Virus record (IMG/VR): IMGVR_UViG_3300042483_000604
DNA length: 64,000 bases
DNA from: a virus
Taxonomy: Duplodnaviria; Heunggongvirae; Uroviricota; Caudoviricetes
Reading direction: 5' to 3' (one strand)
Shown here: positions 1 through 64,000 of the stretch, piece by piece
Layout: every line of letters begins with the position of its first letter
How positions within the stretch are numbered: the first letter of the stretch is position 1
Position numbers and translations under genes: made by a program
Notes under the pieces: model-generated
The model's database searches: none
What the model was told of the DNA's origin: nothing
Seen by the model: the letters and a program-made list of their open reading frames with translations, nothing else

Positions 1-210
1 AGCAAATACTGTTGTCCAATGGCTAGTTCCTTCAGCTTTAAATTGGATAGTCTGAAGAGCTCCTTTCTTCCATCTATTAAGAGAAGGTAATTCAGATCCT
101 ATTTCTGTAGCTATCATAAAGCCTGCTTGTACTTTTACTATGGCCTGGAAGATACCTTTTCTACCTCCGATGAAATCTACTACTGTTAATCCTTTGATTT
201 TGTTGATCAT
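1..210 (-). CDS. hypothetical protein (N-terminal part; ORF runs off the window start)
   Basis: ATG at 208-210 on the minus strand, open frame to position 1, promoter motif directly upstream (237-269). Confidence 0.4.
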   Translation of the reverse strand, partial: MINKIKGLTVVDFIGGRKGIFQAIVKVQAGFMIATEIGSELPSLNRWKKGALQTIQFKAEGTSHWTTVFA

Positions 211-236
211 GATATATGTCGTTTTAATTATTGATA

Positions 237-269
237 CCTAAAGATAAGAAGAAGCCTCCGAAGAGGCAA
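237..269 (-). promoter_or_regulatory. promoter motif TTG-N20-TAnnTTTAG (spacer contains GCCTC-TTCG-GAGGC hairpin)
   Basis: sequence. Confidence 0.5.
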
Positions 270-277
270 CTTTTTTT

Positions 278-412
278 TTAAAAATAAGGGAAATATTTTT
301 CTTTTAAATAAGTGATAACATCTTCTGCTGCTAATGCTTTGGCGTCTGCTAATGACATTTCTGATAAATAATCTTTTGCAATTTCTTCAACTAACTGATC
401 GATTTTTGACAT
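278..412 (-). CDS. small hypothetical protein (44 aa)
   Basis: short ORF with upstream promoter motif 437-470; below the ORF-track length cutoff. Confidence 0.3.
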   Translation of the reverse strand: MSKIDQLVEEIAKDYLSEMSLADAKALAAEDVITYLKEKYFPYF

Positions 413-436
413 ATTATATTGTTTTAATTATTGATG

Positions 437-470
437 CCTAAATATATGCATTTATATGGTAGGATCCAAC
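437..470 (-). promoter_or_regulatory. promoter motif TTG-N20-TATATTTAG
   Basis: sequence. Confidence 0.5.
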
Positions 471-522
471 CCTTATATGTTATTTATATTCATTATAAAT
501 TAAAAAAAAGTTAATAAAAAAG

Positions 523-555
523 TTGCTAGTTACAAAGATCGTTCGTATCTTTAGG
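523..555 (+). promoter_or_regulatory. Bacteroidetes-type promoter on the PLUS strand (TTG-N20-TATCTTTAGG)
   Basis: exact match to the recurring motif; only plus-strand copy; no ORF downstream. Confidence 0.55.
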
Positions 556-630
556 TATGTTAGAAGGGAATAAGGGGCCTGGCTTTGAAAGAGAGTCGGA
601 AGAGTAGAAGGGCCGGTACGCCATGTTCGT

Positions 631-700
631 TACTTAAAGCAAAGCTTTAACTTAAAGTGATGCTTTAACTGAATATTTTACTTAAAGGAAAGCTTTAGAT
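631..700. repeat. three tandem palindromic units (TTAAAGC-n3-GCTTTAA and variants)
   Basis: direct reading of the sequence. Confidence 0.55.
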
Positions 701-868
701 AAAAAGGAAAGGGCCCTTGTGAGGCCCCTGCTTGGAAGAGGAGTGCTTCTCCTTCCTGGTGTAGGTCTTCTTAGACTTCTGAATGGTATGCCGTGAGGCT
801 GCCCATCTCTCTTGCATTGTAATCTGAATCTGTTTCATAGGTGCTGAGTATTATTTTTAATATATAGG

Positions 869-1066
869 CTACATTAAAGTAGTACCCCAAGTATAGAACA
901 GGAAGAACATTACTAATACTGCTAGGAAGATTATCTTTTCCCCTATAGAAGAAGTAAATATCCATTTAATAGCCTCATAGATAAGTACAAGGAATATCAG
1001 TATACTAAATAAATGTACTATTCCAGAAAGAAATCCACCTTTGTTCTTATTTGTTTCCATACCCAT
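869..1066 (-). CDS. small membrane protein
   Basis: hydrophobic TM segments; promoter motif 1082-1114 immediately upstream. Confidence 0.5.
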   Translation of the reverse strand: MGMETNKNKGGFLSGIVHLFSILIFLVLIYEAIKWIFTSSIGEKIIFLAVLVMFFLFYTWGTTLM

Positions 1067-1081
1067 ACCTGTTTTTATATA

Positions 1082-1114
1082 CCTAAAGATAAGAAGAATA
1101 GATCATATAGGCAA
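1082..1114 (-). promoter_or_regulatory. promoter motif TTG-N20-TATCTTTAG
   Basis: sequence. Confidence 0.5.
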
Positions 1115-1159
1115 CTTTTTTATAGGCTTTTTTTACCCCCGAAGGGGGATAAGGACAGG

Positions 1160-1290
1160 GTCTCTAACGGGTAAAGAGAACGGGTCTCAATTGGGTCACT
1201 AGACGGGTAACAAAACGGGTAGCTAGAACGGGTTTGTAAAGGGTAACGAATCGGGTTACTAGAGAGTGAAACGGGTCTATAGAACGGGTA
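1160..1290. repeat. iteron array A: about 10 copies of AACGGGT (variants GACGGGT, TGGGT) at 11-13 bp spacing
   Basis: direct reading of the sequence. Confidence 0.7.
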
Positions 1291-1560
1291 TCTACTATAG
1301 ATTTTCCTTATTATAGAAAAAAACTATTAAGGAGACACACAAGCCACATTTTTCCTATCCTTATTTTACCATCCCTACTTCCTTTTTTTACACATCATAT
1401 ATACTATACAATACCTTTTCATACCAAGTACTATATGTCTTTATACTCTTCCATTCCTTTTACTACTCTTTATGTTTAATCAGAGTCGTACCCTTTTACT
1501 ATGTATTTCCAGTAGTTCTCCCTATGTCTCTCCCTTTATCTCTCCAGGTCCATACGTATG

Positions 1561-1632
1561 TATAAACGGGTATCGATTGGGTAGAGAAACGGGTAATTGG
1601 ACGGGTATCAAAGTGGGTATTTTAACGGGTAT
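1561..1632. repeat. iteron array B: about 6 copies of AACGGGT at ~12 bp spacing
   Basis: direct reading of the sequence. Confidence 0.7.
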
Positions 1633-1887
1633 CTAGGCTTGTTCTTCAAAGAAATAAGACCATAATCCTAATGAGAATTTACCTACATACTTTCCACTGT
1701 AATGACTTATATCATATGGTAGGTAAGTAGTTTCTCCTATAGGGGTAAATAAACATCTTCTTACATTACCCTCTTCTAGTATACCTTCATATACTCCTTC
1801 CTCTTCTCCAAGTCTATCTAAGTAATATGTCTTTCCTATTATTAGATTATTACCATCTACTTGTATTAACTTCTTATTTGTCTTCAT
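1633..1887 (-). CDS. hypothetical protein
   Basis: ORF track; follows the iteron region. Confidence 0.45.
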   Translation of the reverse strand: MKTNKKLIQVDGNNLIIGKTYYLDRLGEEEGVYEGILEEGNVRRCLFTPIGETTYLPYDISHYSGKYVGKFSLGLWSYFFEEQA

Positions 1888-1943
1888 TGTACTATTGCTG
1901 GATATATTATTTCTTTCTATAGTATTTACCCCTCTACGGATAC

Positions 1944-2150
1944 TTATATCTTTCTAATTTGTATTTGCCAAACTTCTTTTACCTTTATGTAACCATTCTC
2001 ATCTGGCTTTCCTACATATTTTAGTAAGGCCATATGACTATTCTTTTTTATTAGATTGAATGTCTTTGAATCATAATAGTCCATAAGGACTATTCTATAC
2101 CCTATCCTTCTACATATTCTCCAATATAGATTTGCTATTAGCTTTTTCAT
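1944..2150 (-). CDS. hypothetical protein
   Basis: ORF track. Confidence 0.4.
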   Translation of the reverse strand: MKKLIANLYWRICRRIGYRIVLMDYYDSKTFNLIKKNSHMALLKYVGKPDENGYIKVKEVWQIQIRKI

Positions 2151-2151
2151 A

Positions 2152-2367
2152 CTATTCGTCCATTGACATAAAGAATGATACTATAAGAGCTATTACCATA
2201 TACAATCTAACAATTGGCCATTCAATGTTTACTTGAATACTCCATGTCATAAAACATCCTATTGCATACAGTACTATACAAAGTGCTAATGGTAATGCTA
2301 TAAAAAATCCTAAATAAATTTCTAAAAACTTTTTCATATTTCTTCTAATGTTAATATTGATATACAA
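2152..2367 (-). CDS. small membrane protein
   Basis: two hydrophobic segments. Confidence 0.45.
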   Translation of the reverse strand: MYININIRRNMKKFLEIYLGFFIALPLALCIVLYAIGCFMTWSIQVNIEWPIVRLYMVIALIVSFFMSMDE

Positions 2368-2531
2368 TGTGGAAAGTTATCATAGTCTCTGAGTATTATC
2401 AATCCTCCTTGTTCCTTTACTACCTGGACAGCTATTCCTTCTATAACCTTTCCTGCTCCTTTTCTAGAGTTAAAGGTTACTTTATTACCTCTATACTTTT
2501 TATGATATAATACTACGTCTTCAATTTTCAT
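2334..2531 (-). CDS. hypothetical protein
   Basis: ORF track. Confidence 0.4.
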   Translation of the reverse strand: MKIEDVVLYHKKYRGNKVTFNSRKGAGKVIEGIAVQVVKEQGGLIILRDYDNFPHCISILTLEEI

Positions 2532-2689
2532 CTTCTATAACTAAATAAGGTTTATCATTCTCTGTCTTCTTTATTGTACCCCTTTGTATCAATTCCTGAG
2601 TACCTTGAGGATCTTTTTGAGACATTATTAGGATTGTCTCCTCCATATAGATTACTTTCATATAACTTTTGTTTAGATTTTACCTCCTA

Positions 2690-2760
2690 CAACTCGGAGG
2701 GTTGGGAGAATTTGCGCGTGACACCTTCGGTGAGGAGAGAGAAGCGCCCCCTCCTCCCCT
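2690..2760. repeat. GC-rich structured element copy 1 (core AATTTGCGCGTGACACCTTCGGTGAGGAG)
   Basis: 29-nt identity with 25501-25529; G-run/C-run outer stem; CACC-UUCG-GGUG tetraloop hairpin. Confidence 0.6.
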
Positions 2761-2889
2761 AAGTCTCTATATTGAATCTATTTGTTCTTGTGTTAAACTA
2801 TCTCTCCATTCATTGATGTAAGCCTCTTCCTCATCAAGTAATGCCTGTAATTCCTCTTCTGTCATAACCTTTATTTGTTTGTTTCTATA

Positions 2890-2922
2890 CCTAAATATAC
2901 GAAAAAAGAGCTGCGCTAGCAA
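2890..2922 (-). promoter_or_regulatory. promoter motif with palindromic spacer (terminator-like hairpin)
   Basis: sequence. Confidence 0.5.
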
Positions 2923-2950
2923 CTCTTTTATCAATTATTTTTAAAATATT

Positions 2951-3790
2951 TTACTTTAATCCGTACAATACACTAGTACCTGATCCTAATTGTGTTGTCG
3001 GTACATTACCTTTCCACTTCTCAATCCATTGCTGTTGTATTAACATTGGAGTTAATGTTTGTTGTCTCAATCTATTTGATTCAGCTTCAGCTCTTGCATT
3101 CGCTAGTAATGCTTCAGCGTTACCATTTGCTGTTGCTACTTTGATTTTAGCTTCTGCTTCTGCTTGCTTAACTTTATTCTCTGCCATTAAAGCTGACTGT
3201 ACTGCATTGTTCTTAGCATTAATAGCTTTCTTAAATGAATCTGGATAGATTAGATTTGATGTGAATTGATTTAGTATGAATCCTTCTTTCTGTAATTGTG
3301 TTACCAATATTCTTCTTACTTCAGTTTCAAATACTTCTCTATTTGAAATCAATCCATCTGCTGTATACTTATTTGCTGCTAATCTAAAAGCATCGTACAC
3401 GGCCGTTTTTAAGAATCCTTCTTCAATTTCTGGTAAGCTTCTTCTATATTTTGCAAAGATAGCTGGTACTTTATCTCTCTGTACTGAGTAATTCATAATA
3501 GGTGATACACTGAATTCAGATCCATCTTTACTATTTACAATGAATGAATTGTCTCCTTCTTCTGATTTCTTATACTCTTTATGTTGAATATAAGTTGGAA
3601 ATTCATAGATCTTTGTTGACATAGGATTGTAAAATACTAATCCAGTACATTCTGTAACATCGCTTACTCCTTTACCTGACCCATATAGATTTACTTTTAC
3701 ACCTACATGCCCGGCATCAATACGTTCACATGAGAATACTCCCACTACTAATAACACTACTAATCCTAATACTACTAAAATTCTGTTCAT
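2951..3790 (-). CDS. SPFH/band-7 (HflK/C-prohibitin-like) membrane protein
   Basis: N-terminal TM, GHVGV motif, C-terminal Ala/Glu-rich coiled coil typical of the SPFH family; promoter 3837-3869. Confidence 0.65.
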   Translation of the reverse strand: MNRILVVLGLVVLLVVGVFSCERIDAGHVGVKVNLYGSGKGVSDVTECTGLVFYNPMSTKIYEFPTYIQHKEYKKSEEGDNSFIVNSKDGSEFSVSPIMNYSVQRDKVPAIFAKYRRSLPEIEEGFLKTAVYDAFRLAANKYTADGLISNREVFETEVRRILVTQLQKEGFILNQFTSNLIYPDSFKKAINAKNNAVQSALMAENKVKQAEAEAKIKVATANGNAEALLANARAEAESNRLRQQTLTPMLIQQQWIEKWKGNVPTTQLGSGTSVLYGLK

Positions 3791-3836
3791 AACTTGTTGT
3801 TTAAATTTGATTTATAATTAATTATTTATTACTATA

Positions 3837-3869
3837 CCTAAATATACGAAATATATTCTTAGGAGGCAA
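3837..3869 (-). promoter_or_regulatory. promoter motif TTG-N20-TATATTTAG
   Basis: sequence. Confidence 0.55.
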
Positions 3870-4259
3870 CTAATCCAGCCCTAATTTTTTTCTTTTATCT
3901 GTTTTATAAGTAGAATTTTCAATGTTATCTTTAAATAACTTTTTAACTCTACTGTAAGCTTTGCTCCATATTGGAATTACTCCTACATCTGTAATGTGAT
4001 ATGGAAATATCAATGAGTACTGTGTTTGAAAAATGGAAGGATTATTTCCATGTCTGACTGTATATCCTTTTACATTTAAAACAAACTTATCATTCCATCT
4101 TTTAGTTACTCCGTTTATAAGATTTTCATTTTCAATTCTATCTAAATAATCTGAAATGTCTTTATCTGAGATTGGAGATCCTAGCTCACATGTTGTAACA
4201 GTTTCTATAATTCCTAAAACTACTAAACCTGCAATTAATAATATTAATAACACTACCAT
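3870..4259 (-). CDS. membrane-anchored hypothetical protein
   Basis: N-terminal TM helix. Confidence 0.5.
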   Translation of the reverse strand: MVVLLILLIAGLVVLGIIETVTTCELGSPISDKDISDYLDRIENENLINGVTKRWNDKFVLNVKGYTVRHGNNPSIFQTQYSLIFPYHITDVGVIPIWSKAYSRVKKLFKDNIENSTYKTDKRKKLGLD

Positions 4260-4261
4260 AA

Positions 4262-4486
4262 CTATTCTTCTTTTTCTTGTTTAACTTCTTCTTTCTCTGG
4301 CTTAATTATCTTCATCAGATATAGTCCTAAGTATCCAAATGCTACAAACACTACTCCAAATAATACTATTCCAATATTAAATAAGTAAGTATCTTCTTGA
4401 TTCATCAAATAAAATACTAAGTCTACTAACTGAACTAATCCTAATCCTAAGAATAGTCCTACTAAAACTTTAATAACTGTCTTCAT
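4262..4486 (-). CDS. small membrane protein
   Basis: two TM helices. Confidence 0.45.
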   Translation of the reverse strand: MKTVIKVLVGLFLGLGLVQLVDLVFYLMNQEDTYLFNIGIVLFGVVFVAFGYLGLYLMKIIKPEKEEVKQEKEE

Positions 4487-4689
4487 TACTTTGAACTTGA
4501 GCTTGTATTTCTAAATAAAATTCCACATAGGATATTAATTCCTAATGCTTGCCAAAAGCCAATTGGATTGAATCCATCTGCTGCTCCTACTAAAGCGTTG
4601 TTCCAAAGCCATTGTGTTGGCCATGCTAATAAAATCGCTATTACAACTAGCGCTCCTAATCCTGCTAATACTAATCCTACTTTTTCCAT
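4486..4689 (-). CDS. small membrane protein
   Basis: hydrophobic ORF. Confidence 0.45.
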   Translation of the reverse strand: MEKVGLVLAGLGALVVIAILLAWPTQWLWNNALVGAADGFNPIGFWQALGINILCGILFRNTSSSSK

Positions 4690-4691
4690 AA

Positions 4692-4928
4692 TTATAATTC
4701 GTTTTCTGGTGTTCCTGTTACTGCATCAATTTCTGTATACCTTGAGTTAACTTGCTCTTTAAGAACCTCTCTAAGGTATTTTATATTCTCTACTCCTACC
4801 GATCGTACTGCTCTCTGAGGATCTTTAAACAATTTGTCGTGAGTCTTTCCATTCTTTTTTATAACTTGAATGTAATTTCCTTTTAAGTCTGCCATCAATT
4901 CCTTTGGTGTTTTTACTTTGCCTTCCAT
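4692..4928 (-). CDS. hypothetical protein
   Basis: ORF track. Confidence 0.45.
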   Translation of the reverse strand: MEGKVKTPKELMADLKGNYIQVIKKNGKTHDKLFKDPQRAVRSVGVENIKYLREVLKEQVNSRYTEIDAVTGTPENEL

Positions 4929-4931
4929 GTT

Positions 4932-5171
4932 TTAATTTATGTATAATAAGTTTCCTTGTTGATCTTCTATCTTTGTTACTTCCATTTTCTTATCCATATG
5001 GTCTAAAATAAATCCTCCATGCATTTGGAAGTACATATTAAAGGCTTGATGGAAAGCTTCATAGGGAGGAGTCATTCTATTCTCATCCTTATGCTTTAAG
5101 AAGTATTCGTAAAACCAAGCCAGATCATACTGGCCTGATTTTCTCATCTGTATATACTTTTCTCTATCCAT
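4932..5171 (-). CDS. hypothetical protein
   Basis: ORF track. Confidence 0.45.
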   Translation of the reverse strand: MDREKYIQMRKSGQYDLAWFYEYFLKHKDENRMTPPYEAFHQAFNMYFQMHGGFILDHMDKKMEVTKIEDQQGNLLYIN

Positions 5172-5989
5172 TAGTTAACCAATGCTGTAGCTAATTTAAA
5201 AAGCTTTTGATTAACTTCTAGATCTTTCTCGAATGATTTAATCTTTCTAACCTTTCTTACTTTAGCACCATTCAATGCTGCTGAATATCCTCCTTGAGTA
5301 ATCTTCTCTTGGATTACATTAAATACTTTCCAGAGATCATTTCCTTTATCAGCATCTCTTACAGGAGTTAGAACGTCTTGAATAGTCTCTTCATCCCACT
5401 CAGCATCGATTCTATTAGTTCTCAATTGCATTGCATCAATTGCTAACTGTCTTTGCTCTGCAGGAGTCAATTCTCTTAACTGCATTTTGTTAAGAATGTC
5501 TACTTTATTAGGAAGATCAGCTACTGCTTGAGATACTACTCCTCTTAATTCTTCGAAGGTATATCCTGTATGTCTGATTCTGAATGCTGAGAATTCTTCA
5601 TCAGCTACTACTAATCCATTTGAGCATACTAATCTGTAGATACCAATTCTGAATTGAAAAGAATTAAATCCATCATGAGAGTTCGTTAAAATGATTCTTG
5701 GGAAAGCATCATCACCATTCTTACCTTTGATCATAAGATCTGGATTTTGAAATGATACCATATGTTTTGAGAAGATTGTATCTTTACCTCTAGATTTTCT
5801 TTGAGAGGCAGTTACTGGCTTCCATCCTAACTTCTCTAAGTCATCGATGATAGTCTCAGTATTAACATGTAAATATTTACCACTTACTTTAGTACTTGTC
5901 GGTGCTGTAGCGAATGCTACTGGTGCTAAAGCTTTTACTTGATCTTTTGAAAGGTAAGAATCTAAACCTGTAGTGAATTTTGATAACAT
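5171..5989 (-). CDS. DUF932-family phage/plasmid protein
   Basis: conserved ILTNSHDGxxxFQ block typical of DUF932. Confidence 0.55.
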   Translation of the reverse strand: MLSKFTTGLDSYLSKDQVKALAPVAFATAPTSTKVSGKYLHVNTETIIDDLEKLGWKPVTASQRKSRGKDTIFSKHMVSFQNPDLMIKGKNGDDAFPRIILTNSHDGFNSFQFRIGIYRLVCSNGLVVADEEFSAFRIRHTGYTFEELRGVVSQAVADLPNKVDILNKMQLRELTPAEQRQLAIDAMQLRTNRIDAEWDEETIQDVLTPVRDADKGNDLWKVFNVIQEKITQGGYSAALNGAKVRKVRKIKSFEKDLEVNQKLFKLATALVN

Positions 5990-6018
5990 AACTTATTGTT
6001 TTTAATTGATTAACATAC

Positions 6019-6051
6019 CTAAATATATGAACTATATCTTTGGTAGGCAAC
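6019..6051 (-). promoter_or_regulatory. promoter motif
   Basis: sequence. Confidence 0.55.
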
Positions 6052-6073
6052 TTTTTTAGTAACTTTTTTTAAA

Positions 6074-6328
6074 TTATTTTACTAATCCTAATGCTTTAGC
6101 TCTATAGTAACTTACTTCCTTACCTGTCTTAGGATTTAAGAACATTTGTTTTGTTTTCGGAAGATTCTTTTGATATTTTTCCTTTTTATTGAATTCATCC
6201 AAGTATTCTTTAGGATATTCGAACTCTGCTTTTACTATGCCGCTTACAATACTTTCACTGTTGTATGTATAGGTTGTCTTGATTCCAGTCAACTCACATA
6301 CAAATACTTTTACATAGGGCTTTGTCAT
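6074..6328 (-). CDS. hypothetical protein
   Basis: ORF track; promoter 6019-6051 lies downstream of it and serves the next gene. Confidence 0.45.
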   Translation of the reverse strand: MTKPYVKVFVCELTGIKTTYTYNSESIVSGIVKAEFEYPKEYLDEFNKKEKYQKNLPKTKQMFLNPKTGKEVSYYRAKALGLVK

Positions 6329-6618
6329 GCTTTCAATTCTTTGATTAGTAAATAAGTGTCAATGGCTTCATCTCCCATCTCCCATTCGCTGTAATGCTTC
6401 AAGCAATTCTCTAAAGCAATAATCCATTCTTTTTTTGAGAGTGATATCTCAAAAGAAGTATCCATTCCTTCCATAAAGATCTCAAATAGTATAGCTGTCT
6501 TCTTCTTAGCCTTCATAGCTTCCTCAATACCTTCTCGAATGTTATTTGTCATATCGACTGATCTTTCTCTAAAGATTGCTTCTAATTCTTCTAAAGATTC
6601 TATTTCTAATTTTCTCAT
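6325..6618 (-). CDS. hypothetical protein
   Basis: ORF track, start/stop coupled with neighbours. Confidence 0.45.
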   Translation of the reverse strand: MRKLEIESLEELEAIFRERSVDMTNNIREGIEEAMKAKKKTAILFEIFMEGMDTSFEISLSKKEWIIALENCLKHYSEWEMGDEAIDTYLLIKELKA

Positions 6619-6944
6619 ATACGATTACTATTTGCTTCTGATTTTTGATTAACCGGCATCTCTGGATTAGTTACAATTGTCTCTGTATCCATTCTGATTA
6701 CCTCTACGTTTGATTGTACAATATAGACTGGACCATTATAATCATATGTATGCATAGGAACATTGAACATACTATCTCCTAAGCCTGGCTGTTTGATAGG
6801 CTCAGTTATTCTTCTCTTTCCATCAAATGATCTGAATTCTCTAGCTGTAGTACGGTACCAATTACCTTTTATACAAACCTCACATACTCCTGAAGTATTA
6901 AAATCGTATACTAATTTTGCGGTATTACCAGTCTTTTCTCCCAT
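6615..6944 (-). CDS. hypothetical protein
   Basis: ORF track; promoter 6967-6999. Confidence 0.45.
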   Translation of the reverse strand: MGEKTGNTAKLVYDFNTSGVCEVCIKGNWYRTTAREFRSFDGKRRITEPIKQPGLGDSMFNVPMHTYDYNGPVYIVQSNVEVIRMDTETIVTNPEMPVNQKSEANSNRI

Positions 6945-6966
6945 AACCTTTATCTTTTTATTTATA

Positions 6967-6999
6967 CCTAAATATATGAATAAAGATTCGTACTAGCAA
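6967..6999 (-). promoter_or_regulatory. promoter motif
   Basis: sequence. Confidence 0.55.
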
Positions 7000-7111
7000 C
7001 TATTTTCCAAACAATTTCCAAAAAGAATTATTAATTGTTTTCTCTCTCAGCTTTTCATTCTGCTCTGATTGTTTTACTAATTGATTGGCTACAATTCTTT
7101 CTCTAGTAGGC

Positions 7112-7765
7112 TTAGTCTTCTTTTTCATTCCTCTTAAAGTTTTCTGAGATGTATTGTGAACCATCTGTAGGTTCTTCTTTCCAAAGTCCTAATGATTCTA
7201 AATGCTCTTTCATAGCATCATCTACCTCCCAATCAAAATCTCTTACTTGTCTGTCTACAGAATCCTCTGCTGCTGCTACTTGCTTGTCGGTAATAGGTGA
7301 TACCGAGTACAGAAAAGAACAATTGTAACACATAAGTTCTATATTGGTAAGCTCATAGTTGACTTTATTCTTATCCTTGAATTGAAGTATCAAAGGTATT
7401 TTATGATCTGTTACCCTCTCTTCATGAAAGCCACATCGACTACATTCCTCTTTCAAGTACCCTTCAAAGATTAATCTCTGTTTGATCTTGGCTGGCTCAA
7501 AAGAAGCAACTGATATCTTCCCTTCTATTAATTCTTTAAGAGGTGCTTGCTTTCCTTTGTTAGGAAGATATTTAGGAATACCTATACCGGCTGGATTCTT
7601 ATGAACCTCCCATAGAGATATTCCTTCTTCATTCACATAAGTCTTAGCATACTTTTTGTAATGGACAAAGCTACAACGAAGAAATCGAGCTGCTCCTCTA
7701 TTACTTCTAGTATTGGCCATTGCTCTTAAGCAATCATCTTTGGATATAAATTTAGCTGGAGGCAT
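7112..7765 (-). CDS. HNH-like endonuclease
   Basis: CxxC...DHKIP...N...CYNC arrangement resembling an HNH motif. Confidence 0.45.
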   Translation of the reverse strand: MPPAKFISKDDCLRAMANTRSNRGAARFLRCSFVHYKKYAKTYVNEEGISLWEVHKNPAGIGIPKYLPNKGKQAPLKELIEGKISVASFEPAKIKQRLIFEGYLKEECSRCGFHEERVTDHKIPLILQFKDKNKVNYELTNIELMCYNCSFLYSVSPITDKQVAAAEDSVDRQVRDFDWEVDDAMKEHLESLGLWKEEPTDGSQYISENFKRNEKED

Positions 7766-8172
7766 TAATCGTCGTCTTCGTCTTCTAGGTCTACATCTTC
7801 TACATCCTCTAGATCTTCTAAGTCTTCTTCTACCTCTTCGACTTCTAATTCATCGTCTAAGGCCTTTTCAATAACAGCATCTAATGCTTTAGCATCATCT
7901 GTTACTTCATCTTCGTCATAGTTTAAGATCTCTAATGGAACATTTCTAACTCCTCTTGCAGTGTTCTCCATCTCTTGAAGTCTTCTAGCAGTATCCTGAT
8001 CTAAGATATCAAGCTCTGTTACTGTATAGTCTCCTTCTCCTACTACTCTAATACGTCCTACCTTAGGCTTTACATCTGAGCAGTTAACACAGAAATCGTA
8101 TCCGTATTTTTCTAATCGGAGCTTTGGCATATCATTGCCACATCTTGTACAAGGAATCATTTCTAAATTCAT
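7765..8172 (-). CDS. zinc-ribbon protein with poly-acidic C-terminal tail
   Basis: CxxC...CxxC at N-terminus; last 35 residues almost exclusively D/E. Confidence 0.5.
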   Translation of the reverse strand: MNLEMIPCTRCGNDMPKLRLEKYGYDFCVNCSDVKPKVGRIRVVGEGDYTVTELDILDQDTARRLQEMENTARGVRNVPLEILNYDEDEVTDDAKALDAVIEKALDDELEVEEVEEDLEDLEDVEDVDLEDEDDD

Positions 8173-8196
8173 AACCGTTTTTGTTTATTAATTATA

Positions 8197-8229
8197 CCTA
8201 AATATAAGAACAATAGTCTTCTTAGGCAA
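8197..8229 (-). promoter_or_regulatory. promoter motif
   Basis: sequence. Confidence 0.55.
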
Positions 8230-8640
8230 CTATTTTTTAACTTCTTTTAAGCTAGTTATTACATTCCAAACCTGCTCAGGTGTTTCAAAGTCAACTGTAA
8301 TCATTTTCTTTCCGTCTGAGAGATCTATCTTTCCATCCCAATTGTCTATGGTAGGTACTTGATATAAATAATACTGTATTAATGCAAATTGTTCTTTGCT
8401 GAAGTGTATCTTAAATAGATTTTCTATTATTTGTAGGAACTTCTCTTCGTAGATAGACATATCTACTCCGATCTCTTCTTCCATGAAGTCTCTCCTATCC
8501 TCTATCTCTCTTAAAAGGATAATGTTTTCTATGAAGAGTTTCTTTTCGATTACCTCTCTAGCCATATCCTTTTCCTTTATACTAATACTAGCCTTTAAGA
8601 AGCTGTTTAGTGTTTTCCTTAAGTCCTTCTTGTGTACCAT
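8230..8640 (-). CDS. hypothetical protein
   Basis: ORF track; promoter 8197-8229. Confidence 0.45.
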   Translation of the reverse strand: MVHKKDLRKTLNSFLKASISIKEKDMAREVIEKKLFIENIILLREIEDRRDFMEEEIGVDMSIYEEKFLQIIENLFKIHFSKEQFALIQYYLYQVPTIDNWDGKIDLSDGKKMITVDFETPEQVWNVITSLKEVKK

Positions 8641-8800
8641 ACGTGTAGTTCTTTACTTCAAAAATTGTTAGAAAATCGTTAACTGGTAACTGTTTTGATA
8701 ATGAGAAGAATTTTACTGCTTCTTCTCTACTTGCTGCATGCAATACTCCTATTGGTTCTTGTGAAGGATTATTTTTTGAATAAAAACAAAACTGTGGCAT
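8588..8800 (-). CDS. hypothetical protein
   Basis: ORF track; small overlap with downstream gene. Confidence 0.35.
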   Translation of the reverse strand: MPQFCFYSKNNPSQEPIGVLHAASREEAVKFFSLSKQLPVNDFLTIFEVKNYTYGTQEGLKENTKQLLKG

Positions 8801-8811
8801 AATTAATTTAT

Positions 8812-9162
8812 TTAGTCGTTACTTGATTGTGCTGCTTGATTTAAAGCATTGATAATAATCTTATCTAGATATTCGATATAGATAAAGAAACCTATAATCG
8901 TCTTATCCTTTAGTTCTCTGTCTCTCTCAACTGCTAAGCCTAGTTGTGATAGTCCTTGATTCAGTTTAGCTCCTAACTCCATAGCGATGTCGTCTTGTTG
9001 TTGCTTAGACATCCCTGCAAAGGTAGTTGGAAGGAATTGTACTTTGATTCCTTTCTTATTTGGATCTTCGTTTACATCTATCTTAAGTACAAATTTATTT
9101 CCTTTGAAATTTACTTTTGTTACTTCAGATAACATCTCTTTTATTTCGTTGATTAAGCTCAT
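8812..9162 (-). CDS. hypothetical protein
   Basis: ORF track. Confidence 0.45.
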   Translation of the reverse strand: MSLINEIKEMLSEVTKVNFKGNKFVLKIDVNEDPNKKGIKVQFLPTTFAGMSKQQQDDIAMELGAKLNQGLSQLGLAVERDRELKDKTIIGFFIYIEYLDKIIINALNQAAQSSND

Positions 9163-9187
9163 ATGTTTTTATTATAAATAGTTATTA

Positions 9188-10495
9188 CTATGCAAATATA
9201 AACTTCTGTGAAGCTATTAGTGCATCTGTGGTTAACTGTTTTTTATATGTCTGCATTATATTCTCTTTCTTCTTTATATCAAATGTAAAAGGTCCGTAAC
9301 TAAAAACACCTTCTTCGTTTTGATCTACAACAGTATGTATATTTTCTATTAAATTCCTTAACTCTGCATTAAAACTCTCTTTTAGTTCTGAATACTTAAA
9401 AGAAATTACAATATCTTCTTCTATTTCTGAGTCTATATCTGTAGTTACTATCCTTGTGTTAAAGTCTGTAGGATTAAAAAACTCCTTTACAGATTCCCAA
9501 TACTCTTTAGTATACTTCCATCGAAGATTACTGTAGTAGTGTGCTTCAAACTCTATCCTATTTTTAAGTTCCTCTGCAACTTGACTATCTGTTAGGTACA
9601 TTTTCTTACAATAAGGCTCTAACCATTGAAGTAATTCAAAATTAACCATTCTATCTATCTCTACCTTAAATGCTATATTATAGACAGGTTGTGGATGATG
9701 TCCAAAGAATCCCCACTTACGGATAAATCTCTTTAACTCTTGCATGTCTGCTTGCTGCTGTAATTCATTCTTATACGCTGCATCTGCATTAGTTTTATAC
9801 CAATCTGTACCTCTACTTGATACGCAAGTAAAATGGTATACACAAGCATTCCAAGTCTGTACCATTTCTAAATCACAAAGCTCCATTCTAATAATAGTAT
9901 CAGAGTCTTCTCTAGAGCATCTGAATTGTGTGTCAAAGCCTCCTAGTATATCAAACCATGTCTTTTTATATACAGCAAATGGAGCAAAGTGTCCAACCAT
10001 GGTAGGTCTATTCTCTTTTTGTAACTCATCTACAAATAAATTAAAAGCTTCATAGTCAAATTCTTCAGGAGTAATTCCAAAGTCTTTTACAATCTTTTCT
10101 GGAGAGCCTGGATGAAGTGGAGGTTCTATTCTAGCCATCGACAATACTCTCTTCTCCGATGTTAGATTTTCTAATATATGTTTATCAAAGTCCTTACCTA
10201 CTACCATGTCTGATTGTAAGTAACATACTAGATCATTCTTAGCTGCATCAAACATTACTGATATGTTCCTTTGCCCCCCTACAGGGTAGGGGTTAGGATT
10301 TTTACATATACGTAAGTTACTTATAGAGCTTTTGTACTCATTAAGTGCTTCGTATGTATTTTGATTGTCTGAATCTATAAAGATTAATACTTCATGTTTG
10401 TCTATAGTAGTATGATCTATTAAAGAATTCAGTAATAGTTTTGTATACTCTCTTTCGTTGTTAGCTGAAGCTATGCAAAACGTAATTGATTTCAT
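9188..10495 (-). CDS. family-2 glycosyltransferase (GT-A) with C-terminal extension
   Basis: N-terminal ITFCI..NNE..L pattern and DxD-type GT2 architecture. Confidence 0.6.
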   Translation of the reverse strand: MKSITFCIASANNEREYTKLLLNSLIDHTTIDKHEVLIFIDSDNQNTYEALNEYKSSISNLRICKNPNPYPVGGQRNISVMFDAAKNDLVCYLQSDMVVGKDFDKHILENLTSEKRVLSMARIEPPLHPGSPEKIVKDFGITPEEFDYEAFNLFVDELQKENRPTMVGHFAPFAVYKKTWFDILGGFDTQFRCSREDSDTIIRMELCDLEMVQTWNACVYHFTCVSSRGTDWYKTNADAAYKNELQQQADMQELKRFIRKWGFFGHHPQPVYNIAFKVEIDRMVNFELLQWLEPYCKKMYLTDSQVAEELKNRIEFEAHYYSNLRWKYTKEYWESVKEFFNPTDFNTRIVTTDIDSEIEEDIVISFKYSELKESFNAELRNLIENIHTVVDQNEEGVFSYGPFTFDIKKKENIMQTYKKQLTTDALIASQKFIFA

Positions 10496-10496
10496 A

Positions 10497-11255
10497 TTAC
10501 TTTTTTCTTAAAACCGCTAAGTAATTTATTTGTGAAGGATCTAATACTATCTCTACTAATTCAAAGTTATCTTGAATATCTTTGTTCTGTTGGTCATTTA
10601 AGAAGCTTGAGTATAATTCTCCTGTAGATAAAGTCTGTAGAAATTCTTCTGCGATTAATGCATTATCGTATTTAAACCATCCTCTTGACTTAAGTGGATT
10701 TTGTATATCTTCCATAAAGTAGTACCCTCCTGATTTTAACACTCCTATAGCTTTCCAAAGACTCACCATCATATGATTAGGCCAGTGGCTTCCGTCTTCA
10801 ACTACAAAATCAAATCTATTAGGAAATAATTCATTTAACTCATTCCAATCATCAAAGCTTCCTTGATCAGCATAAATAAAATTAACACCTTCACTGTTTA
10901 GTTTAGTAATATCCTCTAACTTATCTCCTATTTTATGCCCCCAGAAGTTATCTACAGCATATAGATCTAAGTCTTTAAAATAACTTTTCCACATCTTAAT
11001 AGATGCATAAGGAAATCTCTTATCACAAACACCTATTTCAAGCATACTGATAGAATCGTTTTTACTACTGTTCATATATTTTTCATAAGTAGTTGAATAA
11101 TGCCAACTTCTATGTGTGGCGTATTCTGTTCCCCATGATAAATTTACTGAATCGGATGTTCCTTTATCTGTTTCAAATTGATTTGCTAATTCTGATAAAG
11201 ATTTCTCCGGGCTGTGGTAAGGGTTATTGCTGTTTGTTTTTAAAAATAATTCCAT
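10497..11255 (-). CDS. class I SAM-dependent methyltransferase (TylF/MycF-like, sugar O-methyltransferase type)
   Basis: FETDKGT...H.Y..Y and MLEIGV Rossmann motif, VVEDGSH block. Confidence 0.55.
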   Translation of the reverse strand: MELFLKTNSNNPYHSPEKSLSELANQFETDKGTSDSVNLSWGTEYATHRSWHYSTTYEKYMNSSKNDSISMLEIGVCDKRFPYASIKMWKSYFKDLDLYAVDNFWGHKIGDKLEDITKLNSEGVNFIYADQGSFDDWNELNELFPNRFDFVVEDGSHWPNHMMVSLWKAIGVLKSGGYYFMEDIQNPLKSRGWFKYDNALIAEEFLQTLSTGELYSSFLNDQQNKDIQDNFELVEIVLDPSQINYLAVLRKK

Positions 11256-12024
11256 TTTTTTCTAATTGTATATAAGTGTTAATAATTCCTTGTTTTAATC
11301 CTACGAAAGCTATTGGAAGCTCGTTATAAATTCCTATGTAATTCTGTCCTGGTAAAGGATCTTGTATATTGATTGGTACTTTATTTATTGATAAGTTATT
11401 TATTTGCTGAGCTATATTACTTAACGAGACAGTATCATCATATATACAATCTACTTCTTTCAGAAGATCTTTTCCTACGATATAATACTCAATTATAGAG
11501 ATTAGATCAGGCATATAAATAAAGTCCATTAACTTATCTTGATGTATAACTATTGGATCATTATTTAGATAGCGTTGTATGTTAGATTTAATAAAGCGTG
11601 TATCTTTTTCTTTTTCATCAAACACAGCATATATTCTTAAGTTGTAAAAACTATCATACTTGTGTATAAGCTTATTTATTATCTTCTTACTAAAGCCATA
11701 TGGAGTATATTCTGTTCTATATTCAGCTCCTGAACCAAATGATATTAATTTGTTAAACTGTTCTTTTTTTCTGATTAAATTATAGAACATAATCAAGTTA
11801 TAGAAGCTAACAGTCTCATCTTCTTCTTTCAATCTATTTCCTCCTAGTGTTGCAGTATGTATTACAACATCAAAATATTTTCCTTCAAAAAAAGTATCTA
11901 CAGATTTAGAATCAAATAAATCCAGTTCTTCTCTTCCAGGAGCTATTATATGATACTTCTCCCAAAGCCTATTAGCAATACTCTTTGCTATGTATCCGTT
12001 TCCTCCTGTGATTAATATTTTCAT
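11224..12024 (-). CDS. NAD(P)-dependent epimerase/reductase (SDR superfamily)
   Basis: N-terminal ILITGGNGYIA Rossmann motif. Confidence 0.55.
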   Translation of the reverse strand: MKILITGGNGYIAKSIANRLWEKYHIIAPGREELDLFDSKSVDTFFEGKYFDVVIHTATLGGNRLKEEDETVSFYNLIMFYNLIRKKEQFNKLISFGSGAEYRTEYTPYGFSKKIINKLIHKYDSFYNLRIYAVFDEKEKDTRFIKSNIQRYLNNDPIVIHQDKLMDFIYMPDLISIIEYYIVGKDLLKEVDCIYDDTVSLSNIAQQINNLSINKVPINIQDPLPGQNYIGIYNELPIAFVGLKQGIINTYIQLEKNGIIFKNKQQ

Positions 12025-13773
12025 CTATAAATTAAATACATCTGAGATATGCATGTCAGTTAATTCTCCTGGTATTATTCTACCTTCAGAGTCTATTCCT
12101 TTATGCACAACCTTTGGTTCGTGAATTTCATATGGATATGTAAATAGTTCGCATACAACTGGACCTTCTGTAGAGTAAACTTGTGGTATCTTACTATCAT
12201 ACTCGCTATTAGATCTTATACCTATGTAGGGTAGTCCGTAAGCTTTACATATCTTTTCTAAGTCTGGGAAGCTTATTCCACTCTCTTTACCTGATGCAAC
12301 TTGTGTACCGTTGAAGAAAGCTTGCTGAGTTATCTTAATAGATAGGTACCCATCGTTGTTTATTACAAATAACTTAACTGGCACTTTGTGATGCACTAAG
12401 GTCTGTAACTCTTGAATGTTCATCTGTAAGCTTCCATCTCCTTCTATGCATGTGATGTCTTGTCCAGGGCTTGCAAATGCTGCTCCTATTGCAGCAGGAA
12501 GCCCATACCCCATACTCGCACAGCCTACATTTGTAAATAACCTCTGACCTTGCTTTAGTTGGTAGGTCTGTAGTGTTACTACATGTGCAGATCCATTACT
12601 GGTTATAATTGGTGCTCCGTTATCAAACTCTTTTAACCTATCCGTAAAGTAATATGCACTGGCATAGTCCTTCATATTAATATGCTTATCATAGAAATAC
12701 TTCTGTGTAGATCTTGTACCCTTAATATAGTTTTGCCATACTGAGATATCTGGATTGGTAAGTACTTTTCCTTCTATTTGTTTTAAGAACGTATTAATGT
12801 CTCCTAGTATCTTTTGCTCTATATTAAAAGTATGCTTATTAGATTCATACTTATCAATATCAATAAAGATCTTTTTAGCATTTGGAGCAAATTGAGGTGT
12901 ATTATACCCTGTCATCTTTACACTCAACCTACTTCCTAGTACTATAATAAGGTCTGCTTGTTGTACAATCGTATTAGAAGTTATTTGTCCTAAGATTCCA
13001 ATACGTCCTGCATAGTATTCGTAAGTATTATCTATACAATCCACTCCTGAATGTACTCCGGAGATTACCGGTATGTTAGTTTCTTTTAATATCTTATCGA
13101 AGAGATCAAAACTATTTGAAAGTCTTATTCCATTTCCAACTAAGAATAATGGCTTTTTTGCTTGCTTAATATGCTCTAGGAATGTATTAATTTCTTCCTC
13201 CGGTATTAAACTCTCTGTCTGAGATGCTTCTGTAGGCTTTAAGTCTTCCTCTGCTACTTCAGCTCCTTGTATATCCAAAGGAATATCTATCCATACTGGA
13301 CCTGGCCTACCTCCTACTGCTATACTGTATGCTTTTTCTAATTCAAATAAGATATCTCTCTTATCTGTAATCATTGTAGCATACTTAGTCATAGGAGTAA
13401 CTGCTGATACTATATCAAATTCTTGATCTCCTATTTGTCTACAACCGCTCTTACCTACTGTCTGGGATAGAGATACTTGCCCTGATATGAATAGGGTAGG
13501 TATGCTATCTAACCAACATCCTAATACGCCTGTCAGTGTATTAGTTCCTCCTGGTCCTGTTGTAACAATACAAGCTCCTACATCTTGTTTCAACCTTGCA
13601 TAACCTTCAGCAGCCATTGCAGCAGATTGCTCATGATGAACACATACGTAGTCTAGATTTTCTGCCTTACCTAAAGAGTCTATTAGATGTATACAACCTC
13701 CTCCTGAAACTGTAAATACATGTTTGATCTTTTTAGATTCTAAAAATTGTATTACTATATCAGATACTTTCAT
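12025..13773 (-). CDS. thiamine-diphosphate-dependent enzyme, acetolactate-synthase/YerE-like
   Basis: three-domain ALS architecture, GDGSLQMN ThDP-binding motif, TGPGGTN block. Confidence 0.7.
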   Translation of the reverse strand: MKVSDIVIQFLESKKIKHVFTVSGGGCIHLIDSLGKAENLDYVCVHHEQSAAMAAEGYARLKQDVGACIVTTGPGGTNTLTGVLGCWLDSIPTLFISGQVSLSQTVGKSGCRQIGDQEFDIVSAVTPMTKYATMITDKRDILFELEKAYSIAVGGRPGPVWIDIPLDIQGAEVAEEDLKPTEASQTESLIPEEEINTFLEHIKQAKKPLFLVGNGIRLSNSFDLFDKILKETNIPVISGVHSGVDCIDNTYEYYAGRIGILGQITSNTIVQQADLIIVLGSRLSVKMTGYNTPQFAPNAKKIFIDIDKYESNKHTFNIEQKILGDINTFLKQIEGKVLTNPDISVWQNYIKGTRSTQKYFYDKHINMKDYASAYYFTDRLKEFDNGAPIITSNGSAHVVTLQTYQLKQGQRLFTNVGCASMGYGLPAAIGAAFASPGQDITCIEGDGSLQMNIQELQTLVHHKVPVKLFVINNDGYLSIKITQQAFFNGTQVASGKESGISFPDLEKICKAYGLPYIGIRSNSEYDSKIPQVYSTEGPVVCELFTYPYEIHEPKVVHKGIDSEGRIIPGELTDMHISDVFNL

Positions 13774-14155
13774 TTGCGAAAAGTGCTATATCTTTTAGGG
13801 ATTGTTCCCAATTTAAAAATCTAATTGCTTTATCATCTACATAGCAGATTGCTCTAGGCTTCTCTGCTGTAACCTCAGCAATATAACTATCCATATTATA
13901 CTTTGCAAGCCAAAGCCAAACTAATTCTATACCTGTCTTACCATTTATTAAAGGCCTATCTGCTTTTGCTTTAGCAGTATAGAGTACAATCTTATACTTG
14001 CTTGCTAGAGTTTTTAAAGCTTCTAAAGAACCTTCTATAGGAGTTCCGTAAATAGTTCCATCGTGAAATCCTAATTCATGGCTATGTATAACTCCGTCAA
14101 AATCTACTGCTACAGTATTTGACTCTTCTGATAAAACTTTATTACTGTAATTCAT
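13760..14155 (-). CDS. small HAD-superfamily phosphatase
   Basis: VDFDGVI motif I of HAD hydrolases. Confidence 0.5.
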   Translation of the reverse strand: MNYSNKVLSEESNTVAVDFDGVIHSHELGFHDGTIYGTPIEGSLEALKTLASKYKIVLYTAKAKADRPLINGKTGIELVWLWLAKYNMDSYIAEVTAEKPRAICYVDDKAIRFLNWEQSLKDIALFANESI

Positions 14156-14955
14156 TATTTAGAGGTTATAGATTGATTAATACGGTCTTGAATCATTTTG
14201 ATTCGTTTGATATCTTGATTTGCTAAAGCTGTATAGTATTCATGCTTACTTGTCATCCATTCATATTCAAACATCTGAGCTTTTGATAAAGCTCTTGATA
14301 AGTTCTTTAACGCTATTGAAGGATCAAAGATACAGTATCTAGTTTCAAATTTGTCTAGTAACCCTTCTGAGTGTAATTTTTTAAGGAAGTCTAATGACTC
14401 AATAGATACAGCTCCTCCTAAACAAGCTTTTAGTCCATTAGCTTTTGCTTTAGTAAATACTTGTTTTGCAAGTTTATAAACCTCTTCACTGTTTACATAA
14501 GACCTATCCTTACCCATTGACGATACTAAGTCAACTCTACCTACAGTTACTCCGTATAAGTCTTGAATCTCAGGAATAGATAATATCTTATCTGAATTAT
14601 TCATAGCAGTAATTGTCTCTAGGTTTACGTTTAATTGTAAGGTACTTAGAACATCTTCTGAGATATGAGCTTTGGTGGCTTGTAAGAACTTCACTAATCC
14701 AAATTCAGACTCAACCATAGGGGCTACAATTCCTTTTACTCCAATAACAGTAGAGTCTTTTAAATCTCTAATTGCTTCTGGACCTCCGATCTTTAATGTA
14801 ACTTTAGTATTAGCTTCATTACATACTTGCTTAAGCCTAACTGTTTCGTTAAAGGTAGCACCTTCATCTTCGAAACTAGTTTTAATACCTACTAACCCTT
14901 CGTTATCGATAAGGTCAGCTAGGATTTTTACGCATTTTGATTCTCTTGTGTTCAT
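14155..14955 (-). CDS. HpcH/HpaI-family aldolase / citrate-lyase-beta-like TIM barrel
   Basis: APMVES and GRVDL..MG blocks characteristic of HpcH/HpaI aldolases. Confidence 0.5.
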   Translation of the reverse strand: MNTRESKCVKILADLIDNEGLVGIKTSFEDEGATFNETVRLKQVCNEANTKVTLKIGGPEAIRDLKDSTVIGVKGIVAPMVESEFGLVKFLQATKAHISEDVLSTLQLNVNLETITAMNNSDKILSIPEIQDLYGVTVGRVDLVSSMGKDRSYVNSEEVYKLAKQVFTKAKANGLKACLGGAVSIESLDFLKKLHSEGLLDKFETRYCIFDPSIALKNLSRALSKAQMFEYEWMTSKHEYYTALANQDIKRIKMIQDRINQSITSK

Positions 14956-14957
14956 AT

Positions 14958-15911
14958 TTACCAGATAAATTTTTCTCTACTATTTTCTACAATATACTTT
15001 AATTCAGTATCAAAGTTAATTTGAGGCTTCCATCCTAATGCTCTTAGCTTATCATCATTCAAAGCATACCTAACATCCTGTCCTTGTCTATTACATGAGA
15101 AGTCTATAAAGTCTTCTAGTATGTAAACCTGATCCTTATTATACAATGTAAGAACTTTTTTGATAGTATCCAAATTACTTTGTTCAAATCCTCCACAAAT
15201 ATTAAAGATTTCATTCTGTACTCCTGATTCAATAATTGTTATAACTGCCTTGGCAGTATCCTGAGCATGAAGCCAAGTCCTTATTGGAGTACCTCCATTA
15301 TGTAGAGGAATCTTTTTTCCTAGTTTTAAGTACTTCAAAGCTTTAGGAATTAACTTCTCAACATATTGCCCTATTCCGTAATTGTTTGTTGGTCGAACTA
15401 TTACATATGGAAGATTATAAGTCCTACCCCATGCCGTTACTAACATATCTGCTGCTGCTTTAGTAGCTGAATATGGATTAGAAGGTTTAAGTAGATCTGT
15501 TTCGATATGCTCTCCCTCTTCAATATCTCCATATACTTCGTCTGTACTGAAGTGAAGGAGTATAGGTTTAGATACGTTCTCTCCTCTGTGGTTCTTAATT
15601 AACTCTAATAGGTTATGAACTCCGTTTATATTTGAAGATACAAAATCATCTGAATTAGCAATTGAATTACCTACATGAGTTTCAGCTGCTGTATTGATAA
15701 TATAATCGCAATCGTATAAGAACTTTAAATCATTTATATCACAATCTACAAAAGAAAAGTTACTGTACTCTTTGAAATCTTTTAGTAGAGTTTTATTAGC
15801 TGCATAGGTTCCTTTATCAACTCCCTTAACATACCATCCTTTATTAAGACATGCTCTTGTTATATAGGATCCTATAAACCCTAAGCACCCTGTTACATAA
15901 ACTACTTTCAT
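14958..15911 (-). CDS. NDP-sugar 4,6-dehydratase (extended SDR)
   Basis: VTGCLGFIGS Rossmann motif, ETHVGNSI resembles RmlB ESHVDRSI. Confidence 0.6.
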   Translation of the reverse strand: MKVVYVTGCLGFIGSYITRACLNKGWYVKGVDKGTYAANKTLLKDFKEYSNFSFVDCDINDLKFLYDCDYIINTAAETHVGNSIANSDDFVSSNINGVHNLLELIKNHRGENVSKPILLHFSTDEVYGDIEEGEHIETDLLKPSNPYSATKAAADMLVTAWGRTYNLPYVIVRPTNNYGIGQYVEKLIPKALKYLKLGKKIPLHNGGTPIRTWLHAQDTAKAVITIIESGVQNEIFNICGGFEQSNLDTIKKVLTLYNKDQVYILEDFIDFSCNRQGQDVRYALNDDKLRALGWKPQINFDTELKYIVENSREKFIW

Positions 15912-17270
15912 TTAATCAAAAAATTTATCTACAATTGTTCCAATGTATTCTATTTGCTCTAGTGTAATGATTGGAGAACATCCTAAGAAGAAAGTATCTG
16001 TTGTTACTTTTCTTGATACTGGATATTTTTCAATTACTTCTTTTGAATCAATCAAATGAGAGTATCCTGGTTGAAGCATTATGTTACCTGCAAAGTAAGG
16101 TCTTGTTTGAATCTTATGCTTCTCTAAGAATTGACAGAACTCTGATCTTGTAAACCCTACTCCGTCTCTTAATGTCAATGCAACTGCAAACCAATCTGGA
16201 TCTGATTTAGCTGTAGCTTTAGGAAGGATAAATTTATCTTCATACTTCTTAAAGATATCGACAATTGCTTTATGATTTCTTCTTCTTAGTACTCCAATCT
16301 CTTCTAACTTACCTAACTGAACATTACCCATTGCTGCTTGTAACTCAGTTGGTTTTAGATTGTACCCAATCTCTTCGTAAGTATATTTGTGATCAAATAT
16401 CTCATTAGGTAGACTTGGTAACCAATTGCTAAATCTAATACCGCATGAACCACATTCTAAAGCATTTGCTTTACCTTGACAGTAACATCCTCTACCCCAG
16501 TCTCTAAAACTTCTTAAGATCTTTTCTGTTTGAGCATCTTGACAAGCTACAAATCCTCCTTCACCCATTGTAATGTGATGTGCTGGGTAGAATGAACATG
16601 AAGCCATTTTACCAAATGATCCTAACATCTTACCGTCATAGGTTGTTCCTAAAGCATCACAGCAGTCTTCTAATAAGATCAAATTGTATTTATTTACAAT
16701 TTCCATTAATCGATCCATGTTAGGTGGATTACCTAATACGTGAGCAAATGTAATTACCTTTGCATCTGGATGATCAATACATGCTTGCTCTACTTGATCT
16801 AAATCTAGGTTAAGAGATTCTAATTCAATATCAACAAAGATTGGTGTAAAGCCTACCTGAATGGCAGGACTAAGTGTTGCAGGGAACCCTGCTATTGGAG
16901 TAATAACTTTAGTACCTTTTGGTAAGTTCATTCCTCTTTTTGATGTTAAAGCTAACATCATTAGTAGATTAGCACTTGAACCGCTATTAACAATAACTCC
17001 GGTCTTTTGTCCTAGCTTCTTAGGAAACTTTCTTTCGAACATTGCTCCTTCTTTTCCTAGAACCAGCCATCCTTCTAGCATAGTTCTAACAACTGCTTGT
17101 GCTTCTTGTCCATCAAAATAAGGTCCAGCATATTGGACTAAGTCCTCTCCTGCTACCCATTTCTTCTCGCTATCCTTTTTTGTAATGTACTCTTGTACTA
17201 AATTTAAAATACTATCCATAACTGGTTTATAAAGTGTTGTAATAATTATTCTGCCTTTCTTGTCTGTCAA
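15912..17270 (-). CDS. DegT/DnrJ/EryC1/StrS-family PLP/PMP enzyme, E1 (CDP-6-deoxy-4-hexulose-3-dehydrase)-like
   Basis: fold-type I sugar aminotransferase architecture plus Cys cluster CYCQG...C.SCG reminiscent of the E1 [2Fe-2S] site. Confidence 0.55.
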   Translation of the reverse strand: MTDKKGRIIITTLYKPVMDSILNLVQEYITKKDSEKKWVAGEDLVQYAGPYFDGQEAQAVVRTMLEGWLVLGKEGAMFERKFPKKLGQKTGVIVNSGSSANLLMMLALTSKRGMNLPKGTKVITPIAGFPATLSPAIQVGFTPIFVDIELESLNLDLDQVEQACIDHPDAKVITFAHVLGNPPNMDRLMEIVNKYNLILLEDCCDALGTTYDGKMLGSFGKMASCSFYPAHHITMGEGGFVACQDAQTEKILRSFRDWGRGCYCQGKANALECGSCGIRFSNWLPSLPNEIFDHKYTYEEIGYNLKPTELQAAMGNVQLGKLEEIGVLRRRNHKAIVDIFKKYEDKFILPKATAKSDPDWFAVALTLRDGVGFTRSEFCQFLEKHKIQTRPYFAGNIMLQPGYSHLIDSKEVIEKYPVSRKVTTDTFFLGCSPIITLEQIEYIGTIVDKFFD

Positions 17271-17847
17271 TTGTCTTTGGATGGTACAAAGCCCATTCCT
17301 CTTCTACTGGAAGCATACCATGTATTTTAAATCCTTCTAATACTTCGTGTACTTTATTTTTCCATCTAATGTGAGGAGCATTTTTATAGATTCTCATTTG
17401 CCAATCAGCCCAGTTCACCCATCCTTTTTCATTTACATGCCATCCCCATTTCTGAATATGCTCTTGAGTTAAACCCTCTACGGTATTTACTCTAGGAACT
17501 CTAACCATATCAACATCGTTAGTGCTCAACATTGTAGGAAGGTTTTGTATTAAATTGATATGAGGAATCTCATCAGCATCTATCTGAAAGATATAATCTC
17601 CTGAGCATACTTTAAAGAATTTATTCTTCCAATCGGCAAAGTGTCCTTCAAATTGACTTTCGATTAACTTAATCCAATTTGCAGAAGAAAATCTATATAA
17701 CTGATCTTGTAACTCTTGAGACATTTTAGGACTATCTGCTAGTACTACTATCTCGTCTTGTTCTCGTTTGTTTGAATGAAGGAAGTTGACTAGTCTTTTC
17801 ACTTCCTCCAATTCGTTACAAACTGTTATTGCATAACTTATTTTCAT
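17227..17847 (-). CDS. family-2 glycosyltransferase
   Basis: N-terminal SYAITVCNE GT2 signature; promoter 17849-17880. Confidence 0.55.
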   Translation of the reverse strand: MKISYAITVCNELEEVKRLVNFLHSNKREQDEIVVLADSPKMSQELQDQLYRFSSANWIKLIESQFEGHFADWKNKFFKVCSGDYIFQIDADEIPHINLIQNLPTMLSTNDVDMVRVPRVNTVEGLTQEHIQKWGWHVNEKGWVNWADWQMRIYKNAPHIRWKNKVHEVLEGFKIHGMLPVEEEWALYHPKTIDRQERQNNYYNTL

Positions 17848-17848
17848 A

Positions 17849-17880
17849 CTTAAATATATGAAATTTATTCTTTATCTGCA
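17849..17880 (-). promoter_or_regulatory. promoter motif (19-nt spacer)
   Basis: sequence. Confidence 0.4.
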
Positions 17881-18323
17881 ACTTCTACATCAAAGAAGTT
17901 GATAGCATCTAATGCTTCCATAAAGTCTTCTTTCTCAAAATGTTTGATATTTTTCATATCCATTTTAGTTGTTTGACCTTTTGGGAACTTAGCTTTTTCT
18001 TCTTCTAAGATCTCTATAGAGTTTACTGCAGCCCATCTCCAATTATCTTTTGAATTTCCATCTAGGAATACCATTCCTTTCTCAGGAAGAGTAACTGTGG
18101 AAGGGAACCATACTTTCTTATTCTCATCAACGAACATAAGGTCTTTATACAGTTCTGGTGATGCTTCTAAAGTCTTATTAACTAATTCTCCTCCTTCAAC
18201 CATTAGAGTCGAAGTTGAATATCCACAACCAAAGCAAAAGCTTGTTGTTACTTCTTCTGTTACTGCTTGTTCATAGCAAGCATTTCCTCCACAATGTGGA
18301 CAGATTGACATTTTTTCTTCCAT
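17865..18323 (-). CDS. zinc-ribbon hypothetical protein
   Basis: CPHCGG...CFGCG. Confidence 0.45.
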   Translation of the reverse strand: MEEKMSICPHCGGNACYEQAVTEEVTTSFCFGCGYSTSTLMVEGGELVNKTLEASPELYKDLMFVDENKKVWFPSTVTLPEKGMVFLDGNSKDNWRWAAVNSIEILEEEKAKFPKGQTTKMDMKNIKHFEKEDFMEALDAINFFDVEVADKE

Positions 18324-19609
18324 TATAATTTTTTCAATTTAGGTAATTCTATTTTCTTAAGCGTAGGTAGCTTTAATTCAACTTGTTTAGGGAATTCAGG
18401 AATAGACTGTGTTAGAAGATTATCCAACGTCTCTCTCATCTTATCGTAGGAGAACTCAGTTCTACTTCTATGCCCTTGTCTTTTAGCTAATTCTTTATAG
18501 GCTTTATAGTCATCAAAGACATCTTTTAATGCCTTACCTACTAGTATATCGTCTGGTGTAAACCATTGACTCTCTCTTAAGATCATCTTATCAATTGCAG
18601 CTGATGGATGTACGTTTGTAAGTTGTCCTCCTATCTGTTTTGTGAACTTATTATCTAGGAAGTCTGTATGCCCTGACCATCCTGATACTATAATTGGTTT
18701 ATTTACTAAACTAAATTCAAGTAATGGTCTTCCAAATCCTTCTCCTTTTGTTAGAGAGATCATTGCTTTTACCTTACCGTGGTTGTATAGTTCATTCATC
18801 TCACCATCAGATAGTTCTCCATGTAGAAGGTATATGTTCGGTAACTTACCCTTCACAGTCTTTCTTATTTCATCAATTTTATCCAATACAGCTTCTCTAT
18901 CCATAATAGATGTTCCTGAACCTGCCTGTACTTTTAATAAAAGGGCTGGTGGTGTTTGTTTATTTTTAAATGTTTCTAAGAATGCTTTGATAGTATATCC
19001 AATATTTTTTCTATCCTCTCCTAATACTCCTGGTAGCCAATGTCCTACTACTAAGAAACAAAACATCTCTGGAATTTCATTTAAGTCTAGTTTAACTGGT
19101 AATGCCAATGGCATATACTTCTCCACATCTGCTCCTTCAAATACTACTTCAACTCTAGTAGTTAATTCCACTACTCCGGTTACTTGTCCAGTTCTTTCGT
19201 CCTGTATATTATACTTACTTTTCTCGAAAGTCTCCTTAGCATGTTGTGCAGATACTATTACTAGGTCCATATTGTTACATCCTTGAATCCAAGAAGGATC
19301 ACAAAGTGTTGTTTCAATTCCTGCTGTTACTCCTATATTGTACTTACCGACCTTTTGGAATTCATTTGGTACAGTAATTTGTATCCAGATGTCTGGTTGT
19401 TGTGTTAGTTGTGTAATAACTCTAGAATGTAATGATTCATTCTTATGATCTTTTAAATATCCAAATCTAGTATTACCCCATCTTTGTGATAATATTTTTA
19501 CATCATACTTGTCTGTATCAATGATTGACTGTACAAAGTCTCTTGCTCTTGCTCCGTATCCTGAATATGTATCGATAGGGCAACTTACTACTAATGTAGG
19601 TTTACTCAT
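18323..19609 (-). CDS. GT-B glycosyltransferase (GT4-like)
   Basis: EGFGRPLLEFSLVNKPIIVS E-x7-E motif. Confidence 0.6.
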   Translation of the reverse strand: MSKPTLVVSCPIDTYSGYGARARDFVQSIIDTDKYDVKILSQRWGNTRFGYLKDHKNESLHSRVITQLTQQPDIWIQITVPNEFQKVGKYNIGVTAGIETTLCDPSWIQGCNNMDLVIVSAQHAKETFEKSKYNIQDERTGQVTGVVELTTRVEVVFEGADVEKYMPLALPVKLDLNEIPEMFCFLVVGHWLPGVLGEDRKNIGYTIKAFLETFKNKQTPPALLLKVQAGSGTSIMDREAVLDKIDEIRKTVKGKLPNIYLLHGELSDGEMNELYNHGKVKAMISLTKGEGFGRPLLEFSLVNKPIIVSGWSGHTDFLDNKFTKQIGGQLTNVHPSAAIDKMILRESQWFTPDDILVGKALKDVFDDYKAYKELAKRQGHRSRTEFSYDKMRETLDNLLTQSIPEFPKQVELKLPTLKKIELPKLKKL

Positions 19610-19611
19610 AA

Positions 19612-21054
19612 CTAATATATTAATTTATGTGTGATGTATTTTTTTGGTCTGTCTGTAATTTTATGTAGTTCAAATCTAGGTCTAGGGACAAACTTCTCAA
19701 ATGATTCATCCATTGCATCAATTACATTCTCACACATCTGACGTGCTGACATTCCTGATTCATCTGATGTTACCCATTCTCTTGCTAAAGCTCCTCTTCT
19801 ATCTCTTTCCTCTTTACCCATGTTATAAACTTCTTCTAAAGCTTTTGCTACGTCTTCTGGTTTACATCTATCATCGAAGATATAAGGAGTCGGAACTGAG
19901 CCAACCATTGAAATGTTTGAAGGGAATACAGGGACTGCCCATTCTCCACACTCCTTATATGTTCCTCTATGATTAGAAGGGAAGTCAGGAGTAAAGTCAA
20001 TCCACTTACCATTCTCGTCTGTAAATCTCATCTGATCTTGCATACCGCCTGTTACGTTAGCAATAATCATTTTTCCTGCCATCATAGTTTCTGTTAGAGA
20101 TAATCCCCATCCTTCGTTAGAAGTGATAAGCATTCCAACATCTGCTATATTATAAAGTAAGTTCATATGCGGAGTGTCTAATCTCTCTTGTGAGAAGAAT
20201 ACATTTACATAACTGTCATCACAGATAGCTTCTCTTACTGCATAAAGATCTGTACCATTTTCATCCACAGCTTGTGTATGCATTACAAGAGCACATTTCT
20301 TAGCTTTCTCTTCTCCGATTAAATCACAGAACATTCTATAAGAAAGAATTACATCTCCTGGAGATTTTCTTCTGATGTTCCTAGAATTAAAGAATGCTAC
20401 GAATTCGATATCTTTTCCTTGAAATAGATTCTTTTTAAACTCATCTAAGTTTTTAATATCCTCTACTGAGGTCATTGGAAAGAAGTGTTCGTGGTTTATT
20501 CCATGAGGTACGTATCTAGTTATTTTACCCTTAACAGCATCTCCTAAAACTATTTCATTAATATTTTTAGTTTGTTTTGAGATTGCCATTAATAAATCAC
20601 ATGACTCGTAGTAAGGTCTGTTGTACAAAGGTGCTGGATAGTCATCCCAAATGTTTAAGTACATCAAAGGAATTTCATTTCTAATCTCTCTTTCTATTTC
20701 AAACAACCAAGTCCAGTATCTTGGATCAGTAAAGATGAAAATAGCGTCTGGTTTTTCTTGAGCGATTAAACCTCTTATTTGCATTGCTTCACCATAGCCG
20801 TTGTTAGGGAGTACCTTTACATCAGCATCTTCTATACCGTTTAACTTATTTATCTCAGCTGATATATCAAATGCTTTACCTACTTCTGGATGATTGATGG
20901 CTGCTGCTAGATTAACCCAGTTGAAATGATGAGCTGTTCCTACAACAATCTCTCTGGCCATAGTTGCGATACCGGAATGCATCCTAATATCATCGCATAA
21001 CAAAAGAATCTTTTTACGATCCTCTTTCTTAACATAACGAAATTTTTCTTTCAT
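19612..21054 (-). CDS. GT-B glycosyltransferase (GT4-like)
   Basis: NEGWGLSLTETMMAGKMIIANVTGG motif. Confidence 0.6.
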   Translation of the reverse strand: MKEKFRYVKKEDRKKILLLCDDIRMHSGIATMAREIVVGTAHHFNWVNLAAAINHPEVGKAFDISAEINKLNGIEDADVKVLPNNGYGEAMQIRGLIAQEKPDAIFIFTDPRYWTWLFEIEREIRNEIPLMYLNIWDDYPAPLYNRPYYESCDLLMAISKQTKNINEIVLGDAVKGKITRYVPHGINHEHFFPMTSVEDIKNLDEFKKNLFQGKDIEFVAFFNSRNIRRKSPGDVILSYRMFCDLIGEEKAKKCALVMHTQAVDENGTDLYAVREAICDDSYVNVFFSQERLDTPHMNLLYNIADVGMLITSNEGWGLSLTETMMAGKMIIANVTGGMQDQMRFTDENGKWIDFTPDFPSNHRGTYKECGEWAVPVFPSNISMVGSVPTPYIFDDRCKPEDVAKALEEVYNMGKEERDRRGALAREWVTSDESGMSARQMCENVIDAMDESFEKFVPRPRFELHKITDRPKKYITHKLIY

Positions 21055-21058
21055 GTAA

Positions 21059-21241
21059 CTATTTTAATTTAATATTTGTCTGTGTGTGAAGCTTTTGTTT
21101 AAACCCCTCTTCTGTAAGATAGAGAAAAATTGCTCTGTCTACAAGCTTCTGTAGAGAAAATTTATGCCTTACGCATTGCTCTTTAAATTCCTGTAGAAGA
21201 TCTTCTTCTACTTTAACCGATGTTAATTTTTTAGTGTTCAT
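21059..21241 (-). CDS. small hypothetical protein
   Basis: ORF track. Confidence 0.35.
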   Translation of the reverse strand: MNTKKLTSVKVEEDLLQEFKEQCVRHKFSLQKLVDRAIFLYLTEEGFKQKLHTQTNIKLK

Positions 21242-21276
21242 TGTTTATATAATTATATGTATATATAAATATACCC

Positions 21277-22218
21277 TTATCCTAAAACACCTGCATGGCA
21301 ATGCTCTGTTCCTTTAAATTCACAAAACATACAGTTTGACTTAGAAGGAGTCTTGTCATACTCTTTATCAATATACTGTCCATGACTATCAAAGGCATCG
21401 TTAATAAACTTAGAAAGTGCTGTAGTAGCTTGACCTCTCTTAATCTTTCCTGAAGGAGGAATAAATTCTTGAACTCTTCTTCCCATTACTGCAAATTCTG
21501 GATTGGCAGGAACCTTTCTCTTAACAATAAAGTACTTTACATCTACCTTATCAACATCTATACCGAATTGTCTTGCTAAAAATTCTTTGTAGAGTAGTAA
21601 CTGTGCTAACTTCTTATCATCCTTCTTTGCATAGTCATTCCATCCTGAGGTTGATGTTTTGATATCTAAAATAATATACTTATCATCTTGCTCATCATAA
21701 AGTACAATATCGATATACCCTTTGAAGAAAACATTCTCAGCTATCTTATGTACTAGTGGAATTTCTACTCCAACCAGCTTATAGTACTTGGTACCGAAGT
21801 AAACAGAGCGTTTCTTACGAACGTATTGTAGTATTTCAACTCCATCATTATGAAACTCAGAAAGCTCTTGAGAGGTAGAGAAATGTTTTCCATACTTCTC
21901 TTTCTCTTCAGCATAGATACTAAAGATTTTTTCCTGTAACATCTGTTTGAAGTCCATTTCATTTGACTTCTTTACTGTACCTTCATAGAGTTCTGTTAAC
22001 CATTCCTGCATTACTTCGTGTACTGCTGTACCAAAGACTGTATGAATGGAAGGTTTATACTCTTGTAATCCTTTAACATACTTTAATGCCCATTGGTGCG
22101 GGCAAGTATTGTATGATAGAGTTTGACTATATGAAATTGATTTTTGAAAGGAATAATCTATATCAGGCTTACAGAAGTCTTTTATCAGGCTTACCTGCTT
22201 AAGAACTTTTTTTGCCAT
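21277..22218 (-). CDS. PD-(D/E)xK nuclease, Cas4/RecB-like with Fe-S cysteines
   Basis: DIVLYDEQDDKYIILDIK core; Cys near N-term (CPHQW) and CMFCEF...C at C-term. Confidence 0.6.
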   Translation of the reverse strand: MAKKVLKQVSLIKDFCKPDIDYSFQKSISYSQTLSYNTCPHQWALKYVKGLQEYKPSIHTVFGTAVHEVMQEWLTELYEGTVKKSNEMDFKQMLQEKIFSIYAEEKEKYGKHFSTSQELSEFHNDGVEILQYVRKKRSVYFGTKYYKLVGVEIPLVHKIAENVFFKGYIDIVLYDEQDDKYIILDIKTSTSGWNDYAKKDDKKLAQLLLYKEFLARQFGIDVDKVDVKYFIVKRKVPANPEFAVMGRRVQEFIPPSGKIKRGQATTALSKFINDAFDSHGQYIDKEYDKTPSKSNCMFCEFKGTEHCHAGVLG

Positions 22219-22468
22219 CTTTTAAGTTTTTGATTTCTCTTTCCAAATACCATAAAGCTTTTTCAAGCTCTTGGACTGTAGCATCTTTCTTTCCAGCTCT
22301 GGCAATATACTTAACGGTATTACCTAAACAGAATCCTAAGTTCCAGGCTTCGATAACTTTTATGGCTTCGTATGGATTATCCTTTCCTCCGTAATGTTTA
22401 GGATGGTTGACTAATTCTTTTTTGAATTCTTCTTTATCAATAGTAAAGGTTGCTTCTCTATCGTTCAT
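22199..22468 (-). CDS. DUF3310-family phage protein
   Basis: HPKHY...GNTVKYIARAGKK pattern. Confidence 0.5.
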   Translation of the reverse strand: MNDREATFTIDKEEFKKELVNHPKHYGGKDNPYEAIKVIEAWNLGFCLGNTVKYIARAGKKDATVQELEKALWYLEREIKNLKDGKKSS

Positions 22469-22496
22469 AATAACATTTTTATATAACTATAATATA

Positions 22497-22523
22497 TGAA
22501 AAAAGGCCTGTAAAAACAAGCCT
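22497..22523 (-). terminator. intrinsic terminator-like hairpin plus U-run
   Basis: AAGGCTTG-TTTTTA-CAGGCCTT followed by UUUUUU on the minus strand, after the stop of 22532-22930. Confidence 0.45.
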
Positions 22524-22531
22524 TAATTTAT

Positions 22532-22930
22532 TTATTTTACAAAAAATACTGTTGTGGATAAACTCACAAAAGCTAGTACCTTATACCAGAAGGTTTTATT
22601 CCTTTGACTTTTTAATTCTTTCTTTAAATCATCAGTCATGCCTTTATATTCTCCAATTTGAACATCTTTCTGACCAATAATGAATTGATTGTTTTTGTCT
22701 TTAACAGTTAGAAAATTAATGATAGTATCTTTCTGTACTTCTCTTTCTTGTAATTTAATTACTTTATCTTGAGTAAGTTTTAATTCTAACTTACATCCAT
22801 CATATTTAATTAAATCTTTTGCTGCTAGTCTTACTACCTTAGTTGGTAGTGTTACCTTGGTTGTATCTGTTTGTGAAAAAGAATTCAAGCTCAGCGTTAG
22901 AAAACTTATCAACAGTATTAATTTTTTCAT
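22532..22930 (-). CDS. secreted protein (possible o-spanin-like partner)
   Basis: signal peptide; overlaps 22839-23192 out of frame, beside the lysis genes. Confidence 0.4.
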   Translation of the reverse strand: MKKLILLISFLTLSLNSFSQTDTTKVTLPTKVVRLAAKDLIKYDGCKLELKLTQDKVIKLQEREVQKDTIINFLTVKDKNNQFIIGQKDVQIGEYKGMTDDLKKELKSQRNKTFWYKVLAFVSLSTTVFFVK

Positions 22931-23192
22931 CTGTTTGTTTTTTTACAATTGTTATGGTATTATCTATGTGATGTATTTCTTTTGTAATAGAAACTACATT
23001 TTCTTTTACTGAATCGATTTTAACATCGATTTGTTTATTAATTACTTGTGCTGAATCTATTTTGGTCTGTACTGAGTCGATTCTCATTTCGTAACCTTTT
23101 ACATCAGTTCTAATACTGTTTGTAGTAAAAATGTTATAACCTAATAGTGCAATAACAATTAATATAAGAATGTTTTGTTTATTTAGCAACAT
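22839..23192 (-). CDS. type-II membrane coiled-coil protein (i-spanin-like)
   Basis: N-terminal TM then repetitive coiled-coil; overlapping gene pair. Confidence 0.4.
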   Translation of the reverse strand: MLLNKQNILILIVIALLGYNIFTTNSIRTDVKGYEMRIDSVQTKIDSAQVINKQIDVKIDSVKENVVSITKEIHHIDNTITIVKKQTDEKINTVDKFSNAELEFFFTNRYNQGNTTN

Positions 23193-23604
23193 CTCTATCT
23201 CCTTTGTGTTTATCTAACTTATCCAATATCTGAGTAAGTAATTCGTTTTTTACCACACCTACCATTGAGGCATTTTTTAGAATAGAAATTAACTGGAACA
23301 CTAGGAAGGGAGCCATAATTGTCTCGCTTAACCAACCTGTTCCAGTGAATCCTTTTTCTATTGTTAATATAGCTGAAAGCATTACTACCCAAAATACAAA
23401 TGTTCTTAGTACACTTAATGCTTTATAAGTTCTGAATCCTTCTCTTTTAACTCCAGCCCATACACCAAAGAACCCGTCAGCAAATATTACAAATGCTACT
23501 GAAAGGTATTGTTCGATGTTTTCTGCTGTTAGATTCATAAAGTATGAACCTATAAATGCGCATGCTGTTGTCAATGATAATGTAATTAAAAGTGAAGTCT
23601 TCAT
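23179..23604 (-). CDS. multi-pass membrane protein (holin candidate)
   Basis: 3-4 TM helices directly downstream of the endolysin. Confidence 0.45.
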   Translation of the reverse strand: MKTSLLITLSLTTACAFIGSYFMNLTAENIEQYLSVAFVIFADGFFGVWAGVKREGFRTYKALSVLRTFVFWVVMLSAILTIEKGFTGTGWLSETIMAPFLVFQLISILKNASMVGVVKNELLTQILDKLDKHKGDRDVAK

Positions 23605-23615
23605 CTTATAGTTTA

Positions 23616-24227
23616 CTATTTAACGTATTCGTAGTACTTTTTAGTTTTTTGATTTCTGTCTTCTAACCCGTGAGTACCACCGTTAATTCTTTTCGTAAGA
23701 GCTAATATGGCTGCATCGTTAATTCCTTTGTCGCATATCTCCCACAATTTGTTTTTGTCAAAGAAGAACATTGCTGATTCAAAAGAATAAGTCGTTGCTA
23801 CTAGATCTGGATTAGTCATAATTTCTGGTTTGTTTAAATACTTAGCAAATGCTGCGTAGTTATCTTTACCAGTTAATTGAAGAGCACCTCTTCCTCTAAA
23901 TTTAAAACCATCTCCTGATTTTTCATCTCCGTTACCCATTCTTGATGCGTAAACTCTATTGGCAATCTTTTCAGGATTTCTAGCGTAAGACTCTTCTAAG
24001 TTACCAGGAAAGTATTTTCCAAAGATACCTTGAAGTCCTTGTGCTGAATAGTTTAAGTTTTCTGAGAATGCTTTAAATCCTCCTGTTTCGTGTGACGTTT
24101 GTGCAAAGAAGTGAGCCGCTCTAACTGGTGTTAGTTTGTAAAACTCCATTGCTTTTTTCATTGTTCCAGGACCGAAAGCTCCATCTGCAGCTACTCCGAT
24201 CTTTTCTTGTAAACTTTTTAAGCTCAT
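23616..24227 (-). CDS. endolysin, GH19 chitinase-like catalytic domain with N-terminal peptidoglycan-binding domain
   Basis: HETGGF and RGRGALQLTGKDNY GH19 motifs. Confidence 0.75.
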   Translation of the reverse strand: MSLKSLQEKIGVAADGAFGPGTMKKAMEFYKLTPVRAAHFFAQTSHETGGFKAFSENLNYSAQGLQGIFGKYFPGNLEESYARNPEKIANRVYASRMGNGDEKSGDGFKFRGRGALQLTGKDNYAAFAKYLNKPEIMTNPDLVATTYSFESAMFFFDKNKLWEICDKGINDAAILALTKRINGGTHGLEDRNQKTKKYYEYVK

Positions 24228-24237
24228 AATCTAATTT

Positions 24238-24489
24238 TTATTCTTCGTTATTTGATTTGTTTCCGTTTTTCATTGCTGCAAACTTCTCTAATACATCTGG
24301 AAGGAATGAACCTAATGTGATGTACATGAATGCATCAAAGATGTATTCGTTTAATTCTAATGCTTTACCCATGTAACCTGTTACAAGGTCTACTACAATA
24401 GCTCCTACCATTACTGTGAATGATAAAAACCCAATTATAACTTTTTCGTTATAATCATTTGATTTTTTAAAGATACTGAAAAATCCCAT
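24238..24489 (-). CDS. small membrane protein (holin candidate)
   Basis: two TM helices, charged C-terminus, upstream of the endolysin. Confidence 0.45.
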   Translation of the reverse strand: MGFFSIFKKSNDYNEKVIIGFLSFTVMVGAIVVDLVTGYMGKALELNEYIFDAFMYITLGSFLPDVLEKFAAMKNGNKSNNEE

Positions 24490-24569
24490 AAAATATTTTT
24501 TAAGTTAGTTAGTGTGTAACCAATTAGTAATAACAAAATTTTATAGTAACTCTTTGATATAAATAGCAC

Positions 24570-24593
24570 AAAAAAAAGAGGCCGAATGGCCTC
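24570..24593 (-). terminator. intrinsic terminator (GAGGCC-GAAT-GGCCTC hairpin then U-run on minus strand)
   Basis: perfect 6-bp GC-rich stem, A8 on plus strand equals U8 on the transcript; 25 nt past the stop of 24619-24855. Confidence 0.65.
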
Positions 24594-24618
24594 TTGAGAA
24601 GTTTAAGTAGAGTCTTTC

Positions 24619-24855
24619 TTACTCTCCTATATTCATATGCTTTAATTCCTTTGGAAGGAACTCAGTGTTGACATGGCCGCAGGCCTTGCACGCAAATACC
24701 GGAATAGGCATGTAGGTTGTTTGCCCTGTTCCTGTAAGGATTCCACTTGCCTTTCTAATGTGAAGGGCTTCTTCAAAAAATGTATGATTACATTTCTCGC
24801 ATTCTACCGGCAGGGTTTGATCAATCGATAGATTCATTCTTGGTTGTTGTTCCAT
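24619..24855 (-). CDS. zinc-ribbon hypothetical protein
   Basis: CEKC...CKAC. Confidence 0.45.
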   Translation of the reverse strand: MEQQPRMNLSIDQTLPVECEKCNHTFFEEALHIRKASGILTGTGQTTYMPIPVFACKACGHVNTEFLPKELKHMNIGE

Positions 24856-25112
24856 TGTTCTTGTTTTTCTTTACCACATAACTCGTCTACCTTTGCCTCC
24901 TCGCCTGCAATTTGAAATACAGTGGCCGGGGTAAGGTTCGGACCTTTTTTGCATATGTCTGTTGCTCTTTCTAAAAGAGTTTTCATATTACCGGCACAAT
25001 CTGAAGCACGAAGTATCTCTATGATGGTCATAGTACTTTTCTGGTGTGATGTAACGGTAAACGTTCTACCTTCTTCTAGTAACTCTTGATATTTTTTTAT
25101 TGAGTCTGACAT
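24834..25112 (-). CDS. hypothetical protein
   Basis: ORF track. Confidence 0.45.
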   Translation of the reverse strand: MSDSIKKYQELLEEGRTFTVTSHQKSTMTIIEILRASDCAGNMKTLLERATDICKKGPNLTPATVFQIAGEEAKVDELCGKEKQEQWNNNQE

Positions 25113-25124
25113 ATACTTTACGTA

Positions 25125-25457
25125 TTATTTTTTCTTAGGGTAGTACTTTCTTTTTTTCTTTGGCTTGTCAATAGGAAACTCTGGCTTTGGTTCTTTCTTA
25201 ACTGGCTCTTCTACAATCCCTTCTGGTATTACTTCTTCTACCTTTTCTTTCTTAGGTGCTTTCTTAGTTACAATTGGACGTAAGTCCTTGTTGTATAGTT
25301 CCTGTGCTAGTTCTACTACTTCTTGTGCCTCTTCGTTGTTGTAGTAGTCTTTAGTCATTTCTGCTAATGACTTCTGTTCTCTTGTTAGGAACGCTCCAAT
25401 TGCTCCTGCTACGATAACTACTACTACAATTAGAATAATAATCTCAATTCCTGTCAT
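25125..25457 (-). CDS. membrane-anchored Lys/Glu/Pro-rich protein
   Basis: N-terminal TM, KKxPKKEK repeats. Confidence 0.45.
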   Translation of the reverse strand: MTGIEIIILIVVVVIVAGAIGAFLTREQKSLAEMTKDYYNNEEAQEVVELAQELYNKDLRPIVTKKAPKKEKVEEVIPEGIVEEPVKKEPKPEFPIDKPKKKRKYYPKKK

Positions 25458-25467
25458 AATGTTTTGT

Positions 25468-25560
25468 TTTGTCCCCCCTCCTTGGGCGGGTGATTAATAA
25501 AATTTGCGCGTGACACCTTCGGTGAGGAGGTTTTGACGCCCCCTCCCCTCTCGGTCCCTT
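25468..25560. repeat. GC-rich structured element copy 2
   Basis: same 29-nt core; flanked by CCCCTCC / GGAGG... complementary runs. Confidence 0.6.
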
Positions 25561-25563
25561 CTT

Positions 25564-25731
25564 ATTTACTCTCTGCTGTTGAAGCTTTTCTGTAATCTGT
25601 GATTAATTTCTTAACCTCTCCGATTTGCTTTCTAGCTTGTGCTTGCGATTTTTTAGTTGTACCGTTGTGTGCGGCTACGAAACTTTGATACAATCCATCG
25701 ATTTGTTCGAATAATTCTTGCTTGTTCATTT
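25564..25731 (-). CDS. small hypothetical protein (55 aa)
   Basis: ORF directly downstream of GroEL, below the track cutoff. Confidence 0.3.
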
Positions 25732-25751
25732 TTGTTTATTTTAAATTAATA

Positions 25752-27694
<1,943 letters not shown>

Positions 27695-27757
27695 AAACTT
27701 GATTTGGTTAATAACTTATTTTACTAATATATGAATAAATATCTAAGGAAACAACTT

Positions 27758-30091
27758 CTAATGACCTTCTGCAAAGTTATTTGCTATTTGTGGTGGTGCT
27801 TTTAGAGTTACTCCTGGAAGCTGTGTTGTTAGTTCCATCAACTCTTGAACGTAAGGCATGAACATTTCTGCTTGATCTTCTCTTACATTTATGATCAACT
27901 GGTCATGAATCTGAGCTTGTACTCTAGCATCTATTCCTAACTCTTTTGCTTTTCTATTGATCTGAATTGCTGCTCTGTTTACAACCGCCGCTGCTAGTGA
28001 CTGTAGCTGGTAGTTCAAGCAGTTGTTTAATCCATTTCGGTAATCTCTATACATCTGCATTACAGGATCTTTTCCATACTGCTCTTCAAGACTCTTTCTG
28101 AATCTCCAATCCAATACTTGATCTCCAAACTTTTCAAAGATAAGTTTTACTTTAGGTAAGTGTCTGATTCGTCCTACTTTATTTTGAATAAAGCCATGCT
28201 TCTTTACTTGCTCTCTAGAATTAATTCTCCATTCTTTTAATTGAGGAAATCCATCTAAGTAACCTGCTACTAAAGTATCAGCTTCTTTTTGAGATATGTC
28301 TAGAGTTTTTGCTAGAGCATATGCTTCCATTCCGTATGCAATTCCTAATGAATAAGCCTTAGCTTGATTTCTTTTTACTGGATCTAGTTTCTTTAAGAAG
28401 ATAGGAGATTTAGTATCAGGTGAAACACCGTCTGGATATTTTACTCTATCCTGATCAAGCTTCTCAGTTCTAATAGCAACTGTAGAATAAAAGTCCCATC
28501 CGTTGTTAAAGATCTCTTGAAGATTAATATCACCTGCTACAGAAGCAAAGCAGTGAGGTTCTAGAGAAGTATAGTCATTATCGATTAACTTTCTTCCTTC
28601 TCCTGCAATTAAGAACTCTCTTACTACATTTGTATATTTTACAAGTAGTGGAGTATCTTCTCCTTCTTCTTTAGGCTTTGGTAATTGCTGAGCATCTGAA
28701 CCATATCGTCCTGATACTGTACCGTTTTGTTTATAGTAGAAGTAGTATCTTCCATCCTCTTGACCATCCAGGAATCTATCGATGTAAGTTGATTTAATCT
28801 TCAATAACTTATTATACGTTCTAAGATTATTTGCCCATTCGTATGTCTTAGATAACTCCTCTAACATATCCATATCGAATTGATCTTGACCTTTCTTAGT
28901 CTGAGTAAGAGGTTTGATTCCCATATACTTGAATGCAATCTCACCTAAGTGTTTCTTAGACTGAATATTCAAATACTCTCCTTCATTCTCTTCCTTCCAC
29001 ATCGACATAGAGATTCTAACAACTTCCATTTCATCTAGTAGATCTAACTCTCCTGTCAGTAAGAATTGTTTTACGTTACTCTCTTCTAACTCTTCAATAG
29101 CTTTTTTAGTTAATGAATACTTTCCAGTCTTCTCACTTCTTTCTAATGGTAGGGAATGAAGCATGATTAAATTCTGTGCCCAGTTACCTTTATGTGAAGG
29201 AGGGTAAGTATATAGTGCTGTATCAACTACCCATTCTTTTGCTTCTGGAATAGCTAAGATGCTATTGATTACAATTCTCTTATTCGATTCTAAATCGTTT
29301 GTAATATCTTCTTTAGTCTTTTCTAGTAACGGAAGATCTAAAGCTACTCCTAACTCTTCCATTGGAACAGTTACTTCTTTGTAAAGAGGCATTACTTCTT
29401 CTTCAAAGAAGAATTTCTCTAGTCCTTCTTCTTTTAAAACTTTTAGGAAGTGATTACAAACCCTTAAAGTTAAATCCGTATCGGCAGCAGCATACTTAGA
29501 GAGGATTGCCATATCTGCTTTAAAGATTTCGTAAAGATCTTTTGTAGTTGATCCTCCATTTGCTTTGATAGATTCTTTTAGCTCTACCTGCTCTTTGTTG
29601 GCTGCTTCTTCTACATTCAGACCTATCTCTTTCTGAATTGAGATTGCTAATGCTTTTAGTCCAAATACTCCCATGCCGGCTCCTTCTTCCTGTACTGTAT
29701 GAACAAGGAGAGCTGTATCTACCCATAGATCTTCCAATAAAGATACTCCGTAATAGTTCTTAGTAATACGGCAGTCAAAAGAAGCATTGTGCATTACCAG
29801 TTTCTTACCCTTAAGCAGCGGGAGTAACTTTTTAGTAATGTCATGTGCTCCTTTTCCGCCGATAGTACATTCCTCTAATTGATTTGTTTCTGTATTCCAC
29901 TTCTGAGTAGGAAGGTAGAATCCTATTCCTTCTTCTCCTGATACAGACCATCCTACAACTTGATCCCTTCTTACATTTAGTCCAGTTGTCTCAGTATCGT
30001 AGGAAATAACCTCCGACTGATTAATATGTTCGATAAGTAAATTGACAGTTTCAATACTGTCGACGTGGTAATATTTTTTTTCTATTTGCAT
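27758..30091 (-). CDS. family A DNA polymerase with 3'-5' exonuclease domain
   Basis: DTETTGL exo I motif; Pol A palm/fingers region (RxxxKxxxxGxxYG-like). Confidence 0.85.
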   Translation of the reverse strand: MQIEKKYYHVDSIETVNLLIEHINQSEVISYDTETTGLNVRRDQVVGWSVSGEEGIGFYLPTQKWNTETNQLEECTIGGKGAHDITKKLLPLLKGKKLVMHNASFDCRITKNYYGVSLLEDLWVDTALLVHTVQEEGAGMGVFGLKALAISIQKEIGLNVEEAANKEQVELKESIKANGGSTTKDLYEIFKADMAILSKYAAADTDLTLRVCNHFLKVLKEEGLEKFFFEEEVMPLYKEVTVPMEELGVALDLPLLEKTKEDITNDLESNKRIVINSILAIPEAKEWVVDTALYTYPPSHKGNWAQNLIMLHSLPLERSEKTGKYSLTKKAIEELEESNVKQFLLTGELDLLDEMEVVRISMSMWKEENEGEYLNIQSKKHLGEIAFKYMGIKPLTQTKKGQDQFDMDMLEELSKTYEWANNLRTYNKLLKIKSTYIDRFLDGQEDGRYYFYYKQNGTVSGRYGSDAQQLPKPKEEGEDTPLLVKYTNVVREFLIAGEGRKLIDNDYTSLEPHCFASVAGDINLQEIFNNGWDFYSTVAIRTEKLDQDRVKYPDGVSPDTKSPIFLKKLDPVKRNQAKAYSLGIAYGMEAYALAKTLDISQKEADTLVAGYLDGFPQLKEWRINSREQVKKHGFIQNKVGRIRHLPKVKLIFEKFGDQVLDWRFRKSLEEQYGKDPVMQMYRDYRNGLNNCLNYQLQSLAAAVVNRAAIQINRKAKELGIDARVQAQIHDQLIINVREDQAEMFMPYVQELMELTTQLPGVTLKAPPQIANNFAEGH

Positions 30092-30099
30092 AACTGATT

Positions 30100-30504
30100 T
30101 TACTTAAACATTATTGTAGAACTATAATACTCTTTCCATTTTTTCTCGGCTGCGAAAACACAATCTGTTTGTAGTACTTCTTCCCCCCATTCGTCTACTC
30201 TGGTAAGAGCTTGGTCATAAAACCTTACATAAAGTTCTATATCAGAACCATTATCTACTATCATTTTATTTAAGACAGGAGTAAGTACTGCACAAGCATA
30301 CCCTTGTCTGTACTTGTAATTATCCATTCTTCTATAGAAATCTATAGACTGCCCTACTTTAATAACCTTTCCTTTCTGTACAAGTAAGTATACAGCTTTT
30401 CTAGTCTGTCTTGACTTATAAGGCCAGTTATCTAATCTTAACTTGTTTGGATCTTCATGTGCAGAAAAAGTATTAACCTTTTCAAAACTTTGATGGACTT
30501 TCAT
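30100..30504 (-). CDS. hypothetical protein (weak GIY-YIG-like N-terminus)
   Basis: VYLL..GKVIKVGQS pattern only. Confidence 0.35.
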   Translation of the reverse strand: MKVHQSFEKVNTFSAHEDPNKLRLDNWPYKSRQTRKAVYLLVQKGKVIKVGQSIDFYRRMDNYKYRQGYACAVLTPVLNKMIVDNGSDIELYVRFYDQALTRVDEWGEEVLQTDCVFAAEKKWKEYYSSTIMFK

Positions 30505-30530
30505 ACATAACCTTTTTTAATTTATATAAT

Positions 30531-30562
30531 ATAAAGATACGAAAAGAGCTGCGGTTAAGCAA
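30531..30562 (-). promoter_or_regulatory. promoter motif (TATCTTTAT -7) with hairpin in spacer
   Basis: sequence. Confidence 0.45.
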
Positions 30563-30572
30563 CTCTTTTTTA

Positions 30573-30872
30573 TTAATATTCCCCGTAAAGGTCAAACTTT
30601 TCTGGCTCTGGAGGTGTCCAAGTAACTGTCTGTGTTTTAATAGCGTAGAGCTCTCCTTTTAAAGGTTCTAATCTATAAGCTCCTTTAAATTCTGTCGCTC
30701 TCATATAAGCCGATAGAGTTGGTACTAGTCCTTCAATTACTCCAGGAGGAAATCCATACCACTCTCCTTTCCAATTATCACCTGGCGGTACTCTCCTTGC
30801 AATCAACTCAAGTACTTCTTCTTGTCTTGAATTAGCTTCCATTATTGGCGTAATGTTTTTTCCATTCTGCAT
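30573..30872 (-). CDS. hypothetical protein
   Basis: ORF track; 3' overlap with the QueF-like gene. Confidence 0.4.
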   Translation of the reverse strand: MQNGKNITPIMEANSRQEEVLELIARRVPPGDNWKGEWYGFPPGVIEGLVPTLSAYMRATEFKGAYRLEPLKGELYAIKTQTVTWTPPEPEKFDLYGEY

Positions 30873-31765
30873 TTTACATCTGCAAAGAAGCTTGGGATTA
30901 ATTCCTTATGTGAAGCTCTTACTGGATTAATATCTAATCCTCCTCTACGAGTGTAAAGACAAGCTACCATTAATTCTTCTGGATTGTAAGCTTCTCTTAA
31001 GTGCATGTAAACCATTTCACAAATCTCTTCGTGGAAGTGACTTACTTGTCTGTGACTTACAATATATTTTGCTAATGATTCTAAATTAGGAACAACTCCT
31101 GCTTTAGGTTTAATGTGAATAAATACATCACCCCAGTCTGGTTGATTTGTTACTCTACAATTTGATCTTAAAAGATTTGATTGTATTTTGATTACTCCAA
31201 TTTCGAAATCATCATCTACTTCTTCTGTTTCCAATTGTGTAGCATCTGAATGATAAGAAGTAAATTCAATATTATCTAGATTAGCTATTTGATCCAATTG
31301 TGCATATCCTTTAAATGCATATGCTGGTCCAAAGTCTGAAGTAAACATCTCTACTTCTACATTTGTTTGTAACTTCTCAGATAAATCTCTCTTTACTCTA
31401 TCTTTTAAAATTGCAATACACTCTGCTGCTGTATCTCCCATTTGAGTCATATTGAATGAATTCAAATACAATTTGATAGATTTAGACTCTACGTGAAGTT
31501 TTGAATCTGCTGGATAGTAAATTTTCAACATCCCTACTACTGGAAGTCCTTTTGTAGTGATTGCTGATACTTCGTATGCATTCCAAACATCTCCTCCAAC
31601 AAATGGTAAGTTGTTATCGTCTATTCCGTATGCTTCTCTGTTTAAGTAACGAGGAATCTCTACTAATAATTCTGGATCATAAGTATCCTTATAACCTTCT
31701 CCTCCTACTTTACCAAGATGCTTTCCGGCAATCTTTACTACTTCTGCTTGATTTAATTCTGCCAT
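30842..31765 (-). CDS. queF: QueF-like protein (type II 7-cyano-7-deazaguanine reductase family)
   Basis: ESKSIKLYLNSF motif and two-domain T-fold size (~300 aa). Confidence 0.6.
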   Translation of the reverse strand: MAELNQAEVVKIAGKHLGKVGGEGYKDTYDPELLVEIPRYLNREAYGIDDNNLPFVGGDVWNAYEVSAITTKGLPVVGMLKIYYPADSKLHVESKSIKLYLNSFNMTQMGDTAAECIAILKDRVKRDLSEKLQTNVEVEMFTSDFGPAYAFKGYAQLDQIANLDNIEFTSYHSDATQLETEEVDDDFEIGVIKIQSNLLRSNCRVTNQPDWGDVFIHIKPKAGVVPNLESLAKYIVSHRQVSHFHEEICEMVYMHLREAYNPEELMVACLYTRRGGLDINPVRASHKELIPSFFADVKCRMEKTLRQ

Positions 31766-31766
31766 G

Positions 31767-32318
31767 TTATTTTATATAGTTTAATATTTGTTCAACTCTT
31801 TGTTTAGGACTTCCTGATACTGTTAAGTAATCTCCTCCTAATGCTTTAATTGCTTTTAAGTTATTCTCAAATTGCTTATCGATTGCATCTCTCCATCCTT
31901 CGTTAACACTTCTTACTCCATCATCTACAGAAGCAAATTCAATAGGGAAATAAATAAAATGTGTATATTGATCCTTAACTCTCATCCAAGTATCTAAGAT
32001 ATAATTGTATGTACTATCAGAAATGTTTTCCATATAAGTAGAATATACTACTAGGTCTAAATAACATCTGTCAAGTATTACATCTCCTGGCTGTAGTAAA
32101 GCCTCTAAATGAAAAGAAGAAATAGCAAGCTGTGTTTCAGAAGTTCCATCTTCGTTAATAGGAAATCCATATTTACCAACCGTTCTTGTTGATTCGTTTA
32201 TAAAATTAAACTCTGGAAGTCTATCTTTTAATAATTCGTATACAGTAGTCTTTCCTACTGATGATGCTCCTACTAATGCTATTCTTTTCATAACTAATTT
32301 TTTAAGAAGTCTACCCAA
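31767..32318 (-). CDS. P-loop NTPase/kinase
   Basis: Walker A GASSVGKTT. Confidence 0.5.
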   Translation of the reverse strand: MGRLLKKLVMKRIALVGASSVGKTTVYELLKDRLPEFNFINESTRTVGKYGFPINEDGTSETQLAISSFHLEALLQPGDVILDRCYLDLVVYSTYMENISDSTYNYILDTWMRVKDQYTHFIYFPIEFASVDDGVRSVNEGWRDAIDKQFENNLKAIKALGGDYLTVSGSPKQRVEQILNYIK

Positions 32319-32821
32319 AGACTTACTGATATACTATGTAATATATGAAATAATTCTCCAATCTCCAACCCTTTTATAGAAACTTTTCTACTACGGAGTA
32401 TCTCTCCTTCATCAACTCCTTCTGTTACTCTATGAATAACACATCCTGAGGATTCTAATCCTAGGTCGAAAGCTTTTTGCTGAGGATCTTTTCCTTTTAG
32501 TTCTGGATATTCAGTTATAAGTCCTGGATGTCCGTTATAGATTTCAAATCGATTACAGATATATGGAGGCATAATTCTCAACCATCCATGAAGAGTTACT
32601 AAAGGATTTCCATATTGGCCAAGTATCATTGACAATTCTTCTTCTGTAGGTTTATTCTCTACAAAGACTAAATGCTTTGATTCTAAAGCCGGATGAATCT
32701 TTCTAAGATGTTCTGGTCTTTCGTTTGTTACTATCATATCAGGCCATCTTCCTAAAAGCTTTGACACTTCTACGATCTCTGATCCTGTTTGACTAAAGAA
32801 TGCTATCCAAGGCCTACTCAT
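32294..32821 (-). CDS. formyltransferase (PurN/Fmt N-domain family)
   Basis: YNGHPGLI...SGCVIHRVTEGVDEGEIL matches the formyl_trans_N catalytic block. Confidence 0.6.
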   Translation of the reverse strand: MSRPWIAFFSQTGSEIVEVSKLLGRWPDMIVTNERPEHLRKIHPALESKHLVFVENKPTEEELSMILGQYGNPLVTLHGWLRIMPPYICNRFEIYNGHPGLITEYPELKGKDPQQKAFDLGLESSGCVIHRVTEGVDEGEILRSRKVSIKGLEIGELFHILHSISVSLWVDFLKN

Positions 32822-32999
32822 GTGATATACTTATTATTCTACTTTCATCTACAAAGATAAAATTACCTTTTACTCTTAAACTGTACGAAGGTTTTCCTGA
32901 AGTGTTATTTACTATTCCAAATACTTCAGCATCTATAATCTCATTATCGAGATTAATAATAACCATCTCTCCTACTTTATACTTTGCGTCCATTTGCAA
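32814..32999 (-). CDS. small hypothetical protein
   Basis: ORF track. Confidence 0.3.
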   Translation of the reverse strand: MQMDAKYKVGEMVIINLDNEIIDAEVFGIVNNTSGKPSYSLRVKGNFIFVDESRIISISHE

Positions 33000-33771
33000 A
33001 CCATCTGAATTTGTGAATGTTCTGAAGAATCATATTCGTATCTTCTGGTACGTAATTGATTAGTTCAAATAACTTTTGAGACTCTTTTGACCATAATCCG
33101 TCTGCTCTATACTCAATTCCTTTTATACCATGTACAACTGGATTAGAAGTATCTAAAGAATAGATCCATTTATAATCTGAGTAAAAAGAAAACTCTTGAG
33201 GTAATCCACATCCTAATAAGTGATGCTTCTTCTCTTCGTTTATTACACCGTCTCTCAACAGATCTCCTAGTAGCTTAACCCTTCCTAACATCCAGCTAAC
33301 ATACTTGTTAGGATGAGAAATAGTATTAGTATAGTACGAATAGTCGAATGAAATTGCAATCATATCTACATTTGCAATCTTATCCATATACTCATAACAA
33401 GTCTTAATTTGACTATAAGTCTTTCCTTGAACAACTCCTATTTTCTTTCCTGGAAGATTTTTATATTTGTTATTCCATTCAGTCATCTGCTTAACAGTCT
33501 TCTTTGCATCTTCTAAAGCATCTGGAACTATATACCAATCTGGCTTTAATTCTAATACCCATCCTGCAAACTTCTCTGCATCAAAAGCTTCTTCTAATTC
33601 AAATATAGAATTATCTAAAATAATTTCTCTACCTGCTTCTTTAGCTTCTTGAAACTGTTTTAAGTATTCTGGATCTTCTTCAAATAAGTGAACAAGTGCA
33701 TAGTCGTAATCAGTATGCTTTTGTACTTCTTTAAATATACTCTTCGGTGATTCGTGTGCTATCTTAATCAT
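32977..33771 (-). CDS. dpdA: DpdA-like DNA/tRNA-guanine transglycosylase homologue (TGT fold, no zinc subdomain)
   Basis: GVVQGKT (TGT GIVQGG-like), HHLLGCGLPQEF (YLMGVGxP-like), SLDTSNPVVHG (DCVLPTRxGRxG-like). Confidence 0.55.
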   Translation of the reverse strand: MIKIAHESPKSIFKEVQKHTDYDYALVHLFEEDPEYLKQFQEAKEAGREIILDNSIFELEEAFDAEKFAGWVLELKPDWYIVPDALEDAKKTVKQMTEWNNKYKNLPGKKIGVVQGKTYSQIKTCYEYMDKIANVDMIAISFDYSYYTNTISHPNKYVSWMLGRVKLLGDLLRDGVINEEKKHHLLGCGLPQEFSFYSDYKWIYSLDTSNPVVHGIKGIEYRADGLWSKESQKLFELINYVPEDTNMILQNIHKFRWFANGRKV

Positions 33772-33967
33772 TATTTTCTGGTGTTATATCTTCTAAATCT
33801 TCTACTAACCCTCCTAGCTGTGTCTGTAATGTTTCCATAACTTCTGCCAGCTGACTATCAATAGATTTCTCAACTGCTTTATAAGCCTCTGATAAAGGAA
33901 TCATATCTATACCTAAAGTATCAATAAACACTTTATGCTTTTCTAAATGGTCTAGTGCTGCTTGCAT
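33764..33967 (-). CDS. small hypothetical protein
   Basis: ORF track. Confidence 0.35.
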   Translation of the reverse strand: MQAALDHLEKHKVFIDTLGIDMIPLSEAYKAVEKSIDSQLAEVMETLQTQLGGLVEDLEDITPENND

Positions 33968-34479
33968 TATTTACTTCTATTAAATTTACTTAACTGCTCT
34001 TGAGTAAAAAACTGAGAAAGATCTGGTCGGAAGTAGTTTACATTCTTCATTACTTTTCTATCTCTTGTTCTATAAACAACGTAATACTCTCCAACTTTTT
34101 CGTAATGACACTCCTCACCTTGCTCACTCGATCTCTGAATGACAGTTGCTTTAGCGTCTTCTTCTGTTTGGCAAGCTTTTGATAGATTTGATGCTTGAAC
34201 TTCTCTATATGCTGGCCATATCTTATCCTTAAGGCCATGTAACATAGTACCGTTCCCAGTGGCAACATAAGTAATATCGCACAAAGCATCCAGAACCTCA
34301 ACGATGTCTCCTGCTTCGCAAGCTGCTCTATATTCTTCCAATTCCTCAAGGATGAAATTGTATACAAACTCCCATTCTTTTCTTTCGGGGATAGTTGGTT
34401 CATAGTTATTAGGTTTGCCCATTACGGCGTTAAATTCTTCTACTTCGTCAATAAAAGGTACTTTTGGATCTGTAATCAT
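33967..34479 (-). CDS. MazG-like nucleoside-triphosphate pyrophosphohydrolase
   Basis: EELEEYRAA...DIVEVLDALCDI all-alpha NTP-PPase pattern. Confidence 0.45.
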   Translation of the reverse strand: MITDPKVPFIDEVEEFNAVMGKPNNYEPTIPERKEWEFVYNFILEELEEYRAACEAGDIVEVLDALCDITYVATGNGTMLHGLKDKIWPAYREVQASNLSKACQTEEDAKATVIQRSSEQGEECHYEKVGEYYVVYRTRDRKVMKNVNYFRPDLSQFFTQEQLSKFNRSK

Positions 34480-34531
34480 ATCTTTTTACTTTTTTATTAA
34501 TATAAGAAATTGGCTCCGAAGAGCCAACTTA

Positions 34532-34729
34532 TTATTCAATTACTTTTAGGATTTTAGATTGGTTAACTCCTACTACTGTAAAGTTAGACTCTCCTTCAAA
34601 CTCTTTATAGATTTTTGCTTCAGCATCTGTTGCTGAAATTGCATCTACTAAATAAAGTTCTTTTACTCTTTGGATACGACCTCGGTCATTTTCGTGCTCC
34701 AATTGCACAGTTACTTGCCAATAATTCAT
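34532..34729 (-). CDS. small hypothetical protein
   Basis: ORF track. Confidence 0.4.
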   Translation of the reverse strand: MNYWQVTVQLEHENDRGRIQRVKELYLVDAISATDAEAKIYKEFEGESNFTVVGVNQSKILKVIE

Positions 34730-34741
34730 AATGTTTGGTTT

Positions 34742-35452
34742 TTATTTACAACTATATCCTTTTACAAATTCGTAAAATTCTGCTCTTGCTGATGCTTCGT
34801 CTAAGAAACATCCTGTTAATTTTGCTGTCTTCATTGAAGCACCTTGATGCTTAATACCTCTACAGCTTACACAATTATGTCCTGCTTCAATCATAACTGC
34901 TACTCCTAGATTACCTTCACAGATCTTATCTACTGCATTATGAATTGCAACTGTTAATTGTTCTTGGATAGCTCCTCTACGAGCAAATTGCTCTACAATT
35001 CTATTCAATTTAGAAAGTCCAACTACTTTTCCATCTGCTGAAGGAACATATCCGATATGAACTCTTCCTGTGATTGTTTGGTGATGATGAGAGCACATTG
35101 AAGTAATTGGAATGTTTCCTTCGAATACTATTCCGTCATACCCATCAGAAGGGAATGCTGTGATCTTAGTCATTGGTTCAAATCGACCTGCCCATAAATC
35201 ATTTACATATGCTTTTGCAACTCTCTTAGGAGTATCAGATGAATTTGGATCATTACTCCAATCACACCCTAAAGCTGAAAGGAATTGCCCAAAAGCTACT
35301 GCAGCATTCTCGATAATAGCTTGCTTTTCTTCTTCAGTTAGTCTTGCTTCTGGACCATCTATTAATTGTTTTTTTGCTAATTGTGTTGAGATTCCATTAG
35401 CGAATCCGGCTTGTACTAATTCTGTACCGTCGATAAATTTTTTATTTGACAT
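34742..35452 (-). CDS. folE: GTP cyclohydrolase I
   Basis: conserved FolE core (SMCSHHH, GYVP) and length. Confidence 0.8.
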   Translation of the reverse strand: MSNKKFIDGTELVQAGFANGISTQLAKKQLIDGPEARLTEEEKQAIIENAAVAFGQFLSALGCDWSNDPNSSDTPKRVAKAYVNDLWAGRFEPMTKITAFPSDGYDGIVFEGNIPITSMCSHHHQTITGRVHIGYVPSADGKVVGLSKLNRIVEQFARRGAIQEQLTVAIHNAVDKICEGNLGVAVMIEAGHNCVSCRGIKHQGASMKTAKLTGCFLDEASARAEFYEFVKGYSCK

Positions 35453-35492
35453 ATAAGATTGTTTTTATGGAGGTTCTACGACTCCGTTTTAT

Positions 35493-35523
35493 TTAATATA
35501 ACATTTTTTATTCTATCCTGCAA
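35493..35523 (-). promoter_or_regulatory. promoter motif (TATATTAAA -7 variant) upstream of folE
   Basis: sequence. Confidence 0.35.
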
Positions 35524-35919
35524 CTATTTTTTCAAATAATCTTGAATAGTTTCTGAATCATTTCTTTCCCAAGGGTAAACAATCCACTCTGTTCCTACTT
35601 CTTTTGAATAGAAGTCTGGGGTAAATATTGCTGTTGGTTTGTAATGAAGCGTTGCAGTATACATTCCAATAGTCTTTTTTAACGTCTCTCCTGTATCACA
35701 AATGTCATCTACAACAAGAGTATCTTTATTTATTCTACTAACGAAAGGTATATGGAGCTTGTGGGAGATCATTACTGCTGGTATTAACCCTCCTCTTTGA
35801 ATACCTGTTATCGATTTAATTTCTGCTCCTGATGAAGCTATTGTCTGACATAAATCTTCTACTAAGATATTAATATCATCCCAGCTTAAATAAACTTTGT
35901 TTCCTATTTTTAGTGCCAT
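35524..35919 (-). CDS. type I phosphoribosyltransferase (purine/xanthine-guanine PRTase-like)
   Basis: LVVDDICDTGETL PRPP-binding motif. Confidence 0.65.
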   Translation of the reverse strand: MALKIGNKVYLSWDDINILVEDLCQTIASSGAEIKSITGIQRGGLIPAVMISHKLHIPFVSRINKDTLVVDDICDTGETLKKTIGMYTATLHYKPTAIFTPDFYSKEVGTEWIVYPWERNDSETIQDYLKK

Positions 35920-35921
35920 AA

Positions 35922-36521
35922 CTAGTTAAGTTTTACTTGATAATCTACAAACGTTGCTTTCTTTGGTGCTTCATTTAAGAAATAGAAAGCAAGTGTTTTA
36001 TTTTTAGTTTTGATAATTTTATAGAAAGCTGTTGGTATAGCTGCACCTGCAGGTACTCTTTTAGGTACTTTGTCAAATACTATTTTTATTTCTACATTGA
36101 CTGGTCCTTCTGAAAAGGCTAGAAGTCTTTCATAGTCTTCTAATAATCTCCAATGAACTCTGTTCAGTCTTTCATTCTGTAGGGTACAGTTTAAGTATGA
36201 AAATGTTTTAAGTAACATTTCTCTAGTGCAGTTAAAGTCTGCCGCTGGAGCACAATGTCCTTTGTCGTAAACATTATTTACATAATCTTTTGCATCTGAA
36301 GTATGAATTGTTTTATCTGTATAAAAATCCATTCCTTTTCTAGATGCTCCAGCACCTGTACATAGTACTTGGTACTTTACCCACAATGGTTGTTCTAGTG
36401 TCTCTGAATACATCACTTCGTAGATGTCTGTCTTTACATAAACGCTATCTCTTAACTGTCCAAACCCTACTAACGGAAGTAAGAGTAATAATAAAAACTT
36501 CTTCATATTATACCTTTGCAA
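35922..36521 (-). CDS. secreted DNA/RNA non-specific endonuclease (Serratia nuclease family)
   Basis: signal peptide; DKGHCAP matches the DRGH active-site motif. Confidence 0.6.
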   Translation of the reverse strand: MQRYNMKKFLLLLLLPLVGFGQLRDSVYVKTDIYEVMYSETLEQPLWVKYQVLCTGAGASRKGMDFYTDKTIHTSDAKDYVNNVYDKGHCAPAADFNCTREMLLKTFSYLNCTLQNERLNRVHWRLLEDYERLLAFSEGPVNVEIKIVFDKVPKRVPAGAAIPTAFYKIIKTKNKTLAFYFLNEAPKKATFVDYQVKLN

Positions 36522-36807
36522 TTGTAATTCCTTCCACGTCTACTATTGGTAGTTGTGAGATAATTTCATCTCCTGATACTTCTGGATCTGTTGACTCCAG
36601 TACGTAGTTTACTAATTCTTCGATAGATACTTTATCTTTAAATCCTGTCTTACCTGAGTCGCTTGGTATTAGTACTAACTCTAATTCAAAATTTTTAGTA
36701 CCGTTAAACTGTAACTTATAGTCCCAGATGTAAAGGCCATCTGCTTTTGGATATGCTTTTGATAATTCTCTGTCTCCTGCTAAATCGATTAGATCTTTTA
36801 ATGTCAT
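36508..36807 (-). CDS. hypothetical protein
   Basis: ORF track. Confidence 0.4.
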   Translation of the reverse strand: MTLKDLIDLAGDRELSKAYPKADGLYIWDYKLQFNGTKNFELELVLIPSDSGKTGFKDKVSIEELVNYVLESTDPEVSGDEIISQLPIVDVEGITIAKV

Positions 36808-37005
36808 AACTTTATTTTTTATTTAATTGAATATTTAATTTTTCCGTCTGGTGATTGTGCTGTGATGCCTCCGTTTGTTATACTTGTTAGTTCTAGGAAG
36901 CAGCTAGTCTTAATTAAGTGCTTTACCTGTGCTGTTTGTAATTGACCCTTTCTCCATAGTGTATGAAGAGTGTACAATGTTTCTACTGTAGTTGCTGGTC
37001 TCATC

Positions 37006-37779
37006 CTACACTTCTCTTTTGTCCTCAAATGCAATGATGTGAGGTCTCCAAGTCAATCTGTAACCATTATCTCTCACCCAATCAAACATTTTTGGATATG
37101 ATTTGAATAAAGCTTCTCTTGAATCTCCAGCTGGCATGAACCATACTTTGTCTTGAGGTATGTCTAGCATTTTAATACAAGCCATAATTTCTGCTAACGC
37201 TTCTTGATCCTCTCCATCCCATACTGGCTTTAAGTGGTAATCGGAATGATACGAGATTGATTTAGAAATTGCATCGTAGTTTAATCTTAACTTGTTATGC
37301 TGTTTGATCATTCTTTCATCTGTAACGTCTCCTTGAGGTGTGAGTACGCCAACCTTAGGGACAGAATTACTGAACTTAGGGGAGATTGATAATAGATTAA
37401 TTGGGTAATCCGTTTCAAGAAAATGACTTCCTTCGGTCTCAATTGTAATGAAAATATTTCTTTCATGTGCAAAATGTGTTAATTCATTTACTAATGCTGG
37501 ATGCATTGTTGGTGATCCTCCTGTTAGCATCATCTCTGTGATGTGAGGATTCTTATCGTACATGTTGATAATGTCTTGGAAACTAATATGTCCTTTTTCA
37601 GGATGAATACTTGTGTACCAAGAATCACACCATCCACCTTCACCAAACCAACATCTGTGAGTACAGCCTGTTGTTCTGATTACTACTGTTGGATAGCCTG
37701 CTCTACTTCCTTCTGATTGTACAGCTGTATAAAGCTCTACAATTGGAAGTGTTTTGTTATAATCTTCTATTCTTTTCAT
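37006..37779 (-). CDS. queE: 7-carboxy-7-deazaguanine synthase (radical SAM)
   Basis: CTHRCWFG radical-SAM Cys motif near N-terminus, QueE length. Confidence 0.7.
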   Translation of the reverse strand: MKRIEDYNKTLPIVELYTAVQSEGSRAGYPTVVIRTTGCTHRCWFGEGGWCDSWYTSIHPEKGHISFQDIINMYDKNPHITEMMLTGGSPTMHPALVNELTHFAHERNIFITIETEGSHFLETDYPINLLSISPKFSNSVPKVGVLTPQGDVTDERMIKQHNKLRLNYDAISKSISYHSDYHLKPVWDGEDQEALAEIMACIKMLDIPQDKVWFMPAGDSREALFKSYPKMFDWVRDNGYRLTWRPHIIAFEDKREV

Positions 37780-37908
37780 CTACCTGTTATTTGTTTTATA
37801 TACATTTCTACCGCTACTACTTTCTGTCTTAGATTTAATTTAGAGTCTATTACATCCTGTAAGTATTTGTGGAACTCTTCCATTGTTAAATTAGGTTTTG
37901 CTACCATA

Positions 37909-38118
37909 CTATCCGATATCGTAATGTTCCCAAATAGCATCGATATGCTCTCTTAACTTTTCCATAGCTGCTCTAGCTTCTTTACATAGTTGAACTAATT
38001 CCGGATCTTCTTCTCCTTTATATCCATAATGCTCAACCCAATATCCAAATCCTTGATTATCAATTTCTCCGAATAATTGTTCTGCTTCTTCTTCTGATAG
38101 TTTAATTTTACTCTCCAT
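37909..38118 (-). CDS. small hypothetical protein
   Basis: ORF track. Confidence 0.35.
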   Translation of the reverse strand: MESKIKLSEEEAEQLFGEIDNQGFGYWVEHYGYKGEEDPELVQLCKEARAAMEKLREHIDAIWEHYDIG

Positions 38119-38569
38119 ATATCGCTGAGTTTTTGTTATGTTCTTTAAATTCTACACTCACTACTCTTACTCTACCTTCTGTTTCTATTTGTATAAATTC
38201 AGATACTTTATCATAGATAAATTTAGCGAATTGTTCTGCTCCTGTAGCTGGAATTATTCTTAGTTGGATTATTTCTTCGTTGTGCATCTCTAATGCTTTT
38301 GGTAAGAATGGATCATCTTTTGCAATGATGTAAGTATGGTCGAACATATGGTCCATCCATGCTTTAGGAGGCATACCATCAATAGTGTTTTTAGCTCTCT
38401 TCATTCCTCCAAAGTCCCATACCCAGTTTCTTTCGTCTAGATCTCCTTCAAAAGTAATTTTGAAAGAAATACCATAACCGTGTAGGAACCTGCAATGAGT
38501 ACCTTCTGCTCTCCATTGACGAAATACTGTTGAGTATCCATCAAAGACTTTTGTTGATTGAAATTTCAT
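38108..38569 (-). CDS. queD: 6-carboxy-5,6,7,8-tetrahydropterin synthase
   Basis: T-fold PTPS/QueD pattern (CxxxHGH..., HxxxxE). Confidence 0.7.
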   Translation of the reverse strand: MKFQSTKVFDGYSTVFRQWRAEGTHCRFLHGYGISFKITFEGDLDERNWVWDFGGMKRAKNTIDGMPPKAWMDHMFDHTYIIAKDDPFLPKALEMHNEEIIQLRIIPATGAEQFAKFIYDKVSEFIQIETEGRVRVVSVEFKEHNKNSAIYGE

Positions 38570-38731
38570 TTGTTAAAATATTAAATTGTAAATTGTTGTC
38601 CATATAGCAACTGTTATAGCTCCTAGTAGGATCCATACAAATGCTTTTGTGTAGTCTTTCTTAAATCTCTTTTTAGGCTTTATTCCTAAAGCTTCTTTTA
38701 CGTGATCGTTTACCTGTCTCATAACTCTAAT

Positions 38732-39055
38732 TTAAACTAATTCTTCGTAAATACCAACTATTTCACTTAAAATTAATACTCCGGCTCCTATTAGAAGATT
38801 AAAAGGTAGTAGGAAGTATCCGAGTATTCTTATACCGGATTTAATAAATGAAATTGTTTGATGTAATTTTGGATCTGGAATTGCTAATAGATTTCTTCTA
38901 GCTGCTTCTTCAAGTAGTTCTTGCTGAGTTGTAAAGTTTGTATAGGTTTTGAAATCCTCAGGTGAAAGTTCTTTCTTTTTTTGTTCTAGAACTCTATCCA
39001 TTATAACCGATTGTTCTGCTCTCTCTATGGAGGGCTTCTTAAAATATGTTGCCAT
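38732..39055 (-). CDS. membrane protein
   Basis: C-terminal TM helices; promoter 39102-39133. Confidence 0.4.
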   Translation of the reverse strand: MATYFKKPSIERAEQSVIMDRVLEQKKKELSPEDFKTYTNFTTQQELLEEAARRNLLAIPDPKLHQTISFIKSGIRILGYFLLPFNLLIGAGVLILSEIVGIYEELV

Positions 39056-39101
39056 AAGGTGTGTTTTTAAAGTGGTGCTACGACACTGTTGTTATATGTT
39101 A

Positions 39102-39133
39102 ATAAATATAAGAAATATCTTTTTATGATCCAA
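39102..39133 (-). promoter_or_regulatory. promoter motif (TATATTTAT -7)
   Basis: sequence. Confidence 0.45.
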
Positions 39134-39145
39134 CTTACTAAAGTT

Positions 39146-40264
39146 TTATACTTTTGGAATGTCTGTTTGATACCATCCATCTCCTTCATATACGTTCATA
39201 ACATCTTGAAAATATTTCTCATACATAGGAGCTACATTCTCTAATGAGAACTTTTCTCCATACTCTCTACAAGTCTTATAATCTATTTCTCCGTTATTGA
39301 CTTTTATAGTTGCTTTTAAATAATCGTCAAACGTTCTACATCTATAGCCAGTTACTCCGTTTATATTATTCTCTGCAAATGCTCCCCAGTCTGAAGTGAT
39401 GGTAGGTGTTCCTGATAGAAGGTTTTCTATTTGCACTCCTCCAAATGGTTCAACATATTGTGAAGGTAAGAAGCATCCTTTTGCATTCTTCATTAACTTT
39501 TTTCTCTTCTCAGTACCAGCATACCCTACAAACTCTACATGAGGAGGAAAGATTCCATCCTTATATGGTCCATCAGCGTCAATCTGTCCTGCTATCTTTA
39601 ATTTATAACCTAAGTGTTCAGTAACCTGGATTGCTATATTAACTCCTTTTCCATCAAAGACTCTTCCTAAATATAAGAAGTAGTCTTCTTTTTTATCGCT
39701 AAATTCGAAATCAGAAAGATCAAAATAGTTTGGAATTACTACTTCATAGTTTTTCATATCGCAATAATTCACTCCCATCAGTCCGTAGTATGCATGATAG
39801 ATTGCATAAGATTCAAATACCTTCCAATTGGCCCAATGACCTCCGGCGTAACCTATTCCTGGTTCAACAGTTATTAAATCTGGATGTCCATCACATACTG
39901 GACGTACTCCTGATCCCCAGAATGGAAGTATGAAGTCATTCTTCTGTTTTCTCTTTCCTATTTCCTCTATAGCATTTTTATAGAAGGTTTGATAGGCTTC
40001 ATCCTCTACATTGTACTTAAAGAATTTAGATTTATAGTCGTGAGTACCATATACCTTTTTCCATACCTTATTGGTAATAACTGTTACGTTTTCCGCATAT
40101 GGAGCGTCGCTCTCCTCATGTCCGTAATGGTATATAGTATGCCCTCTCTCTCCCATCATCTTACAGAATTTCCAAGCTTTTTGTGTATAAGCACATGCTA
40201 CAAATTCTCTATTAGTGATTGTATGAGGAAGTCCTAATACGTGGAATGTAAATTTATTATTCAT
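39146..40264 (-). CDS. GT-B fold glycosyltransferase embedded in the DNA-modification block
   Basis: EPFGGVQIENLLSGTPTITSDWGAFAE E-x7-E motif. Confidence 0.55.
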   Translation of the reverse strand: MNNKFTFHVLGLPHTITNREFVACAYTQKAWKFCKMMGERGHTIYHYGHEESDAPYAENVTVITNKVWKKVYGTHDYKSKFFKYNVEDEAYQTFYKNAIEEIGKRKQKNDFILPFWGSGVRPVCDGHPDLITVEPGIGYAGGHWANWKVFESYAIYHAYYGLMGVNYCDMKNYEVVIPNYFDLSDFEFSDKKEDYFLYLGRVFDGKGVNIAIQVTEHLGYKLKIAGQIDADGPYKDGIFPPHVEFVGYAGTEKRKKLMKNAKGCFLPSQYVEPFGGVQIENLLSGTPTITSDWGAFAENNINGVTGYRCRTFDDYLKATIKVNNGEIDYKTCREYGEKFSLENVAPMYEKYFQDVMNVYEGDGWYQTDIPKV

Positions 40265-40270
40265 AGTTTT

Positions 40271-40299
40271 TAATATACGAAATTTATTTTAAGACTCCA
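40271..40299 (-). promoter_or_regulatory. promoter-like motif (weak)
   Basis: sequence. Confidence 0.3.
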
Positions 40300-40675
40300 A
40301 ACTTTTTGGATAGTATTTTTCGTACAACTCTGCTTCTTTCTTTCCACAGTCCTCACATTGAACTCCTCTTCCAACAGTGCTTAACATCTGATCGTACATT
40401 GATAGGTTATCTAGTTCTTTCATTTCTTCTTCAGTAAGATCTTCTCTTTCTAAATTATTCCACCAATCTTTTCTTCCCCATTTATCAATCATTGCTTCCA
40501 TTTCAGGAACAGGAATGCACATTGTTATAAATCCGTGATAACAATTTTCTTTTTCTTCACCGCAGTGGTGACATGTTTCTAGTTTTTTCATTTCCAAAAT
40601 AATTGAACCATCATTATTGCAAAAGCTAATCCAAGACATATAAGTGTCTTCAAAGTAAATGGTTCTTGAAACCAT
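40289..40675 (-). CDS. cysteine-rich zinc-finger hypothetical protein
   Basis: CHHCG...C and CEDCGKK pairs. Confidence 0.4.
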   Translation of the reverse strand: MVSRTIYFEDTYMSWISFCNNDGSIILEMKKLETCHHCGEEKENCYHGFITMCIPVPEMEAMIDKWGRKDWWNNLEREDLTEEEMKELDNLSMYDQMLSTVGRGVQCEDCGKKEAELYEKYYPKSLES

Positions 40676-40926
40676 AAATGTGCCATATAACTAAATACTA
40701 TTGCTCCTATTGAAAAGCCCATCAGTCTTGAAGGCCATAACTCTCCTCCAAAATGCGATACCATATACTTTACAGACATAATATAAAGAAAGGAAATTGG
40801 TACCCCCATTAGTGAAATAATCATTGGATGTTGTTTAAACCATTCCCATCTGAATTGTCCTTGTAGTTGTACAAATGTAAGTACTTGTGCCAGTACTCCG
40901 AAGCTAAAACCTATTATAAAATTCAT
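40588..40926 (-). CDS. membrane protein
   Basis: multiple TM helices. Confidence 0.4.
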   Translation of the reverse strand: MNFIIGFSFGVLAQVLTFVQLQGQFRWEWFKQHPMIISLMGVPISFLYIMSVKYMVSHFGGELWPSRLMGFSIGAIVFSYMAHLWFQEPFTLKTLICLGLAFAIMMVQLFWK

Positions 40927-41237
40927 ATGTACTGTATTAAGTAGTAGCTCAACTTATACCCTACAAATGCTCCAAGTGCTGAAGGTATTGGAAATACTAT
41001 TAGTTTTCCTAAATCTGTAACGTATTTAGGCCTGTTTAATAGCCTACCCATAAAGGCATAGTATGCTAGATATCCCAGTAATACTGCAATGTCTGTTCTT
41101 GTTGCAATGAATACAACTAGAGTTGCTCCAATAAAGGCAAAAGTAAAATTATCTCTTACTCCTTCCCAGATTTCTTTTCTAGTGGCGTCTTTATACTCCT
41201 TAACTATTTTTTTTACTTTTGCTTTTGGTACTTTCAT
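40923..41237 (-). CDS. membrane protein
   Basis: TM helices. Confidence 0.4.
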   Translation of the reverse strand: MKVPKAKVKKIVKEYKDATRKEIWEGVRDNFTFAFIGATLVVFIATRTDIAVLLGYLAYYAFMGRLLNRPKYVTDLGKLIVFPIPSALGAFVGYKLSYYLIQYI

Positions 41238-41239
41238 TT

Positions 41240-42394
41240 CTAATTGCTTAAAGGTGCTTTAATTGCTGGATGTGATTGATAATTAAATAACAATACATCT
41301 TCTATTGATGAACAATATATTCCATCTCTAACATGAACTGTTGGTAGTGGATAAGGTTCTCTTGTTCTTGTTGGTGTTGGTTTGTAATATTCATTATCAA
41401 AGTCAGGTAATTCATTTGGGTTAAAAAATCTTTCCATACCCGTTTCATAATTGTTACTAAACCATATATTATACCTCTCTTCATTAGTTAAATCTCTCCC
41501 AATTTGTTCTTTGGCTTGTTCAATATGATTTGAATACAAATGAACATCTCCTAAATTACCAATCAATTGATCAGGAACCATATTTACTTCATCTGCTAAC
41601 ATCATCAATAATAATCCATAAGAAGCAATGTTGAATGGTAAACCTAAGAATGTATCTACTGAACGTTGATTCCACATTAAAGAGATTGCTCTGGTTGGTA
41701 TTCCTTTACTGTCAAAATCTTCTTTAGTGTAACAATCTGCGGTACATCTATCTTTAAATTTAATATTATATTCATTATACCTTTCTTCGTGACTCAACTC
41801 TCTTGTATAAACTTGAAATCCATAATGACAAGGTGGAAGTACCATTTGATCTAATTCTCCAACATTCCAAGCATTAACCATCATTCGTCTTGAGTCTGGA
41901 TTGTTGGTAAGGTCTGCGATAAGTCTACGGATTTGGTCTACTTCATATATATTCATCCTCATATCAAAATCAGAGTTATCTATTGAGTTCCAACCTCTCC
42001 ATTGTTTACCGTAGATTGGTCCTAAATTACCCCATCTTTCAGCAAACTTATCATTTGTTTTAATAGTTTCAATAAACTCTTCCATACCCATTGGAAAGTT
42101 TCCTTTGTATGTGTTCACATAATTTTTAAAGGCATCACCATCCCAAATATGGCAATTATTATCGACCAAATATTTTATATTAGTACTACCCTGTAAAAAC
42201 CATAACAGTTCAGTTACAATTGTTTTGAATGGCATTTTCTTAGTTGTAAGCAAAGGAAAACCATCCTTCATGTTATGTCTGATAGTATAACCGAAGATTG
42301 ATTTTGTTCCTGTACCTGTTCTATCTTTCTTATCAACACCATGTTCTAGTATTGTCTGGAGTAAGTCTGTGTATTGTTTATCTAGTTTATTCAT
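41240..42394 (-). CDS. thyA: thymidylate synthase (ThyA) family enzyme with two large insertions (TS or pyrimidine dNMP hydroxymethylase)
   Basis: RTGTGT, FLQG, DSRR..NAWN, LPPCH nucleophile, FLGLPFNIASYGLL, HLYSNH; 384 aa versus ~265 for canonical ThyA. Confidence 0.6.
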   Translation of the reverse strand: MNKLDKQYTDLLQTILEHGVDKKDRTGTGTKSIFGYTIRHNMKDGFPLLTTKKMPFKTIVTELLWFLQGSTNIKYLVDNNCHIWDGDAFKNYVNTYKGNFPMGMEEFIETIKTNDKFAERWGNLGPIYGKQWRGWNSIDNSDFDMRMNIYEVDQIRRLIADLTNNPDSRRMMVNAWNVGELDQMVLPPCHYGFQVYTRELSHEERYNEYNIKFKDRCTADCYTKEDFDSKGIPTRAISLMWNQRSVDTFLGLPFNIASYGLLLMMLADEVNMVPDQLIGNLGDVHLYSNHIEQAKEQIGRDLTNEERYNIWFSNNYETGMERFFNPNELPDFDNEYYKPTPTRTREPYPLPTVHVRDGIYCSSIEDVLLFNYQSHPAIKAPLSN

Positions 42395-42578
42395 TCAAAT
42401 ACTTATTAAACATTTCTTTTGCTTTTTCTATATTGTTAGTATCTTCTTCTAGAATAGCTAGAATAATAAAGTTTGCTTCTTCTTCAGTACATTTTTCAAT
42501 TATGTCAATGTATACTTCTACATCAACTCCTAATTCATCTGCGATGGCCATATCCATCATGTCAAATAGTCCTGCCAT
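42387..42578 (-). CDS. small acidic hypothetical protein
   Basis: ORF track. Confidence 0.35.
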   Translation of the reverse strand: MAGLFDMMDMAIADELGVDVEVYIDIIEKCTEEEANFIILAILEEDTNNIEKAKEMFNKYLNE

Positions 42579-42581
42579 ACT

Positions 42582-42800
42582 TTAGTTTTTTATATTTTCT
42601 TCTAAATGCCATAAGATGCCTTCAAACTTATCTCTAATGTGGGTATATTGGTAGTAAGGCATTCCTTCGTCCTGTAATCTTTTTACATAAAGTCTTACTA
42701 ATTTATAAGCATTCATACGATGTGCTAGCGTCTCACATGAATTGATTACTTTCTCAATCCAAATTTCAATATCTACTGGTGTGTTACTTTCTGCTGCCAT
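42582..42800 (-). CDS. hypothetical protein
   Basis: ORF track. Confidence 0.4.
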   Translation of the reverse strand: MAAESNTPVDIEIWIEKVINSCETLAHRMNAYKLVRLYVKRLQDEGMPYYQYTHIRDKFEGILWHLEENIKN

Positions 42801-43018
42801 TATAATCTACTAAATTTTAATACTCTAGTTGCTTCTACTGCTTCCATAAATTGTTTATGTGCTGAGTTCTGTGAAGGCTTTCTTCCAGATGGAGTTGTTA
42901 TCTTCTTTACTGCTCTAGGCTTTCCTTGCTCTCCCCAATGAATGAAATAATGTCCTGCATCTTTTATAAATGCAATTTCATTTCCATTCACCGTCACTGT
43001 CAATAATGTTTTTACCAT
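42800..43018 (-). CDS. hypothetical protein
   Basis: ORF track. Confidence 0.4.
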   Translation of the reverse strand: MVKTLLTVTVNGNEIAFIKDAGHYFIHWGEQGKPRAVKKITTPSGRKPSQNSAHKQFMEAVEATRVLKFSRL

Positions 43019-43386
43019 TTTACTTTAACGTATAAATTGTCTAATATGTTTTGTTTTTTACCTCTGATTGTATCTTCAAGGTCTGCTCTTTGTTTTGATA
43101 CTTCTTCTTTGATTCTCTGTACAGCACGCTCTGTTACTTTCTTATCAAGGTTAAGAGGGTAGATTTGTTTTGTATTTACAATTTCTGCTTTCTCTATATC
43201 GATGATCAGATCAAGGTGAAGGCAAGGTACTTGAATAAAGTATTTAGCTACCTCTGGATCTTTAAGGGGTGTTTCTGCTTTAGGATGATAAAGCAATTTA
43301 AGTATATTTCTATACCCTCTTAAGTCTTCTTGAGTTAATTGTTGTCTAAATTTCTTAGCAATCTTAATTCTAGTTCTTCTAAACAT
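43012..43386 (-). CDS. hypothetical protein
   Basis: ORF track; promoter 43410-43442. Confidence 0.45.
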   Translation of the reverse strand: MFRRTRIKIAKKFRQQLTQEDLRGYRNILKLLYHPKAETPLKDPEVAKYFIQVPCLHLDLIIDIEKAEIVNTKQIYPLNLDKKVTERAVQRIKEEVSKQRADLEDTIRGKKQNILDNLYVKVKW

Positions 43387-43409
43387 AACCTTTTTGTTTT
43401 TAATTAATA

Positions 43410-43442
43410 CTTAAAGATAAGAAAAAAGACTCACATATGCAA
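43410..43442 (-). promoter_or_regulatory. promoter motif
   Basis: sequence. Confidence 0.5.
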
Positions 43443-43454
43443 GCCTTTTTCTAT

Positions 43455-44156
43455 TTATTTTACAAATAATATATTACTTTCAGAATCCCATTCTATATTC
43501 CAAGGCTTCTGAGTATATTCGTATCTTTCGTCTAATACTGAGGCATTTATATAATGTATGCCGTCAATAGTCTCAACTCCATATCCTGAATGAATATGTC
43601 CACAGACATGGATCTTTGGTCTAAATCTCTGAATTCTTTCTGCTAATAATTCACATCCTAAATTGTCCCAAGGTCTTCCTTCTACTGTATCAACAGAACC
43701 CCAAGCCGGGCCGTGTGTGATTAAGATGTCTGTGTTGTCAGGAATTGCTTCCCACTTGCCTGATAATTCAAGACTGTTTCTTTGTAAATTAAATGCCCAT
43801 GAATAGAATTCTGGTTGCCAAGGTGATCCGTAAATCTTAATGCTCTTATCTGTTGCTAAGTCATATATCTCGTATGCCTCGTCTTGCAGATAGATTATGT
43901 TTGGAAATTTAGATAACCATTCTTTTACATCTTCAGGATGGTTTTGAAACATTCTATCATGATTACCTGCTATGAACACTTTCTTATCGTAGCCTGGAAT
44001 TGAATCATACCAGTGTAAGAAATCAAAGATATCATTCTTATTGTATCCTGAGTTCATAATATCACCAGCATGGATTAGTAAATCACCACCAGGTAAATCT
44101 GAATATGGTATTTGTCCTTGCCGTGTATGTGTATCTGATATGAATGTTATTTTCAT
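43455..44156 (-). CDS. calcineurin-like metallophosphoesterase
   Basis: GDxxN...GNHD...GHIH motif series. Confidence 0.65.
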   Translation of the reverse strand: MKITFISDTHTRQGQIPYSDLPGGDLLIHAGDIMNSGYNKNDIFDFLHWYDSIPGYDKKVFIAGNHDRMFQNHPEDVKEWLSKFPNIIYLQDEAYEIYDLATDKSIKIYGSPWQPEFYSWAFNLQRNSLELSGKWEAIPDNTDILITHGPAWGSVDTVEGRPWDNLGCELLAERIQRFRPKIHVCGHIHSGYGVETIDGIHYINASVLDERYEYTQKPWNIEWDSESNILFVK

Positions 44157-44386
44157 TATAGTTTTTTGTTTTTAAAGTTCTGCCAAGATTCATCTTCATC
44201 TAGAAATTTCTCAATAAGAAAATATATACCTACTACCACAGCAGCAATATTAAGTAAGGGAATGAGTAAATAAGGTAGTGGTTCTAAAAATTCTTTTACA
44301 GCCCCTCCATCTCTTTTAACTAAAAAATAAACACCTACTATTGATATTAGTAGAGGTAAAACGTAAAGTAATAAAATCCAAATCAT
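44156..44386 (-). CDS. small membrane protein
   Basis: two TM helices; promoter 44408-44440. Confidence 0.4.
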   Translation of the reverse strand: MIWILLLYVLPLLISIVGVYFLVKRDGGAVKEFLEPLPYLLIPLLNIAAVVVGIYFLIEKFLDEDESWQNFKNKKL

Positions 44387-44407
44387 ATCTTTTGCTTTTA
44401 AATTATA

Positions 44408-44440
44408 CCTAAATATATGAAATTATATTTGGCTTTCCAA
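44408..44440 (-). promoter_or_regulatory. promoter motif
   Basis: sequence. Confidence 0.5.
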
Positions 44441-44899
44441 ACTTTTCATTATAATTTTATAAACTTTTTTACCCTTATGTGGATCTCCTTTTCCAATTGC
44501 CGGATGTATTATTGTTCCTGGAAATTGTTTGTAGTACCTGTCTAGAGTACTTTGGTTCATTCTTCTTACTGTACCCCAACCCCATGAGCCTTGAATGATA
44601 AAAAGACGAGCATTTGGAAAAGTTCTCTTAATAGTATTTAATAAAACATCTATACCTCTGTCCTTGTATCCATCGTTTACTCCTATGCATACACATACGC
44701 TTTTAACTGCAGGAGATACAGGGTATTTAAGTGTCTTCCTATTCAATTTAACAACACCTATACCTGATTGGCATAACTGTTTTACTTGTTTAATTTCAGT
44801 TGAATGCCTGGCCAGTAGGTATGTTTGCGAATCACCTATTAGGATATGTTCCTGACTAAAACTAAATATTGTAAATAGTAAAAGTAAATATTTTATCAT
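44423..44899 (-). CDS. secreted SGNH/GDSL hydrolase
   Basis: signal peptide, IGDSQT block I and GVNDG block III. Confidence 0.55.
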   Translation of the reverse strand: MIKYLLLLFTIFSFSQEHILIGDSQTYLLARHSTEIKQVKQLCQSGIGVVKLNRKTLKYPVSPAVKSVCVCIGVNDGYKDRGIDVLLNTIKRTFPNARLFIIQGSWGWGTVRRMNQSTLDRYYKQFPGTIIHPAIGKGDPHKGKKVYKIIMKSLESQI

Positions 44900-45029
44900 T
44901 TATCTTTTTTTGGTTCATCTTCTCCAAACAAATCCTCTCCTTTATAGTCTGGATGTTTTGTATGCATTTCATCTATTCCTCTAACCCATAGTGCTACTAT
45001 TCCAATTAGCACAAATATTCCTATAGTAA

Positions 45030-45647
45030 TTAATCCCACCATCCTTCAATATTTTCTTCCATTATTCTAAACAGTAATTTTCTTGCTCTGTCGTGATTTA
45101 TATGAGCAATATTCATTGCGATAATTCTTTTTATTTCAGATTCATCTCTATCATCTAAAGTAAATGGTCCTTCACCTTTTAACACTCTCTTATAGACTAA
45201 AGGATACTTTTTAAAGAACTCATCATAATTTTCCCATATCTCTTCTGAATTATATAAAGATGATCCTTCACGATCCTCACAAGGTGTAAACCAAACTCTG
45301 TCCTTATGGTAATCCATATACTCCATTAAATAAGGCTCATCTTGACATGCTTGAATTAATTTAACACATATTCTCATATTACGAGCATCTTGCTGTGCTC
45401 GAGTATGAAAATCTCTTCTTCCAATATAATTGGCTTGAGCTTTCAACTTATGTTTCATTACTTCATAAATGTAATGCCCGTCCCAATTTCTATCTTTCCA
45501 TATAATTGGAAACCAGTAAATAAGATTTTGAATACCCCATTTAATTTCTTTATGTAAGTATTTACCATCATGTTCCCACCACAGATATATTCTTCTAAAG
45601 AAGTTTGGTCTTGGTTGGTTTTTTAAATCTTCAAAAAAATCTTCCAT
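45030..45647 (-). CDS. hypothetical protein
   Basis: ORF track. Confidence 0.45.
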   Translation of the reverse strand: MEDFFEDLKNQPRPNFFRRIYLWWEHDGKYLHKEIKWGIQNLIYWFPIIWKDRNWDGHYIYEVMKHKLKAQANYIGRRDFHTRAQQDARNMRICVKLIQACQDEPYLMEYMDYHKDRVWFTPCEDREGSSLYNSEEIWENYDEFFKKYPLVYKRVLKGEGPFTLDDRDESEIKRIIAMNIAHINHDRARKLLFRIMEENIEGWWD

Positions 45648-45652
45648 AATTT

Positions 45653-46582
45653 TTATACTGTATGTTCAATTTGTACTCTTACACAATTCTGAGGTAATCT
45701 ATGGATGTGTCTGTAGTTGTTTATGTAACCCATCATATTTGCACTACCAACTGCATTTGCAGAATGTATTACAACATCAACAACAGGAGATCCATCAAGC
45801 CACTGATTGACCAACCATTTAGTGCAATCCATTCCAGTTTTCTCTTCAATGTTATCATAATTTAATTCGTAGTTGTGATACACGTTTGAGTGCCATTCAG
45901 CCATTGCTGAAGGTCCTAAATCATGATCTAATGAAATTATATCAATGTTTTCTAACCCGTAATAAGTAATTTGATCTACAAATTGTTCATAGTTTCTAAC
46001 TACTTTCCAAGTTGGATCAACTGGTGTTCTTACGTCGTCTAGGTATATTTTTATTTTATTCATATCAACAGTATTTTCAATACAAGTACAATCTGTTAAA
46101 TTGTCATTACAGTCTTTACATTGCAGTTTAGGTTCTTCTTTAGGAATGATGATTTTGTATTTACCCTTTAAACATTCTTTAGCATTTGGACAACTATCAT
46201 AATTCCATTCACAATTAAGACAAACACCTAATTCTTGTTTAATCTCAACAAACTCACAACTCTGATTCTTAACAAACCATTCTAGGAATTTATCATCAAT
46301 AGCTTGTACACCATCTTTGATTAACTCTTGGTCTGTTGTTAGAATGATTTTTCTCCAATCTCTTCTATCAAACAATCCTTGAGCATCTACTAATTTTGGA
46401 GTTGCTTGTATAAGGTAAATTCCATCAGTACACCATTCTCTTTCTTTAATTTCTTCATCAGAAGTGATATAGATATTTTGAGTATTCTTTCTCCATTGAA
46501 GTCTGTGTAATTCTAATACACCATCTTTGTTGTAAGATAATCTACTTGAATTTTCCGTTGGTAATACGTGTATGTTTTTCAT
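45653..46582 (-). CDS. cysteine-rich hypothetical protein
   Basis: multiple CxxC pairs in the central region. Confidence 0.45.
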   Translation of the reverse strand: MKNIHVLPTENSSRLSYNKDGVLELHRLQWRKNTQNIYITSDEEIKEREWCTDGIYLIQATPKLVDAQGLFDRRDWRKIILTTDQELIKDGVQAIDDKFLEWFVKNQSCEFVEIKQELGVCLNCEWNYDSCPNAKECLKGKYKIIIPKEEPKLQCKDCNDNLTDCTCIENTVDMNKIKIYLDDVRTPVDPTWKVVRNYEQFVDQITYYGLENIDIISLDHDLGPSAMAEWHSNVYHNYELNYDNIEEKTGMDCTKWLVNQWLDGSPVVDVVIHSANAVGSANMMGYINNYRHIHRLPQNCVRVQIEHTV

Positions 46583-46619
46583 AACCTTTACTTTAAATTA
46601 ATATCTAAATATACGAAAT

Positions 46620-47066
46620 TTATTTTGATAAAACAAACAATTCGTATACAGAATTTTCTGTATTAAATTTAATATAATCTTCTCTTTGTTCTACAATTTC
46701 TGTTACTGGTGTTGTTTGCCAAGTGAATGAAGGTCCGAATGGAGACATTAATAAACTTCTTCCAACAGCAATGTCTTTAAAGTCTGCTTTGTATCTTCCT
46801 TCTTCATCAAACTCTAACCATTTTATTCCTACTGATGTTTTAGTTAGTTGATCTCTTTCTCGAACTAATTTGTATTTTGGTTCTAGTTCTTTTCCGAAGA
46901 TGGACTTAAATGCTTCATCTAGATCAAATGTACCTTGCTCATTTTGAGTTAGTAATATTTTTGGCTGTGCTCCTCCTATCATAATCCTTTTTCTTTTTTG
47001 AATCGTTCTAATACACCATCCTGCAATACCAGTCCTTTCTCTCCTGCCACTCTTTCTACTAACCAT
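46620..47066 (-). CDS. hypothetical protein
   Basis: ORF track. Confidence 0.4.
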   Translation of the reverse strand: MVSRKSGRRERTGIAGWCIRTIQKRKRIMIGGAQPKILLTQNEQGTFDLDEAFKSIFGKELEPKYKLVRERDQLTKTSVGIKWLEFDEEGRYKADFKDIAVGRSLLMSPFGPSFTWQTTPVTEIVEQREDYIKFNTENSVYELFVLSK

Positions 47067-47212
47067 ATTGCAAACTCAGCAGCAAATTCTTCTGCTATTT
47101 TTTCGCATTCCATAGCATTATCTTCTGCTACATCTTTATCGTATGTGTTGGATAACATCCCGCTACCCATAAAGCAGTACATTCTAGGTAAAAACTTTTC
47201 TTTTAGTGTCAT
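46979..47212 (-). CDS. hypothetical protein
   Basis: ORF track. Confidence 0.35.
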   Translation of the reverse strand: MTLKEKFLPRMYCFMGSGMLSNTYDKDVAEDNAMECEKIAEEFAAEFAIWLVERVAGEKGLVLQDGVLERFKKEKGL

Positions 47213-47213
47213 A

Positions 47214-47774
47214 TTAAAATTTACTTTTTAAATCTTGTTTCTTAATAATCTGTTTCAATCTTTGAACGTATGTTGGATCCTCAGCATAGTTCTGTCTTAA
47301 GTATTCAAAATACTCTCCTTCAGTTTTAATACTTCTTAAGTAAGATGAATAATACAAAGCATAATCGATAACTGATTCTTGCCACGAATCGTAATACGCA
47401 TGATTTCTGTTTGTACCTTTTGCTAAATTAGCTCTTAACTTAGCTTCTTTCATACCGAACATGTTATTGTTCTCTAGAAAGATAGTTGATTTAAAATGCC
47501 CTGATTCTAATTTAGCTTGTGCTAGAATGATGTGAGGGTATCTAAAATTTAACTCTGTAATCTTTTCAATTAGTTTTTCTTCTGAGAACTCATTATATTC
47601 TCTAATTACTATTAATTTGTCTTCTTGAGATAAATTTTGTACCTCATTTGCTGGATTAGATGTGAATCCAAATAATAGTATTAATCCTACTGCTGCTCCT
47701 AAACCTGTTAATGTTTTGTTACTTACATTAACTTTTTCCGGTAACAATGTTTCTTCATTAAATTTGTAGTACAT
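47214..47774 (-). CDS. membrane-anchored N-acetylglucosaminidase-like peptidoglycan hydrolase
   Basis: ESGHFKS...NNNMFGMK resembles the FlgJ/LytD glucosaminidase motif; N-terminal TM. Confidence 0.5.
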   Translation of the reverse strand: MYYKFNEETLLPEKVNVSNKTLTGLGAAVGLILLFGFTSNPANEVQNLSQEDKLIVIREYNEFSEEKLIEKITELNFRYPHIILAQAKLESGHFKSTIFLENNNMFGMKEAKLRANLAKGTNRNHAYYDSWQESVIDYALYYSSYLRSIKTEGEYFEYLRQNYAEDPTYVQRLKQIIKKQDLKSKF

Positions 47775-47798
47775 AACCTTTTTGTTTTAATTATTATA

Positions 47799-47831
47799 CC
47801 TAAATATATGAAAAAAGAGTTGAACTAGCAA
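47799..47831 (-). promoter_or_regulatory. promoter motif with palindromic spacer
   Basis: sequence. Confidence 0.55.
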
Positions 47832-47848
47832 CTCTTTTAGTAATTATT

Positions 47849-48979
47849 TTAATGTGAATCTCCTACATCATGCTTCTCTCCGTAGATCAAATAGTCTGGA
47901 TTGATTACCTTTGCTACTTTCTTTCTATCACCTGAGGTATGTTTGATTACAATTCCTTCATGTGGTACTTTTGTTCCTTCAATGAAGTTATTAAATACAA
48001 ACATGTCTTGAACTTCTTGATTCCAAGTTCCGGTGTAAAGTACTTCTACGTGAGGTAAGTGTAACATATTGATTATTTCATATTGAGCTGAATCTGTTGA
48101 GAGATATTCGTTATCCATTTTTAAATCAAATCCTACGAACTCAATATCTTTCAAACCATATTCATAGTTCTTTTGAATACCGGCTCCATAAATTTCTCCG
48201 TAAAGAATAATTCCATCACCTACATGATAAGTTCCAAGAATATCACATAGGTCCCAAAGTTTTTCTTTAATACTATATTTTTCAGCTATTGTTCTCCAAA
48301 CATCAGTTGAGTAAAATCCTTGTGAGTCACTTCCTTTTTCACAGTTATGTGATCCATAAATGTATTCATAATCAATCCACTCATCAGCAAGTCTAAAGAA
48401 TTTTTTTACTTTATCCCAGAATGATAACTTACCTTTCTTTACAATACCGTATCTAGCATTTGTACCATGAATCTTTCTAGTGATTTGAACCATATCTTCT
48501 TCAGTGAACATTCCTGCTACGTTTTTAAGATTCGGGAATTTGTAGTAGATGTGGAAGTTTTGATTGTCTCTCCACTTAATCTTTCTACCTGAAGCCAATT
48601 GAATTTGTTTAACTGGTGGTTCATATTTTACAATACCAAATTTTTCCATCATGTCATCTCCATCTTGGTATCTGTCTCCATATCCTGGAATGTATTTAGT
48701 TGGGATGATTAGACATTCAGAATAAACTCCTCTTAATTTTACAGTTCTTACTCTACCTCCTTTTCTTAGGTAAGAAGTAACTCCCATTTTTTCAGAAAAT
48801 GCTTCTGGAATTACTGCATCTGTAGTTGCAATAACTGTTAAGTCACCTTCTTTAAATTCACCTTTTTTAGTGATAGCATTCCATCCTCCAACAATTACTT
48901 GTTCAATGTTGTCAGCATTTGGGATTGCTTTAATTTCGTTGATTGTTGCTACAAAGCAAACACTATTTTGATTTTCCAT
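47849..48979 (-). CDS. ATP-dependent RNA ligase (Rnl-type) with N-terminal OB/tRNA-binding-like domain
   Basis: KIHGTN nucleotidyltransferase motif I; promoter 47799-47831. Confidence 0.55.
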   Translation of the reverse strand: MENQNSVCFVATINEIKAIPNADNIEQVIVGGWNAITKKGEFKEGDLTVIATTDAVIPEAFSEKMGVTSYLRKGGRVRTVKLRGVYSECLIIPTKYIPGYGDRYQDGDDMMEKFGIVKYEPPVKQIQLASGRKIKWRDNQNFHIYYKFPNLKNVAGMFTEEDMVQITRKIHGTNARYGIVKKGKLSFWDKVKKFFRLADEWIDYEYIYGSHNCEKGSDSQGFYSTDVWRTIAEKYSIKEKLWDLCDILGTYHVGDGIILYGEIYGAGIQKNYEYGLKDIEFVGFDLKMDNEYLSTDSAQYEIINMLHLPHVEVLYTGTWNQEVQDMFVFNNFIEGTKVPHEGIVIKHTSGDRKKVAKVINPDYLIYGEKHDVGDSH

Positions 48980-49087
48980 TTTCTTTAATTTTGTTACACA
49001 TAATACATTTAACTTCTTTCAATACTAACCTTGTCCCTCGATAATTTATTTTCCAAAATTCTCTGAAGTCATGTTTGCATTCTTTTT

Positions 49088-49489
49088 TCATAACTGTACC
49101 TCGAATCTATTTTTCATTTGTACTAATTTTTCTTCTGGGACTCCATGCTCATTTACTCCTCCATGTCTATTTTCTACAATTAAAGAATAAACTCTGTATC
49201 CGTATTTTTCTGCTAGATCATAGTATGGTTGCATTTCCCATTCCTGAGTGAATGTATTTGATACTATAATTTTTTCATCAGGATTTATTCCGTTCCAATT
49301 TGACATTGACTCTTCAACTACTTGTCTACACCATTCATGAGCTGCTTTTAAATTTGAAGCATTGAATTCATATTCTCCTTTCTCATTAAGAAAGAAATGA
49401 TCTGCTTCATACCAAGAACCCCCTATACAATTTGCAAATGTTGATTTACCTGCTCCAGGTAATCCTCTTAATAAAAATAACTCTTTCAT
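49088..49489 (-). CDS. polynucleotide 5'-kinase (P-loop, T4 Pnk kinase-domain-like)
   Basis: LRGLPGAGKST Walker A, small AAA_33-type fold. Confidence 0.55.
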   Translation of the reverse strand: MKELFLLRGLPGAGKSTFANCIGGSWYEADHFFLNEKGEYEFNASNLKAAHEWCRQVVEESMSNWNGINPDEKIIVSNTFTQEWEMQPYYDLAEKYGYRVYSLIVENRHGGVNEHGVPEEKLVQMKNRFEVQL

Positions 49490-49634
49490 ACTATTCTCTT
49501 TTATCAGATAAATACTTTAAATAAAATGCCCATACTAAGTAGAATGTAGCTCTATCAATTTCTCCTGTCCATGTTGCTCCTACAGCCAAACCTGTACTTA
49601 TTGCTGAGGCTATTAGTAGTGTTGTTTTCATATT

Positions 49635-49904
49635 TTATATTTTTATAATATTATTTACTACTAATGCTCCTATGGCGTAACCTAAAGCTAAAGCAAAGGC
49701 CATTTTTATACGTTCATTCCAGAATTTAGATTCTACCATATAACCTGCAAACGGTAAAGCTAGAAATGGACCAATAAAAGCAAAAAATACCATTCCTATT
49801 GTATTAGCTTCTGCTGTAAAGCGAATATAGAATGTTGAACAAATCTCTATAATTAAAGCACTTGTAAAAATTATTCCATATTTTATATTAGATTCTTTTC
49901 TCAT
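49635..49904 (-). CDS. small membrane protein
   Basis: three hydrophobic segments. Confidence 0.4.
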   Translation of the reverse strand: MRKESNIKYGIIFTSALIIEICSTFYIRFTAEANTIGMVFFAFIGPFLALPFAGYMVESKFWNERIKMAFALALGYAIGALVVNNIIKI

Positions 49905-50538
49905 GATGATCCTTTGGCAACTCTAACTTTCTTATTGGCTGTTTTTCCATCAACGATAATACTTCGTCTAATGAAATTGGCTCTAAACCGTTTCCATCTA
50001 CTCCAACATCCATTGCTTTACCCTCTGCTACTCTTATATCTGCCGGTAAATGAACGTGTCCATGTAAGTGAATTACTCCGATGTTCATATCATGCCATGA
50101 CGCAATTGGATAGTGCATACAAACAAAAGTAAACTTTTCAGTTGTTGCTTTGTTGATTGGTCTTCTTACTTCTAATCTCAAGTATTGCTGTACTGAAGAA
50201 AATAGTCTTTGAATACCTTCCTTGTTTCTTTCAATGTGGTGATCATGGTTTCCAAGTACCAAGTGAATGTTTTTACAGTTGATTTGACTTCTGAATTCTT
50301 CAATCTTATCAAATCCTCCAAAGCTAAAATCCCCTAAGTGAATTAGAATATCATCTTCACCAACCATGTTGTTGATGTTATCCACCAAAGTCTTATTCAT
50401 AGAGGCAAGTGAATCGAATTCTCTTGTCAAGTTTGAAGACTCAGTCCAGTTTGTAGTAGCACTGCAAATGTTTGAATGTGAGTAATGTGTGTCTGATGTA
50501 AAGAACAATTGTTGTCCTTTTTCTAATACTAGTTTCAT
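49888..50538 (-). CDS. metallophosphoesterase (candidate 2',3'-phosphatase partner of the kinase/ligase)
   Basis: DTHYSH, HLGDF, GNHDHH, HGHVH motifs; promoter 50554-50586. Confidence 0.55.
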   Translation of the reverse strand: MKLVLEKGQQLFFTSDTHYSHSNICSATTNWTESSNLTREFDSLASMNKTLVDNINNMVGEDDILIHLGDFSFGGFDKIEEFRSQINCKNIHLVLGNHDHHIERNKEGIQRLFSSVQQYLRLEVRRPINKATTEKFTFVCMHYPIASWHDMNIGVIHLHGHVHLPADIRVAEGKAMDVGVDGNGLEPISLDEVLSLMEKQPIRKLELPKDHHEKRI

Positions 50539-50553
50539 GTCTTATTAATTATA

Positions 50554-50586
50554 CCTAAATATACGAATAAAAGCCTGCCGAAGCAA
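50554..50586 (-). promoter_or_regulatory. promoter motif with UUCG-loop hairpin plus U-run in spacer (terminator-promoter module)
   Basis: sequence. Confidence 0.55.
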
Positions 50587-50920
50587 GCTTTTTGTTAATT
50601 ATTTTTAAAAAAATTGTTGCTGGGATGTAAAGCATATAGACGATGTCGAATGCAAAATCAAGGTCAAAGACCTTCCTTACCACAAAGGCAAGGACAAGAA
50701 CTAAGTCTCAAAGTTGTTAGCCAATTACCTCTTTCGAGCAGACCTGTCTAACGGTTGAGTTCTATCTCAGTTTTGTAAAGTTTGTAAGGAAGCGAGTGTT
50801 AAAGGGCACCTGGCCATTAAATGTAGTTGATTTGCTATCATATAGTTTTATATTTAAAACTCCACTATCCCAGCATAAAGCTTTGGAGGATCGGCTTGTG
50901 CTTACCTCCTTAGCACCAAA

Positions 50921-51832
50921 TTATTGTAACTGTTTTAAGAACATATCAACCACTGGCTGAAATCTAGAATCAATATCAATCTTCATATTAGCAGCTTCTT
51001 TGATTCTTTCTTGACGTTTTGCTTCAAATTCATTAGAAGCTTTTCTAAAATCAGCTCTCCATTTCTCCAACCCTGCATTGTAGTCAGCATCCTGTTTGCC
51101 GTTTATCTCATTCAATTCAGCTTGAATTTCTGCTCTTTCATTAGCAATACGAGCATTTTCAGTTGTTACTGAGTTCTTTACTTTAGATTTAAAGTAGTTA
51201 ACTTTTTGCTCATAGTTTCTATGAAGACTAGCTAACTCTTCGTGAATTGCAAGTAACCCTTCTGAGGTGTGGTGAATAGAAACTTTCATAGGAGTTTTCT
51301 TTCCTACTTCGATTTCCATAAACTCTAAAGTCTTAATGGTAGGTAATTCACTTCTTAATTTATCTAATTTACCTCCTTTGTGGATAAATTGTCCAATATG
51401 TGAAGCGTAAGCTTCTGCTTCTAAGTATTCGTTATACTCTGCTGTAGTCAATTGAGACCATCCCCATTCCTCATCTATTAAGGAAGGTAATTCTTTAGTT
51501 GCAGTTTTAGGTCTTTCTGGAGCTAGGATAGTATAGTCAAAGTCCTCAAATTGGATCTCTTTGATTAATTCGTCTTTTGCTTTGATGTTCTCCATCAAGA
51601 AGGCTTGTGTAGCAGATAGTCTTGCTTTTTCTGTTAACAGTTCTACTGTATTTGCAGGCATTGGATTACCCTGAGTCTCAGTATAGGTCTCTGAGCCAAT
51701 TACTAATGTTTTAGAAACATTATTAACATCTGCTAATTTATTAGAAATTTCTTTTGCTCTTTGATTGCACAAGTTTGAGATTGATTGTGCTTGAGACATT
51801 GATAACCCTTTTGTAGATAACGAATTTTTCAT
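50921..51832 (-). CDS. hypothetical coiled-coil protein
   Basis: ORF track. Confidence 0.45.
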   Translation of the reverse strand: MKNSLSTKGLSMSQAQSISNLCNQRAKEISNKLADVNNVSKTLVIGSETYTETQGNPMPANTVELLTEKARLSATQAFLMENIKAKDELIKEIQFEDFDYTILAPERPKTATKELPSLIDEEWGWSQLTTAEYNEYLEAEAYASHIGQFIHKGGKLDKLRSELPTIKTLEFMEIEVGKKTPMKVSIHHTSEGLLAIHEELASLHRNYEQKVNYFKSKVKNSVTTENARIANERAEIQAELNEINGKQDADYNAGLEKWRADFRKASNEFEAKRQERIKEAANMKIDIDSRFQPVVDMFLKQLQ

Positions 51833-51911
51833 ATGATAACTTTTTAATTTTGATTTATACTCTAATATAAGAAGAAAGGTTCAGGTTTCCAAACCTTTCT
51901 CCGAATATTTC

Positions 51912-52163
51912 TTATTGGTGATGTTTGATATACCTCCCATGTCTGTCTACTCTGACATTCATTCTTGTTAAATCAAAATACCAATTGTTAAACTTACCCA
52001 AGCGAGATTTCTGTCTTGCTTGTAGGTTTGCAGATTTTTCTGCTTCTTCTCGTCCGTTCTCTGTTGTTTCAACAAAAAACGTGGGAGCCTGAACACCAGT
52101 CATGCTGGTTGGAACTACTCTCCAAATTCTCAATTTCTGAGTCATAATACTTGAACTAGTCAA
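51912..52163 (-). CDS. hypothetical protein
   Basis: ORF track. Confidence 0.4.
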   Translation of the reverse strand: MTSSSIMTQKLRIWRVVPTSMTGVQAPTFFVETTENGREEAEKSANLQARQKSRLGKFNNWYFDLTRMNVRVDRHGRYIKHHQ

Positions 52164-52212
52164 GTACTACATTGGAGATGAGGGAATTGCTCTCATATTG
52201 GATAAACTTTAG

Positions 52213-52287
52213 TGTCCTATACAGGATTCGAACCTGTGACCTTCTCGTTATGAGCGAGCTGCTCTAACCGGCTGAGCTAAAAGGACA
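52213..52287 (-). tRNA. tRNA-Met/Ile2 (CAT)
   Basis: GGTTCGAATCC T-loop on minus strand, cloverleaf with CTCATAA anticodon loop. Confidence 0.7.
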
Positions 52288-52292
52288 ATTTG

Positions 52293-52366
52293 TAGCGTAG
52301 CGTGGACTCGAACCACCCCCCAGGCTTATGAGACCTAGATGCAACCTTTACACCTTAACGCAATTT
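52293..52366 (-). tRNA. tRNA-like, CAT anticodon loop, poorly paired acceptor/D arms
   Basis: TTCGAGT T-loop and CTCATAA loop, but acceptor has only 4 bp. Confidence 0.3.
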
Positions 52367-52372
52367 ATAAGC

Positions 52373-52444
52373 GGTCTGCACGGGGATCGAACCCGCAATC
52401 TTCGCAGTGACAGTGCGACGTGTTACCAATAACACCTCCAGACC
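52373..52444 (-). tRNA. tRNA-Asp (GTC)
   Basis: cloverleaf, loop CTGTCAC. Confidence 0.75.
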
Positions 52445-52498
52445 AAAATGCCCGTCTGTTCCGAGCTGTCAACCACCAGCTGTTATACAGCTGTATAG

Positions 52499-52570
52499 TG
52501 GAGCTACCGGGATTCGAACCCGGAATAACAGAATGCAAATCTATCGTGATGCCAATTTCACTATAGCCCC
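52499..52570 (-). tRNA. tRNA-Ala (TGC)
   Basis: cloverleaf, G3-U70 identity pair, loop TTTGCAT. Confidence 0.8.
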
Positions 52571-52645
52571 AGTTACTCGTCTTTCCGAGTCGTCAAATCT
52601 AGAAGCTGATTAAGCTATTCCTCCTAATACGAATAAAGAGCTCTG

Positions 52646-52717
52646 TACTGCGTACGGGATTCGAACCCGTGCCTTATCATAGAAAGTGATACGTGTTTAC
52701 CCCTTCACTAACGCAGC
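52646..52717 (-). tRNA. tRNA-Glu (TTC)
   Basis: cloverleaf, loop CTTTCTA. Confidence 0.75.
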
Positions 52718-52723
52718 AATTTG

Positions 52724-52795
52724 AGCGGCTAGAGAGAATCGAACTCTCATCTTTAGATTGGAAGTCTAAAGTAATGACCATTATACGATAGCCGC
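52724..52795 (-). tRNA. tRNA-Gly (TCC)
   Basis: cloverleaf, loop CTTCCAA. Confidence 0.8.
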
Positions 52796-52800
52796 AGTTG

Positions 52801-52874
52801 AGCTTCTGGACGGGATCGAACCGACTCTATTCTGGGTTACAAATCCAGTGCACCACCATTTGTGCGTCAGAAGC
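52801..52874 (-). tRNA. tRNA-Thr (TGT)
   Basis: cloverleaf, loop TTTGTAA closed by an A-C mismatch. Confidence 0.6.
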
Positions 52875-53069
52875 AAATTTAAACTATTAGAGGCTATTGG
52901 GAGTCATCAGTGGCAGCCTTTCACCGTAAACTCGGCTTCCCAATCTTATCTGCACATCTATCTAACTTTTTACGCATAATAGTTTATATTTTAATTAGAG
53001 CCGGGCTATGAATCCGTTCTGCAGGTTAGCCCCTGCTGCTTTAACCTTTATAAGCTAACTCTAATTTTG

Positions 53070-53143
53070 TACCCAAGGAGGGACTCGAACCCTCAATATC
53101 TAGATCCTAAGTCTAGCGTGTCTGCCAATTCCACCACTCGGGC
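53070..53143 (-). tRNA. tRNA with anticodon TAG (Leu-like D arm, short variable arm)
   Basis: GTGGAATTGGCAGAC D-arm like tRNA-Leu, loop CTTAGGA, A73, but only a 5-nt variable region. Confidence 0.5.
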
Positions 53144-53238
53144 ATTTGCCGCATGTGCGGCCACTTATCAATCGGTAGCTCCCTCTCGTTGTCCATCTGT
53201 GGGTGTAACACATTTGGTAGAGGGTCGAACCTTCAATG

Positions 53239-53309
53239 AGGTCGGTGTTGGAATCGAACCAACGTTACAGAGTTTGCAATCCTGCGCCTAACCATTCGGC
53301 CAACCGACC
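53239..53309 (-). tRNA. tRNA-Cys (GCA)
   Basis: cloverleaf, loop TTGCAAA, U73. Confidence 0.65.
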
Positions 53310-53394
53310 AATTTAAACATCTAGCCTGACCTGCCAGACAGTACGTGTCGTCGATCGTGCGTTACGTAGTAGATGTTTTATCTTCTTTCTTATA

Positions 53395-53427
53395 CTTAAA
53401 GATATGAACTTTATTTCTTTCTAGCAA
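53395..53427 (-). promoter_or_regulatory. promoter motif positioned to transcribe the tRNA sub-array 52213-53309
   Basis: sequence. Confidence 0.5.
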
Positions 53428-53436
53428 CTTTTTTTA

Positions 53437-53943
53437 CTAAAAAAATAAAAAAGTTTCCCATTCCTTTGGTATGTGTGTCATAGTTCTCATTAACATTAAA
53501 TAGTGAGGTCTTTTTGGTTCTGGAATTTCCTTACCGTATTCCTCTAATGTTAAATCTGCTTTCTCATGATTACATGGTCTGCAGGCTGTTACTAAATTAT
53601 CCCAAGCATCTTTTCCTCCTTTTGATTGAGGTATAACATGGTCAAGTGTTAGTGTTCTTTGATTTGAACATCCGCAGTAAACACATTCGTAATTATCTCT
53701 TCTATAAATATTCTCTCTTGTTAGAGCTACTTTTTGAATATTATGTTTTACATATGTAAATACTCTAATAATAGAAGGTTTATAAATTGTTAATTCTGGG
53801 TTATACAGATTAAATGTTTCTGGATGTTCAGCTATTACTTCAGCATTACCTTTATAAGAAATCACGAAAGCTCTTTCTGTACTTATAACTGATCTTGCGA
53901 TAAAGCTGGCATCTACTACTAGTGCTTTTTGATACTTACTCAT
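53437..53943 (-). CDS. HNH endonuclease inserted within the tRNA array
   Basis: CVYCG...LDHVIPQSKGG..WDNLVTAC..CNHEK canonical HNH motif. Confidence 0.8.
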   Translation of the reverse strand: MSKYQKALVVDASFIARSVISTERAFVISYKGNAEVIAEHPETFNLYNPELTIYKPSIIRVFTYVKHNIQKVALTRENIYRRDNYECVYCGCSNQRTLTLDHVIPQSKGGKDAWDNLVTACRPCNHEKADLTLEEYGKEIPEPKRPHYLMLMRTMTHIPKEWETFLFF

Positions 53944-53975
53944 GATTTACTTTTTTTAATGAAACAATATATTTG

Positions 53976-54052
53976 CGCGAACCCTAGGAATCGAACCCAG
54001 CCGTCGAGGTTTTGGAGACCTGACCGACACCTTGTCTGTGGAACGCATTTGT
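53976..54052 (-). other. degenerate tRNA-like element
   Basis: TTCGATT T-arm but no acceptable acceptor/anticodon arms. Confidence 0.25.
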
Positions 54053-54118
54053 AGGGTATCGCTTAACCTACCTAGATTAGCCTCATCTACTTAACCCTTA
54101 TGAGGGACGATTTTTTTG

Positions 54119-54189
54119 AACCCATACCTGGACTTGAACCAGGACTGAAACGTTAGAAGCGTTTAGTTCTTCCGATTAAACTATACGGG
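54119..54189 (-). tRNA. tRNA-Arg (TCT)
   Basis: cloverleaf, loop CTTCTAA, TTCAAGT T-loop. Confidence 0.7.
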
Positions 54190-54195
54190 CAGTTG

Positions 54196-54267
54196 AGGTC
54201 TTAGTAGGAGTCGAACCTACGTTCTATCGTTCGTAGCGATAAGTTTTTCCAATTAAACTATAAGACC
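54196..54267 (-). tRNA. tRNA-Arg (ACG)
   Basis: cloverleaf, loop CTACGAA. Confidence 0.75.
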
Positions 54268-54343
54268 AAATAAGAGAGGCTTTATTTAAGCTACTTTCTG
54301 CTATGCAACAGGGTAGGCAATTAGTCCTACATCTCTCTCTTTG

Positions 54344-54423
54344 TACCCCTGACTGGAGTCGAACCAGCAAGCCTGAGCGCCAAGTTTTAAGCCTGGTGTG
54401 TTTACCATTTTCACCACAGGGAT
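54344..54423 (-). tRNA. tRNA-Leu (TAA), class II
   Basis: loop CTTAAAA, 11-nt variable arm, A73. Confidence 0.65.
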
Positions 54424-54430
54424 ATGTTTG

Positions 54431-54504
54431 TGTGAAAGATGGGACTCGAACCCACAATCTCCTGAACCACAATCAGACGCTTTACCAATTCAGCTACAAT
54501 CACC
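54431..54504 (-). tRNA. tRNA-His (GTG)
   Basis: loop TTGTGGT, extra 5' G(-1); acceptor has two U-U mismatches. Confidence 0.55.
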
Positions 54505-54710
54505 ATATTGTACCGACTACAAGTTACGCTCTTGTCTGAGAATACTTATGAGATATTCTCGATCCTAGATCAAGTCGGTAGTTGATAGGGAACCTCTTAC
54601 CCTATCGCTGTACTATCTGATTTTAAAGTGTCTTACCACGGGGCCCCGTTCGTACTTCCTTCTCCTGCATTCCTTAGATGCGTTGTGAGGACGGTGAGGA
54701 GGTTTTTTTG

Positions 54711-54793
54711 AGGAAAGCAGAGGTATCGAACCCCATGCCCGAAGGCACGATACGCTTAGCAAGCGGTCTCAACTCCTAGTTGATTTACTTTCC
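54711..54793 (-). tRNA. tRNA-Ser (GCT), class II
   Basis: loop TTGCTAA, long variable-arm hairpin with UUCG loop; T-stem imperfect. Confidence 0.45.
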
Positions 54794-54798
54794 CTTTG

Positions 54799-54872
54799 TA
54801 GGTAATATAGGAATCGAACCTATAACCTCTCACGTATCAGGCGAGTGCTCTAACCAATTGAGCTAATTACCT
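54799..54872 (-). tRNA. tRNA-Ile (GAT)
   Basis: clean cloverleaf, loop CTGATAC. Confidence 0.8.
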
Positions 54873-54879
54873 ATTTTTG

Positions 54880-54955
54880 TGCTCATAGCTGGAATCGAAC
54901 CAACCTCGATAAGTCACTTACTCCAACCAACTGCTACTTGTTACGTACCTTGAGC
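54880..54955 (-). tRNA. tRNA, anticodon unresolved
   Basis: good T-arm and acceptor; D/anticodon arms could not be folded by eye. Confidence 0.4.
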
Positions 54956-55032
54956 TTTTACGATTGACCGTCACGTTATCCCACTTCAGGTTGGGGAGCT
55001 ACCACACTACCTGTTATACGAGCATTTAATTG

Positions 55033-55104
55033 CGGGCCTGGGAGGAATCGAACCTCCATAAGATGATTAACAGTCATCCGTAATAACCTTTATACGACAA
55101 ACCC
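55033..55104 (-). tRNA. tRNA-Asn (GTT)
   Basis: cloverleaf, perfect GATGA/TCATC anticodon stem, loop CTGTTAA. Confidence 0.8.
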
Positions 55105-55109
55105 GGTTG

Positions 55110-55182
55110 TGGACCCTACAGGAATCGAACCTGTTCCTCTAGTTCTTCAGACTAGCGTACGCACCAGCTATACAAAAGGTCC
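55110..55182 (-). tRNA. tRNA-Phe (GAA)
   Basis: cloverleaf, loop CTGAAGA. Confidence 0.8.
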
Positions 55183-55187
55183 AATTG

Positions 55188-55270
55188 TGGGATACTGTGG
55201 AATCGAACCACACGCTTCTTACAGCAACGATTTTACAGACCGCTTATCACACCAGTGACTGAAGCATCCC
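55188..55270 (-). tRNA. tRNA-Tyr (GTA), class II
   Basis: loop CTGTAAA, long variable arm. Confidence 0.7.
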
Positions 55271-55276
55271 AATTTG

Positions 55277-55348
55277 ATCATTCTACAGGAATCGAACCTG
55301 CTTCTCCACCCTCCACGGGCAGCGTAGTCACCAATCTACCAAGAACGA
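55277..55348 (-). tRNA. tRNA, atypical anticodon loop CGTGGAG (TGG-like, lacks U33)
   Basis: good acceptor, D and T arms. Confidence 0.4.
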
Positions 55349-55447
55349 AACTATAACAAGCTTTCATCGGCAAATTACTAACTCATAATAGACTCCATAT
55401 AGTCTTGAAAATACTTGCCGGTATTTTACTTGCTACCCAGAATTTTG

Positions 55448-55518
55448 TACCTCGTGATAGAATCGAACTATCGCCCTTTGCATGTAAAACAAATACGCTA
55501 CCATTACGCCAACGAGGC
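55448..55518 (-). tRNA. tRNA-Val (TAC)
   Basis: cloverleaf, loop TTTACAT. Confidence 0.75.
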
Positions 55519-55575
55519 AAATCTAATTCTACGCTTCGGTCTAAAAGCCCTTCTATGAATTAGTAACAGTCTTCT
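55519..55575 (-). repeat. conserved tRNA 5'-leader, copy 1 (upstream of tRNA-Val)
   Basis: CAAATCTAATTCTACGCTTCG...CTTCTATGAATTAGTAACAGTCT shared with 55653-55712. Confidence 0.5.
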
Positions 55576-55579
55576 TTTG

Positions 55580-55652
55580 TACCCCCGGCTGGCCTCGAAC
55601 CAGCTACCCCCGAGTTAAAAGCCCGGTGCCCGTCCACATGAGCTTCGAAGGC
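55580..55652 (-). tRNA. tRNA-Lys (TTT)
   Basis: cloverleaf, loop CTTTTAA, perfect T-stem. Confidence 0.7.
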
Positions 55653-55712
55653 AAATCTAATTCTACGCTTCGAGGACTTACTCGCGTGGTCTTCTATGAA
55701 TTAGTAACAGTC
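55653..55712 (-). repeat. conserved tRNA 5'-leader, copy 2 (upstream of tRNA-Lys)
   Basis: direct repeat of 55519-55575. Confidence 0.5.
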
Positions 55713-55720
55713 TCTTCTCG

Positions 55721-55796
55721 TCTGGTAGGCAGGATTCGAACCTGCGTGCTCTAGCGTCCAAGGCCAGCGAGATAAACCGGACTCCTCTACTACCAG
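55721..55796 (-). tRNA. tRNA-Pro (TGG)
   Basis: cloverleaf, loop CTTGGAC. Confidence 0.75.
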
Positions 55797-56011
55797 TGGT
55801 GAAGGGATTATTTTTTTAAAGTAGAATTCGCCCATCTCAAAACTACTGTAATTTCCGTAAGCAAAGCCATCGGGCTGATTCCCTGTACTCATGTCTTGCA
55901 TCGTTTTCTCCATATGGATTTCTCCACTACTTACTGATAATGCTTTCTTTACTAACCGTCCTACTTACTGATCAAGTGTTGGGATAGGCTTTCATTACTT
56001 ACAATTATTTG

Positions 56012-56083
56012 TTGGCTTACTAGGATTCGAACCTAGACTAAAACAGTCAAAGTGTTTTGTGCTAACCGTTACACTATAAGCCA
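56012..56083 (-). tRNA. tRNA-Gln (TTG)
   Basis: cloverleaf, AAACA/TGTTT stem, loop CTTTGAC. Confidence 0.8.
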
Positions 56084-56089
56084 ATATTG

Positions 56090-56173
56090 AGGAAGACGTG
56101 GGACTCGAACCCACAACAGTATTACCTGCTACCACTTTTCAAGAGTGGCTCCTGATCCAGCCGGATGCCTTCC
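56090..56173 (-). tRNA. tRNA-Ser (TGA), class II
   Basis: CCACT/AGTGG stem, loop CTTGAAA, long variable arm. Confidence 0.7.
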
Positions 56174-56221
56174 CTATGCTTTATCCAATATGTCAATGAA
56201 CTCTTATTCTTTATTTCTGTA

Positions 56222-56253
56222 CCTAAAGATACGATTTTTTTTTCTTTCTAGCA
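56222..56253 (-). promoter_or_regulatory. promoter motif positioned to transcribe the tRNA sub-array ending at 56173
   Basis: sequence. Confidence 0.5.
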
Positions 56254-56270
56254 ACTTTTTTTTAATAAAA

Positions 56271-56305
56271 AACCCGAATCTTTTTTTGATCCGGGTACCT
56301 TACTT
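56271..56305 (-). terminator. hairpin plus U-run upstream of the promoter at 56222
   Basis: ACCCGGATC-A7-GATTCGGGT then U6 on the minus strand. Confidence 0.35.
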
Positions 56306-56332
56306 ATAATATGTATTTTATACTATATCATA

Positions 56333-56476
56333 TCATACCCCGGTACCTCCTTGTTTCGGTTCGTTATTATATCCAGCAAAGCCTAAAATGACATCCCCAC
56401 ATAACGAATCCGACCACGTATTCAATGCTCTTGTCGCTGTGCTAAGTTGTTGATGTATGTTTTGAATTGCTTTCAT
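56333..56476 (-). CDS. small hypothetical protein (47 aa)
   Basis: ORF preceded by tandem promoter motifs 56496-56527 and 56565-56596. Confidence 0.25.
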   Translation of the reverse strand: MKAIQNIHQQLSTATRALNTWSDSLCGDVILGFAGYNNEPKQGGTGV

Positions 56477-56495
56477 TTTATTTGCTTTCTATATA

Positions 56496-56527
56496 TAAAT
56501 ATATGAACTTTTCCATTCCAGTCCAAC
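56496..56527 (-). promoter_or_regulatory. promoter motif (tandem copy 1)
   Basis: sequence. Confidence 0.4.
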
Positions 56528-56564
56528 TATATTTTAATTTTTTTTCTTTGTGTTTTTATATATT

Positions 56565-56596
56565 ATAAATATACGAACTTTTATTTTATAAAACAA
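56565..56596 (-). promoter_or_regulatory. promoter motif (tandem copy 2)
   Basis: sequence. Confidence 0.4.
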
Positions 56597-56616
56597 CTAC
56601 TGTTCTTTGGATTAAT

Positions 56617-56928
56617 TTATCCGTTTATTAATTTTTTTTTCTTAACTGGCTCACATCCATCATTGTTAATTGACGTAAGTTTTTGTTCTAATTTGTCTAC
56701 TCTGGAGTCTGTATAGGAAATACAGTCTGAGTGTAGTTTGTTTACTCGATCAACTTCCTGATCAATTCTACGATTTACTAATTCATCGTTTCTAGAAATC
56801 CAGTTCTGTATTTCAGTTAACTCTTTTTCTTGCTTTGCTACTTTGCTTGCTGTTCTAAACGCTACCACAACCCCCCATGCAAGGAGAGCTATACCAACCC
56901 CTAAAACAAATGCTAAAATTTGTTCCAT
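56617..56928 (-). CDS. membrane-anchored coiled-coil protein
   Basis: N-terminal TM helix. Confidence 0.4.
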   Translation of the reverse strand: MEQILAFVLGVGIALLAWGVVVAFRTASKVAKQEKELTEIQNWISRNDELVNRRIDQEVDRVNKLHSDCISYTDSRVDKLEQKLTSINNDGCEPVKKKKLING

Positions 56929-56969
56929 AATTTATAATTTTTATTTCAAAGAACAGTAGTTTAATTTTG

Positions 56970-57066
56970 TAGTCAGGACAGGATTCGAACCTGCTCCAGC
57001 TTTGCCATAAATAGTATATTTCAACTAAACCTTGGGGAGGTGCCACCAACCAATGGTCTCCTGACT
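56970..57066 (-). tRNA. atypically long (97 nt) tRNA-like gene, possible insertion/intron
   Basis: canonical T-arm and 7-bp acceptor pairing, but ~25 extra nt between D and T regions. Confidence 0.35.
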
Positions 57067-57071
57067 GTTTG

Positions 57072-57157
57072 GAATCGGTGAGGGATTCGAACCCTCATCC
57101 CGCTTAGAAGCGGTGTTACCCTCTGTCGGTATTCATTCCCGATTACACCAACCGATT
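57072..57157 (-). tRNA. class II tRNA (Leu/Ser-like), anticodon unresolved
   Basis: perfect GAGGG/CCCTC T-arm, 7-bp acceptor, variable-arm hairpin CCGC-TTCTAA-GCGG. Confidence 0.5.
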
Positions 57158-57283
57158 CTTTTTTTACCAACCTTGGTCTTTCAGGGTTTCTGATTGAGTG
57201 CAATAAGTGGCGCCTTCCTACTATAAACCCTTGTTCGGAAATTAATACACTCTACCTCTCAATTAACAGCGAGCATTGGTAAA

Positions 57284-57481
57284 TTACTTTGTAGTTGCAG
57301 CGTCGATTGAATCTTGTACTGCTTCTGTTGCGATAATTGCAGCCTCTTGAGTTGTATCAACTGCTACTGAATCAACTACTACTGCTGTTGAGTCTACTGT
57401 TGAGGTTTCAGCTGTGTTTACTTTGTTACAAGAAACTAATACTGTTGCTACTAATGCTAATGCTAAAAATACTTTTTTCAT
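57284..57481 (-). CDS. small lipoprotein
   Basis: signal peptide with LVSC lipobox; promoter 57509-57541. Confidence 0.5.
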   Translation of the reverse strand: MKKVFLALALVATVLVSCNKVNTAETSTVDSTAVVVDSVAVDTTQEAAIIATEAVQDSIDAATTK

Positions 57482-57508
57482 TTTTATTTTCTTTTGTTGT
57501 TAATAATA

Positions 57509-57541
57509 CTTAAAGATAAGAACTTTAATTCAATTGAGCAA
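57509..57541 (-). promoter_or_regulatory. promoter motif
   Basis: sequence. Confidence 0.5.
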
Positions 57542-57549
57542 CTTTTTTA

Positions 57550-57939
57550 TTAAAAAGATACTGTTGATAAAACTTTAATAACTGTAGTTTCTGGATCAAA
57601 ATCTTTATCTAAATGTTTTGCAACAATTAAATCAATTGATGCTCCGTTTTTTTGCTCAACCCATAATTCTTTTACAAATTTTGTTGAATTGATTTCATTT
57701 GTATCCGCATCTCTTGTGATTGTGAATACTGCTACTTTTGCTTGAGTTGGTCTCATATTATTTGGTATTAAATTTGAATGTGAATAATTAATTGTTGAAT
57801 TTCCTGATAAGGTTAGTCCAGATGTTACTTCTAATTTTGTTGATGGATTAATATTACCCATTCCTACTGTTCCGAGGTTTGTGTTGATAGTTGTTCCTGA
57901 ATATCCGTTTATTGTTGCTGTTCCTGTTGCTTCAAACAT
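57550..57939 (-). CDS. hypothetical protein
   Basis: ORF track. Confidence 0.45.
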   Translation of the reverse strand: MFEATGTATINGYSGTTINTNLGTVGMGNINPSTKLEVTSGLTLSGNSTINYSHSNLIPNNMRPTQAKVAVFTITRDADTNEINSTKFVKELWVEQKNGASIDLIVAKHLDKDFDPETTVIKVLSTVSF

Positions 57940-57943
57940 AATC

Positions 57944-58834
57944 TTAATTGTTATGGTTATTTAATACTTTTGTTACTTCTGTTACTACATGTTCCCATGT
58001 TACTGGTCCTGTTTCGTCTGCGTAAGGAGCTGGATCAGGTCTTCCTAATTTAATAAATGCTTCTACTCTTTCAACTGATGAAGCTGATTTATAATCTGAG
58101 AACCATTCTTCAAATTTTTCAAATGTTACTGGGTCATGGTATACCATTTTAATTGGTTTGTAAGATGTATTAGTTCTTGAATAAACTTCATCAAAGTCTA
58201 ATCCTAACTCTTTACATAATACTTCTCCGTCTTGTAAGATAGTAAATTTATCTCCTTCTAAGTAAGGTGTAAAATACCCTACTCTTTCTGCTTCCCAGTT
58301 ACCCATTCTAAAAGCTGCATCATCTGCATCTCTAAATTCTTGTCTACAGTCTGGATAAATTGCATGATCACCTGCATGGATACCCATTGCAATATCACAA
58401 GTCTCTCCTGTTCTATTTGCAACTGATAAAGCTACTGCTTGAGTAATAGAAGCAAATATTTTGTTTCTGTTAGGAACAACTGTTGCTTTCATATTATCTT
58501 CTGCATAGTGACCTTCTGGTACATCTTCACCTCCTGTTACTAAAGCTGAATCTAGTAAATCAACTAATCCTTTTAATTGGATTTGGCGATACATAACTTC
58601 ATTGTAGTTTTTTCCTACTACCGTAATTGTACCTAATTGATCTTGTTCCGCTTTTTCAGAGCAACCATTAAGGTACTCTACTAATGATTGAGCTCTCTCT
58701 AACTCTACTCTGTGTTTTTGACCATAGTCAAAGCTAATAGCTGTAACTGTGTCATACTCTTTTAGACATCTAAGTAATAAGGTACTTGAGTCCATTCCTC
58801 CTGATAAGGATACTACAACATGTTTTTTAGACAT
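57944..58834 (-). CDS. queC: 7-cyano-7-deazaguanine synthase with C-terminal extension
   Basis: VVSLSGGMDSST PP-loop motif; ~70 aa longer than a typical QueC. Confidence 0.7.
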   Translation of the reverse strand: MSKKHVVVSLSGGMDSSTLLLRCLKEYDTVTAISFDYGQKHRVELERAQSLVEYLNGCSEKAEQDQLGTITVVGKNYNEVMYRQIQLKGLVDLLDSALVTGGEDVPEGHYAEDNMKATVVPNRNKIFASITQAVALSVANRTGETCDIAMGIHAGDHAIYPDCRQEFRDADDAAFRMGNWEAERVGYFTPYLEGDKFTILQDGEVLCKELGLDFDEVYSRTNTSYKPIKMVYHDPVTFEKFEEWFSDYKSASSVERVEAFIKLGRPDPAPYADETGPVTWEHVVTEVTKVLNNHNN

Positions 58835-58885
58835 AATTTATAATTTTAAATAAGCCAGGTATTTTAAGCGTATAGGCAAACGCTT

Positions 58886-59080
58886 TTAGTTTTCTCTTAA
58901 TTCAAATTCTAATTCAGGATCACCGACTTTGTCATAACTGAATTCCCAATCTAAATCGCTATCGAATGTTTCCCAGAAAAGATCTTCATTTTCTTTATAC
59001 ATTGTTAATTGTTCGTCAGTAAGATTTACTTCATAAACATTAACATCTGTTACAGTTTCGTATTTTCTTAATGTAGCCAT
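58886..59080 (-). CDS. small acidic hypothetical protein
   Basis: ORF track. Confidence 0.35.
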   Translation of the reverse strand: MATLRKYETVTDVNVYEVNLTDEQLTMYKENEDLFWETFDSDLDWEFSYDKVGDPELEFELREN

Positions 59081-59085
59081 AACTT

Positions 59086-59331
59086 TTATAATTGATAACT
59101 TTGACGATCTCCTAAGGAAGGTTCTACTTCTGATTGTTCAGTTTTAAAATACTCTTGTAAAAATTCCCTCTTATAAAGCATTACCTTTCCTTTGTATCGA
59201 GTATTTGAAATTTCTCTAGTTCCTACTTCCTGTTTTGCTTTAAGAGCTGCTTTATATACTTTGTCTCCTAACTCTTGTCCTGCAGCATAACCTAAGTAAT
59301 CGTATAAAGATATTAATCCTCTTTCTTCCAT
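59086..59331 (-). CDS. hypothetical protein
   Basis: ORF track. Confidence 0.4.
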   Translation of the reverse strand: MEERGLISLYDYLGYAAGQELGDKVYKAALKAKQEVGTREISNTRYKGKVMLYKREFLQEYFKTEQSEVEPSLGDRQSYQL

Positions 59332-59472
59332 AACGATTTAATTCTGTATTTAATATACGAAATACTTCCTCCTACTGCAACAAAAAATGCAGAAATGTTT
59401 AGTAAATTAGGATGCCAATGCTCTCCACATAGTCCCAACGCATGTTTAAATGTCTCTACCATACTCTCTTTC

Positions 59473-59781
59473 TTAATCGATAGTAGTCATTGTTCGCATC
59501 TTTTGCTCAATAGAGTTCCAAGTTTCAATATATTCCTTTATTGTCTTGAAATGTTTATTTTCATTAAAGTTTAGTAACTCTTTTGAAACTGTTTTTAATG
59601 CATGATTGAATGTGGCTGGATAGCTTACAGTTCTTAGGTATGCTTTATCGTCTTTACCTCTGTTTACTCTTTCATAAACTGTGTAACCTCCTGATGGAGA
59701 ATGTGTAATGAAGAATGGCTCCATGATTGGATCCTCGATAAGGGTATCGCCTGCCGGTATTGTATCTGGATTACGTAACAT
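59473..59781 (-). CDS. hypothetical protein
   Basis: ORF track. Confidence 0.4.
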   Translation of the reverse strand: MLRNPDTIPAGDTLIEDPIMEPFFITHSPSGGYTVYERVNRGKDDKAYLRTVSYPATFNHALKTVSKELLNFNENKHFKTIKEYIETWNSIEQKMRTMTTID

Positions 59782-59793
59782 TTGTTTTGATTT

Positions 59794-60060
59794 TTAGTTT
59801 AAAATTAATTCTTTTAATTCTTCTACCCCTAGTCTTCCAGATGCAGCTTTTACTTCTACTCCGTCTTGAAGAACTACTGTGTGAGGAATTCCTCTTACCT
59901 TATGCTGACCTGATAAGTTTTCTGTATCTTCCTCTACATTAATTTCTAAGAAAGTAATCTCATCACTTTCTAACTCTTCTCTTACTTTTGTAAATGTAGG
60001 TCCATATACTTTACACGGACCACACCAATTAGCATAAAACTTAATTACCTGCTTTGCCAT
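59794..60060 (-). CDS. thioredoxin
   Basis: WCGPC active site. Confidence 0.75.
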   Translation of the reverse strand: MAKQVIKFYANWCGPCKVYGPTFTKVREELESDEITFLEINVEEDTENLSGQHKVRGIPHTVVLQDGVEVKAASGRLGVEELKELILN

Positions 60061-60252
60061 ATGCTCCTTTTGATTTGTAGTGATCAGCTTTGCTGAATTT
60101 ACTTTGTGATTGTTCTTGTTTAGGAACTGATGTTCTTCCTAAGGTTGGAATCCATTCCATTAGTTGAGTATAAATACTCTTTGCTGAATTTTTAGACATA
60201 TCCTTTATTTTTGATTATACTATAATATAGGTATTTTAATTGAGAAATACAA

Positions 60253-60459
60253 CTATTTCTCTACCTTTTTTATACCTCCCCACTTGAGCATATTGTTTAT
60301 TCTATTTTCTAAGGTAATAAAATCTCCTACCTCTACACAGTATTTAAGTTGACTCAATTGAAACTCTCTAGTACTATTAGGCTGTTCTTCGTCCCAATAT
60401 TCTGGATCTAGTTCGTACTTCTGTTTTTTGTATGTAATAGTATATTCTTTACCTTTCAT
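60253..60459 (-). CDS. hypothetical protein
   Basis: ORF track; promoter 60463-60494 abuts the start (near-leaderless). Confidence 0.4.
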   Translation of the reverse strand: MKGKEYTITYKKQKYELDPEYWDEEQPNSTREFQLSQLKYCVEVGDFITLENRINNMLKWGGIKKVEK

Positions 60460-60462
60460 ATG

Positions 60463-60494
60463 ATAAAGATACGAAATTTATTACATTTCTCCAA
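60463..60494 (-). promoter_or_regulatory. promoter motif abutting the start codon (near-leaderless transcript)
   Basis: sequence. Confidence 0.4.
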
Positions 60495-60936
60495 CAGCTT
60501 CTACTAAAGCTTTTTTAACTGCTCCTGAGAATGATGTTTTATTAAATGGTAAATTATCGTCGTTCAAATCTAAGAAAGTCGATTGAACTGTAGTGTTTGC
60601 TTCTCCTTGACCCCAATATTCTTCTCCTTTTACTAATAGTCTTAATTTTACAATAGTAATTTTTTTAGTTTTAGAGAATGGTCCTAAAGAGGTATTTGTG
60701 GAAGGTGCTTCAACTGATAACACTTCTACTTCAACTGGAGTTCCATCTTCACATATATCGTATTTTTCAGATAGAATTTCTTCAGTCATTTGTTTAATTC
60801 CGAATACAACTCTTTCTTTTTTCATTTCTGGTGCTTCAACTTGTGAAGACACTTTTGTTACTTTATAACATTCTTTAGTAGCTGTATCAGCTGATACTAG
60901 AAATACTAATGCTAATAATAAAAATAATTTTTTCAT
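60481..60936 (-). CDS. secreted hypothetical protein
   Basis: signal peptide. Confidence 0.45.
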   Translation of the reverse strand: MKKLFLLLALVFLVSADTATKECYKVTKVSSQVEAPEMKKERVVFGIKQMTEEILSEKYDICEDGTPVEVEVLSVEAPSTNTSLGPFSKTKKITIVKLRLLVKGEEYWGQGEANTTVQSTFLDLNDDNLPFNKTSFSGAVKKALVEAVGEM

Positions 60937-61021
60937 AATACTAAACTGTTTTATCTTCCAAAAAGGAAATTTGATACCTTATCGTAAAACCTTTCAAATA
61001 ATTGATTTAATTTTTTCATAA

Positions 61022-62449
61022 TTAAAATGTTAATTTACCTCCTGTTAATATTTGGTAATTTAAAAATTCTTTACCTGCTTCGTATACTCCTGTAAAACTT
61101 ACATTAAACTTAAATGTCTTAGTTATTTTTAAATCCCATGAATTAAATGGTACTACTATTATACCTGCATCCCACCATTTACCTTCATAGAACTGAGTGA
61201 ATGGAGAGTAAACTCCTAATACTAGTACGCTAGTACTAACTCTATCACTTAGTTTAAAACTACTATGTGCTCCACCTACAGCAGATAGGTTTAGTAGAGA
61301 TCTTTCTCCCATTTTACCCGCTGTAAAATTAACACCAAACATTCCTGTTAGTTTATTATTTACTTTATAAGATTCTAATACGGTAGTTGTACTAAAGAAG
61401 TTTTTATCAAAATCCATCATAATAGATTGAGCACCTACTGTATTTAATTTTTTAGATTTATTAATCCAAGACTTATAAAAAGTAACGTTCAAATTATTAA
61501 CACCTGAAGTAAAATTAAATAATACTCCTTTAATTCTAGTTCCCCTAGTATTGGCGTGAGTTATACTTCCTACAAATCTAAAATTCTGAGTTTGATCAGT
61601 ATTTGCAATAGCTACTATATCCCCAGAAGCAATTAAACTTCCTACACTCTTAGCTGCATTGTTAGATTTTTTACCACCACCTGATGTTCCTCCGCCTGAA
61701 CTTCCTCCGTCAGCTGATCCTCCATCTACAGAGTTCGATAAAGAGTTAGCTAAGTTGTTACTACTCCCGCTTGACCCTTCTACAGACGACTCAGACGTAG
61801 GACTTCCTGTCGAAGCTGGTTGATTTGGATTTGTAGTGTCTCCTCCTTGCTGAGGTGTTCCTGTTGAAGATCCTGTAGGTGTTCCTCCAGAAGGGTTAGG
61901 ATTGGTTTGGCTTCCTTGATTTTGGTTACCTGTTGGGCTTGTTCCAGCAGTTCCTGTATTTGTTCCTGAATTGGTATTTGAATCGGATTTTTTTTCATCT
62001 TTTGAGTTTTGGTTAGTACTACCTCCTTCACTTTGTGAAGAATTTGTTACGCCTCCGGCTGTAGCTGTCATAGAGCTTCCCATAGATCCTCCTATGGTTG
62101 CTATGGATTGAGCTACGTTTGTTACTGATATTACATTTGTAACAACAGTTAATGTATTAGCGACTGTTATATTAGTTATACTATTTACAATTGCTGTAGT
62201 TACTGATTCACAAGGTGAGTTAGAATTTTGTTGAGATACTTGAGCTATCCAGTTATCAAAGACTCCTGAGGAGAAATCATTTGCGGAAAATGTACTTTGG
62301 TTATCGAAGTAGTTTACCATTACCCCTCCACCGGCTGGTACGTAAATACTCTTTGATACTAGGGTACAAGGATCTTTGTAGGTATAGGTGTACTGGCCCC
62401 AGGAGGTCAGGACTGAAAATAGTGAAAATAATAATATCCATTTTTTCAT
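61022..62449 (-). CDS. secreted protein with Ser/Gly/Thr/Asn-rich linker and OMP-like C-terminal domain
   Basis: signal peptide; 150-aa low-complexity stretch; C-terminal alternating hydrophobic beta pattern ending in Phe. Confidence 0.45.
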   Translation of the reverse strand: MKKWILLFSLFSVLTSWGQYTYTYKDPCTLVSKSIYVPAGGGVMVNYFDNQSTFSANDFSSGVFDNWIAQVSQQNSNSPCESVTTAIVNSITNITVANTLTVVTNVISVTNVAQSIATIGGSMGSSMTATAGGVTNSSQSEGGSTNQNSKDEKKSDSNTNSGTNTGTAGTSPTGNQNQGSQTNPNPSGGTPTGSSTGTPQQGGDTTNPNQPASTGSPTSESSVEGSSGSSNNLANSLSNSVDGGSADGGSSGGGTSGGGKKSNNAAKSVGSLIASGDIVAIANTDQTQNFRFVGSITHANTRGTRIKGVLFNFTSGVNNLNVTFYKSWINKSKKLNTVGAQSIMMDFDKNFFSTTTVLESYKVNNKLTGMFGVNFTAGKMGERSLLNLSAVGGAHSSFKLSDRVSTSVLVLGVYSPFTQFYEGKWWDAGIIVVPFNSWDLKITKTFKFNVSFTGVYEAGKEFLNYQILTGGKLTF

Positions 62450-63159
62450 TAACTACGAAATATCCCCTTTTTAATCATTTTACTTACTACTCTTGAAGAA
62501 GCAGTTTCTAATGACTTTTTGGTAGATACTCCGATTGTTGATTGATTGAATTTTGTATCGTCGAGTCCGTCTAGTAGATTTGCTTTCTTCACTGTAACTG
62601 CTTCACCGGAACCTGATCCAGTAATTATTTCACCAGTTTGTGCATCCACAAATCTTATCTGTAACCCTATTATTGTTTTTTGTTTTATTTCTATTCCGTT
62701 GCCTCCTATTTCTTCATCTTCTCCAACTGAGAAATCATATACTTCAATGTATACAAAATATCTAGCTAAAACAACATTTCCTTTGACAACTATTTTATTT
62801 GATGAGATTCCTTTTGCTGATGCTTTATCTTGAGCAATCATGTTTTGTTTTATCTCATTTCTTTCTTCTGTAAATACAAATCTATTTGTTGATTCTAAAT
62901 ACTCTAATACAATATTTGAAACCCCTAAACCAACTCTTTTGTCTTTTAATTCAGGATACATTTCATATAACTCTTCATTAATACCAATTTTTAATATTTG
63001 AATTGGTATTTGAATAGTATCAGTATAATCAGATACAACTTCTAGAGACTGTTTCTTTTCGAAATCAGCCTTATACTCTTCAGTTTTAGTAGATCCTACC
63101 TTTTGGGCACAACCTACTATACTGAAAGCTAGAAATAATATTGTGAATAATCTTACCAA
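62449..63159 (-). CDS. lipoprotein
   Basis: signal peptide with VGC lipobox. Confidence 0.45.
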   Translation of the reverse strand: MVRLFTILFLAFSIVGCAQKVGSTKTEEYKADFEKKQSLEVVSDYTDTIQIPIQILKIGINEELYEMYPELKDKRVGLGVSNIVLEYLESTNRFVFTEERNEIKQNMIAQDKASAKGISSNKIVVKGNVVLARYFVYIEVYDFSVGEDEEIGGNGIEIKQKTIIGLQIRFVDAQTGEIITGSGSGEAVTVKKANLLDGLDDTKFNQSTIGVSTKKSLETASSRVVSKMIKKGIFRS

Positions 63160-63476
63160 GGTTCTTCTTCTGTTTTTGGTTTAGCTGGAGCAGGTGCTGC
63201 TTGAACAGGTGCTGCTTGTTGCTTAACGTTGTTAGAGTTTGAATTGTTTGATTGTTGTTTTTGTTGGTTAGTGTTATTGTTTTGTAAGTTAATAACAACA
63301 GGTGCTGCAGCTGGAGCTGCTACTTCAGTTTTTGGTTCTTCTTTATCTTCAGAGTGACCTCCAAATAGTTGTGTTGATAACCAAATACCTCCTCCACCAA
63401 TTACTGTAGTTAATGTTCCAATAATTGTTTTTTTCAATCCTGACCAAGTACCGTCGTTGTTTGTTTCTTCTGACAT
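63153..63476 (-). CDS. membrane-anchored low-complexity (Gln/Asn/Ala/Pro-rich) protein
   Basis: TM helix then QN/AP-rich repeats. Confidence 0.4.
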   Translation of the reverse strand: MSEETNNDGTWSGLKKTIIGTLTTVIGGGGIWLSTQLFGGHSEDKEEPKTEVAAPAAAPVVINLQNNNTNQQKQQSNNSNSNNVKQQAAPVQAAPAPAKPKTEEEPW

Positions 63477-63479
63477 AGC

Positions 63480-63974
63480 TTATTTTTTTATTATTTTAAA
63501 TGTTTTTGCGAAGTTCTTACTTCTTATATTTAATAAATAGTTACCACTTGGGTAAGCAGTTAAATCTCCATAAGTAGTATTAGGTCCTTTTGCAAAACGC
63601 TCTTTCCTTATATTTAGAAGATTACCTCCCATATCGAAGATTATGATTTCATAATCCCCACTTACCGGTAAAGACATCTCCATTGTTACAATTCCGTCTG
63701 TAGGTACTGGGTATGCTCTTCCATGGATTCCATCTTCATCTAATGGTGCTGCATTTCTATTATAGTTGATATATCCATCCGTATTAGTTACAGCGATATC
63801 CCACCCCTGTACATCTCCTGCTGTCTTTCTTCCTACTGTTATAGGAGTCTGAGCCCAGTTAGTACTAAGTACTGTGAATTTTAATATGAATAGTTCTGTT
63901 GGATTTGTTATAGAATGCTGTCCATGAGTCTTATCATACCCACCCCATCTTACTTTTCCACTTCCAGTATCCAT
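63480..63974 (-). CDS. protein with T9SS C-terminal sorting-domain-like tail (possibly N-terminally truncated by the window)
   Basis: C-terminus GNYLLNIRSKNFAKTFKIIKK resembles Por-secretion CTD consensus. Confidence 0.4.
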   Translation of the reverse strand: MDTGSGKVRWGGYDKTHGQHSITNPTELFILKFTVLSTNWAQTPITVGRKTAGDVQGWDIAVTNTDGYINYNRNAAPLDEDGIHGRAYPVPTDGIVTMEMSLPVSGDYEIIIFDMGGNLLNIRKERFAKGPNTTYGDLTAYPSGNYLLNIRSKNFAKTFKIIKK

Positions 63975-64000
63975 TGTATATGTTAACCAGGTCTGTGCTT

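Follow-up and report, generated by a model that had tools for sequence, protein, structure and literature searches.

What are the short blocks that recur between the genes of this 64,000-nt window, the stretch of phage DNA analysed here? The initial annotation had read them as sigma-A-type promoters with terminators embedded in the spacer. The promoter module holds on sequence evidence, with terminators in a subset of copies, whereas the match to the host consensus and the insulation of genes were overstated; that reading also missed the known PeSL (promoter-early stem-loop) architecture of T4-like phages and the fact that the copies form one promoter class. The window comes from a Flavobacterium myophage near vB_FspM_immuto (immuto), probably a T4-related member of the Immutovirus group, and we consider it likely that its repeated cassettes are class-specific, probably early, promoters that have a PeSL-like build and use the Bacteroidota -33/-7 grammar.

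An exact search for CCTAAAKATA returned 14 matches in the window (13 on the plus strand and one on the minus strand) where 0.61 were expected, and the full TTG-N20-TAYMTTTAGG had 13 occurrences, 12 of them on the coding (minus) strand and one on the plus, against an expectation of 0.01. When the -7 box was relaxed to TA[TC][ACT]TT[TA]A, 27 minus-strand copies and one plus-strand copy had a 20-nt spacer, compared with 0–3 copies for each spacer of 17–19 or 21–23 nt, in agreement with the earlier description of more than 20 copies with a fixed 20-nt spacer; the range given for them, 237-60494, likewise agrees with the first and last copies in Table 1. The A-rich, UP-like tract that had been described was present and proved to be double: counted from TA, one tract spans x=-30..-27 and the other x=-42..-39, which puts them near -42 and -54 with respect to the predicted start. 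What is conserved is two blocks a fixed distance apart with a free spacer between them, and within the -7 box A occupied position -5 in 100% of copies and was followed by GG.

Table 1. Cassette copies in the window. Positions x are relative to TA of the -7 box; dG in kcal/mol.
Copy (strand)	Sequence	Hairpin	Context
237..269 (-)	TTG 267-269, TATCTTTAGG 237-246	GCCTC-UUCG-GAGGC; 249-272 with A:T extension	5′ of 70-aa ORF via conserved leader TATCAATAATTAAAAC
437..469 (-)	TTGG variant	none	5′ of 44-aa ORF; leader TATCAATAATTAAAAC again
523..555 (+)			sole plus-strand copy; faces conserved, ORF-free, GC-rich region ~557-845, a candidate non-coding RNA
1082..1114 (-)		none	5′ of 65-aa ORF
2890..2922 (-)		putative embedded terminator AAAAGAGUUGC-UAGC-GCAGCUCUUUU, 2901-2932, dG -14.6; TTG within 5′ arm; one U·G pair, sense strand	
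3837..3869 (-)			upstream ORF stop TAG touches TTG; 44-nt leader to 279-aa ORF
6018..6050 (-)		none	
6967..6999 (-)			upstream ORF stop TAG touches TTG
8197..8229 (-)			upstream TAG touches TTG; 5′ of homologue of immuto 'DnaK suppressor protein' (DksA-like)
17849..17881 (-)	variant TATATTTAAG		-33 element and spacer within upstream CDS, stop at x=-6/-7; ATG at x=11, leaderless candidate; glycosyltransferase gene
23157..23189 (-)	weak variant TATATTAATT		
30530..30562 (-)	variant TATCTTTATA	putative embedded terminator, 30542-30569, dG -13.4	
34495..34527 (-)	variant TATATTAATA	AAGUUGGCUC-UUCG-GAGCCAAUUU, 34507-34530, dG -12.9	
35491..35523 (-)	weak variant TATATTAAAT		
39101..39133 (-)	weak variant TATATTTATT		
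40268..40300 (-)	weak variant TATATTAAAA		
43410..43442 (-)	variant TATCTTTAAG	embedded, 43422-43451, dG -12.0	
44408..44440 (-)			-33 element and spacer within upstream CDS, which ends at x=-6
46604..46636 (-)	variant TATATTTAGA		upstream CDS ends at x=-7
47799..47831 (-)		AAAAGAGUUG-CUAGUU-CAACUCUUUU, 47813-47838, dG -9.1; stem kept in immuto orthologue (22092), with G-C to C-G on both sides, plus wobble	
50554..50586 (-)		AAAAGCUUGC-UUCG-GCAGGCUUUU, 50569-50592, dG -12.2; U·G pair	
51860..51892 (-)	variant TATATTAGAG	strong, embedded, 51871-51902, dG -16.6	
53395..53427 (-)	variant TATCTTTAAG		~85 nt 5′ of tRNA-Cys (53309-53238); second tRNA block
56222..56254 (-)		separate putative terminator, 56272-56296, directly upstream	~46 nt 5′ of tRNA-Ser (56173); tRNA array
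56494..56526 (-)	variant TATATTTATA		overlaps late-type motif TATTTATA
56564..56596 (-)	variant TATATTTATAA		overlaps late-type motif
57509..57541 (-)	variant TATCTTTAAG		5′ of 65-aa ORF and tRNA-Leu
59348..59380 (-)	weak variant TATATTAAAT		
60220..60252 (-)	weak variant TATATTATAG	GAGAAAUA-GUUG-UAUUUCUC, TTG in loop, dG -6.6	upstream TAG adjoins TTG
60462..60494 (-)	variant TATCTTTATC		-33 element and spacer within upstream CDS, stop at ~x=-10; ATG at x=12, leaderless candidate

The copies were oriented strictly as the genes were, and start codons lay 13–26 nt beyond the predicted transcription start, in an A-rich leader with an RGTT-ATG start context and no Shine-Dalgarno element. Leaders of this length fit the median 5′UTR of 24 nt in F. 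psychrophilum (PMC9723704) and thus point to promoter placement. As had been noted, several copies overlap the end of the preceding CDS, four by our count, and where one leaderless copy had been proposed we found two candidates. Because copies also precede two tRNA clusters (tRNA-Ser and tRNA-Cys) and one conserved non-coding region, a translation signal is excluded. The copies are, however, alike over ~80 nt at 75–90% identity, even at apparently functionless positions such as the leader TATCAATAATTAAAAC, as might be expected of selfish repeats scattered through the genome, whether MITE-like or homing-associated, or of some signal for RNA processing or translation, rather than of a promoter. 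We find this barely credible for an element that has neither terminal repeats nor target duplications, and the fixed two-block geometry around a free spacer, the co-orientation, the constant distance to the start codon and the tRNA and non-coding targets together make a promoter the best reading.

Where in the phage genome do the copies lie, and in which phages? In immuto (160 kb), 25 of the 33 copies fell at 60.9-76.2 kb, amid small hypothetical genes, and one of the 33 fell in the structural half (80-160 kb), while late genes carried a different motif, TATTTATA[AT]. The repeated cassettes are one promoter class, clustered with small genes and nearly missing from structural genes. The extended motif is also a hallmark of the lineage and not general to Flavobacterium phages: 104 of the 115 IMG/VR loci that carry it were related to immuto, phages 11b and FCL-2 had no copy, and 596 Gb of bacterial genomes contained just 39 loci. 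Among the bacterial sequences, Zeaxanthinibacter had an exact copy 5′ of a transposase gene of IS5-like type (Pfam DUF772); two species of Flagellimonas and one Flavobacteriaceae MAG had that repeated element too, at contig ends or inside contigs. To judge from these bacterial copies, the polymerase of uninfected Flavobacteriaceae probably reads the motif.

How closely does the motif match host sigma-A promoters? T-12, A-11, the absence of G at -10/-9 and T-8/-7/-6 all agree with TAHHTTTG, and TTG sits at -33, so the -33/-7 geometry and most -7 positions support the consensus match claimed earlier; the invariant A at -5 followed by GG does not. In F. johnsoniae promoters G-5 is nearly invariant (PMC6847099), as it is in the Bacteroidota sigma-ABfr class (-33 TTTG / -7 TAnnTTTG), whose 5′UTRs resemble those of the phage in length (PMC6847099; PMC9723704). 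In the F. psychrophilum TSS table, TATATTTG and TATCTTTG appear 147 times versus 22 for TATATTTA, and in the passages considered here TTTAGG is not at the -7 position. The -33 element, weak or dispensable in host promoters, is far more conserved in the phage. The strongest F. psychrophilum class, SM2, has a -33 box with a C+A-rich 3′ extension that resembles the phage motif (PMC9723704), and one host tRNA promoter, TTGC-N..-TTTCTTATATTTGCA, is very close to the phage TTCTTATATTTAGG with a spacer of 19 nt rather than 20.

An A at -5 where the host has G, together with the 20-nt spacer, would also be accounted for if the promoters were read not by the unmodified host sigma-A holoenzyme but through a phage-specific factor (a divergent sigma factor, a MotA/AsiA-type appropriator or an injected, T4 Alt-like RNAP-modifying enzyme) that recognised AGTTGC, N20, TTC and A-5 GG, in which case the class would be middle, or early but factor-assisted. 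The restriction of the extended motif to one lineage would fit a lineage-specific factor as well, although T4-family early promoters have lineage-specific consensus sequences and yet depend on sigma-70 (PMC4122927). Canonical host-type sites (TTG, 18–21 nt, TAnnTTTG) were few, with three on the coding strand of immuto (160 kb) and two on that of the window, and the second promoter class at late genes indicates that the phage very probably reprogrammes RNAP. Set against this, the overall geometry and five of the six key -7 positions are host-like, a cluster of tiny ORFans, each with its own promoter, is the classic early layout for host takeover, and the exact copy before the transposase gene belongs to uninfected Flavobacteriaceae genomes. 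A Pfam search of 87 hypothetical immuto proteins, which a strongly diverged sigma factor or appropriator of the phage would escape, found no Sigma70, AsiA or MotA match. On balance we regard a phage-specific factor as unlikely and favor direct recognition by the host enzyme.

The second component of the cassette is the hairpin. All three hairpins named in the initial annotation exist, although their coordinates were 5–9 nt off; on the plus strand and with A:T extensions included, they span 249-272, 2901-2932 and 50569-50592. The "many copies" said to contain one amounted to 8 of ~30 in the window with a strong hairpin (dG <= -9 kcal/mol) across the -33 TTG and spacer, each preceded by an A-tract and followed by a T-run. 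In relatives, 56 of 259 non-redundant copies reached dG <= -10 compared with 6 of 259 shuffles, and 41 copies reached dG <= -12 compared with one shuffle (259 each). Folding favored the sense strand over the antisense (56 versus 15 at dG <= -10; 41 versus 9 at dG <= -12), G·U pairs made up 100 of the 702 stem pairs, and 21 of the 66 hairpins had a C(UUCG)G loop. Moreover, hairpins were found solely where the upstream stop codon preceded them and never where the upstream CDS spanned the spacer. The excess over shuffles, the tuning to sense RNA and the stop-codon placement argue for terminators, and the embedded hairpins fit intrinsic terminators in a subset of copies. The claim that they insulate each gene was too strong, as 23 of the 112 predicted genes have a motif copy of their own and ~22–33% of copies have a hairpin (~70% do not).

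The inverted repeats might instead be operators for dimeric regulators, recombination targets, or RNA 3′-end stabilisers or processing sites. Their overlap with the -33 element puts them where a repressor could be expected to bind, the authors of the PeSL work speculated that stems may be recombinase targets (PMC2839356), and a simple terminator scan found no excess over its shuffles overall. Stem sequences vary between copies, however, which makes a single DNA-binding protein unlikely, and the sense-RNA bias with its G·U pairs and UUCG tetraloops, the constant A-tract and T-run flanks of the strong hairpins and the absence of hairpins wherever a CDS runs through the spacer all speak against these alternatives, which we consider quite improbable.

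We therefore return to promoters with terminators in a subset of copies. In this model, host RNA polymerase with housekeeping sigma-A would bind the cassette duplex through two phased UP-element-like A-tracts, AGTTGC (-33), an extended TTC (near -15) and TAT(A/C)TTTAGG (-7). Transcription would begin ~11–13 nt after TA, in the conserved GGTAT, and would produce a short A-rich leader of 13–26 nt, a tRNA precursor or a non-coding RNA. Where a hairpin is present, the stretch that starts at the proximal A-tract, takes in TTG and the spacer and ends with the T-run ahead of the -7 box would act in the upstream RNA as an intrinsic terminator, laid out as A-tract, GC stem often holding TTG, tight loop (often UUCG) and U-tract. 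Because this terminator lies within the next promoter, upstream transcription would stop inside that promoter, an arrangement that would save space and bar read-through from the next unit.

Large lytic phages have sets of strong early promoters, among them those of T4 and T5 and the host-takeover module of SPO1. The promoters of such a set are numerous, nearly identical and stronger than consensus; each small early gene has its own, with A-tracts upstream of it, and the host RNAP reads them in unmodified form. They are sigma-70 or Bacillus sigma-A promoters of the -35/-10 type. The phage copies share the near-identity, the A-tracts and the allotment of one per small gene, but not the -35/-10 boxes. 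T4 middle promoters, in which a MotA box at -30 is combined with a sigma-70 -10 and used through AsiA/MotA appropriation, resemble the phage copies in joining a conserved, non-host-like extension around -30/-33 to a host-like downstream box, and versions of them with stem-loops (PmSL) exist in phage nt-1 (PMC4122927). Unlike them, the phage copies have a TTG placed and spaced as in host -33 elements, and no MotA/AsiA homologue was among the 87 immuto proteins searched with Pfam.

The closest likeness is to PeSLs, the promoter-terminator cassettes already known in T4-like phages that infect other bacteria, both coliphages and vibriophages, namely RB49/phi1, T4/PST and KVP40/nt-1 (Arbiol et al. 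2010, PMC2839356; Comeau et al. 2014, PMC4122927). In RB49/phi1 the stem-loop, with G-T pairs, lies mostly between -35 and -10, after the upstream stop codon within an AT-rich tract, in hyperplastic regions (PMC2839356), and promoter and terminator activity of PeSLs has been shown experimentally (PMC2839356; PMC4122927). Like PeSLs, the phage copies are repeated cassettes of ~60–80 nt between small genes, in the order stop codon in an AT-rich tract, -35-type box, stem-loop, -10-type box, short leader and start codon; they too occupy plastic small-ORFan regions of a large T4-related myovirus, are scarce among structural genes and have a lineage-specific consensus slightly off that of the host, and their stems share the A3-4/G-rich...C-rich/T3-4 layout of nt-1. 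They differ in using -33 TTG / -7 TAnnTTT(A) in a Bacteroidota host instead of TTGACA/TATAAT, in having an A-rich leader and RGTT-ATG context in place of a Shine-Dalgarno element, and in having a stem-loop in just 22–33% of copies, known here from sequence.

Being near-identical over ~80 nt, the cassettes could recombine with each other. Synteny breakpoints were not enriched at motif-bearing junctions (6/23 versus 20/89 elsewhere; Fisher p = 0.78), and a PeSL-style role in recombination can be proposed from one chimeric junction. Copy 237..269 is the same as immuto copy 67941 on the upstream side of x ~ -8 and as immuto copy 68694 on the downstream side, with ~750 bp and two genes missing relative to immuto, and by its sequence this junction is a recombinant between two cassettes.

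Within the window, TTG-N20-TAYMTTTAGG occurred 13 times, as against 0.01 occurrences expected, with 12 of the 13 copies on the coding strand, and CCTAAAKATA occurred 14 times (0.61 expected). A matrix built from the 13 exact copies picked up additional, weaker ones. Overall, 29 of 30 copies lay on the coding strand. When we relaxed the –7 box and held the spacer at exactly 20 nt, we recovered 27 coding-strand copies and a single copy on the opposite strand, whereas spacers of 17–19 and 21–23 nt yielded only 0–3 copies each; this comparison acts as an internal control, showing that the spacer length is fixed and that one strand is favored. The repeated module of the initial annotation, said to have more than 20 copies and a fixed 20-nt spacer, was thus upheld by both the counts and the spacer control.

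In most copies an ATG followed 13–26 nt past the predicted transcription start; the median 5′ UTR of Flavobacterium psychrophilum is 24 nt (PMC9723704). Upstream stop codons fell at x = –24 to –52 (x being the position relative to the TA of the –7 box, with negative values upstream), inside an AT-rich tract. Some copies began within the upstream coding sequence, as had been described before, and the one leaderless copy proposed earlier was matched by two leaderless candidates in our set. Copies also preceded tRNA-Ser and tRNA-Cys, and thereby both tRNA clusters, and the sole plus-strand copy preceded a conserved region without ORFs, placements that are not explained by a translation or processing signal. 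Its two blocks are conserved, with a free spacer of constant length between them, and it is co-oriented with the genes; the motif is best read as a promoter. In a non-redundant set of 259 copies from this phage and its relatives, the extended consensus read A-tract, A-tract, A-G-TTG-C/G, 15 free positions, TTC-n-TAT-(A/C)-TTTAGG-TAT, with the A-tracts at x = –42 to –39 and x = –30 to –27. In promoter coordinates the two A-tracts sit near –42 and –54, separated by a single turn of the helix, where the UP-element subsites are located in E. coli.

Megablast placed the window in the group of the Flavobacterium myophage vB_FspM_immuto (Immutovirus, 160 kb; hereafter immuto), with 86% identity across 45% of the first 20 kb, and the DNA polymerases of the two phages were 97% identical. 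Nearly all window genes lay on the minus strand. Among the genes annotated in immuto are some for a T4-like head and baseplate (gp20-like, gp23-like, and baseplate wedge). In the part of immuto homologous to the window, small hypothetical genes stand alongside genes for replication, for the metabolism of sugars and nucleotides, and for 7-deazaguanine modification of DNA. According to the immuto annotation, the modification set comprises DpdA, QueC, QueD, QueE, QueF, and FolE; the DNA of the phage is probably G-modified, and such modification could affect how G residues in promoters are read. The window also held two blocks of tRNA genes, 23 genes in all, with a copy of the motif ahead of each block, and only four tRNAs are annotated at the homologous place in immuto.

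In immuto, 25 of 33 copies clustered at 60.9–76.2 kb, ahead of almost every small hypothetical gene, with a few weaker variants among the metabolic and replication genes and only one copy in the structural half (80–160 kb). The motif is therefore one promoter class. A second element, TATTTATA(A/T), stood 10–20 nt before the start codons of many structural genes at 78–154 kb of immuto (loci L002–L004), had no –33 element, and was found 28 times on the coding strand and 12 times on the other. T4 late promoters consist of a –10 element only, and TATTTATA(A/T), which resembles them, is probably a late-promoter class akin to T4 TATAAATA.

In IMG/VR, loci with the extended motif numbered more than 115, of which 104 were related to immuto. 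A total of 596 Gb of bacterial genomes yielded only 39 loci, and two unrelated Flavobacterium phages, 11b and FCL-2, contained no copies. Its only recurrent setting in bacterial genomes was an IS5-like element, with the exact extended motif ahead of the transposase gene (Pfam DUF772) in Zeaxanthinibacter and the same repeat in two Flagellimonas species and one Flavobacteriaceae MAG. In this element of the Flavobacteriaceae the motif copy is followed by a short hairpin leader. We had considered the Flagellimonas matches at contig ends as possible rRNA promoters and rejected this idea, as no rRNA or tRNA was present and the repeat proved to be the insertion element with its DUF772 transposase.

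The conserved blocks broadly fit the Bacteroidota housekeeping promoter, in which a –33 TTG is combined with a –7 box, TAHHTTTG, that spans –12 to –5 and is followed 4–5 nt later by the start (PMC6847099; PMC9723704). Across the 259 copies, the T, A, H, H, T, T, and T of the –7 box were matched in 95–100%, and a TTG near –33 was present in all. The consensus match claimed in the initial annotation was nevertheless overstated: at –5, the last position of the box, every copy had A, followed by GG, whereas G is nearly invariant there in F. johnsoniae (PMC6847099). Likewise, the F. psychrophilum table of transcription start sites listed TATATTTG/TATCTTTG 147 times and TATATTTA 22 times, and in the passages of that table that we examined TTTAGG fell away from the –7 position. 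The spacer was also exactly 20 nt, compared with 19 nt in one host tRNA promoter.

These departures, together with the near-absence from bacterial genomes of an extended motif that is a hallmark of the phage lineage, would also fit a phage-specific factor, rather than plain host sigma-A, as reader of the copies. Countering them are a geometry like that of host promoters, a layout that is classic for early host takeover, the exact motif ahead of the Zeaxanthinibacter transposase gene, and a Pfam search (E ≤ 0.01) of 87 hypothetical immuto proteins that returned no sigma, AsiA, or MotA domain. The early promoters of the T4 family also deviate from the host consensus in a lineage-specific manner and still require the host sigma factor (PMC4122927). 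Because of this precedent, we think it likely that the copies are read by the host sigma-A holoenzyme and regard a phage-specific reader as improbable. The same Pfam result speaks against a promoter of the T4 middle type, which would depend on MotA and AsiA and have a MotA box in place of the –35 element, although divergent analogues of these proteins may have escaped the search. In Pfam, one of the hypothetical immuto proteins weakly matched RegB, an endoribonuclease of T4, at a level (E = 0.0056) below any threshold.

Only the fixed A at –5 could conceal something new. In the more far-reaching proposal, to which we give little credence, the invariant A at –5, the GG after it, and the spacer of 20 nt would not simply mark a strong promoter. 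They would define a phage-lineage-specific class that plain sigma-A reads poorly and that needs a phage factor, either injected or made very early (a modifier like Alt, or a sigma or appropriator that cannot be recognised as such), or else one adapted to the 7-deazaguanine-modified DNA of the phage, in which a modified G at –5 is perhaps unreadable. If so, the phage could keep its own early transcription apart from that of its host. For the favored reader, host sigma-A, the fixed A offers a clean probe of how the end of the –7 element is read in Bacteroidota.

Hairpins of –9 to –17 kcal/mol were embedded in 8 of the ~30 window copies, starting in the proximal A-tract, carrying the TTG in the 5′ arm, and ending in a T-run just before the –7 box. 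Among the 259 copies, 56 had a hairpin with ΔG ≤ –10, compared with 6 of 259 dinucleotide shuffles, and 41 had one with ΔG ≤ –12, compared with a single shuffle; a further 16 copies had a hairpin immediately upstream. A symmetric search of the opposite strand returned only 15 and 9 hairpins at these respective cutoffs. G·U accounted for 100 of 702 stem pairs, and C(UUCG)G for 21 of 66 loops. The G·U pairs, UUCG loops, and strand asymmetry are properties of a sense RNA, which argues against the hairpins being DNA operators. An upstream stop codon preceded every strong hairpin, and no hairpin was present where the upstream coding sequence reached into the spacer. Too few ungapped orthologues were available to assess stem covariation across the set; in one orthologous pair (47808 in the window and 22092 in immuto) the stem was kept by one two-sided change and one wobble change.

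The eight window copies thus combined a GC stem, a short loop, a 3′ U-tract, a position past the stop codon, and the sense strand, and the natural reading is that each hairpin is a predicted intrinsic terminator of the upstream unit, nested in the promoter of the next. A scan of the window for sigma-70 promoters and terminators gave counts at or below those of shuffles; it scored the copies as TTGCnn-17-TATATT and detected three of the embedded hairpins. The interpretation put forward in the initial annotation, a promoter with an embedded terminator in a subset of copies, was right in its core, and the hairpins it named exist, albeit 5–9 nt from where it had put them. Its suggestion that the cassettes insulate each gene went too far, given that only 23 of the 112 predicted genes have a copy of their own, and it had been made without the precedent of the promoter-early stem-loops (PeSLs) of T4-like phages.

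PeSLs are dense in hyperplastic ORFan regions, and their promoter and terminator activities have been shown in E. coli (PMC2839356). Comeau et al. described them in T4/PST and KVP40/nt-1, with lineage-specific promoter consensuses and A3-4G3-loop-C3T3-4 stems (PMC4122927). Like PeSLs, the cassettes are repeats of a highly conserved promoter of host type, preceded by AT-rich sequence in which the upstream gene has its stop codon. The PeSL stem-loop, which lies in or next to the promoter (mostly between –35 and –10) and contains G-T pairs, has its counterpart in our hairpins, whose terminator role is predicted. PeSLs are dense among small ORFans and rare at structural genes, and the immuto copies are distributed alike in a genome with annotated T4-type genes. 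PeSLs differ at their 3′ end, where a start codon follows a Shine-Dalgarno sequence; here the latter is missing, as expected for a Bacteroidota host, and an A-rich leader ends in an RGTTATG start context.

Judged by its sequence, the cassette is therefore of PeSL architecture, now in a T4-related phage of Bacteroidota, and the architecture would either go back to the ancestor of this virus group or have been selected more than once. The literature that could be searched reports PeSLs for Proteobacteria phages only, and a cyanophage study that sought them found few; our searches returned nothing on PeSLs in Bacteroidota phages, on this motif, or on immuto transcription. The range of such composite cassettes would accordingly widen from T4-like phages of Proteobacteria to Bacteroidota. 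The copies also provide a map of ~30 transcription units, a means of telling early-type and late-type genes of Immutovirus-like phages apart, corrections to some gene starts, and compact, probably very strong promoter/terminator parts for Flavobacteriia, a group short of genetic tools.

PeSL copies recombine with one another to yield deletions and mini-circles (PMC2839356), and one window junction had the structure of such an event. The copy at 246 was a chimera. Between x = –32 and about x = –9 its sequence was that of immuto copy 67941 without any difference, including the GCCTC-TTCG-GAGGC stem, and from the –7 box onwards it corresponded to immuto copy 68694, through the leader and gene; the ~750 bp and two genes that separate these copies in immuto were missing from the window. 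Relatives with the same downstream gene had unrelated upstream promoter halves. Synteny blocks between the window and immuto ended near copies in 9 of 50 cases, compared with 1.9 for random positions, an excess attributable to breakpoints falling between genes: it was lost when cassette-bearing junctions (6/23) were compared with other gene junctions (20/89; p = 0.78). A role of the copies in shuffling genes by recombination is thus plausible only.

Locations of features in the window and in related loci
Feature	Location	Strand
Plus-strand motif copy	523-555	+
ORF-free GC-rich region	557-845	+
AACGGGT clusters	1160-1300; 1560-1640
GC-rich stretch	~2640-2766
7-deazaguanine gene set	window ~30.5-38.7 kb; immuto 29.8-37.3 kb
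tRNA genes, two blocks	52212-57157	-
Motif copies heading the tRNA blocks	56231; 53404
tRNA-Ser; tRNA-Cys	56173; 53309
TATTTATA(A/T) copies	9180; 21271; 24565; 56501; 56571	-
RegB-like match in immuto	L002 28130-28828, or a neighbouring hypothetical protein
Motif sites of the IS5-like element (bacterial loci)	L130 366-401; L157 6801-6836
IS5-like element at contig ends (bacterial loci)	L125; L126; L131; L135; L152; L153; L156

The plus-strand copy points into the ORF-free region, against all neighbouring genes. Immuto and four relatives from IMG/VR have this region in conserved form, with a 45-nt core (AGGGGCCTGGCTTTGAAAGAGAGTCGGAAGAGTAGACGGGCCGGTAC) that was nearly invariant even where the flanks had diverged and was followed by up to three CTTAAAG-N-GCTTTAA hairpins. 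It had no Rfam match, and the six sequences showed little covariation; we consider it a candidate phage non-coding RNA. Across the whole window Rfam identified tRNAs only, and a permissive scan of 500-2800 produced nothing credible.

The RGTT-ATG start context, preceded by an A-rich run, occurred 32 times on the coding strand of the window and twice on the other, and 21 of the 32 opened ORFs of at least 30 amino acids; F. johnsoniae favors A at –3 (PMC6847099), whereas this context has G there. Downstream of a 32-amino-acid ORF, in a region of 32% GC, lay a GC-rich stretch (cctcctacaactcggagggttgggag...cccctcctcccc) that was negative in the Rfam scan and may be a structured RNA. Finally, ~16 copies of AACGGGT, spaced 11–13 nt apart, formed two clusters on either side of an ORF-free, pyrimidine-rich stretch of 260 nt, an iteron-like array that may mark a replication origin.

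Follow-up and report, generated by a model that had tools for sequence, protein, structure and literature searches.

Several described RNA systems come close to parts of the locus reported here. The put RNA of phage HK022 is a cis-acting antiterminator RNA that binds RNA polymerase. In the convergent type I toxin-antitoxin pairs of Bacillus, such as bsrG/SR4 and txpA/RatA, the toxin is a small hydrophobic membrane peptide, and the antitoxin RNAs of type III systems (ToxI-type, including phage pseudo-ToxI) are built from 36-nt pseudoknot units upstream of a co-directional toxin gene. To our knowledge, descriptions of small RNAs from Bacteroidota phages are very scarce, and there are none from the group of phage immuto. 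From viral metagenomes, 10,006 candidate structured RNAs were predicted by Fremin et al. 2023 (PMC10690425), which, as that catalogue is described, share with the motif analysed below the character of intergenic covarying motifs in IMG/VR phage contigs.

We analysed a 64,000-nucleotide (64-kb) stretch of DNA of a Caudoviricetes virus, a Flavobacterium phage (IMG/VR record IMGVR_UViG_3300042483_000604), hereafter the window, to whose positions all coordinates refer, and in which a candidate small-RNA gene lies on the plus strand at 523-729. Like stand-alone small RNAs, this locus has its own promoter, no conserved ORF over 556-694 and, in related phages, paralogues within one genome, and it combines a covarying hairpin with an adjacent conserved unpaired segment and, in many relatives, a U-run after the 3′ helix. 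It differs from them in that the core segment stays invariant between phages that differ widely, an unusual property in a seed directed at phage- or strain-specific mRNAs, that the core is not in Rfam, and that a search of the 64-kb window for a complementary (trans-target) site returned none. With HK022 put RNA it shares the form of a short two-hairpin RNA just past early promoters, and in class B relatives the motif stands early in a small-gene operon; however, the window and the ‘UCCA’ subclass have a U-run or a convergent gene instead of co-directional genes after the motif, and neither sequence nor model similarity of the core to put RNA was found. Of the put-type trait, namely co-directional genes and terminators downstream, only the main subclass of class B shows the co-directional genes. 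As in the Bacillus type I pairs, the RNA is convergent with a small protein gene, here called ORF47, with overlapping or shared 3′ ends and a probable bidirectional terminator, whereas the encoded protein is basic and hydrophilic and the core occurs in >120 loci that lack ORF47. Tandem short RNA units whose copy number varies between related phages recall the ToxI-type repeats, but the units here are simple 18-nt hairpins, there is no co-directional toxin gene, and most family members have no such repeats.

Results

The plus-strand promoter at 523-555 is composed of a TTG trinucleotide (−33-like box), an N20 spacer and TATCTTTAGG, a Bacteroidetes-type −7 box. As the initial annotation had stated, it is an exact copy of the phage promoter and the sole one on the plus strand of the window: with ≤1 mismatch allowed, TTG-N20-TATCTTTAGG occurs 16 times against 0.27 expected by chance, 15 of these copies being on the minus strand, and the looser pattern TTG-N18-22-TAnnTTTARG was matched once on the plus and 16 times on the minus strand of the 64 kb. 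The divergent minus-strand promoter noticed nearby was located at 437-469 with 1 mismatch; it is of the same phage type, drives a 44-aa ORF (278..412) and is kept in immuto and other class A loci. Two copies of the A-tract repeat TTAAAAAAAAG (500-524, plus strand; TRF: period 12, 2.2 copies) abut the TTG box from upstream and are possibly an UP-element-like sequence, and the A-rich stretch at this place is conserved in class A loci. Homologues keep both promoter boxes with a spacer of variable sequence, and each of the paralogous core copies in class A contigs has its own box ~20 nt upstream at a fixed distance. A TAnnTTTR box was found ≤70 nt upstream of 28 of 33 class A copies and of 15 of 30 ‘UCCA’ copies.

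Bacteroidetes TAnnTTTG promoters have a known spacing to the transcription start, by which transcription from 523-555 would begin at ~558-562. The 5′ leader (556-573, plus strand) is conserved only among close relatives and measures 0-10 nt in other subclasses, and the ORF list contains no plus-strand gene downstream of this promoter in the window. GC content was said to exceed that of the surroundings, and it does: 556-730 has 0.417, the mean of the window being 0.342 (sd 0.05), and falls within the top 7.4% of 175-nt windows, and 574-625 reaches 0.60. The folding check suggested at the same time gave −54.5 kcal/mol for the plus strand of 556-730 (z = −3.5, 1 of 200 shuffles as good), compared with z = −2.2 for the minus strand; the fold energy of the core alone is ordinary (z = +0.27).

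The segment 520-700 is ~99% identical to phage immuto, against 75-80% in the flanking coding DNA, and a conservation profile over 37 loci was highest at 575-614. The conserved core, ~55 nt at 574-629 on the plus strand, matched its covariance model over 574-625 with 56.6 bits (E = 1e-21) and is the sole copy in the window. It starts with GGGG, followed by the hairpin P2 (579-586 paired with 592-599, loop GAAAG), continues with the near-invariant GGAAGAGUAGA(C/A) at 598-609 and ends with the class A tail GGGCCGGUAC and then GCCAUGUUCG. The 3′ helix is ambiguous from the alignment, being either P3 (604-606 with 617-619) or P3x (602-606 with 624-628); the two are mutually exclusive, and pairing counts revealed double compensatory changes in neither. 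The initial annotation had not singled out this conserved part at 574-629.

Covariation among homologues, which the initial annotation had proposed to check, was found in P2 (579-599). In an alignment fitted to the covariance model, 5 of the 8 pairs of P2 vary on both sides and the covariation score was 0.168 versus 0.131 in shuffles, with 0 of 500 shuffles as high. Pairing is present in 87% of cells, whereas sliding the partner lowers this to 20-45%. In diverged paralogues P2 is preserved by double changes (C-G to U-A, G-C to A-U and A-U to G-C) with AAGAGUAGAC remaining fixed, and both the length and the sequence of P2 vary freely with pairing retained. The U.G pair 580/598 is invariant, where the opposite strand would have an A.C mismatch, and at 582/596 A-U and G.U are about equally frequent. 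These compensatory changes and the pairing by G.U on the plus strand only indicate that P2 is a strand-specific RNA structure. The core is non-coding, because P2 changes in length by numbers of nt not divisible by 3 and the minus-strand ORF loses its start codon ATG; a coding role was ruled out for both its ORFs (21 aa on the plus and 32 aa on the minus strand), neither of which is maintained among homologues. In immuto the 32-aa ORF is annotated as immuto26A_125, and with its ATG missing in other loci this ‘hypothetical protein’ is probably not a gene.

Several further pairings were examined and discarded. A closing helix P1 between 5′ flank and 3′ tail gave duplex energies no better than permuted ones (z = −1.0 in class A, −0.5 in class B), and the tail is unchanged where the leader differs. 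An extended single hairpin (UAGNG-U-CGGA with UCCG-NC-CUA), predicted by RNAfold in some members, was ruled out since the G to A change of UCCA is mostly uncompensated and UAG varies without a matching change in its partner. Pairing of the P2 loop with the tail (AAAUA/UAUUU) is inconsistent between tail types, a pseudoknot of the 5′ G-run with the P3 loop found no consistent partner, and the search for any pseudoknot or third helix in the core motif was negative. A class A alternative helix joining the P2 5′ strand to GGGCCGG, which owing to A609 is the minimum-free-energy fold in the window, was rejected because the GGUCCGG and GGAGCAG variants can no longer form it.

Three 18-nt AU-rich hairpin units, (A)CUUAAAG-N3-5-CUUUA(A), follow the core at 630-700 on the plus strand as tandem direct repeats, with hairpins at 634-650, 652-668 and 682-698 (z = −2.9, 0 of 200 shuffles as good). 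Their copy number ranges from 0 to >6 among homologues, locus L006 having none. Next comes the GC hairpin GGGCC-CTTGTGA-GGCCC, initially placed at ~704-722 and actually at 711-727 (709-729 with flanking pairs), which is common to two convergent transcription units. On the minus strand a terminator was called at 729-709 with the tail TCCTTTTTAT. A GC-rich hairpin is present in 31 of 34 class A instances, most of which have this terminator hairpin with compensatory stem changes, and 20 of the 31 have at least 5 T in the 9 nt that follow it on the plus strand, compared with 2 T in the window. The 709-729 hairpin is probably a shared, bidirectional terminator; with only 2 T in 9 nt, plus-strand termination there is doubtful in the window, and the plus transcript may run antisense into the 47-aa gene.

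This gene, ORF47 (695..838, minus strand), encodes a very basic 47-aa protein (MKQIQITMQERWAAS...), is convergent with the RNA and contains the GC hairpin in its last codons; in immuto it extends into the hairpin-repeat region. Of ~30 genuine class A instances, 20 loci (21 ORF copies) have kept ORF47 as a protein, with a protein-like substitution pattern, and the alignments indicate that the basic protein is real. It is rich in K, R, Q and S, hydrophilic and devoid of a hydrophobic stretch, has no match in Pfam or PHROG, and is confined to class A. The earlier description of 560-800 as free of ORFs of at least 60 aa is therefore correct only nominally, since the conserved 47-aa ORF covers both hairpins cited there (near 704-722 and 735-757) and a mechanical 64-aa minus-strand ORF (771..965) also reaches into 771-800. 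Both hairpins, which had been offered as evidence for an RNA, lie inside the minus-strand gene. The second, GGAAGAG...CUCCUUCC at 734-756 (plus strand, z = −0.85), is lineage-specific and arose through an insertion within ORF47, being absent from immuto and most homologues and outside the conserved RNA. What stands of the initial annotation is its central idea of a promoter-driven non-coding RNA, carried by the promoter boxes, core conservation, P2 covariation, absence of an ORF and the family; the hairpins that it cited are not conserved RNA. It had posed conserved structure and a conserved small protein as alternatives, and the homologues show both, structure at 574-629 and protein at 695-838.

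The 15-mer GTCGGAAGAGTAGAC with an upstream CCTGR context was found in ~60 contigs of IMG/VR and in at least 120 from metagenomes, and the core motif in at least 180 uncultured aquatic phage contigs in total; the homologues were gathered by the exact 15-mer, and part of the invariance seen in this segment therefore reflects ascertainment. In a small check without the 15-mer requirement it was exact in 29 of 31 members, and the two variants are wobble-compatible. The motif pattern occurs in 3 of 185,579 species genomes, once as a chance match in coding DNA and otherwise in sequences resembling phage contigs, and the immuto Flavobacterium phages are its sole carriers among 50,697 cultured phages.

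The surroundings of the motif differ between subclasses. In L098, L113, L125, L184 and L191 a promoter precedes the motif by 5-15 nt and a U-run comes a few nt past the 3′ helix, and each contig has 2-3 motif copies, opposite in orientation to both neighbours, as in the window. ‘UCCA’ motifs have a U-run a few nt further on and a convergent gene behind it, with a T4+ run within 20 nt in 20 of 30 copies. In the main and largest subclass of class B the motif is co-directional with small genes and an obvious terminator is mostly absent, a layout that a cis-acting or processed element could show as well. Next to the motif, 79 of 104 class B loci encode a member of the protein family fam1. The family was rejected as a partner of the RNA and regarded as a lineage marker, because it has no match in Pfam, PHROG or cultured phages and is absent from the window.

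In Rfam 15, searched at E up to 10, no family fits the locus, and the only matches at gathering score in the whole window are tRNAs; the collection includes ribozymes, riboswitches, 6S, SRP, 5S, tmRNA, Flavo-1, IMES and other metagenome motifs. The best matches over 556-730, SprD (17 bits, gathering 100) and BjrC68 (14 bits, gathering 39), were on the minus strand with E > 2, and the motif from 9 other loci gave no Rfam match. ARAGORN detected no tRNA or tmRNA near 500-840, its 23 tRNAs being at 52-57 kb. A full-text literature search returned no paper containing the motif sequence, and no discussion of RNAs was found in the literature on immuto. Likenesses seen by eye to 5S rRNA, SRP domain IV, the tmRNA 5′ end, the sarcin-ricin loop, 16S h43 and a Cas12a repeat were unsupported by Rfam and were rejected, because short word matches of this kind are expected by chance. 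A solitary CRISPR repeat or RNA anti-CRISPR was likewise dismissed, none of the three species genomes with the pattern having it in an array, and a CRISPR-repeat mimic was also ruled out since the hairpin sequence varies, which a mimic would not allow.

Discussion

Near-invariance in so many contigs together with the lack of an Rfam match argues that the core represents a real and apparently new phage RNA family. As judged by comparative analysis, the family is large and apparently new with respect to Rfam 15 and the full-text literature. Its minimal form, as read from the alignments, is an RNA of ~55 nt consisting of the variable P2, the near-invariant, single-strand-like GGAAGAGUAGAC and a short 3′ helix. 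The combination of promoter, U-run, multiple copies and opposite orientation is, on sequence grounds, the layout of stand-alone small RNA genes. We give a probability of roughly one half to the reading that 523-729 on the plus strand is an independently transcribed small-RNA gene, the product of which would act in trans via the invariant segment. The promoter, of phage early type and host sigma-A-like, would start transcription near 560, and the transcript would carry the core (574-629), then the three AU-rich hairpin modules (630-700), and end at or just past the GC hairpin with a predicted length of ~150-170 nt. Its hairpins would display the invariant segment to a highly conserved partner, which could be a protein of host or phage or else a complementary RNA, and which would thereby be sequestered or regulated during early infection. 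In the immuto-like lineage the hairpin modules may be accessory, conferring stability or extra binding sites.

In the most far-reaching reading, the core would define a new and globally distributed family, spread over marine and freshwater metagenomes and at least three phage lineages with different promoter types. We tentatively put forward, while rather doubting it, that GGAAGAGUAGAC engages a universally conserved host machine or defence system, which would make the molecule a takeover or anti-defence RNA, or else a new catalytic RNA, and not a lineage-specific riboregulator. Since conservation spans phages without common neighbour genes or promoter type, it points to a strongly constrained interaction, the partner of which is worth identifying.

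Transcription from 523-555 could instead work in cis, as an origin-directed transcript or a put-like antitermination RNA that reads through the hairpins into 1165-1633 and there activates or primes replication, which we consider unlikely. That region, ~450 bp downstream, is AT-rich, ORF-poor and flanked by at least 12 AACGGGT iterons, and is a presumed replication origin; the iterons lie in the direction of transcription, in a synteny repeated in L005 and L006. The motif is always directly 3′ of a promoter, the plus-strand terminator in the window is weak, and class B motifs occur early in co-directional small-gene operons with hairpins downstream, all of which would suit such an RNA. Two minus-strand genes and their promoter, however, stand head-on in the path of a polymerase heading for the iterons; the GC hairpin has a proper plus-strand U-run in 20 of 31 class A loci, the ‘UCCA’ loci leave nothing to antiterminate because a U-run and a convergent gene follow the motif, and the Rfam search found no resemblance to put RNA or to another family. 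A little less attractive still, and in our view quite improbable, is a role as the 3′-overlapping antisense partner of ORF47, in which the mRNA is controlled in its stability or translation by the 3′ portion of the RNA, or the RNA is bound by the basic protein. ORF47 and the class A RNA are convergent in 20 of ~30 loci and conserved as one module, whereas the outer genes differ, the shared GC hairpin falls within the final codons of ORF47, the immuto ORF continues into the hairpin repeats, and the lineage of the window has no plus-strand U-run after the hairpin. Yet an antisense function cannot explain the conserved core, as the core occurs in >120 loci without ORF47, which is known from class A only; the protein is hydrophilic and basic, unlike a small hydrophobic toxin, and in the majority of class A loci U-runs on both strands would limit the overlap to ~20-30 nt.

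Phage DNA often carries small ribozymes of known types, and an RNA of ~50 nt with two helices and 10-15 near-invariant unpaired nucleotides, present in several copies per phage contig and at intergenic positions within class B operons, could by its form be a new self-cleaving ribozyme or processing element with an invariant junction, serving to cut or mark phage transcripts. This we regard as very improbable: no Rfam ribozyme family was matched, no pseudoknot or third helix was found, and recognisable promoters start transcription at or a few nt before the motif with a U-run after it, so that there is little to cleave off. The least probable of the explanations considered is a purely DNA-level element, in which the core and the TTAAAG palindromes are protein-binding sites (operators, or sites for replication or partition) and the RNA is functionless. 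GCTTTAACTTAAAGC is indeed a DNA palindrome recurring every 18 bp, the 15-mer contains GTC...GAC, and the module adjoins divergent promoters near the iterons, but P2 is kept by G.U pairs and one-sided transitions that pair only as plus-strand RNA, its sequence and length are free to vary as long as pairing is kept, and each copy has its own correctly oriented promoter.

For the proposed small RNA acting in trans, the cultured system of Flavobacterium sp. LMO8 and phage immuto carries the motif and makes the question directly testable. The comparison also corrects the public annotation of immuto, which places immuto26A_125 over the core, against the 47-aa protein recognised here.

A single plus-strand promoter among minus-strand genes

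Comparison with cultured phages showed that window positions 1-2938 match Flavobacterium phage vB_FspM_immuto (immuto), a 160-kb Immutovirus from the Baltic Sea, at ~83% identity, with 59% of the query aligned; immuto was the only cultured phage to match this region. The genes in the part matching immuto are all small and on the minus strand, and each has a Bacteroidetes-like promoter upstream, TTG-N20-TA(T/A)(C/A)TTTAGG. The initial annotation had proposed that a perfect copy of this motif, the only one on the plus strand of the window, drives a GC-richer, hairpin-dense and ORF-free segment at about 500-820. The exact motif was found at 523-555 (+) and proved to be the sole plus-strand copy: at most one mismatch gave 16 copies in the 64 kb (0.27 expected), 15 of them on the minus strand, and a looser pattern gave 1 plus-strand versus 16 minus-strand copies. 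The divergent minus-strand promoter reported nearby was located at 437-469. Directly 5' of the plus-strand promoter's TTG box lie two copies of an A-tract repeat (TTAAAAAAAAG, 500-524), which resembles an UP element.

The segment was indeed GC-richer (556-730 has 0.417, which ranks in the top 7.4% of windows; the window mean is 0.342), and compared with shuffles 556-730 folded better on the plus strand (z = -3.5) than on the minus strand (z = -2.2). Alignment with immuto revealed near identity from the plus-strand promoter to ~700, except for one 18-nt indel, whereas the coding DNA flanking both sides is only 75-80% identical. Positions 630-700 contain three copies of an 18-nt unit forming AU-rich hairpins (z = -2.9). 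Among close relatives immuto has one copy more, L006 none and L007 many, indicating that the unit is accessory to the core, a ~55-nt conserved RNA motif at 574-629 (+).

A convergent protein gene in the right third of the segment

Between 740 and 838, substitutions relative to immuto follow a protein-like pattern, and the description of the segment as ORF-free had missed a 47-aa minus-strand ORF (ORF47, 695-838), reading MKQIQITMQERWAAS... in the window and MKTIQVTLQERWAAS... in immuto. Its very basic product of 47-50 aa (MKQIQITMQERWAASRH...KSKKTYTRKEKH) is clearly conserved across 20 related immuto-like loci, is always encoded convergently with the RNA, and had no match in Pfam or PHROG. Given this conservation as a protein, the right third of the segment is a minus-strand protein gene. 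The two hairpins cited for a non-coding RNA fall within ORF47 and are not the conserved RNA. The GC hairpin exists, at 711-727 (709-729 including flanking pairs) rather than at 704-722, and scored as an intrinsic terminator on the minus strand. Of 34 related instances, 31 have a GC-rich hairpin, mostly of this terminator type, 3' of the core, and the stem homologous to 709-729 carries compensatory changes among them. In 20 of the 31, the 9 nt after the hairpin on the plus strand include at least 5 T; the window lineage has 2 T there, and the plus-strand terminator is weak here. The second hairpin (734-756) comes from an insertion restricted to the window lineage, and its stability is not unusual.

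The shared terminator hairpin sits in the final codons of ORF47, with the minus-strand U-run stopping ~2 nt before the stop codon, so that termination there could give ORF47 mRNAs without a stop codon. In immuto, a 32-aa 'hypothetical protein' (immuto26A_125; L001, MW353175, 4432-4530, equivalent to window 526-624, -) is annotated over the promoter and core. Its start codon is missing in other class A (immuto-like) loci, and it is probably a spurious CDS rather than a gene.

Distribution of the core

Exact-pattern scans with pieces of 582-629 yielded the first ten immuto-like contigs. Scanning IMG/VR with the 15-mer GTCGGAAGAGTAGAC returned 84 stretches, ~60 of which had a much longer common context: (G)GCCUG(A/G)C, a variable hairpin, GUCGG, AAGAGUAGAC and then UCC(G/A)NCCUAC, replaced in class A by GGGCCGGUAC. 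Invariance of the 15-mer is partly circular, since the homologues were collected with it. A scan with the 5' part alone (GGCCTGRCTTTGAAA) recovered 31 true members, 29 with the exact 15-mer; the other two carry GUAGAC to GUGGAC and GUCGG to GUUGG changes, which keep the proposed pairs as G.U. Window position 609 is A (GUAGAA), where all other collected members have C (GUAGAC) except L040b (U), and A609 shifts the core's minimum-free-energy fold to an alternative helix pairing the 5' strand of its hairpin, P2, with GGGCCGG.

The motif was present in at least 120 metagenomic stretches, chiefly from lake and marine samples. Three stretches were found in 185,579 bacterial and archaeal species (one genome each): one matches coding DNA by chance, and the rest look like contigs of phages that were binned with MAGs. 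Immuto phages were the sole carriers among 50,697 cultured phage records. Rfam 15 gave nothing at E <= 10 for the core in the window and nothing at E <= 1 for that in nine other loci; over the whole window, tRNAs alone reached gathering scores. A full-text search of a literature collection for the sequence found no match. Phage small RNA genes are a known kind of object; the core family itself is apparently new, having no Rfam model, literature match or annotation in immuto, its sole cultured carrier. Fremin et al. 2023 (PMC10690425) list 10,006 unnamed candidates, and the family may be one of them.

Secondary structure of the core

A search with a covariance model of 72 sequences gave a single hit in the window (574-625, 56.6 bits, E = 1e-21), as well as diverged second and third copies in other contigs; those copies were the most informative sequences. 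P2 pairs 579-586 with 592-599. In the paralogues both sides change (C-G to U-A, G-C to A-U, A-U to G-C or U.G), and helix length also varies while AAGAGUAGAC stays constant. In the alignment fitted to the model, 5 of 8 pairs showed double changes and the covariation score exceeded 500 of 500 shuffles; 87% of cells paired, versus 20-45% with slid partners. An earlier MAFFT alignment gave the same picture, more weakly. Pair 580/598 is invariantly U.G and 582/596 is divided between A-U and G.U; such pairs are possible only in plus-strand RNA, in agreement with the promoter orientation.

Two mutually exclusive 3' helices were recognized: P3, a 3-4-bp GUAG/CUAC helix paired in 95-98% of class B and 74% of class A, and P3x, joining GAGUA to tail positions 15-19 (window 602-606 with 624-628) in 93% of class A and 67-81% of class B. 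Neither has double compensatory changes. A closing helix between flank and tail was rejected when tested. The isolated core folds with ordinary stability (z = +0.27), and its significance rests on its conservation.

Organization of related loci

Class A comprises about 30 instances, ordered as promoter, 15-20-nt leader, core, 0 to >6 hairpin modules (18-nt ACUUAAAG-N-CUUUA units or a GUAGU...ACUAC hairpin), GC hairpin and convergent ORF47; some contigs carry the motif in two tandem copies, with a separate promoter for each. In the 'UCCA' subclass (e.g. L098, L113, L125, L184, L191), the motif has a TAnnTTTG box 5-15 nt on its 5' side and a U-run a few nt past the 3' helix, with 2 or 3 copies per contig, each directed opposite to both adjacent genes. 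This is the layout expected of a ~55-nt stand-alone RNA gene, and the window shares its arrangement, divergent on the left and convergent on the right. A DUF932 gene adjoins the motif in four 'UCCA' contigs, convergent or just downstream (L098 3672-4574; L184 4581-5618; L191 1904-2812; L019 2620-3495). It also occurs in the window (5174-5989, -) and immuto, 3-4.5 kb from the motif in both, and the adjacency may merely be common early-region synteny.

The neighbours of the motif in the main class B contigs (about 50-70 kb) are small co-directional genes; it usually follows an extended -10-like element at a distance of 5-8 nt and is flanked by long perfect hairpins and a recurring 10-mer. The 10-mer TGCTATACAC recurs on both sides (e.g. 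L046, L018, L024, L144), appearing as its reverse complement GTGTATAGCA in other subgroups, and the long near-perfect hairpins read GTGTGACGTTAGCC...GGCTAATGTCACAC. Promoter or operator function and RNase III-type processing are possible roles for these elements. A 75-125-aa protein family, fam1 (KRFVVRKSLIGKNQVI..YNHD.VY..MPCF.KY.SY; e.g. L057, L118, L033), flanks the motif in 79 of 104 class B loci, often on both sides. It had no match in Pfam, PHROG or cultured phages and is absent from the window, which makes it a marker of the lineage rather than of the function. Among class B phage contigs, L092 carries a gene for a GroEL-type chaperonin (1595-3136, -), whose nearest cultured-phage match is immuto GroEL (41% identity), the only hint of the class B host.

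A putative trans-acting RNA

Its own conserved promoter, nucleotide conservation exceeding that of neighbouring genes, strand-specific covariation, lack of a conserved ORF and stand-alone layout in relatives together argue that the window very probably (about 85%) carries a genuine non-coding RNA gene with transcription of its own. P2, which depends on G.U pairs that form only in plus-strand RNA, argues against a DNA-only site. Among rival mechanisms, the RNA might be antisense to ORF47 or bind it; ORF47 is confined to class A, so this cannot explain the core.

U-runs and convergent genes, which come after many members, speak against an origin-directed or put-like cis element. A new ribozyme is another candidate, against which the minimal units offer little to cleave. 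A trans-acting RNA is the best single mechanism and an even bet as fully stated: the invariant GGAAGAGUAGAC segment, held between two helices, would be presented to a conserved protein or RNA partner. It is favoured because the minimal members run from promoter to U-run in a tiny unit and have nothing downstream that they could regulate, because paralogous copies exist, and because a variable helix beside an invariant unpaired stretch is typical of seed-bearing or protein-binding small RNAs.

Other features of the window

At least 12 copies of an AACGGGT(A/C) iteron form two clusters (1165-1295 and 1565-1633) around an ORF-poor, pyrimidine-rich and AT-rich spacer (1300-1560). L005 and L006 likewise carry these iterons 3' of the RNA/ORF47 module. 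This probable replication origin lies ~450 bp beyond the RNA gene, on the side towards which the gene is transcribed. Elsewhere in the window, an array of 23 tRNA genes, minus strand throughout, occupies 52212-57157 and covers most amino acids.

Follow-up and report, generated by a model that had tools for sequence, protein, structure and literature searches.

A single-copy two-array heptamer element in immuto-like Flavobacterium phages: a probable nucleoprotein assembly site and possible replication origin

Described repeat arrays and the present locus

Every phage needs at least one origin of replication, and such a site is usually recognised by phased direct repeats within a unique non-coding region. 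In origins of the Rep, lambda O or TrfA type, the iterons are 17-22 bp long. In addition, parC of plasmid R1 has, by a promoter, two clusters of short direct repeats that recur about every 11-12 bp, and the pac sites of P1 and SPP1 have two repeat clusters around the cleavage region. Meanwhile, protein p6 of phi29 contacts DNA with a 12-bp periodicity, which implies that the DNA is wrapped or untwisted at the site where replication starts. In T7, which we checked directly, the concatemer junction includes five CCTAAAG-type heptamers (the SRR array), a 160-bp terminal repeat, 12-13 further heptamers (the SRL array) and then the early promoters. The heptamers of T7 have 13-bp periods, and one promoter, A0, is leftward. 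To our knowledge, the function of the T7 short-repeat arrays has never been settled. Furthermore, we know of no immuto-like phage, and of no large Bacteroidota myovirus, with a mapped cis-acting replication or packaging site.

Here we describe an element of array-core-array layout in a viral DNA of 64,000 nucleotides. This whole stretch is called the window, and positions refer to it unless another sequence is named. The sole match of the first 6 kb of the window was Flavobacterium phage vB_FspM_immuto (87% identity, 51% of the query), a 160,410-bp myovirus of the genus Immutovirus that was isolated from the Baltic Sea. The immuto isolates have the accessions MW353175-7, and Flavobacterium sp. 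LMO8 is a host. Immuto shares the layout of the element, in a single copy at 66.3-66.95 kb. We found no description of the element in the literature. The element varies the iteron or short-repeat-array theme in a clade-specific way, and it is very probably a nucleoprotein assembly site, with a putative protein docking on its repeats.

Anatomy and conservation of the element

The arrays, the core and the adjoining hairpin were located as follows.

1136-1148, no strand: CCCCC-GAA-GGGGG, a GC hairpin that separates a promoter from the left array
1155-1289, plus strand: left array, 11 RAACGGGT-type heptamers with a period of 12 +/- 1 bp, plus a decayed unit at 1261-1267
1155, 1166, 1179, 1190, 1202, 1214, 1227, 1238, 1250, 1270 and 1283, plus strand: unit starts of the left array, one-mismatch variants counted
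1290-1564, no strand: core, 275 bp, non-coding, with zero copies of the heptamer
1290-1330, no strand: least stable 40-bp patch, TATAG-A7-CTATTAAGG imperfect hairpin, adjoining the left array
1389-1450, no strand: best-conserved core block, TACACATC..TATACAGTACC-N-AGTACTATATGTCTTTATACTCTT
1551-1565, no strand: tract of alternating pyrimidines and purines where the core meets the right array, including the 10-bp palindrome CATACGTATG
1565-1630, plus strand: right array, 6 heptamers in the orientation of the left array, with a period of 11-12 bp
1565, 1576, 1588, 1600, 1612 and 1624, plus strand: unit starts of the right array, one-mismatch variants counted

The exact heptamer AACGGGT occurs 10 times in the window, where 1.9 copies are expected, and none of 100 shuffles reached 10 copies. 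Nine of the 10 lie at 1166-1630, all on the plus strand. The unit counts of the arrays are higher, and they take in one-mismatch variants read from the sequence. The preliminary description had reported about 10 and about 6 repeats, in good agreement with the 11 units (and one decayed unit) and 6 units found here. It had also placed the repeats roughly one helical turn apart, and this has to be corrected, since the period is 12 bp and exceeds one turn. In 11 homologous elements, the unit consensus is RAACGGGT(A/C)TCW, and 142 of about 165 spacings measure 11-13 bp, the remainder being mostly double units. When other AACGGGT arrays were searched for, no further cluster was found, either in the window or across the 160 kb of immuto, and the element is thus single-copy in both. 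Relative to transcription, which follows the minus strand, the left array is the downstream and longer one, and the right array is the upstream and shorter one.

Most relatives have a GC hairpin like that at 1136-1148, with different stem sequences, and the terminator scan called the hairpin on neither strand. In immuto, a terminator-like hairpin was read by eye from the sequence immediately outside the right array. In addition, a full 7-deazaguanine DNA-modification set (FolE, QueC, QueD, QueE, QueF and DpdA) is annotated at 18.6-37 kb of the immuto genome. Because of this gene set, the heptamers of virion DNA, being G-rich, may bear modified bases.

Both strands of the core were checked and neither holds a credible ORF, so the ORF-free segment that had been noticed between the arrays was borne out. 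The sole ORF of at least 30 aa is on the plus strand and crosses the right array at a place where relatives have an insertion, and it was rejected as coding sequence. Neither a sigma-70 scan nor the Bacteroidota/phage consensus detected a promoter inside the core. The plus strand of the core is 66% C+T (71% for 1340-1560), and the window mean is 57.8% (sd 3.5). Thus, the earlier wording "almost purely pyrimidine" was too strong, and the distinctive trait of the core is its G depletion (7.5% G), which was equally low in just 10 of 3187 windows. The core had also been called AT-rich and likened to a DNA-unwinding element. However, its AT content is 67.4% against a genome background of 65.9%, and 1231 of the 3187 windows are equally or more AT-rich. 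The patch at 1290-1330 is the only unusually unstable segment, within the top 0.6% of the least stable 40-bp windows, and it is the sole candidate unwinding segment. This patch is not kept in L020 and L124, the two most divergent relatives.

The block at 1389-1450 contains a 9-bp imperfect inverted repeat (ATACAGTAC / GTACTATAT) and served as the search pattern for relatives. In one relative (L328), the block has been swapped for other sequence. A 45-bp hairpin insertion (GTCGAAGACAGAGTAGGTGAGATACTCTGTTTCTCAATCTACGAT) lies where the core meets the right array in immuto L001 (8515-8559), L125, L128 (two copies) and L353. This insertion is absent from the window at about 1565, its presence differs even among near-identical strains, and no copy was found elsewhere in the immuto genome.

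Pattern scans of IMG/VR revealed at least 18 distinct metagenomic relatives that share the array-core-array layout in the same orientation, with 8-14 units in the left array, 3-8 in the right array and a homologous core. One further copy is on a 3.3-kb contig in a metagenome bin, the sole bacterial assembly in which the core pattern was found. The idea that the repeat is generic to many viruses was rejected, as the other IMG/VR matches were mostly perfect coding tandem repeats in unrelated contigs. Among the matches listed in three IMG/VR pattern scans, the imperfect two-array layout was confined to immuto-like contigs. The identity of 11 elements to the window was 83% at heptamer positions, 60% in the spacers, 78% in the core and 43% in the right flank. 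The heptamer motif is under selection. These comparisons also support the view that the whole element is a clade-wide conserved, non-coding, single-copy cis element under purifying selection.

The first gene on either side of the element differs even between strains with near-identical elements. Meanwhile, of 14 contig ends, 9 are no more than 1.5 kb from the element, where 2.4 would be expected (P = 1e-5). These ends lie on both sides of the element, and outside the core wherever the sequence is retrievable; one contig without DNA apparently ends about 195 nt past the flanking gene, within the element, as judged from gene coordinates. The ends cluster near the element because the flanking genes are mosaic. 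We rejected the ends as physical genome ends, for they coincide with gene cassettes that vary between near-identical strains, and attributed them to assembly breaks. In another relative (L341, 10247-10801), the left array is interrupted by an inserted promoter-plus-gene cassette, and the GC hairpin occurs in duplicate along with a stretch of the array.

Promoters, small genes and genome context

The following features lie around the element.

1082-1115, minus strand: consensus promoter GTTGCC-N18-TATCTTTAGG, which follows the left array and the GC hairpin and fires away from the element into the mini-operon
695-1066, minus strand: mini-operon, with a variable first ORF (869-1066) and a conserved second ORF (695-838)
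523-735, plus strand: antisense consensus promoter (523-555) and, converging on the mini-operon, its predicted transcript of about 170-200 nt, which is conserved and non-coding
246, 446, 1091, 2899, 3846, 6027, 6976 and 8206, minus strand: promoter-plus-leader cassettes of about 60 nt, AAAAAGTTGCC-N18-TATATTTAGGTATCAATAATTAAAAC, before many small ORFs

The strong consensus promoter of the phage is AAAAAGTTGCC-N18-TATATTTAGGTAT. In immuto, 17 of 19 such promoters are within 60.9-76.2 kb, of which four lie upstream and the other 13 follow the element downstream. The promoter-plus-leader cassettes of immuto were also observed at 60.9-76.2 kb. They resemble the promoter-stem-loop cassettes of T4-type hyperplastic regions, and their leader class switches at the element. 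A cluster of divergent promoters had been described next to the repeats. This holds for the promoter at 1082-1115, which abuts the left array and fires away from it, but the promoter at 523-555 lies 600 bp off and points towards the element.

The ORF at 695-838, the second gene downstream of the element, encodes a very basic protein of 47 aa (MKQIQITMQERWAASRH...KSKKTYTRKEKH) that is kept in all relatives whose sequence reaches that far. A terminator hairpin at 709-729 overlaps the 3' end of the gene and encodes the C-terminus of the protein. The AF2 model of the protein is a single helix with no DNA-binding fold (pLDDT 63), and the search against Pfam gave only a sub-threshold DUF7230 match. 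With this low-confidence model and sub-threshold match, the protein was rejected as a ribbon-helix-helix binder of the arrays. Conserved linkage is the basis on which we infer that the mini-operon belongs to the element.

The promoter at 523-555 is unique: no other consensus promoter is on the antisense strand, either in the window or across the whole immuto genome. The predicted antisense RNA (562-735) terminates at the terminator of the mini-operon. Its 5' domain is conserved (AAGGGGCCUGGCUUUGAAAGAGAGUCGGAAGAGUAGACGGGCCGGUAC), it carries two or three TTAAAGC-loop-GCTTTAA hairpins, and no Rfam match was found for it. In one relative (L123), the RNA is present in two tandem copies. The module stays linked to the element as far as the divergent relative L124, and the two may be functionally associated.

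All annotated ORFs of immuto are on one strand except six tiny ones, and the gene-bearing strand is the minus strand of the window. GC skew is negative throughout the window. The annotation of immuto includes genes for a gp20-like portal and a gp23-like capsid protein. Its large terminase is gp17-like: the best PDB hits are gp17 of T4 and RB49 (E = 1e-38), and the identity to T4-like and cyanomyovirus terminases is 27-32%. The replication genes comprise a DnaB-type helicase, a DnaG primase, Pol A, SSB and a RecA-like recombinase, and no initiator or origin is annotated in immuto. Its GenBank record begins within a fragment of a DNA polymerase A gene or precisely at that fragment, and another Pol A gene is found at 37.9-40.2 kb. 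Therefore, the start point of the record is arbitrary, and the polymerase may be split in two. In addition, 23 tRNA genes are clustered on the minus strand of the window at 52212-57157 and explain a GC-rich stretch (up to 44.6% GC). Just four tRNAs are annotated within positions 1-50,000 of immuto, where its tRNA cluster sits.

Replication origin and rival readings

The 7-bp motif is selected, the 12-bp phasing is strict, and the units have one orientation in a single-copy locus; thus, a cooperative protein-binding array that acts on the core is the reading we prefer. A putative sequence-specific protein would bind the RAACGGGT units cooperatively. Because the repeats come every 12 bp and not every 10.5 bp, a continuous protein array would have to spiral around the DNA or untwist it. 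The two arrays of the same orientation (11 and 6 sites) would bracket, and probably loop or wrap, the 275-bp core, which bears additional conserved motifs. The 12-bp periodicity is shared with the p6 complex of phi29. However, p6 recognises bendability and acts at protein-primed linear ends, whereas the present element has a conserved heptamer.

Among the readings of such a nucleoprotein site, we tentatively rank a replication origin first. This ranking is made on prior grounds, because every phage needs an origin, none is known in this group, and origins are usually recognised as unique non-coding islands with phased repeats. The complex might then start phage DNA replication with the arrays acting as iterons. 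Melting or priming in the core could occur at the unstable patch beside the left array, or via an RNA-DNA hybrid that would be favoured by the strong G/C strand asymmetry of the core.

The origin reading is plausible. The tandem phased repeats are far beyond chance, one-stranded and confined to a single locus, and the 12-bp phasing recurs in the 11 homologous elements. Furthermore, the layout is kept in at least 18 relatives despite varying flanking genes, the unstable patch adjoins the left array, and an active-looking promoter adjoins the element. Iteron-type origins (lambda ori, P1 oriR, RK2 oriV and F oriS) resemble the element in that phased direct repeats occupy one unique locus, transcription is nearby and a segment on the flank might melt. 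However, these origins have repeats of 17-22 bp on a period of about 22 bp, whereas the element has a 7-bp motif on a 12-bp period, which is shorter and denser than classical iterons. In contrast to them, the element also lacks an adjacent or overlapping initiator gene, a DnaA box and AT enrichment over background, and L020 and L124 do not have the unstable patch. Eleven neighbouring ORFs scanned against Pfam and PHROGs gave no match to an initiator or DNA-binding family, and a distant or unrecognised initiator is possible. No DnaA box (TTATCCACA) was found within one mismatch at 1000-1700. In addition, the layout is at least as close to the T7 concatemer junction as to any known origin.

The preliminary description had proposed an iteron-dependent origin or a partition/packaging site and had looked to a skew inflection here as a sign of it. 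What stands of this proposal is a non-coding, single-copy, phased-repeat cis element. The background-level AT content of the core does not support the AT-rich unwinding element, for which the patch at 1290-1330 is the one candidate, and no adjacent initiator gene or DnaA box was found. Both the window and the whole immuto genome show a monotonic cumulative GC skew with no inflection. Formally this counts against an origin, but it is uninformative: nearly all genes are on one strand and the skew follows gene orientation, so it neither locates nor excludes an origin.

It is unlikely that the element is a packaging or concatemer-processing site. Such a site could be a T7-style junction with the core as a short direct terminal repeat, or a pac site where terminase subunits bind both arrays, cut the core and start headful packaging. 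The likeness to T7, the nearest architecture that we verified, lies in the layout. Along transcription, the element has 6 units, the 275-bp core, 11 units, an early-type promoter and one antisense promoter. Both systems have 7-bp arrays of the same orientation with a period of 12-13 bp, 5-6 units in the upstream array and 11-13 in the downstream array, a unique non-coding centre of 160-275 bp, and early host-type promoters that directly follow, with one promoter pointing backwards. The single copy of the element fits this reading too, and nearly all genes are on one strand, as in T7. However, the motifs are different (CCTAAAG in T7 and AACGGGT here). The centre in T7 is the virion terminal repeat and has four copies of the heptamer, whereas the core, a possible terminal repeat at most, has none. 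Four early-type promoters are upstream of the element. No contig with retrievable sequence ends inside the core; the contig without DNA apparently ends within the element, and the variable flanking genes explain the clustering of contig ends.

The terminase also argues against a T7-style junction. The immuto large terminase is gp17-like and does not belong to the fixed-end T7-like class, and the gp17-like family performs headful packaging with no fixed ends. It would be distinctly improbable that a T4-superfamily myovirus with a gp17-like terminase has fixed ends and that the core is its terminal repeat, in a convergent copy of the T7 junction. If this were true, a role of T7-type short-repeat arrays in the formation of ends or the entry of DNA would be general. 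As for the pac form, the repeat clusters on each side of a central region, the single copy and the headful-type terminase recall P1 and SPP1. However, the element (66.3-66.95 kb in immuto) is about 52 kb from the terminase gene (119.0 kb) and not in or beside the terminase genes, it has many more repeats than the pac sites, and no small terminase was found.

We also doubt that the element serves transcriptional control or insulation. A phage or host regulator would coat the arrays and loop out the core, and this would switch the adjacent promoter and the mini-operon or block read-through in the early-gene zone. The position of the element is consistent with this reading, for a consensus promoter is 40 bp from the end of the left array and directly abuts the first heptamer in L020 and L124. 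Furthermore, the element is inside the zone of the 17 strong promoters of immuto, at the change of leader class and beside the terminator-like hairpin read by eye, and its linkage to the conserved 47-aa basic protein and the convergent antisense RNA is an arrangement typical of control circuits. However, the conserved 275-bp core with its own motifs and the second array 400 bp from the promoter exceed the needs of an operator. The conserved 47-aa protein has no DNA-binding fold or family, and such arrays are absent from the other 18 promoters of this class.

A very unlikely reading is that the core is a non-coding RNA gene, purine-rich in the sense and pyrimidine-rich in the antisense direction, with the arrays as regulatory or processing flanks. 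Conservation is higher in the core than in the adjacent protein-coding flanks, the strand asymmetry of the core is strong, and two small hairpins tolerate only changes that would keep G-U pairs. However, these two hairpins favour opposite strands, and compensatory changes were seen in none of the 26 predicted pairs of the consensus fold on the minus (sense) strand. The z-scores of the single-sequence folds were -1.86 (minus) and -0.14 (plus). No Rfam match was found at E <= 1 within 1-4000, and no consensus promoter lies in the core or faces it.

Least probable of all is that the phage has a plasmid-like carrier state and that the element is its centromere-like partition site, comparable with the binding of ParR to parC. 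In R1 parC and related ribbon-helix-helix centromeres, as in the element, two clusters of direct repeats with a period of about 11-12 bp lie by a promoter, and such an array would suit a DNA-coating, DNA-bending protein; the element is also single-copy. However, the gap between its clusters is a conserved 275 bp, whereas that of parC is a 39-bp promoter, and the promoter here is outside the arrays and not between them. There is no linked partition NTPase or adaptor gene: no ParA, ParM or ParB-like gene is annotated in immuto, and the scan of 11 neighbouring ORFs gave no match to a partition, initiator or DNA-binding family. Moreover, the phage was isolated as a lytic myovirus, and the core pattern was found in one bacterial assembly only, the 3.3-kb contig of the metagenome bin. 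Finally, an attP site or transposon end was rejected because the arrays are direct and not inverted and because no integrase or transposase is annotated in immuto.

Meaning for immuto-like phages

The element is very probably a protein docking site and possibly an origin. For a cis-acting replication or packaging site in these phages, the element is the obvious candidate, and at 0.6 kb it is small enough to clone and test. In addition, the heptamer arrays with their 12-bp period are unlike classical iterons, and they predict a putative DNA-coating protein. If the element is simply an origin, this would be a useful yet ordinary annotation. Meanwhile, the parallel with the T7 junction is unexpected in a phage with T4-type packaging genes. 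If this parallel is functional, immuto-like phages would provide a second, independent system in which arrays of the T7 type could be studied.
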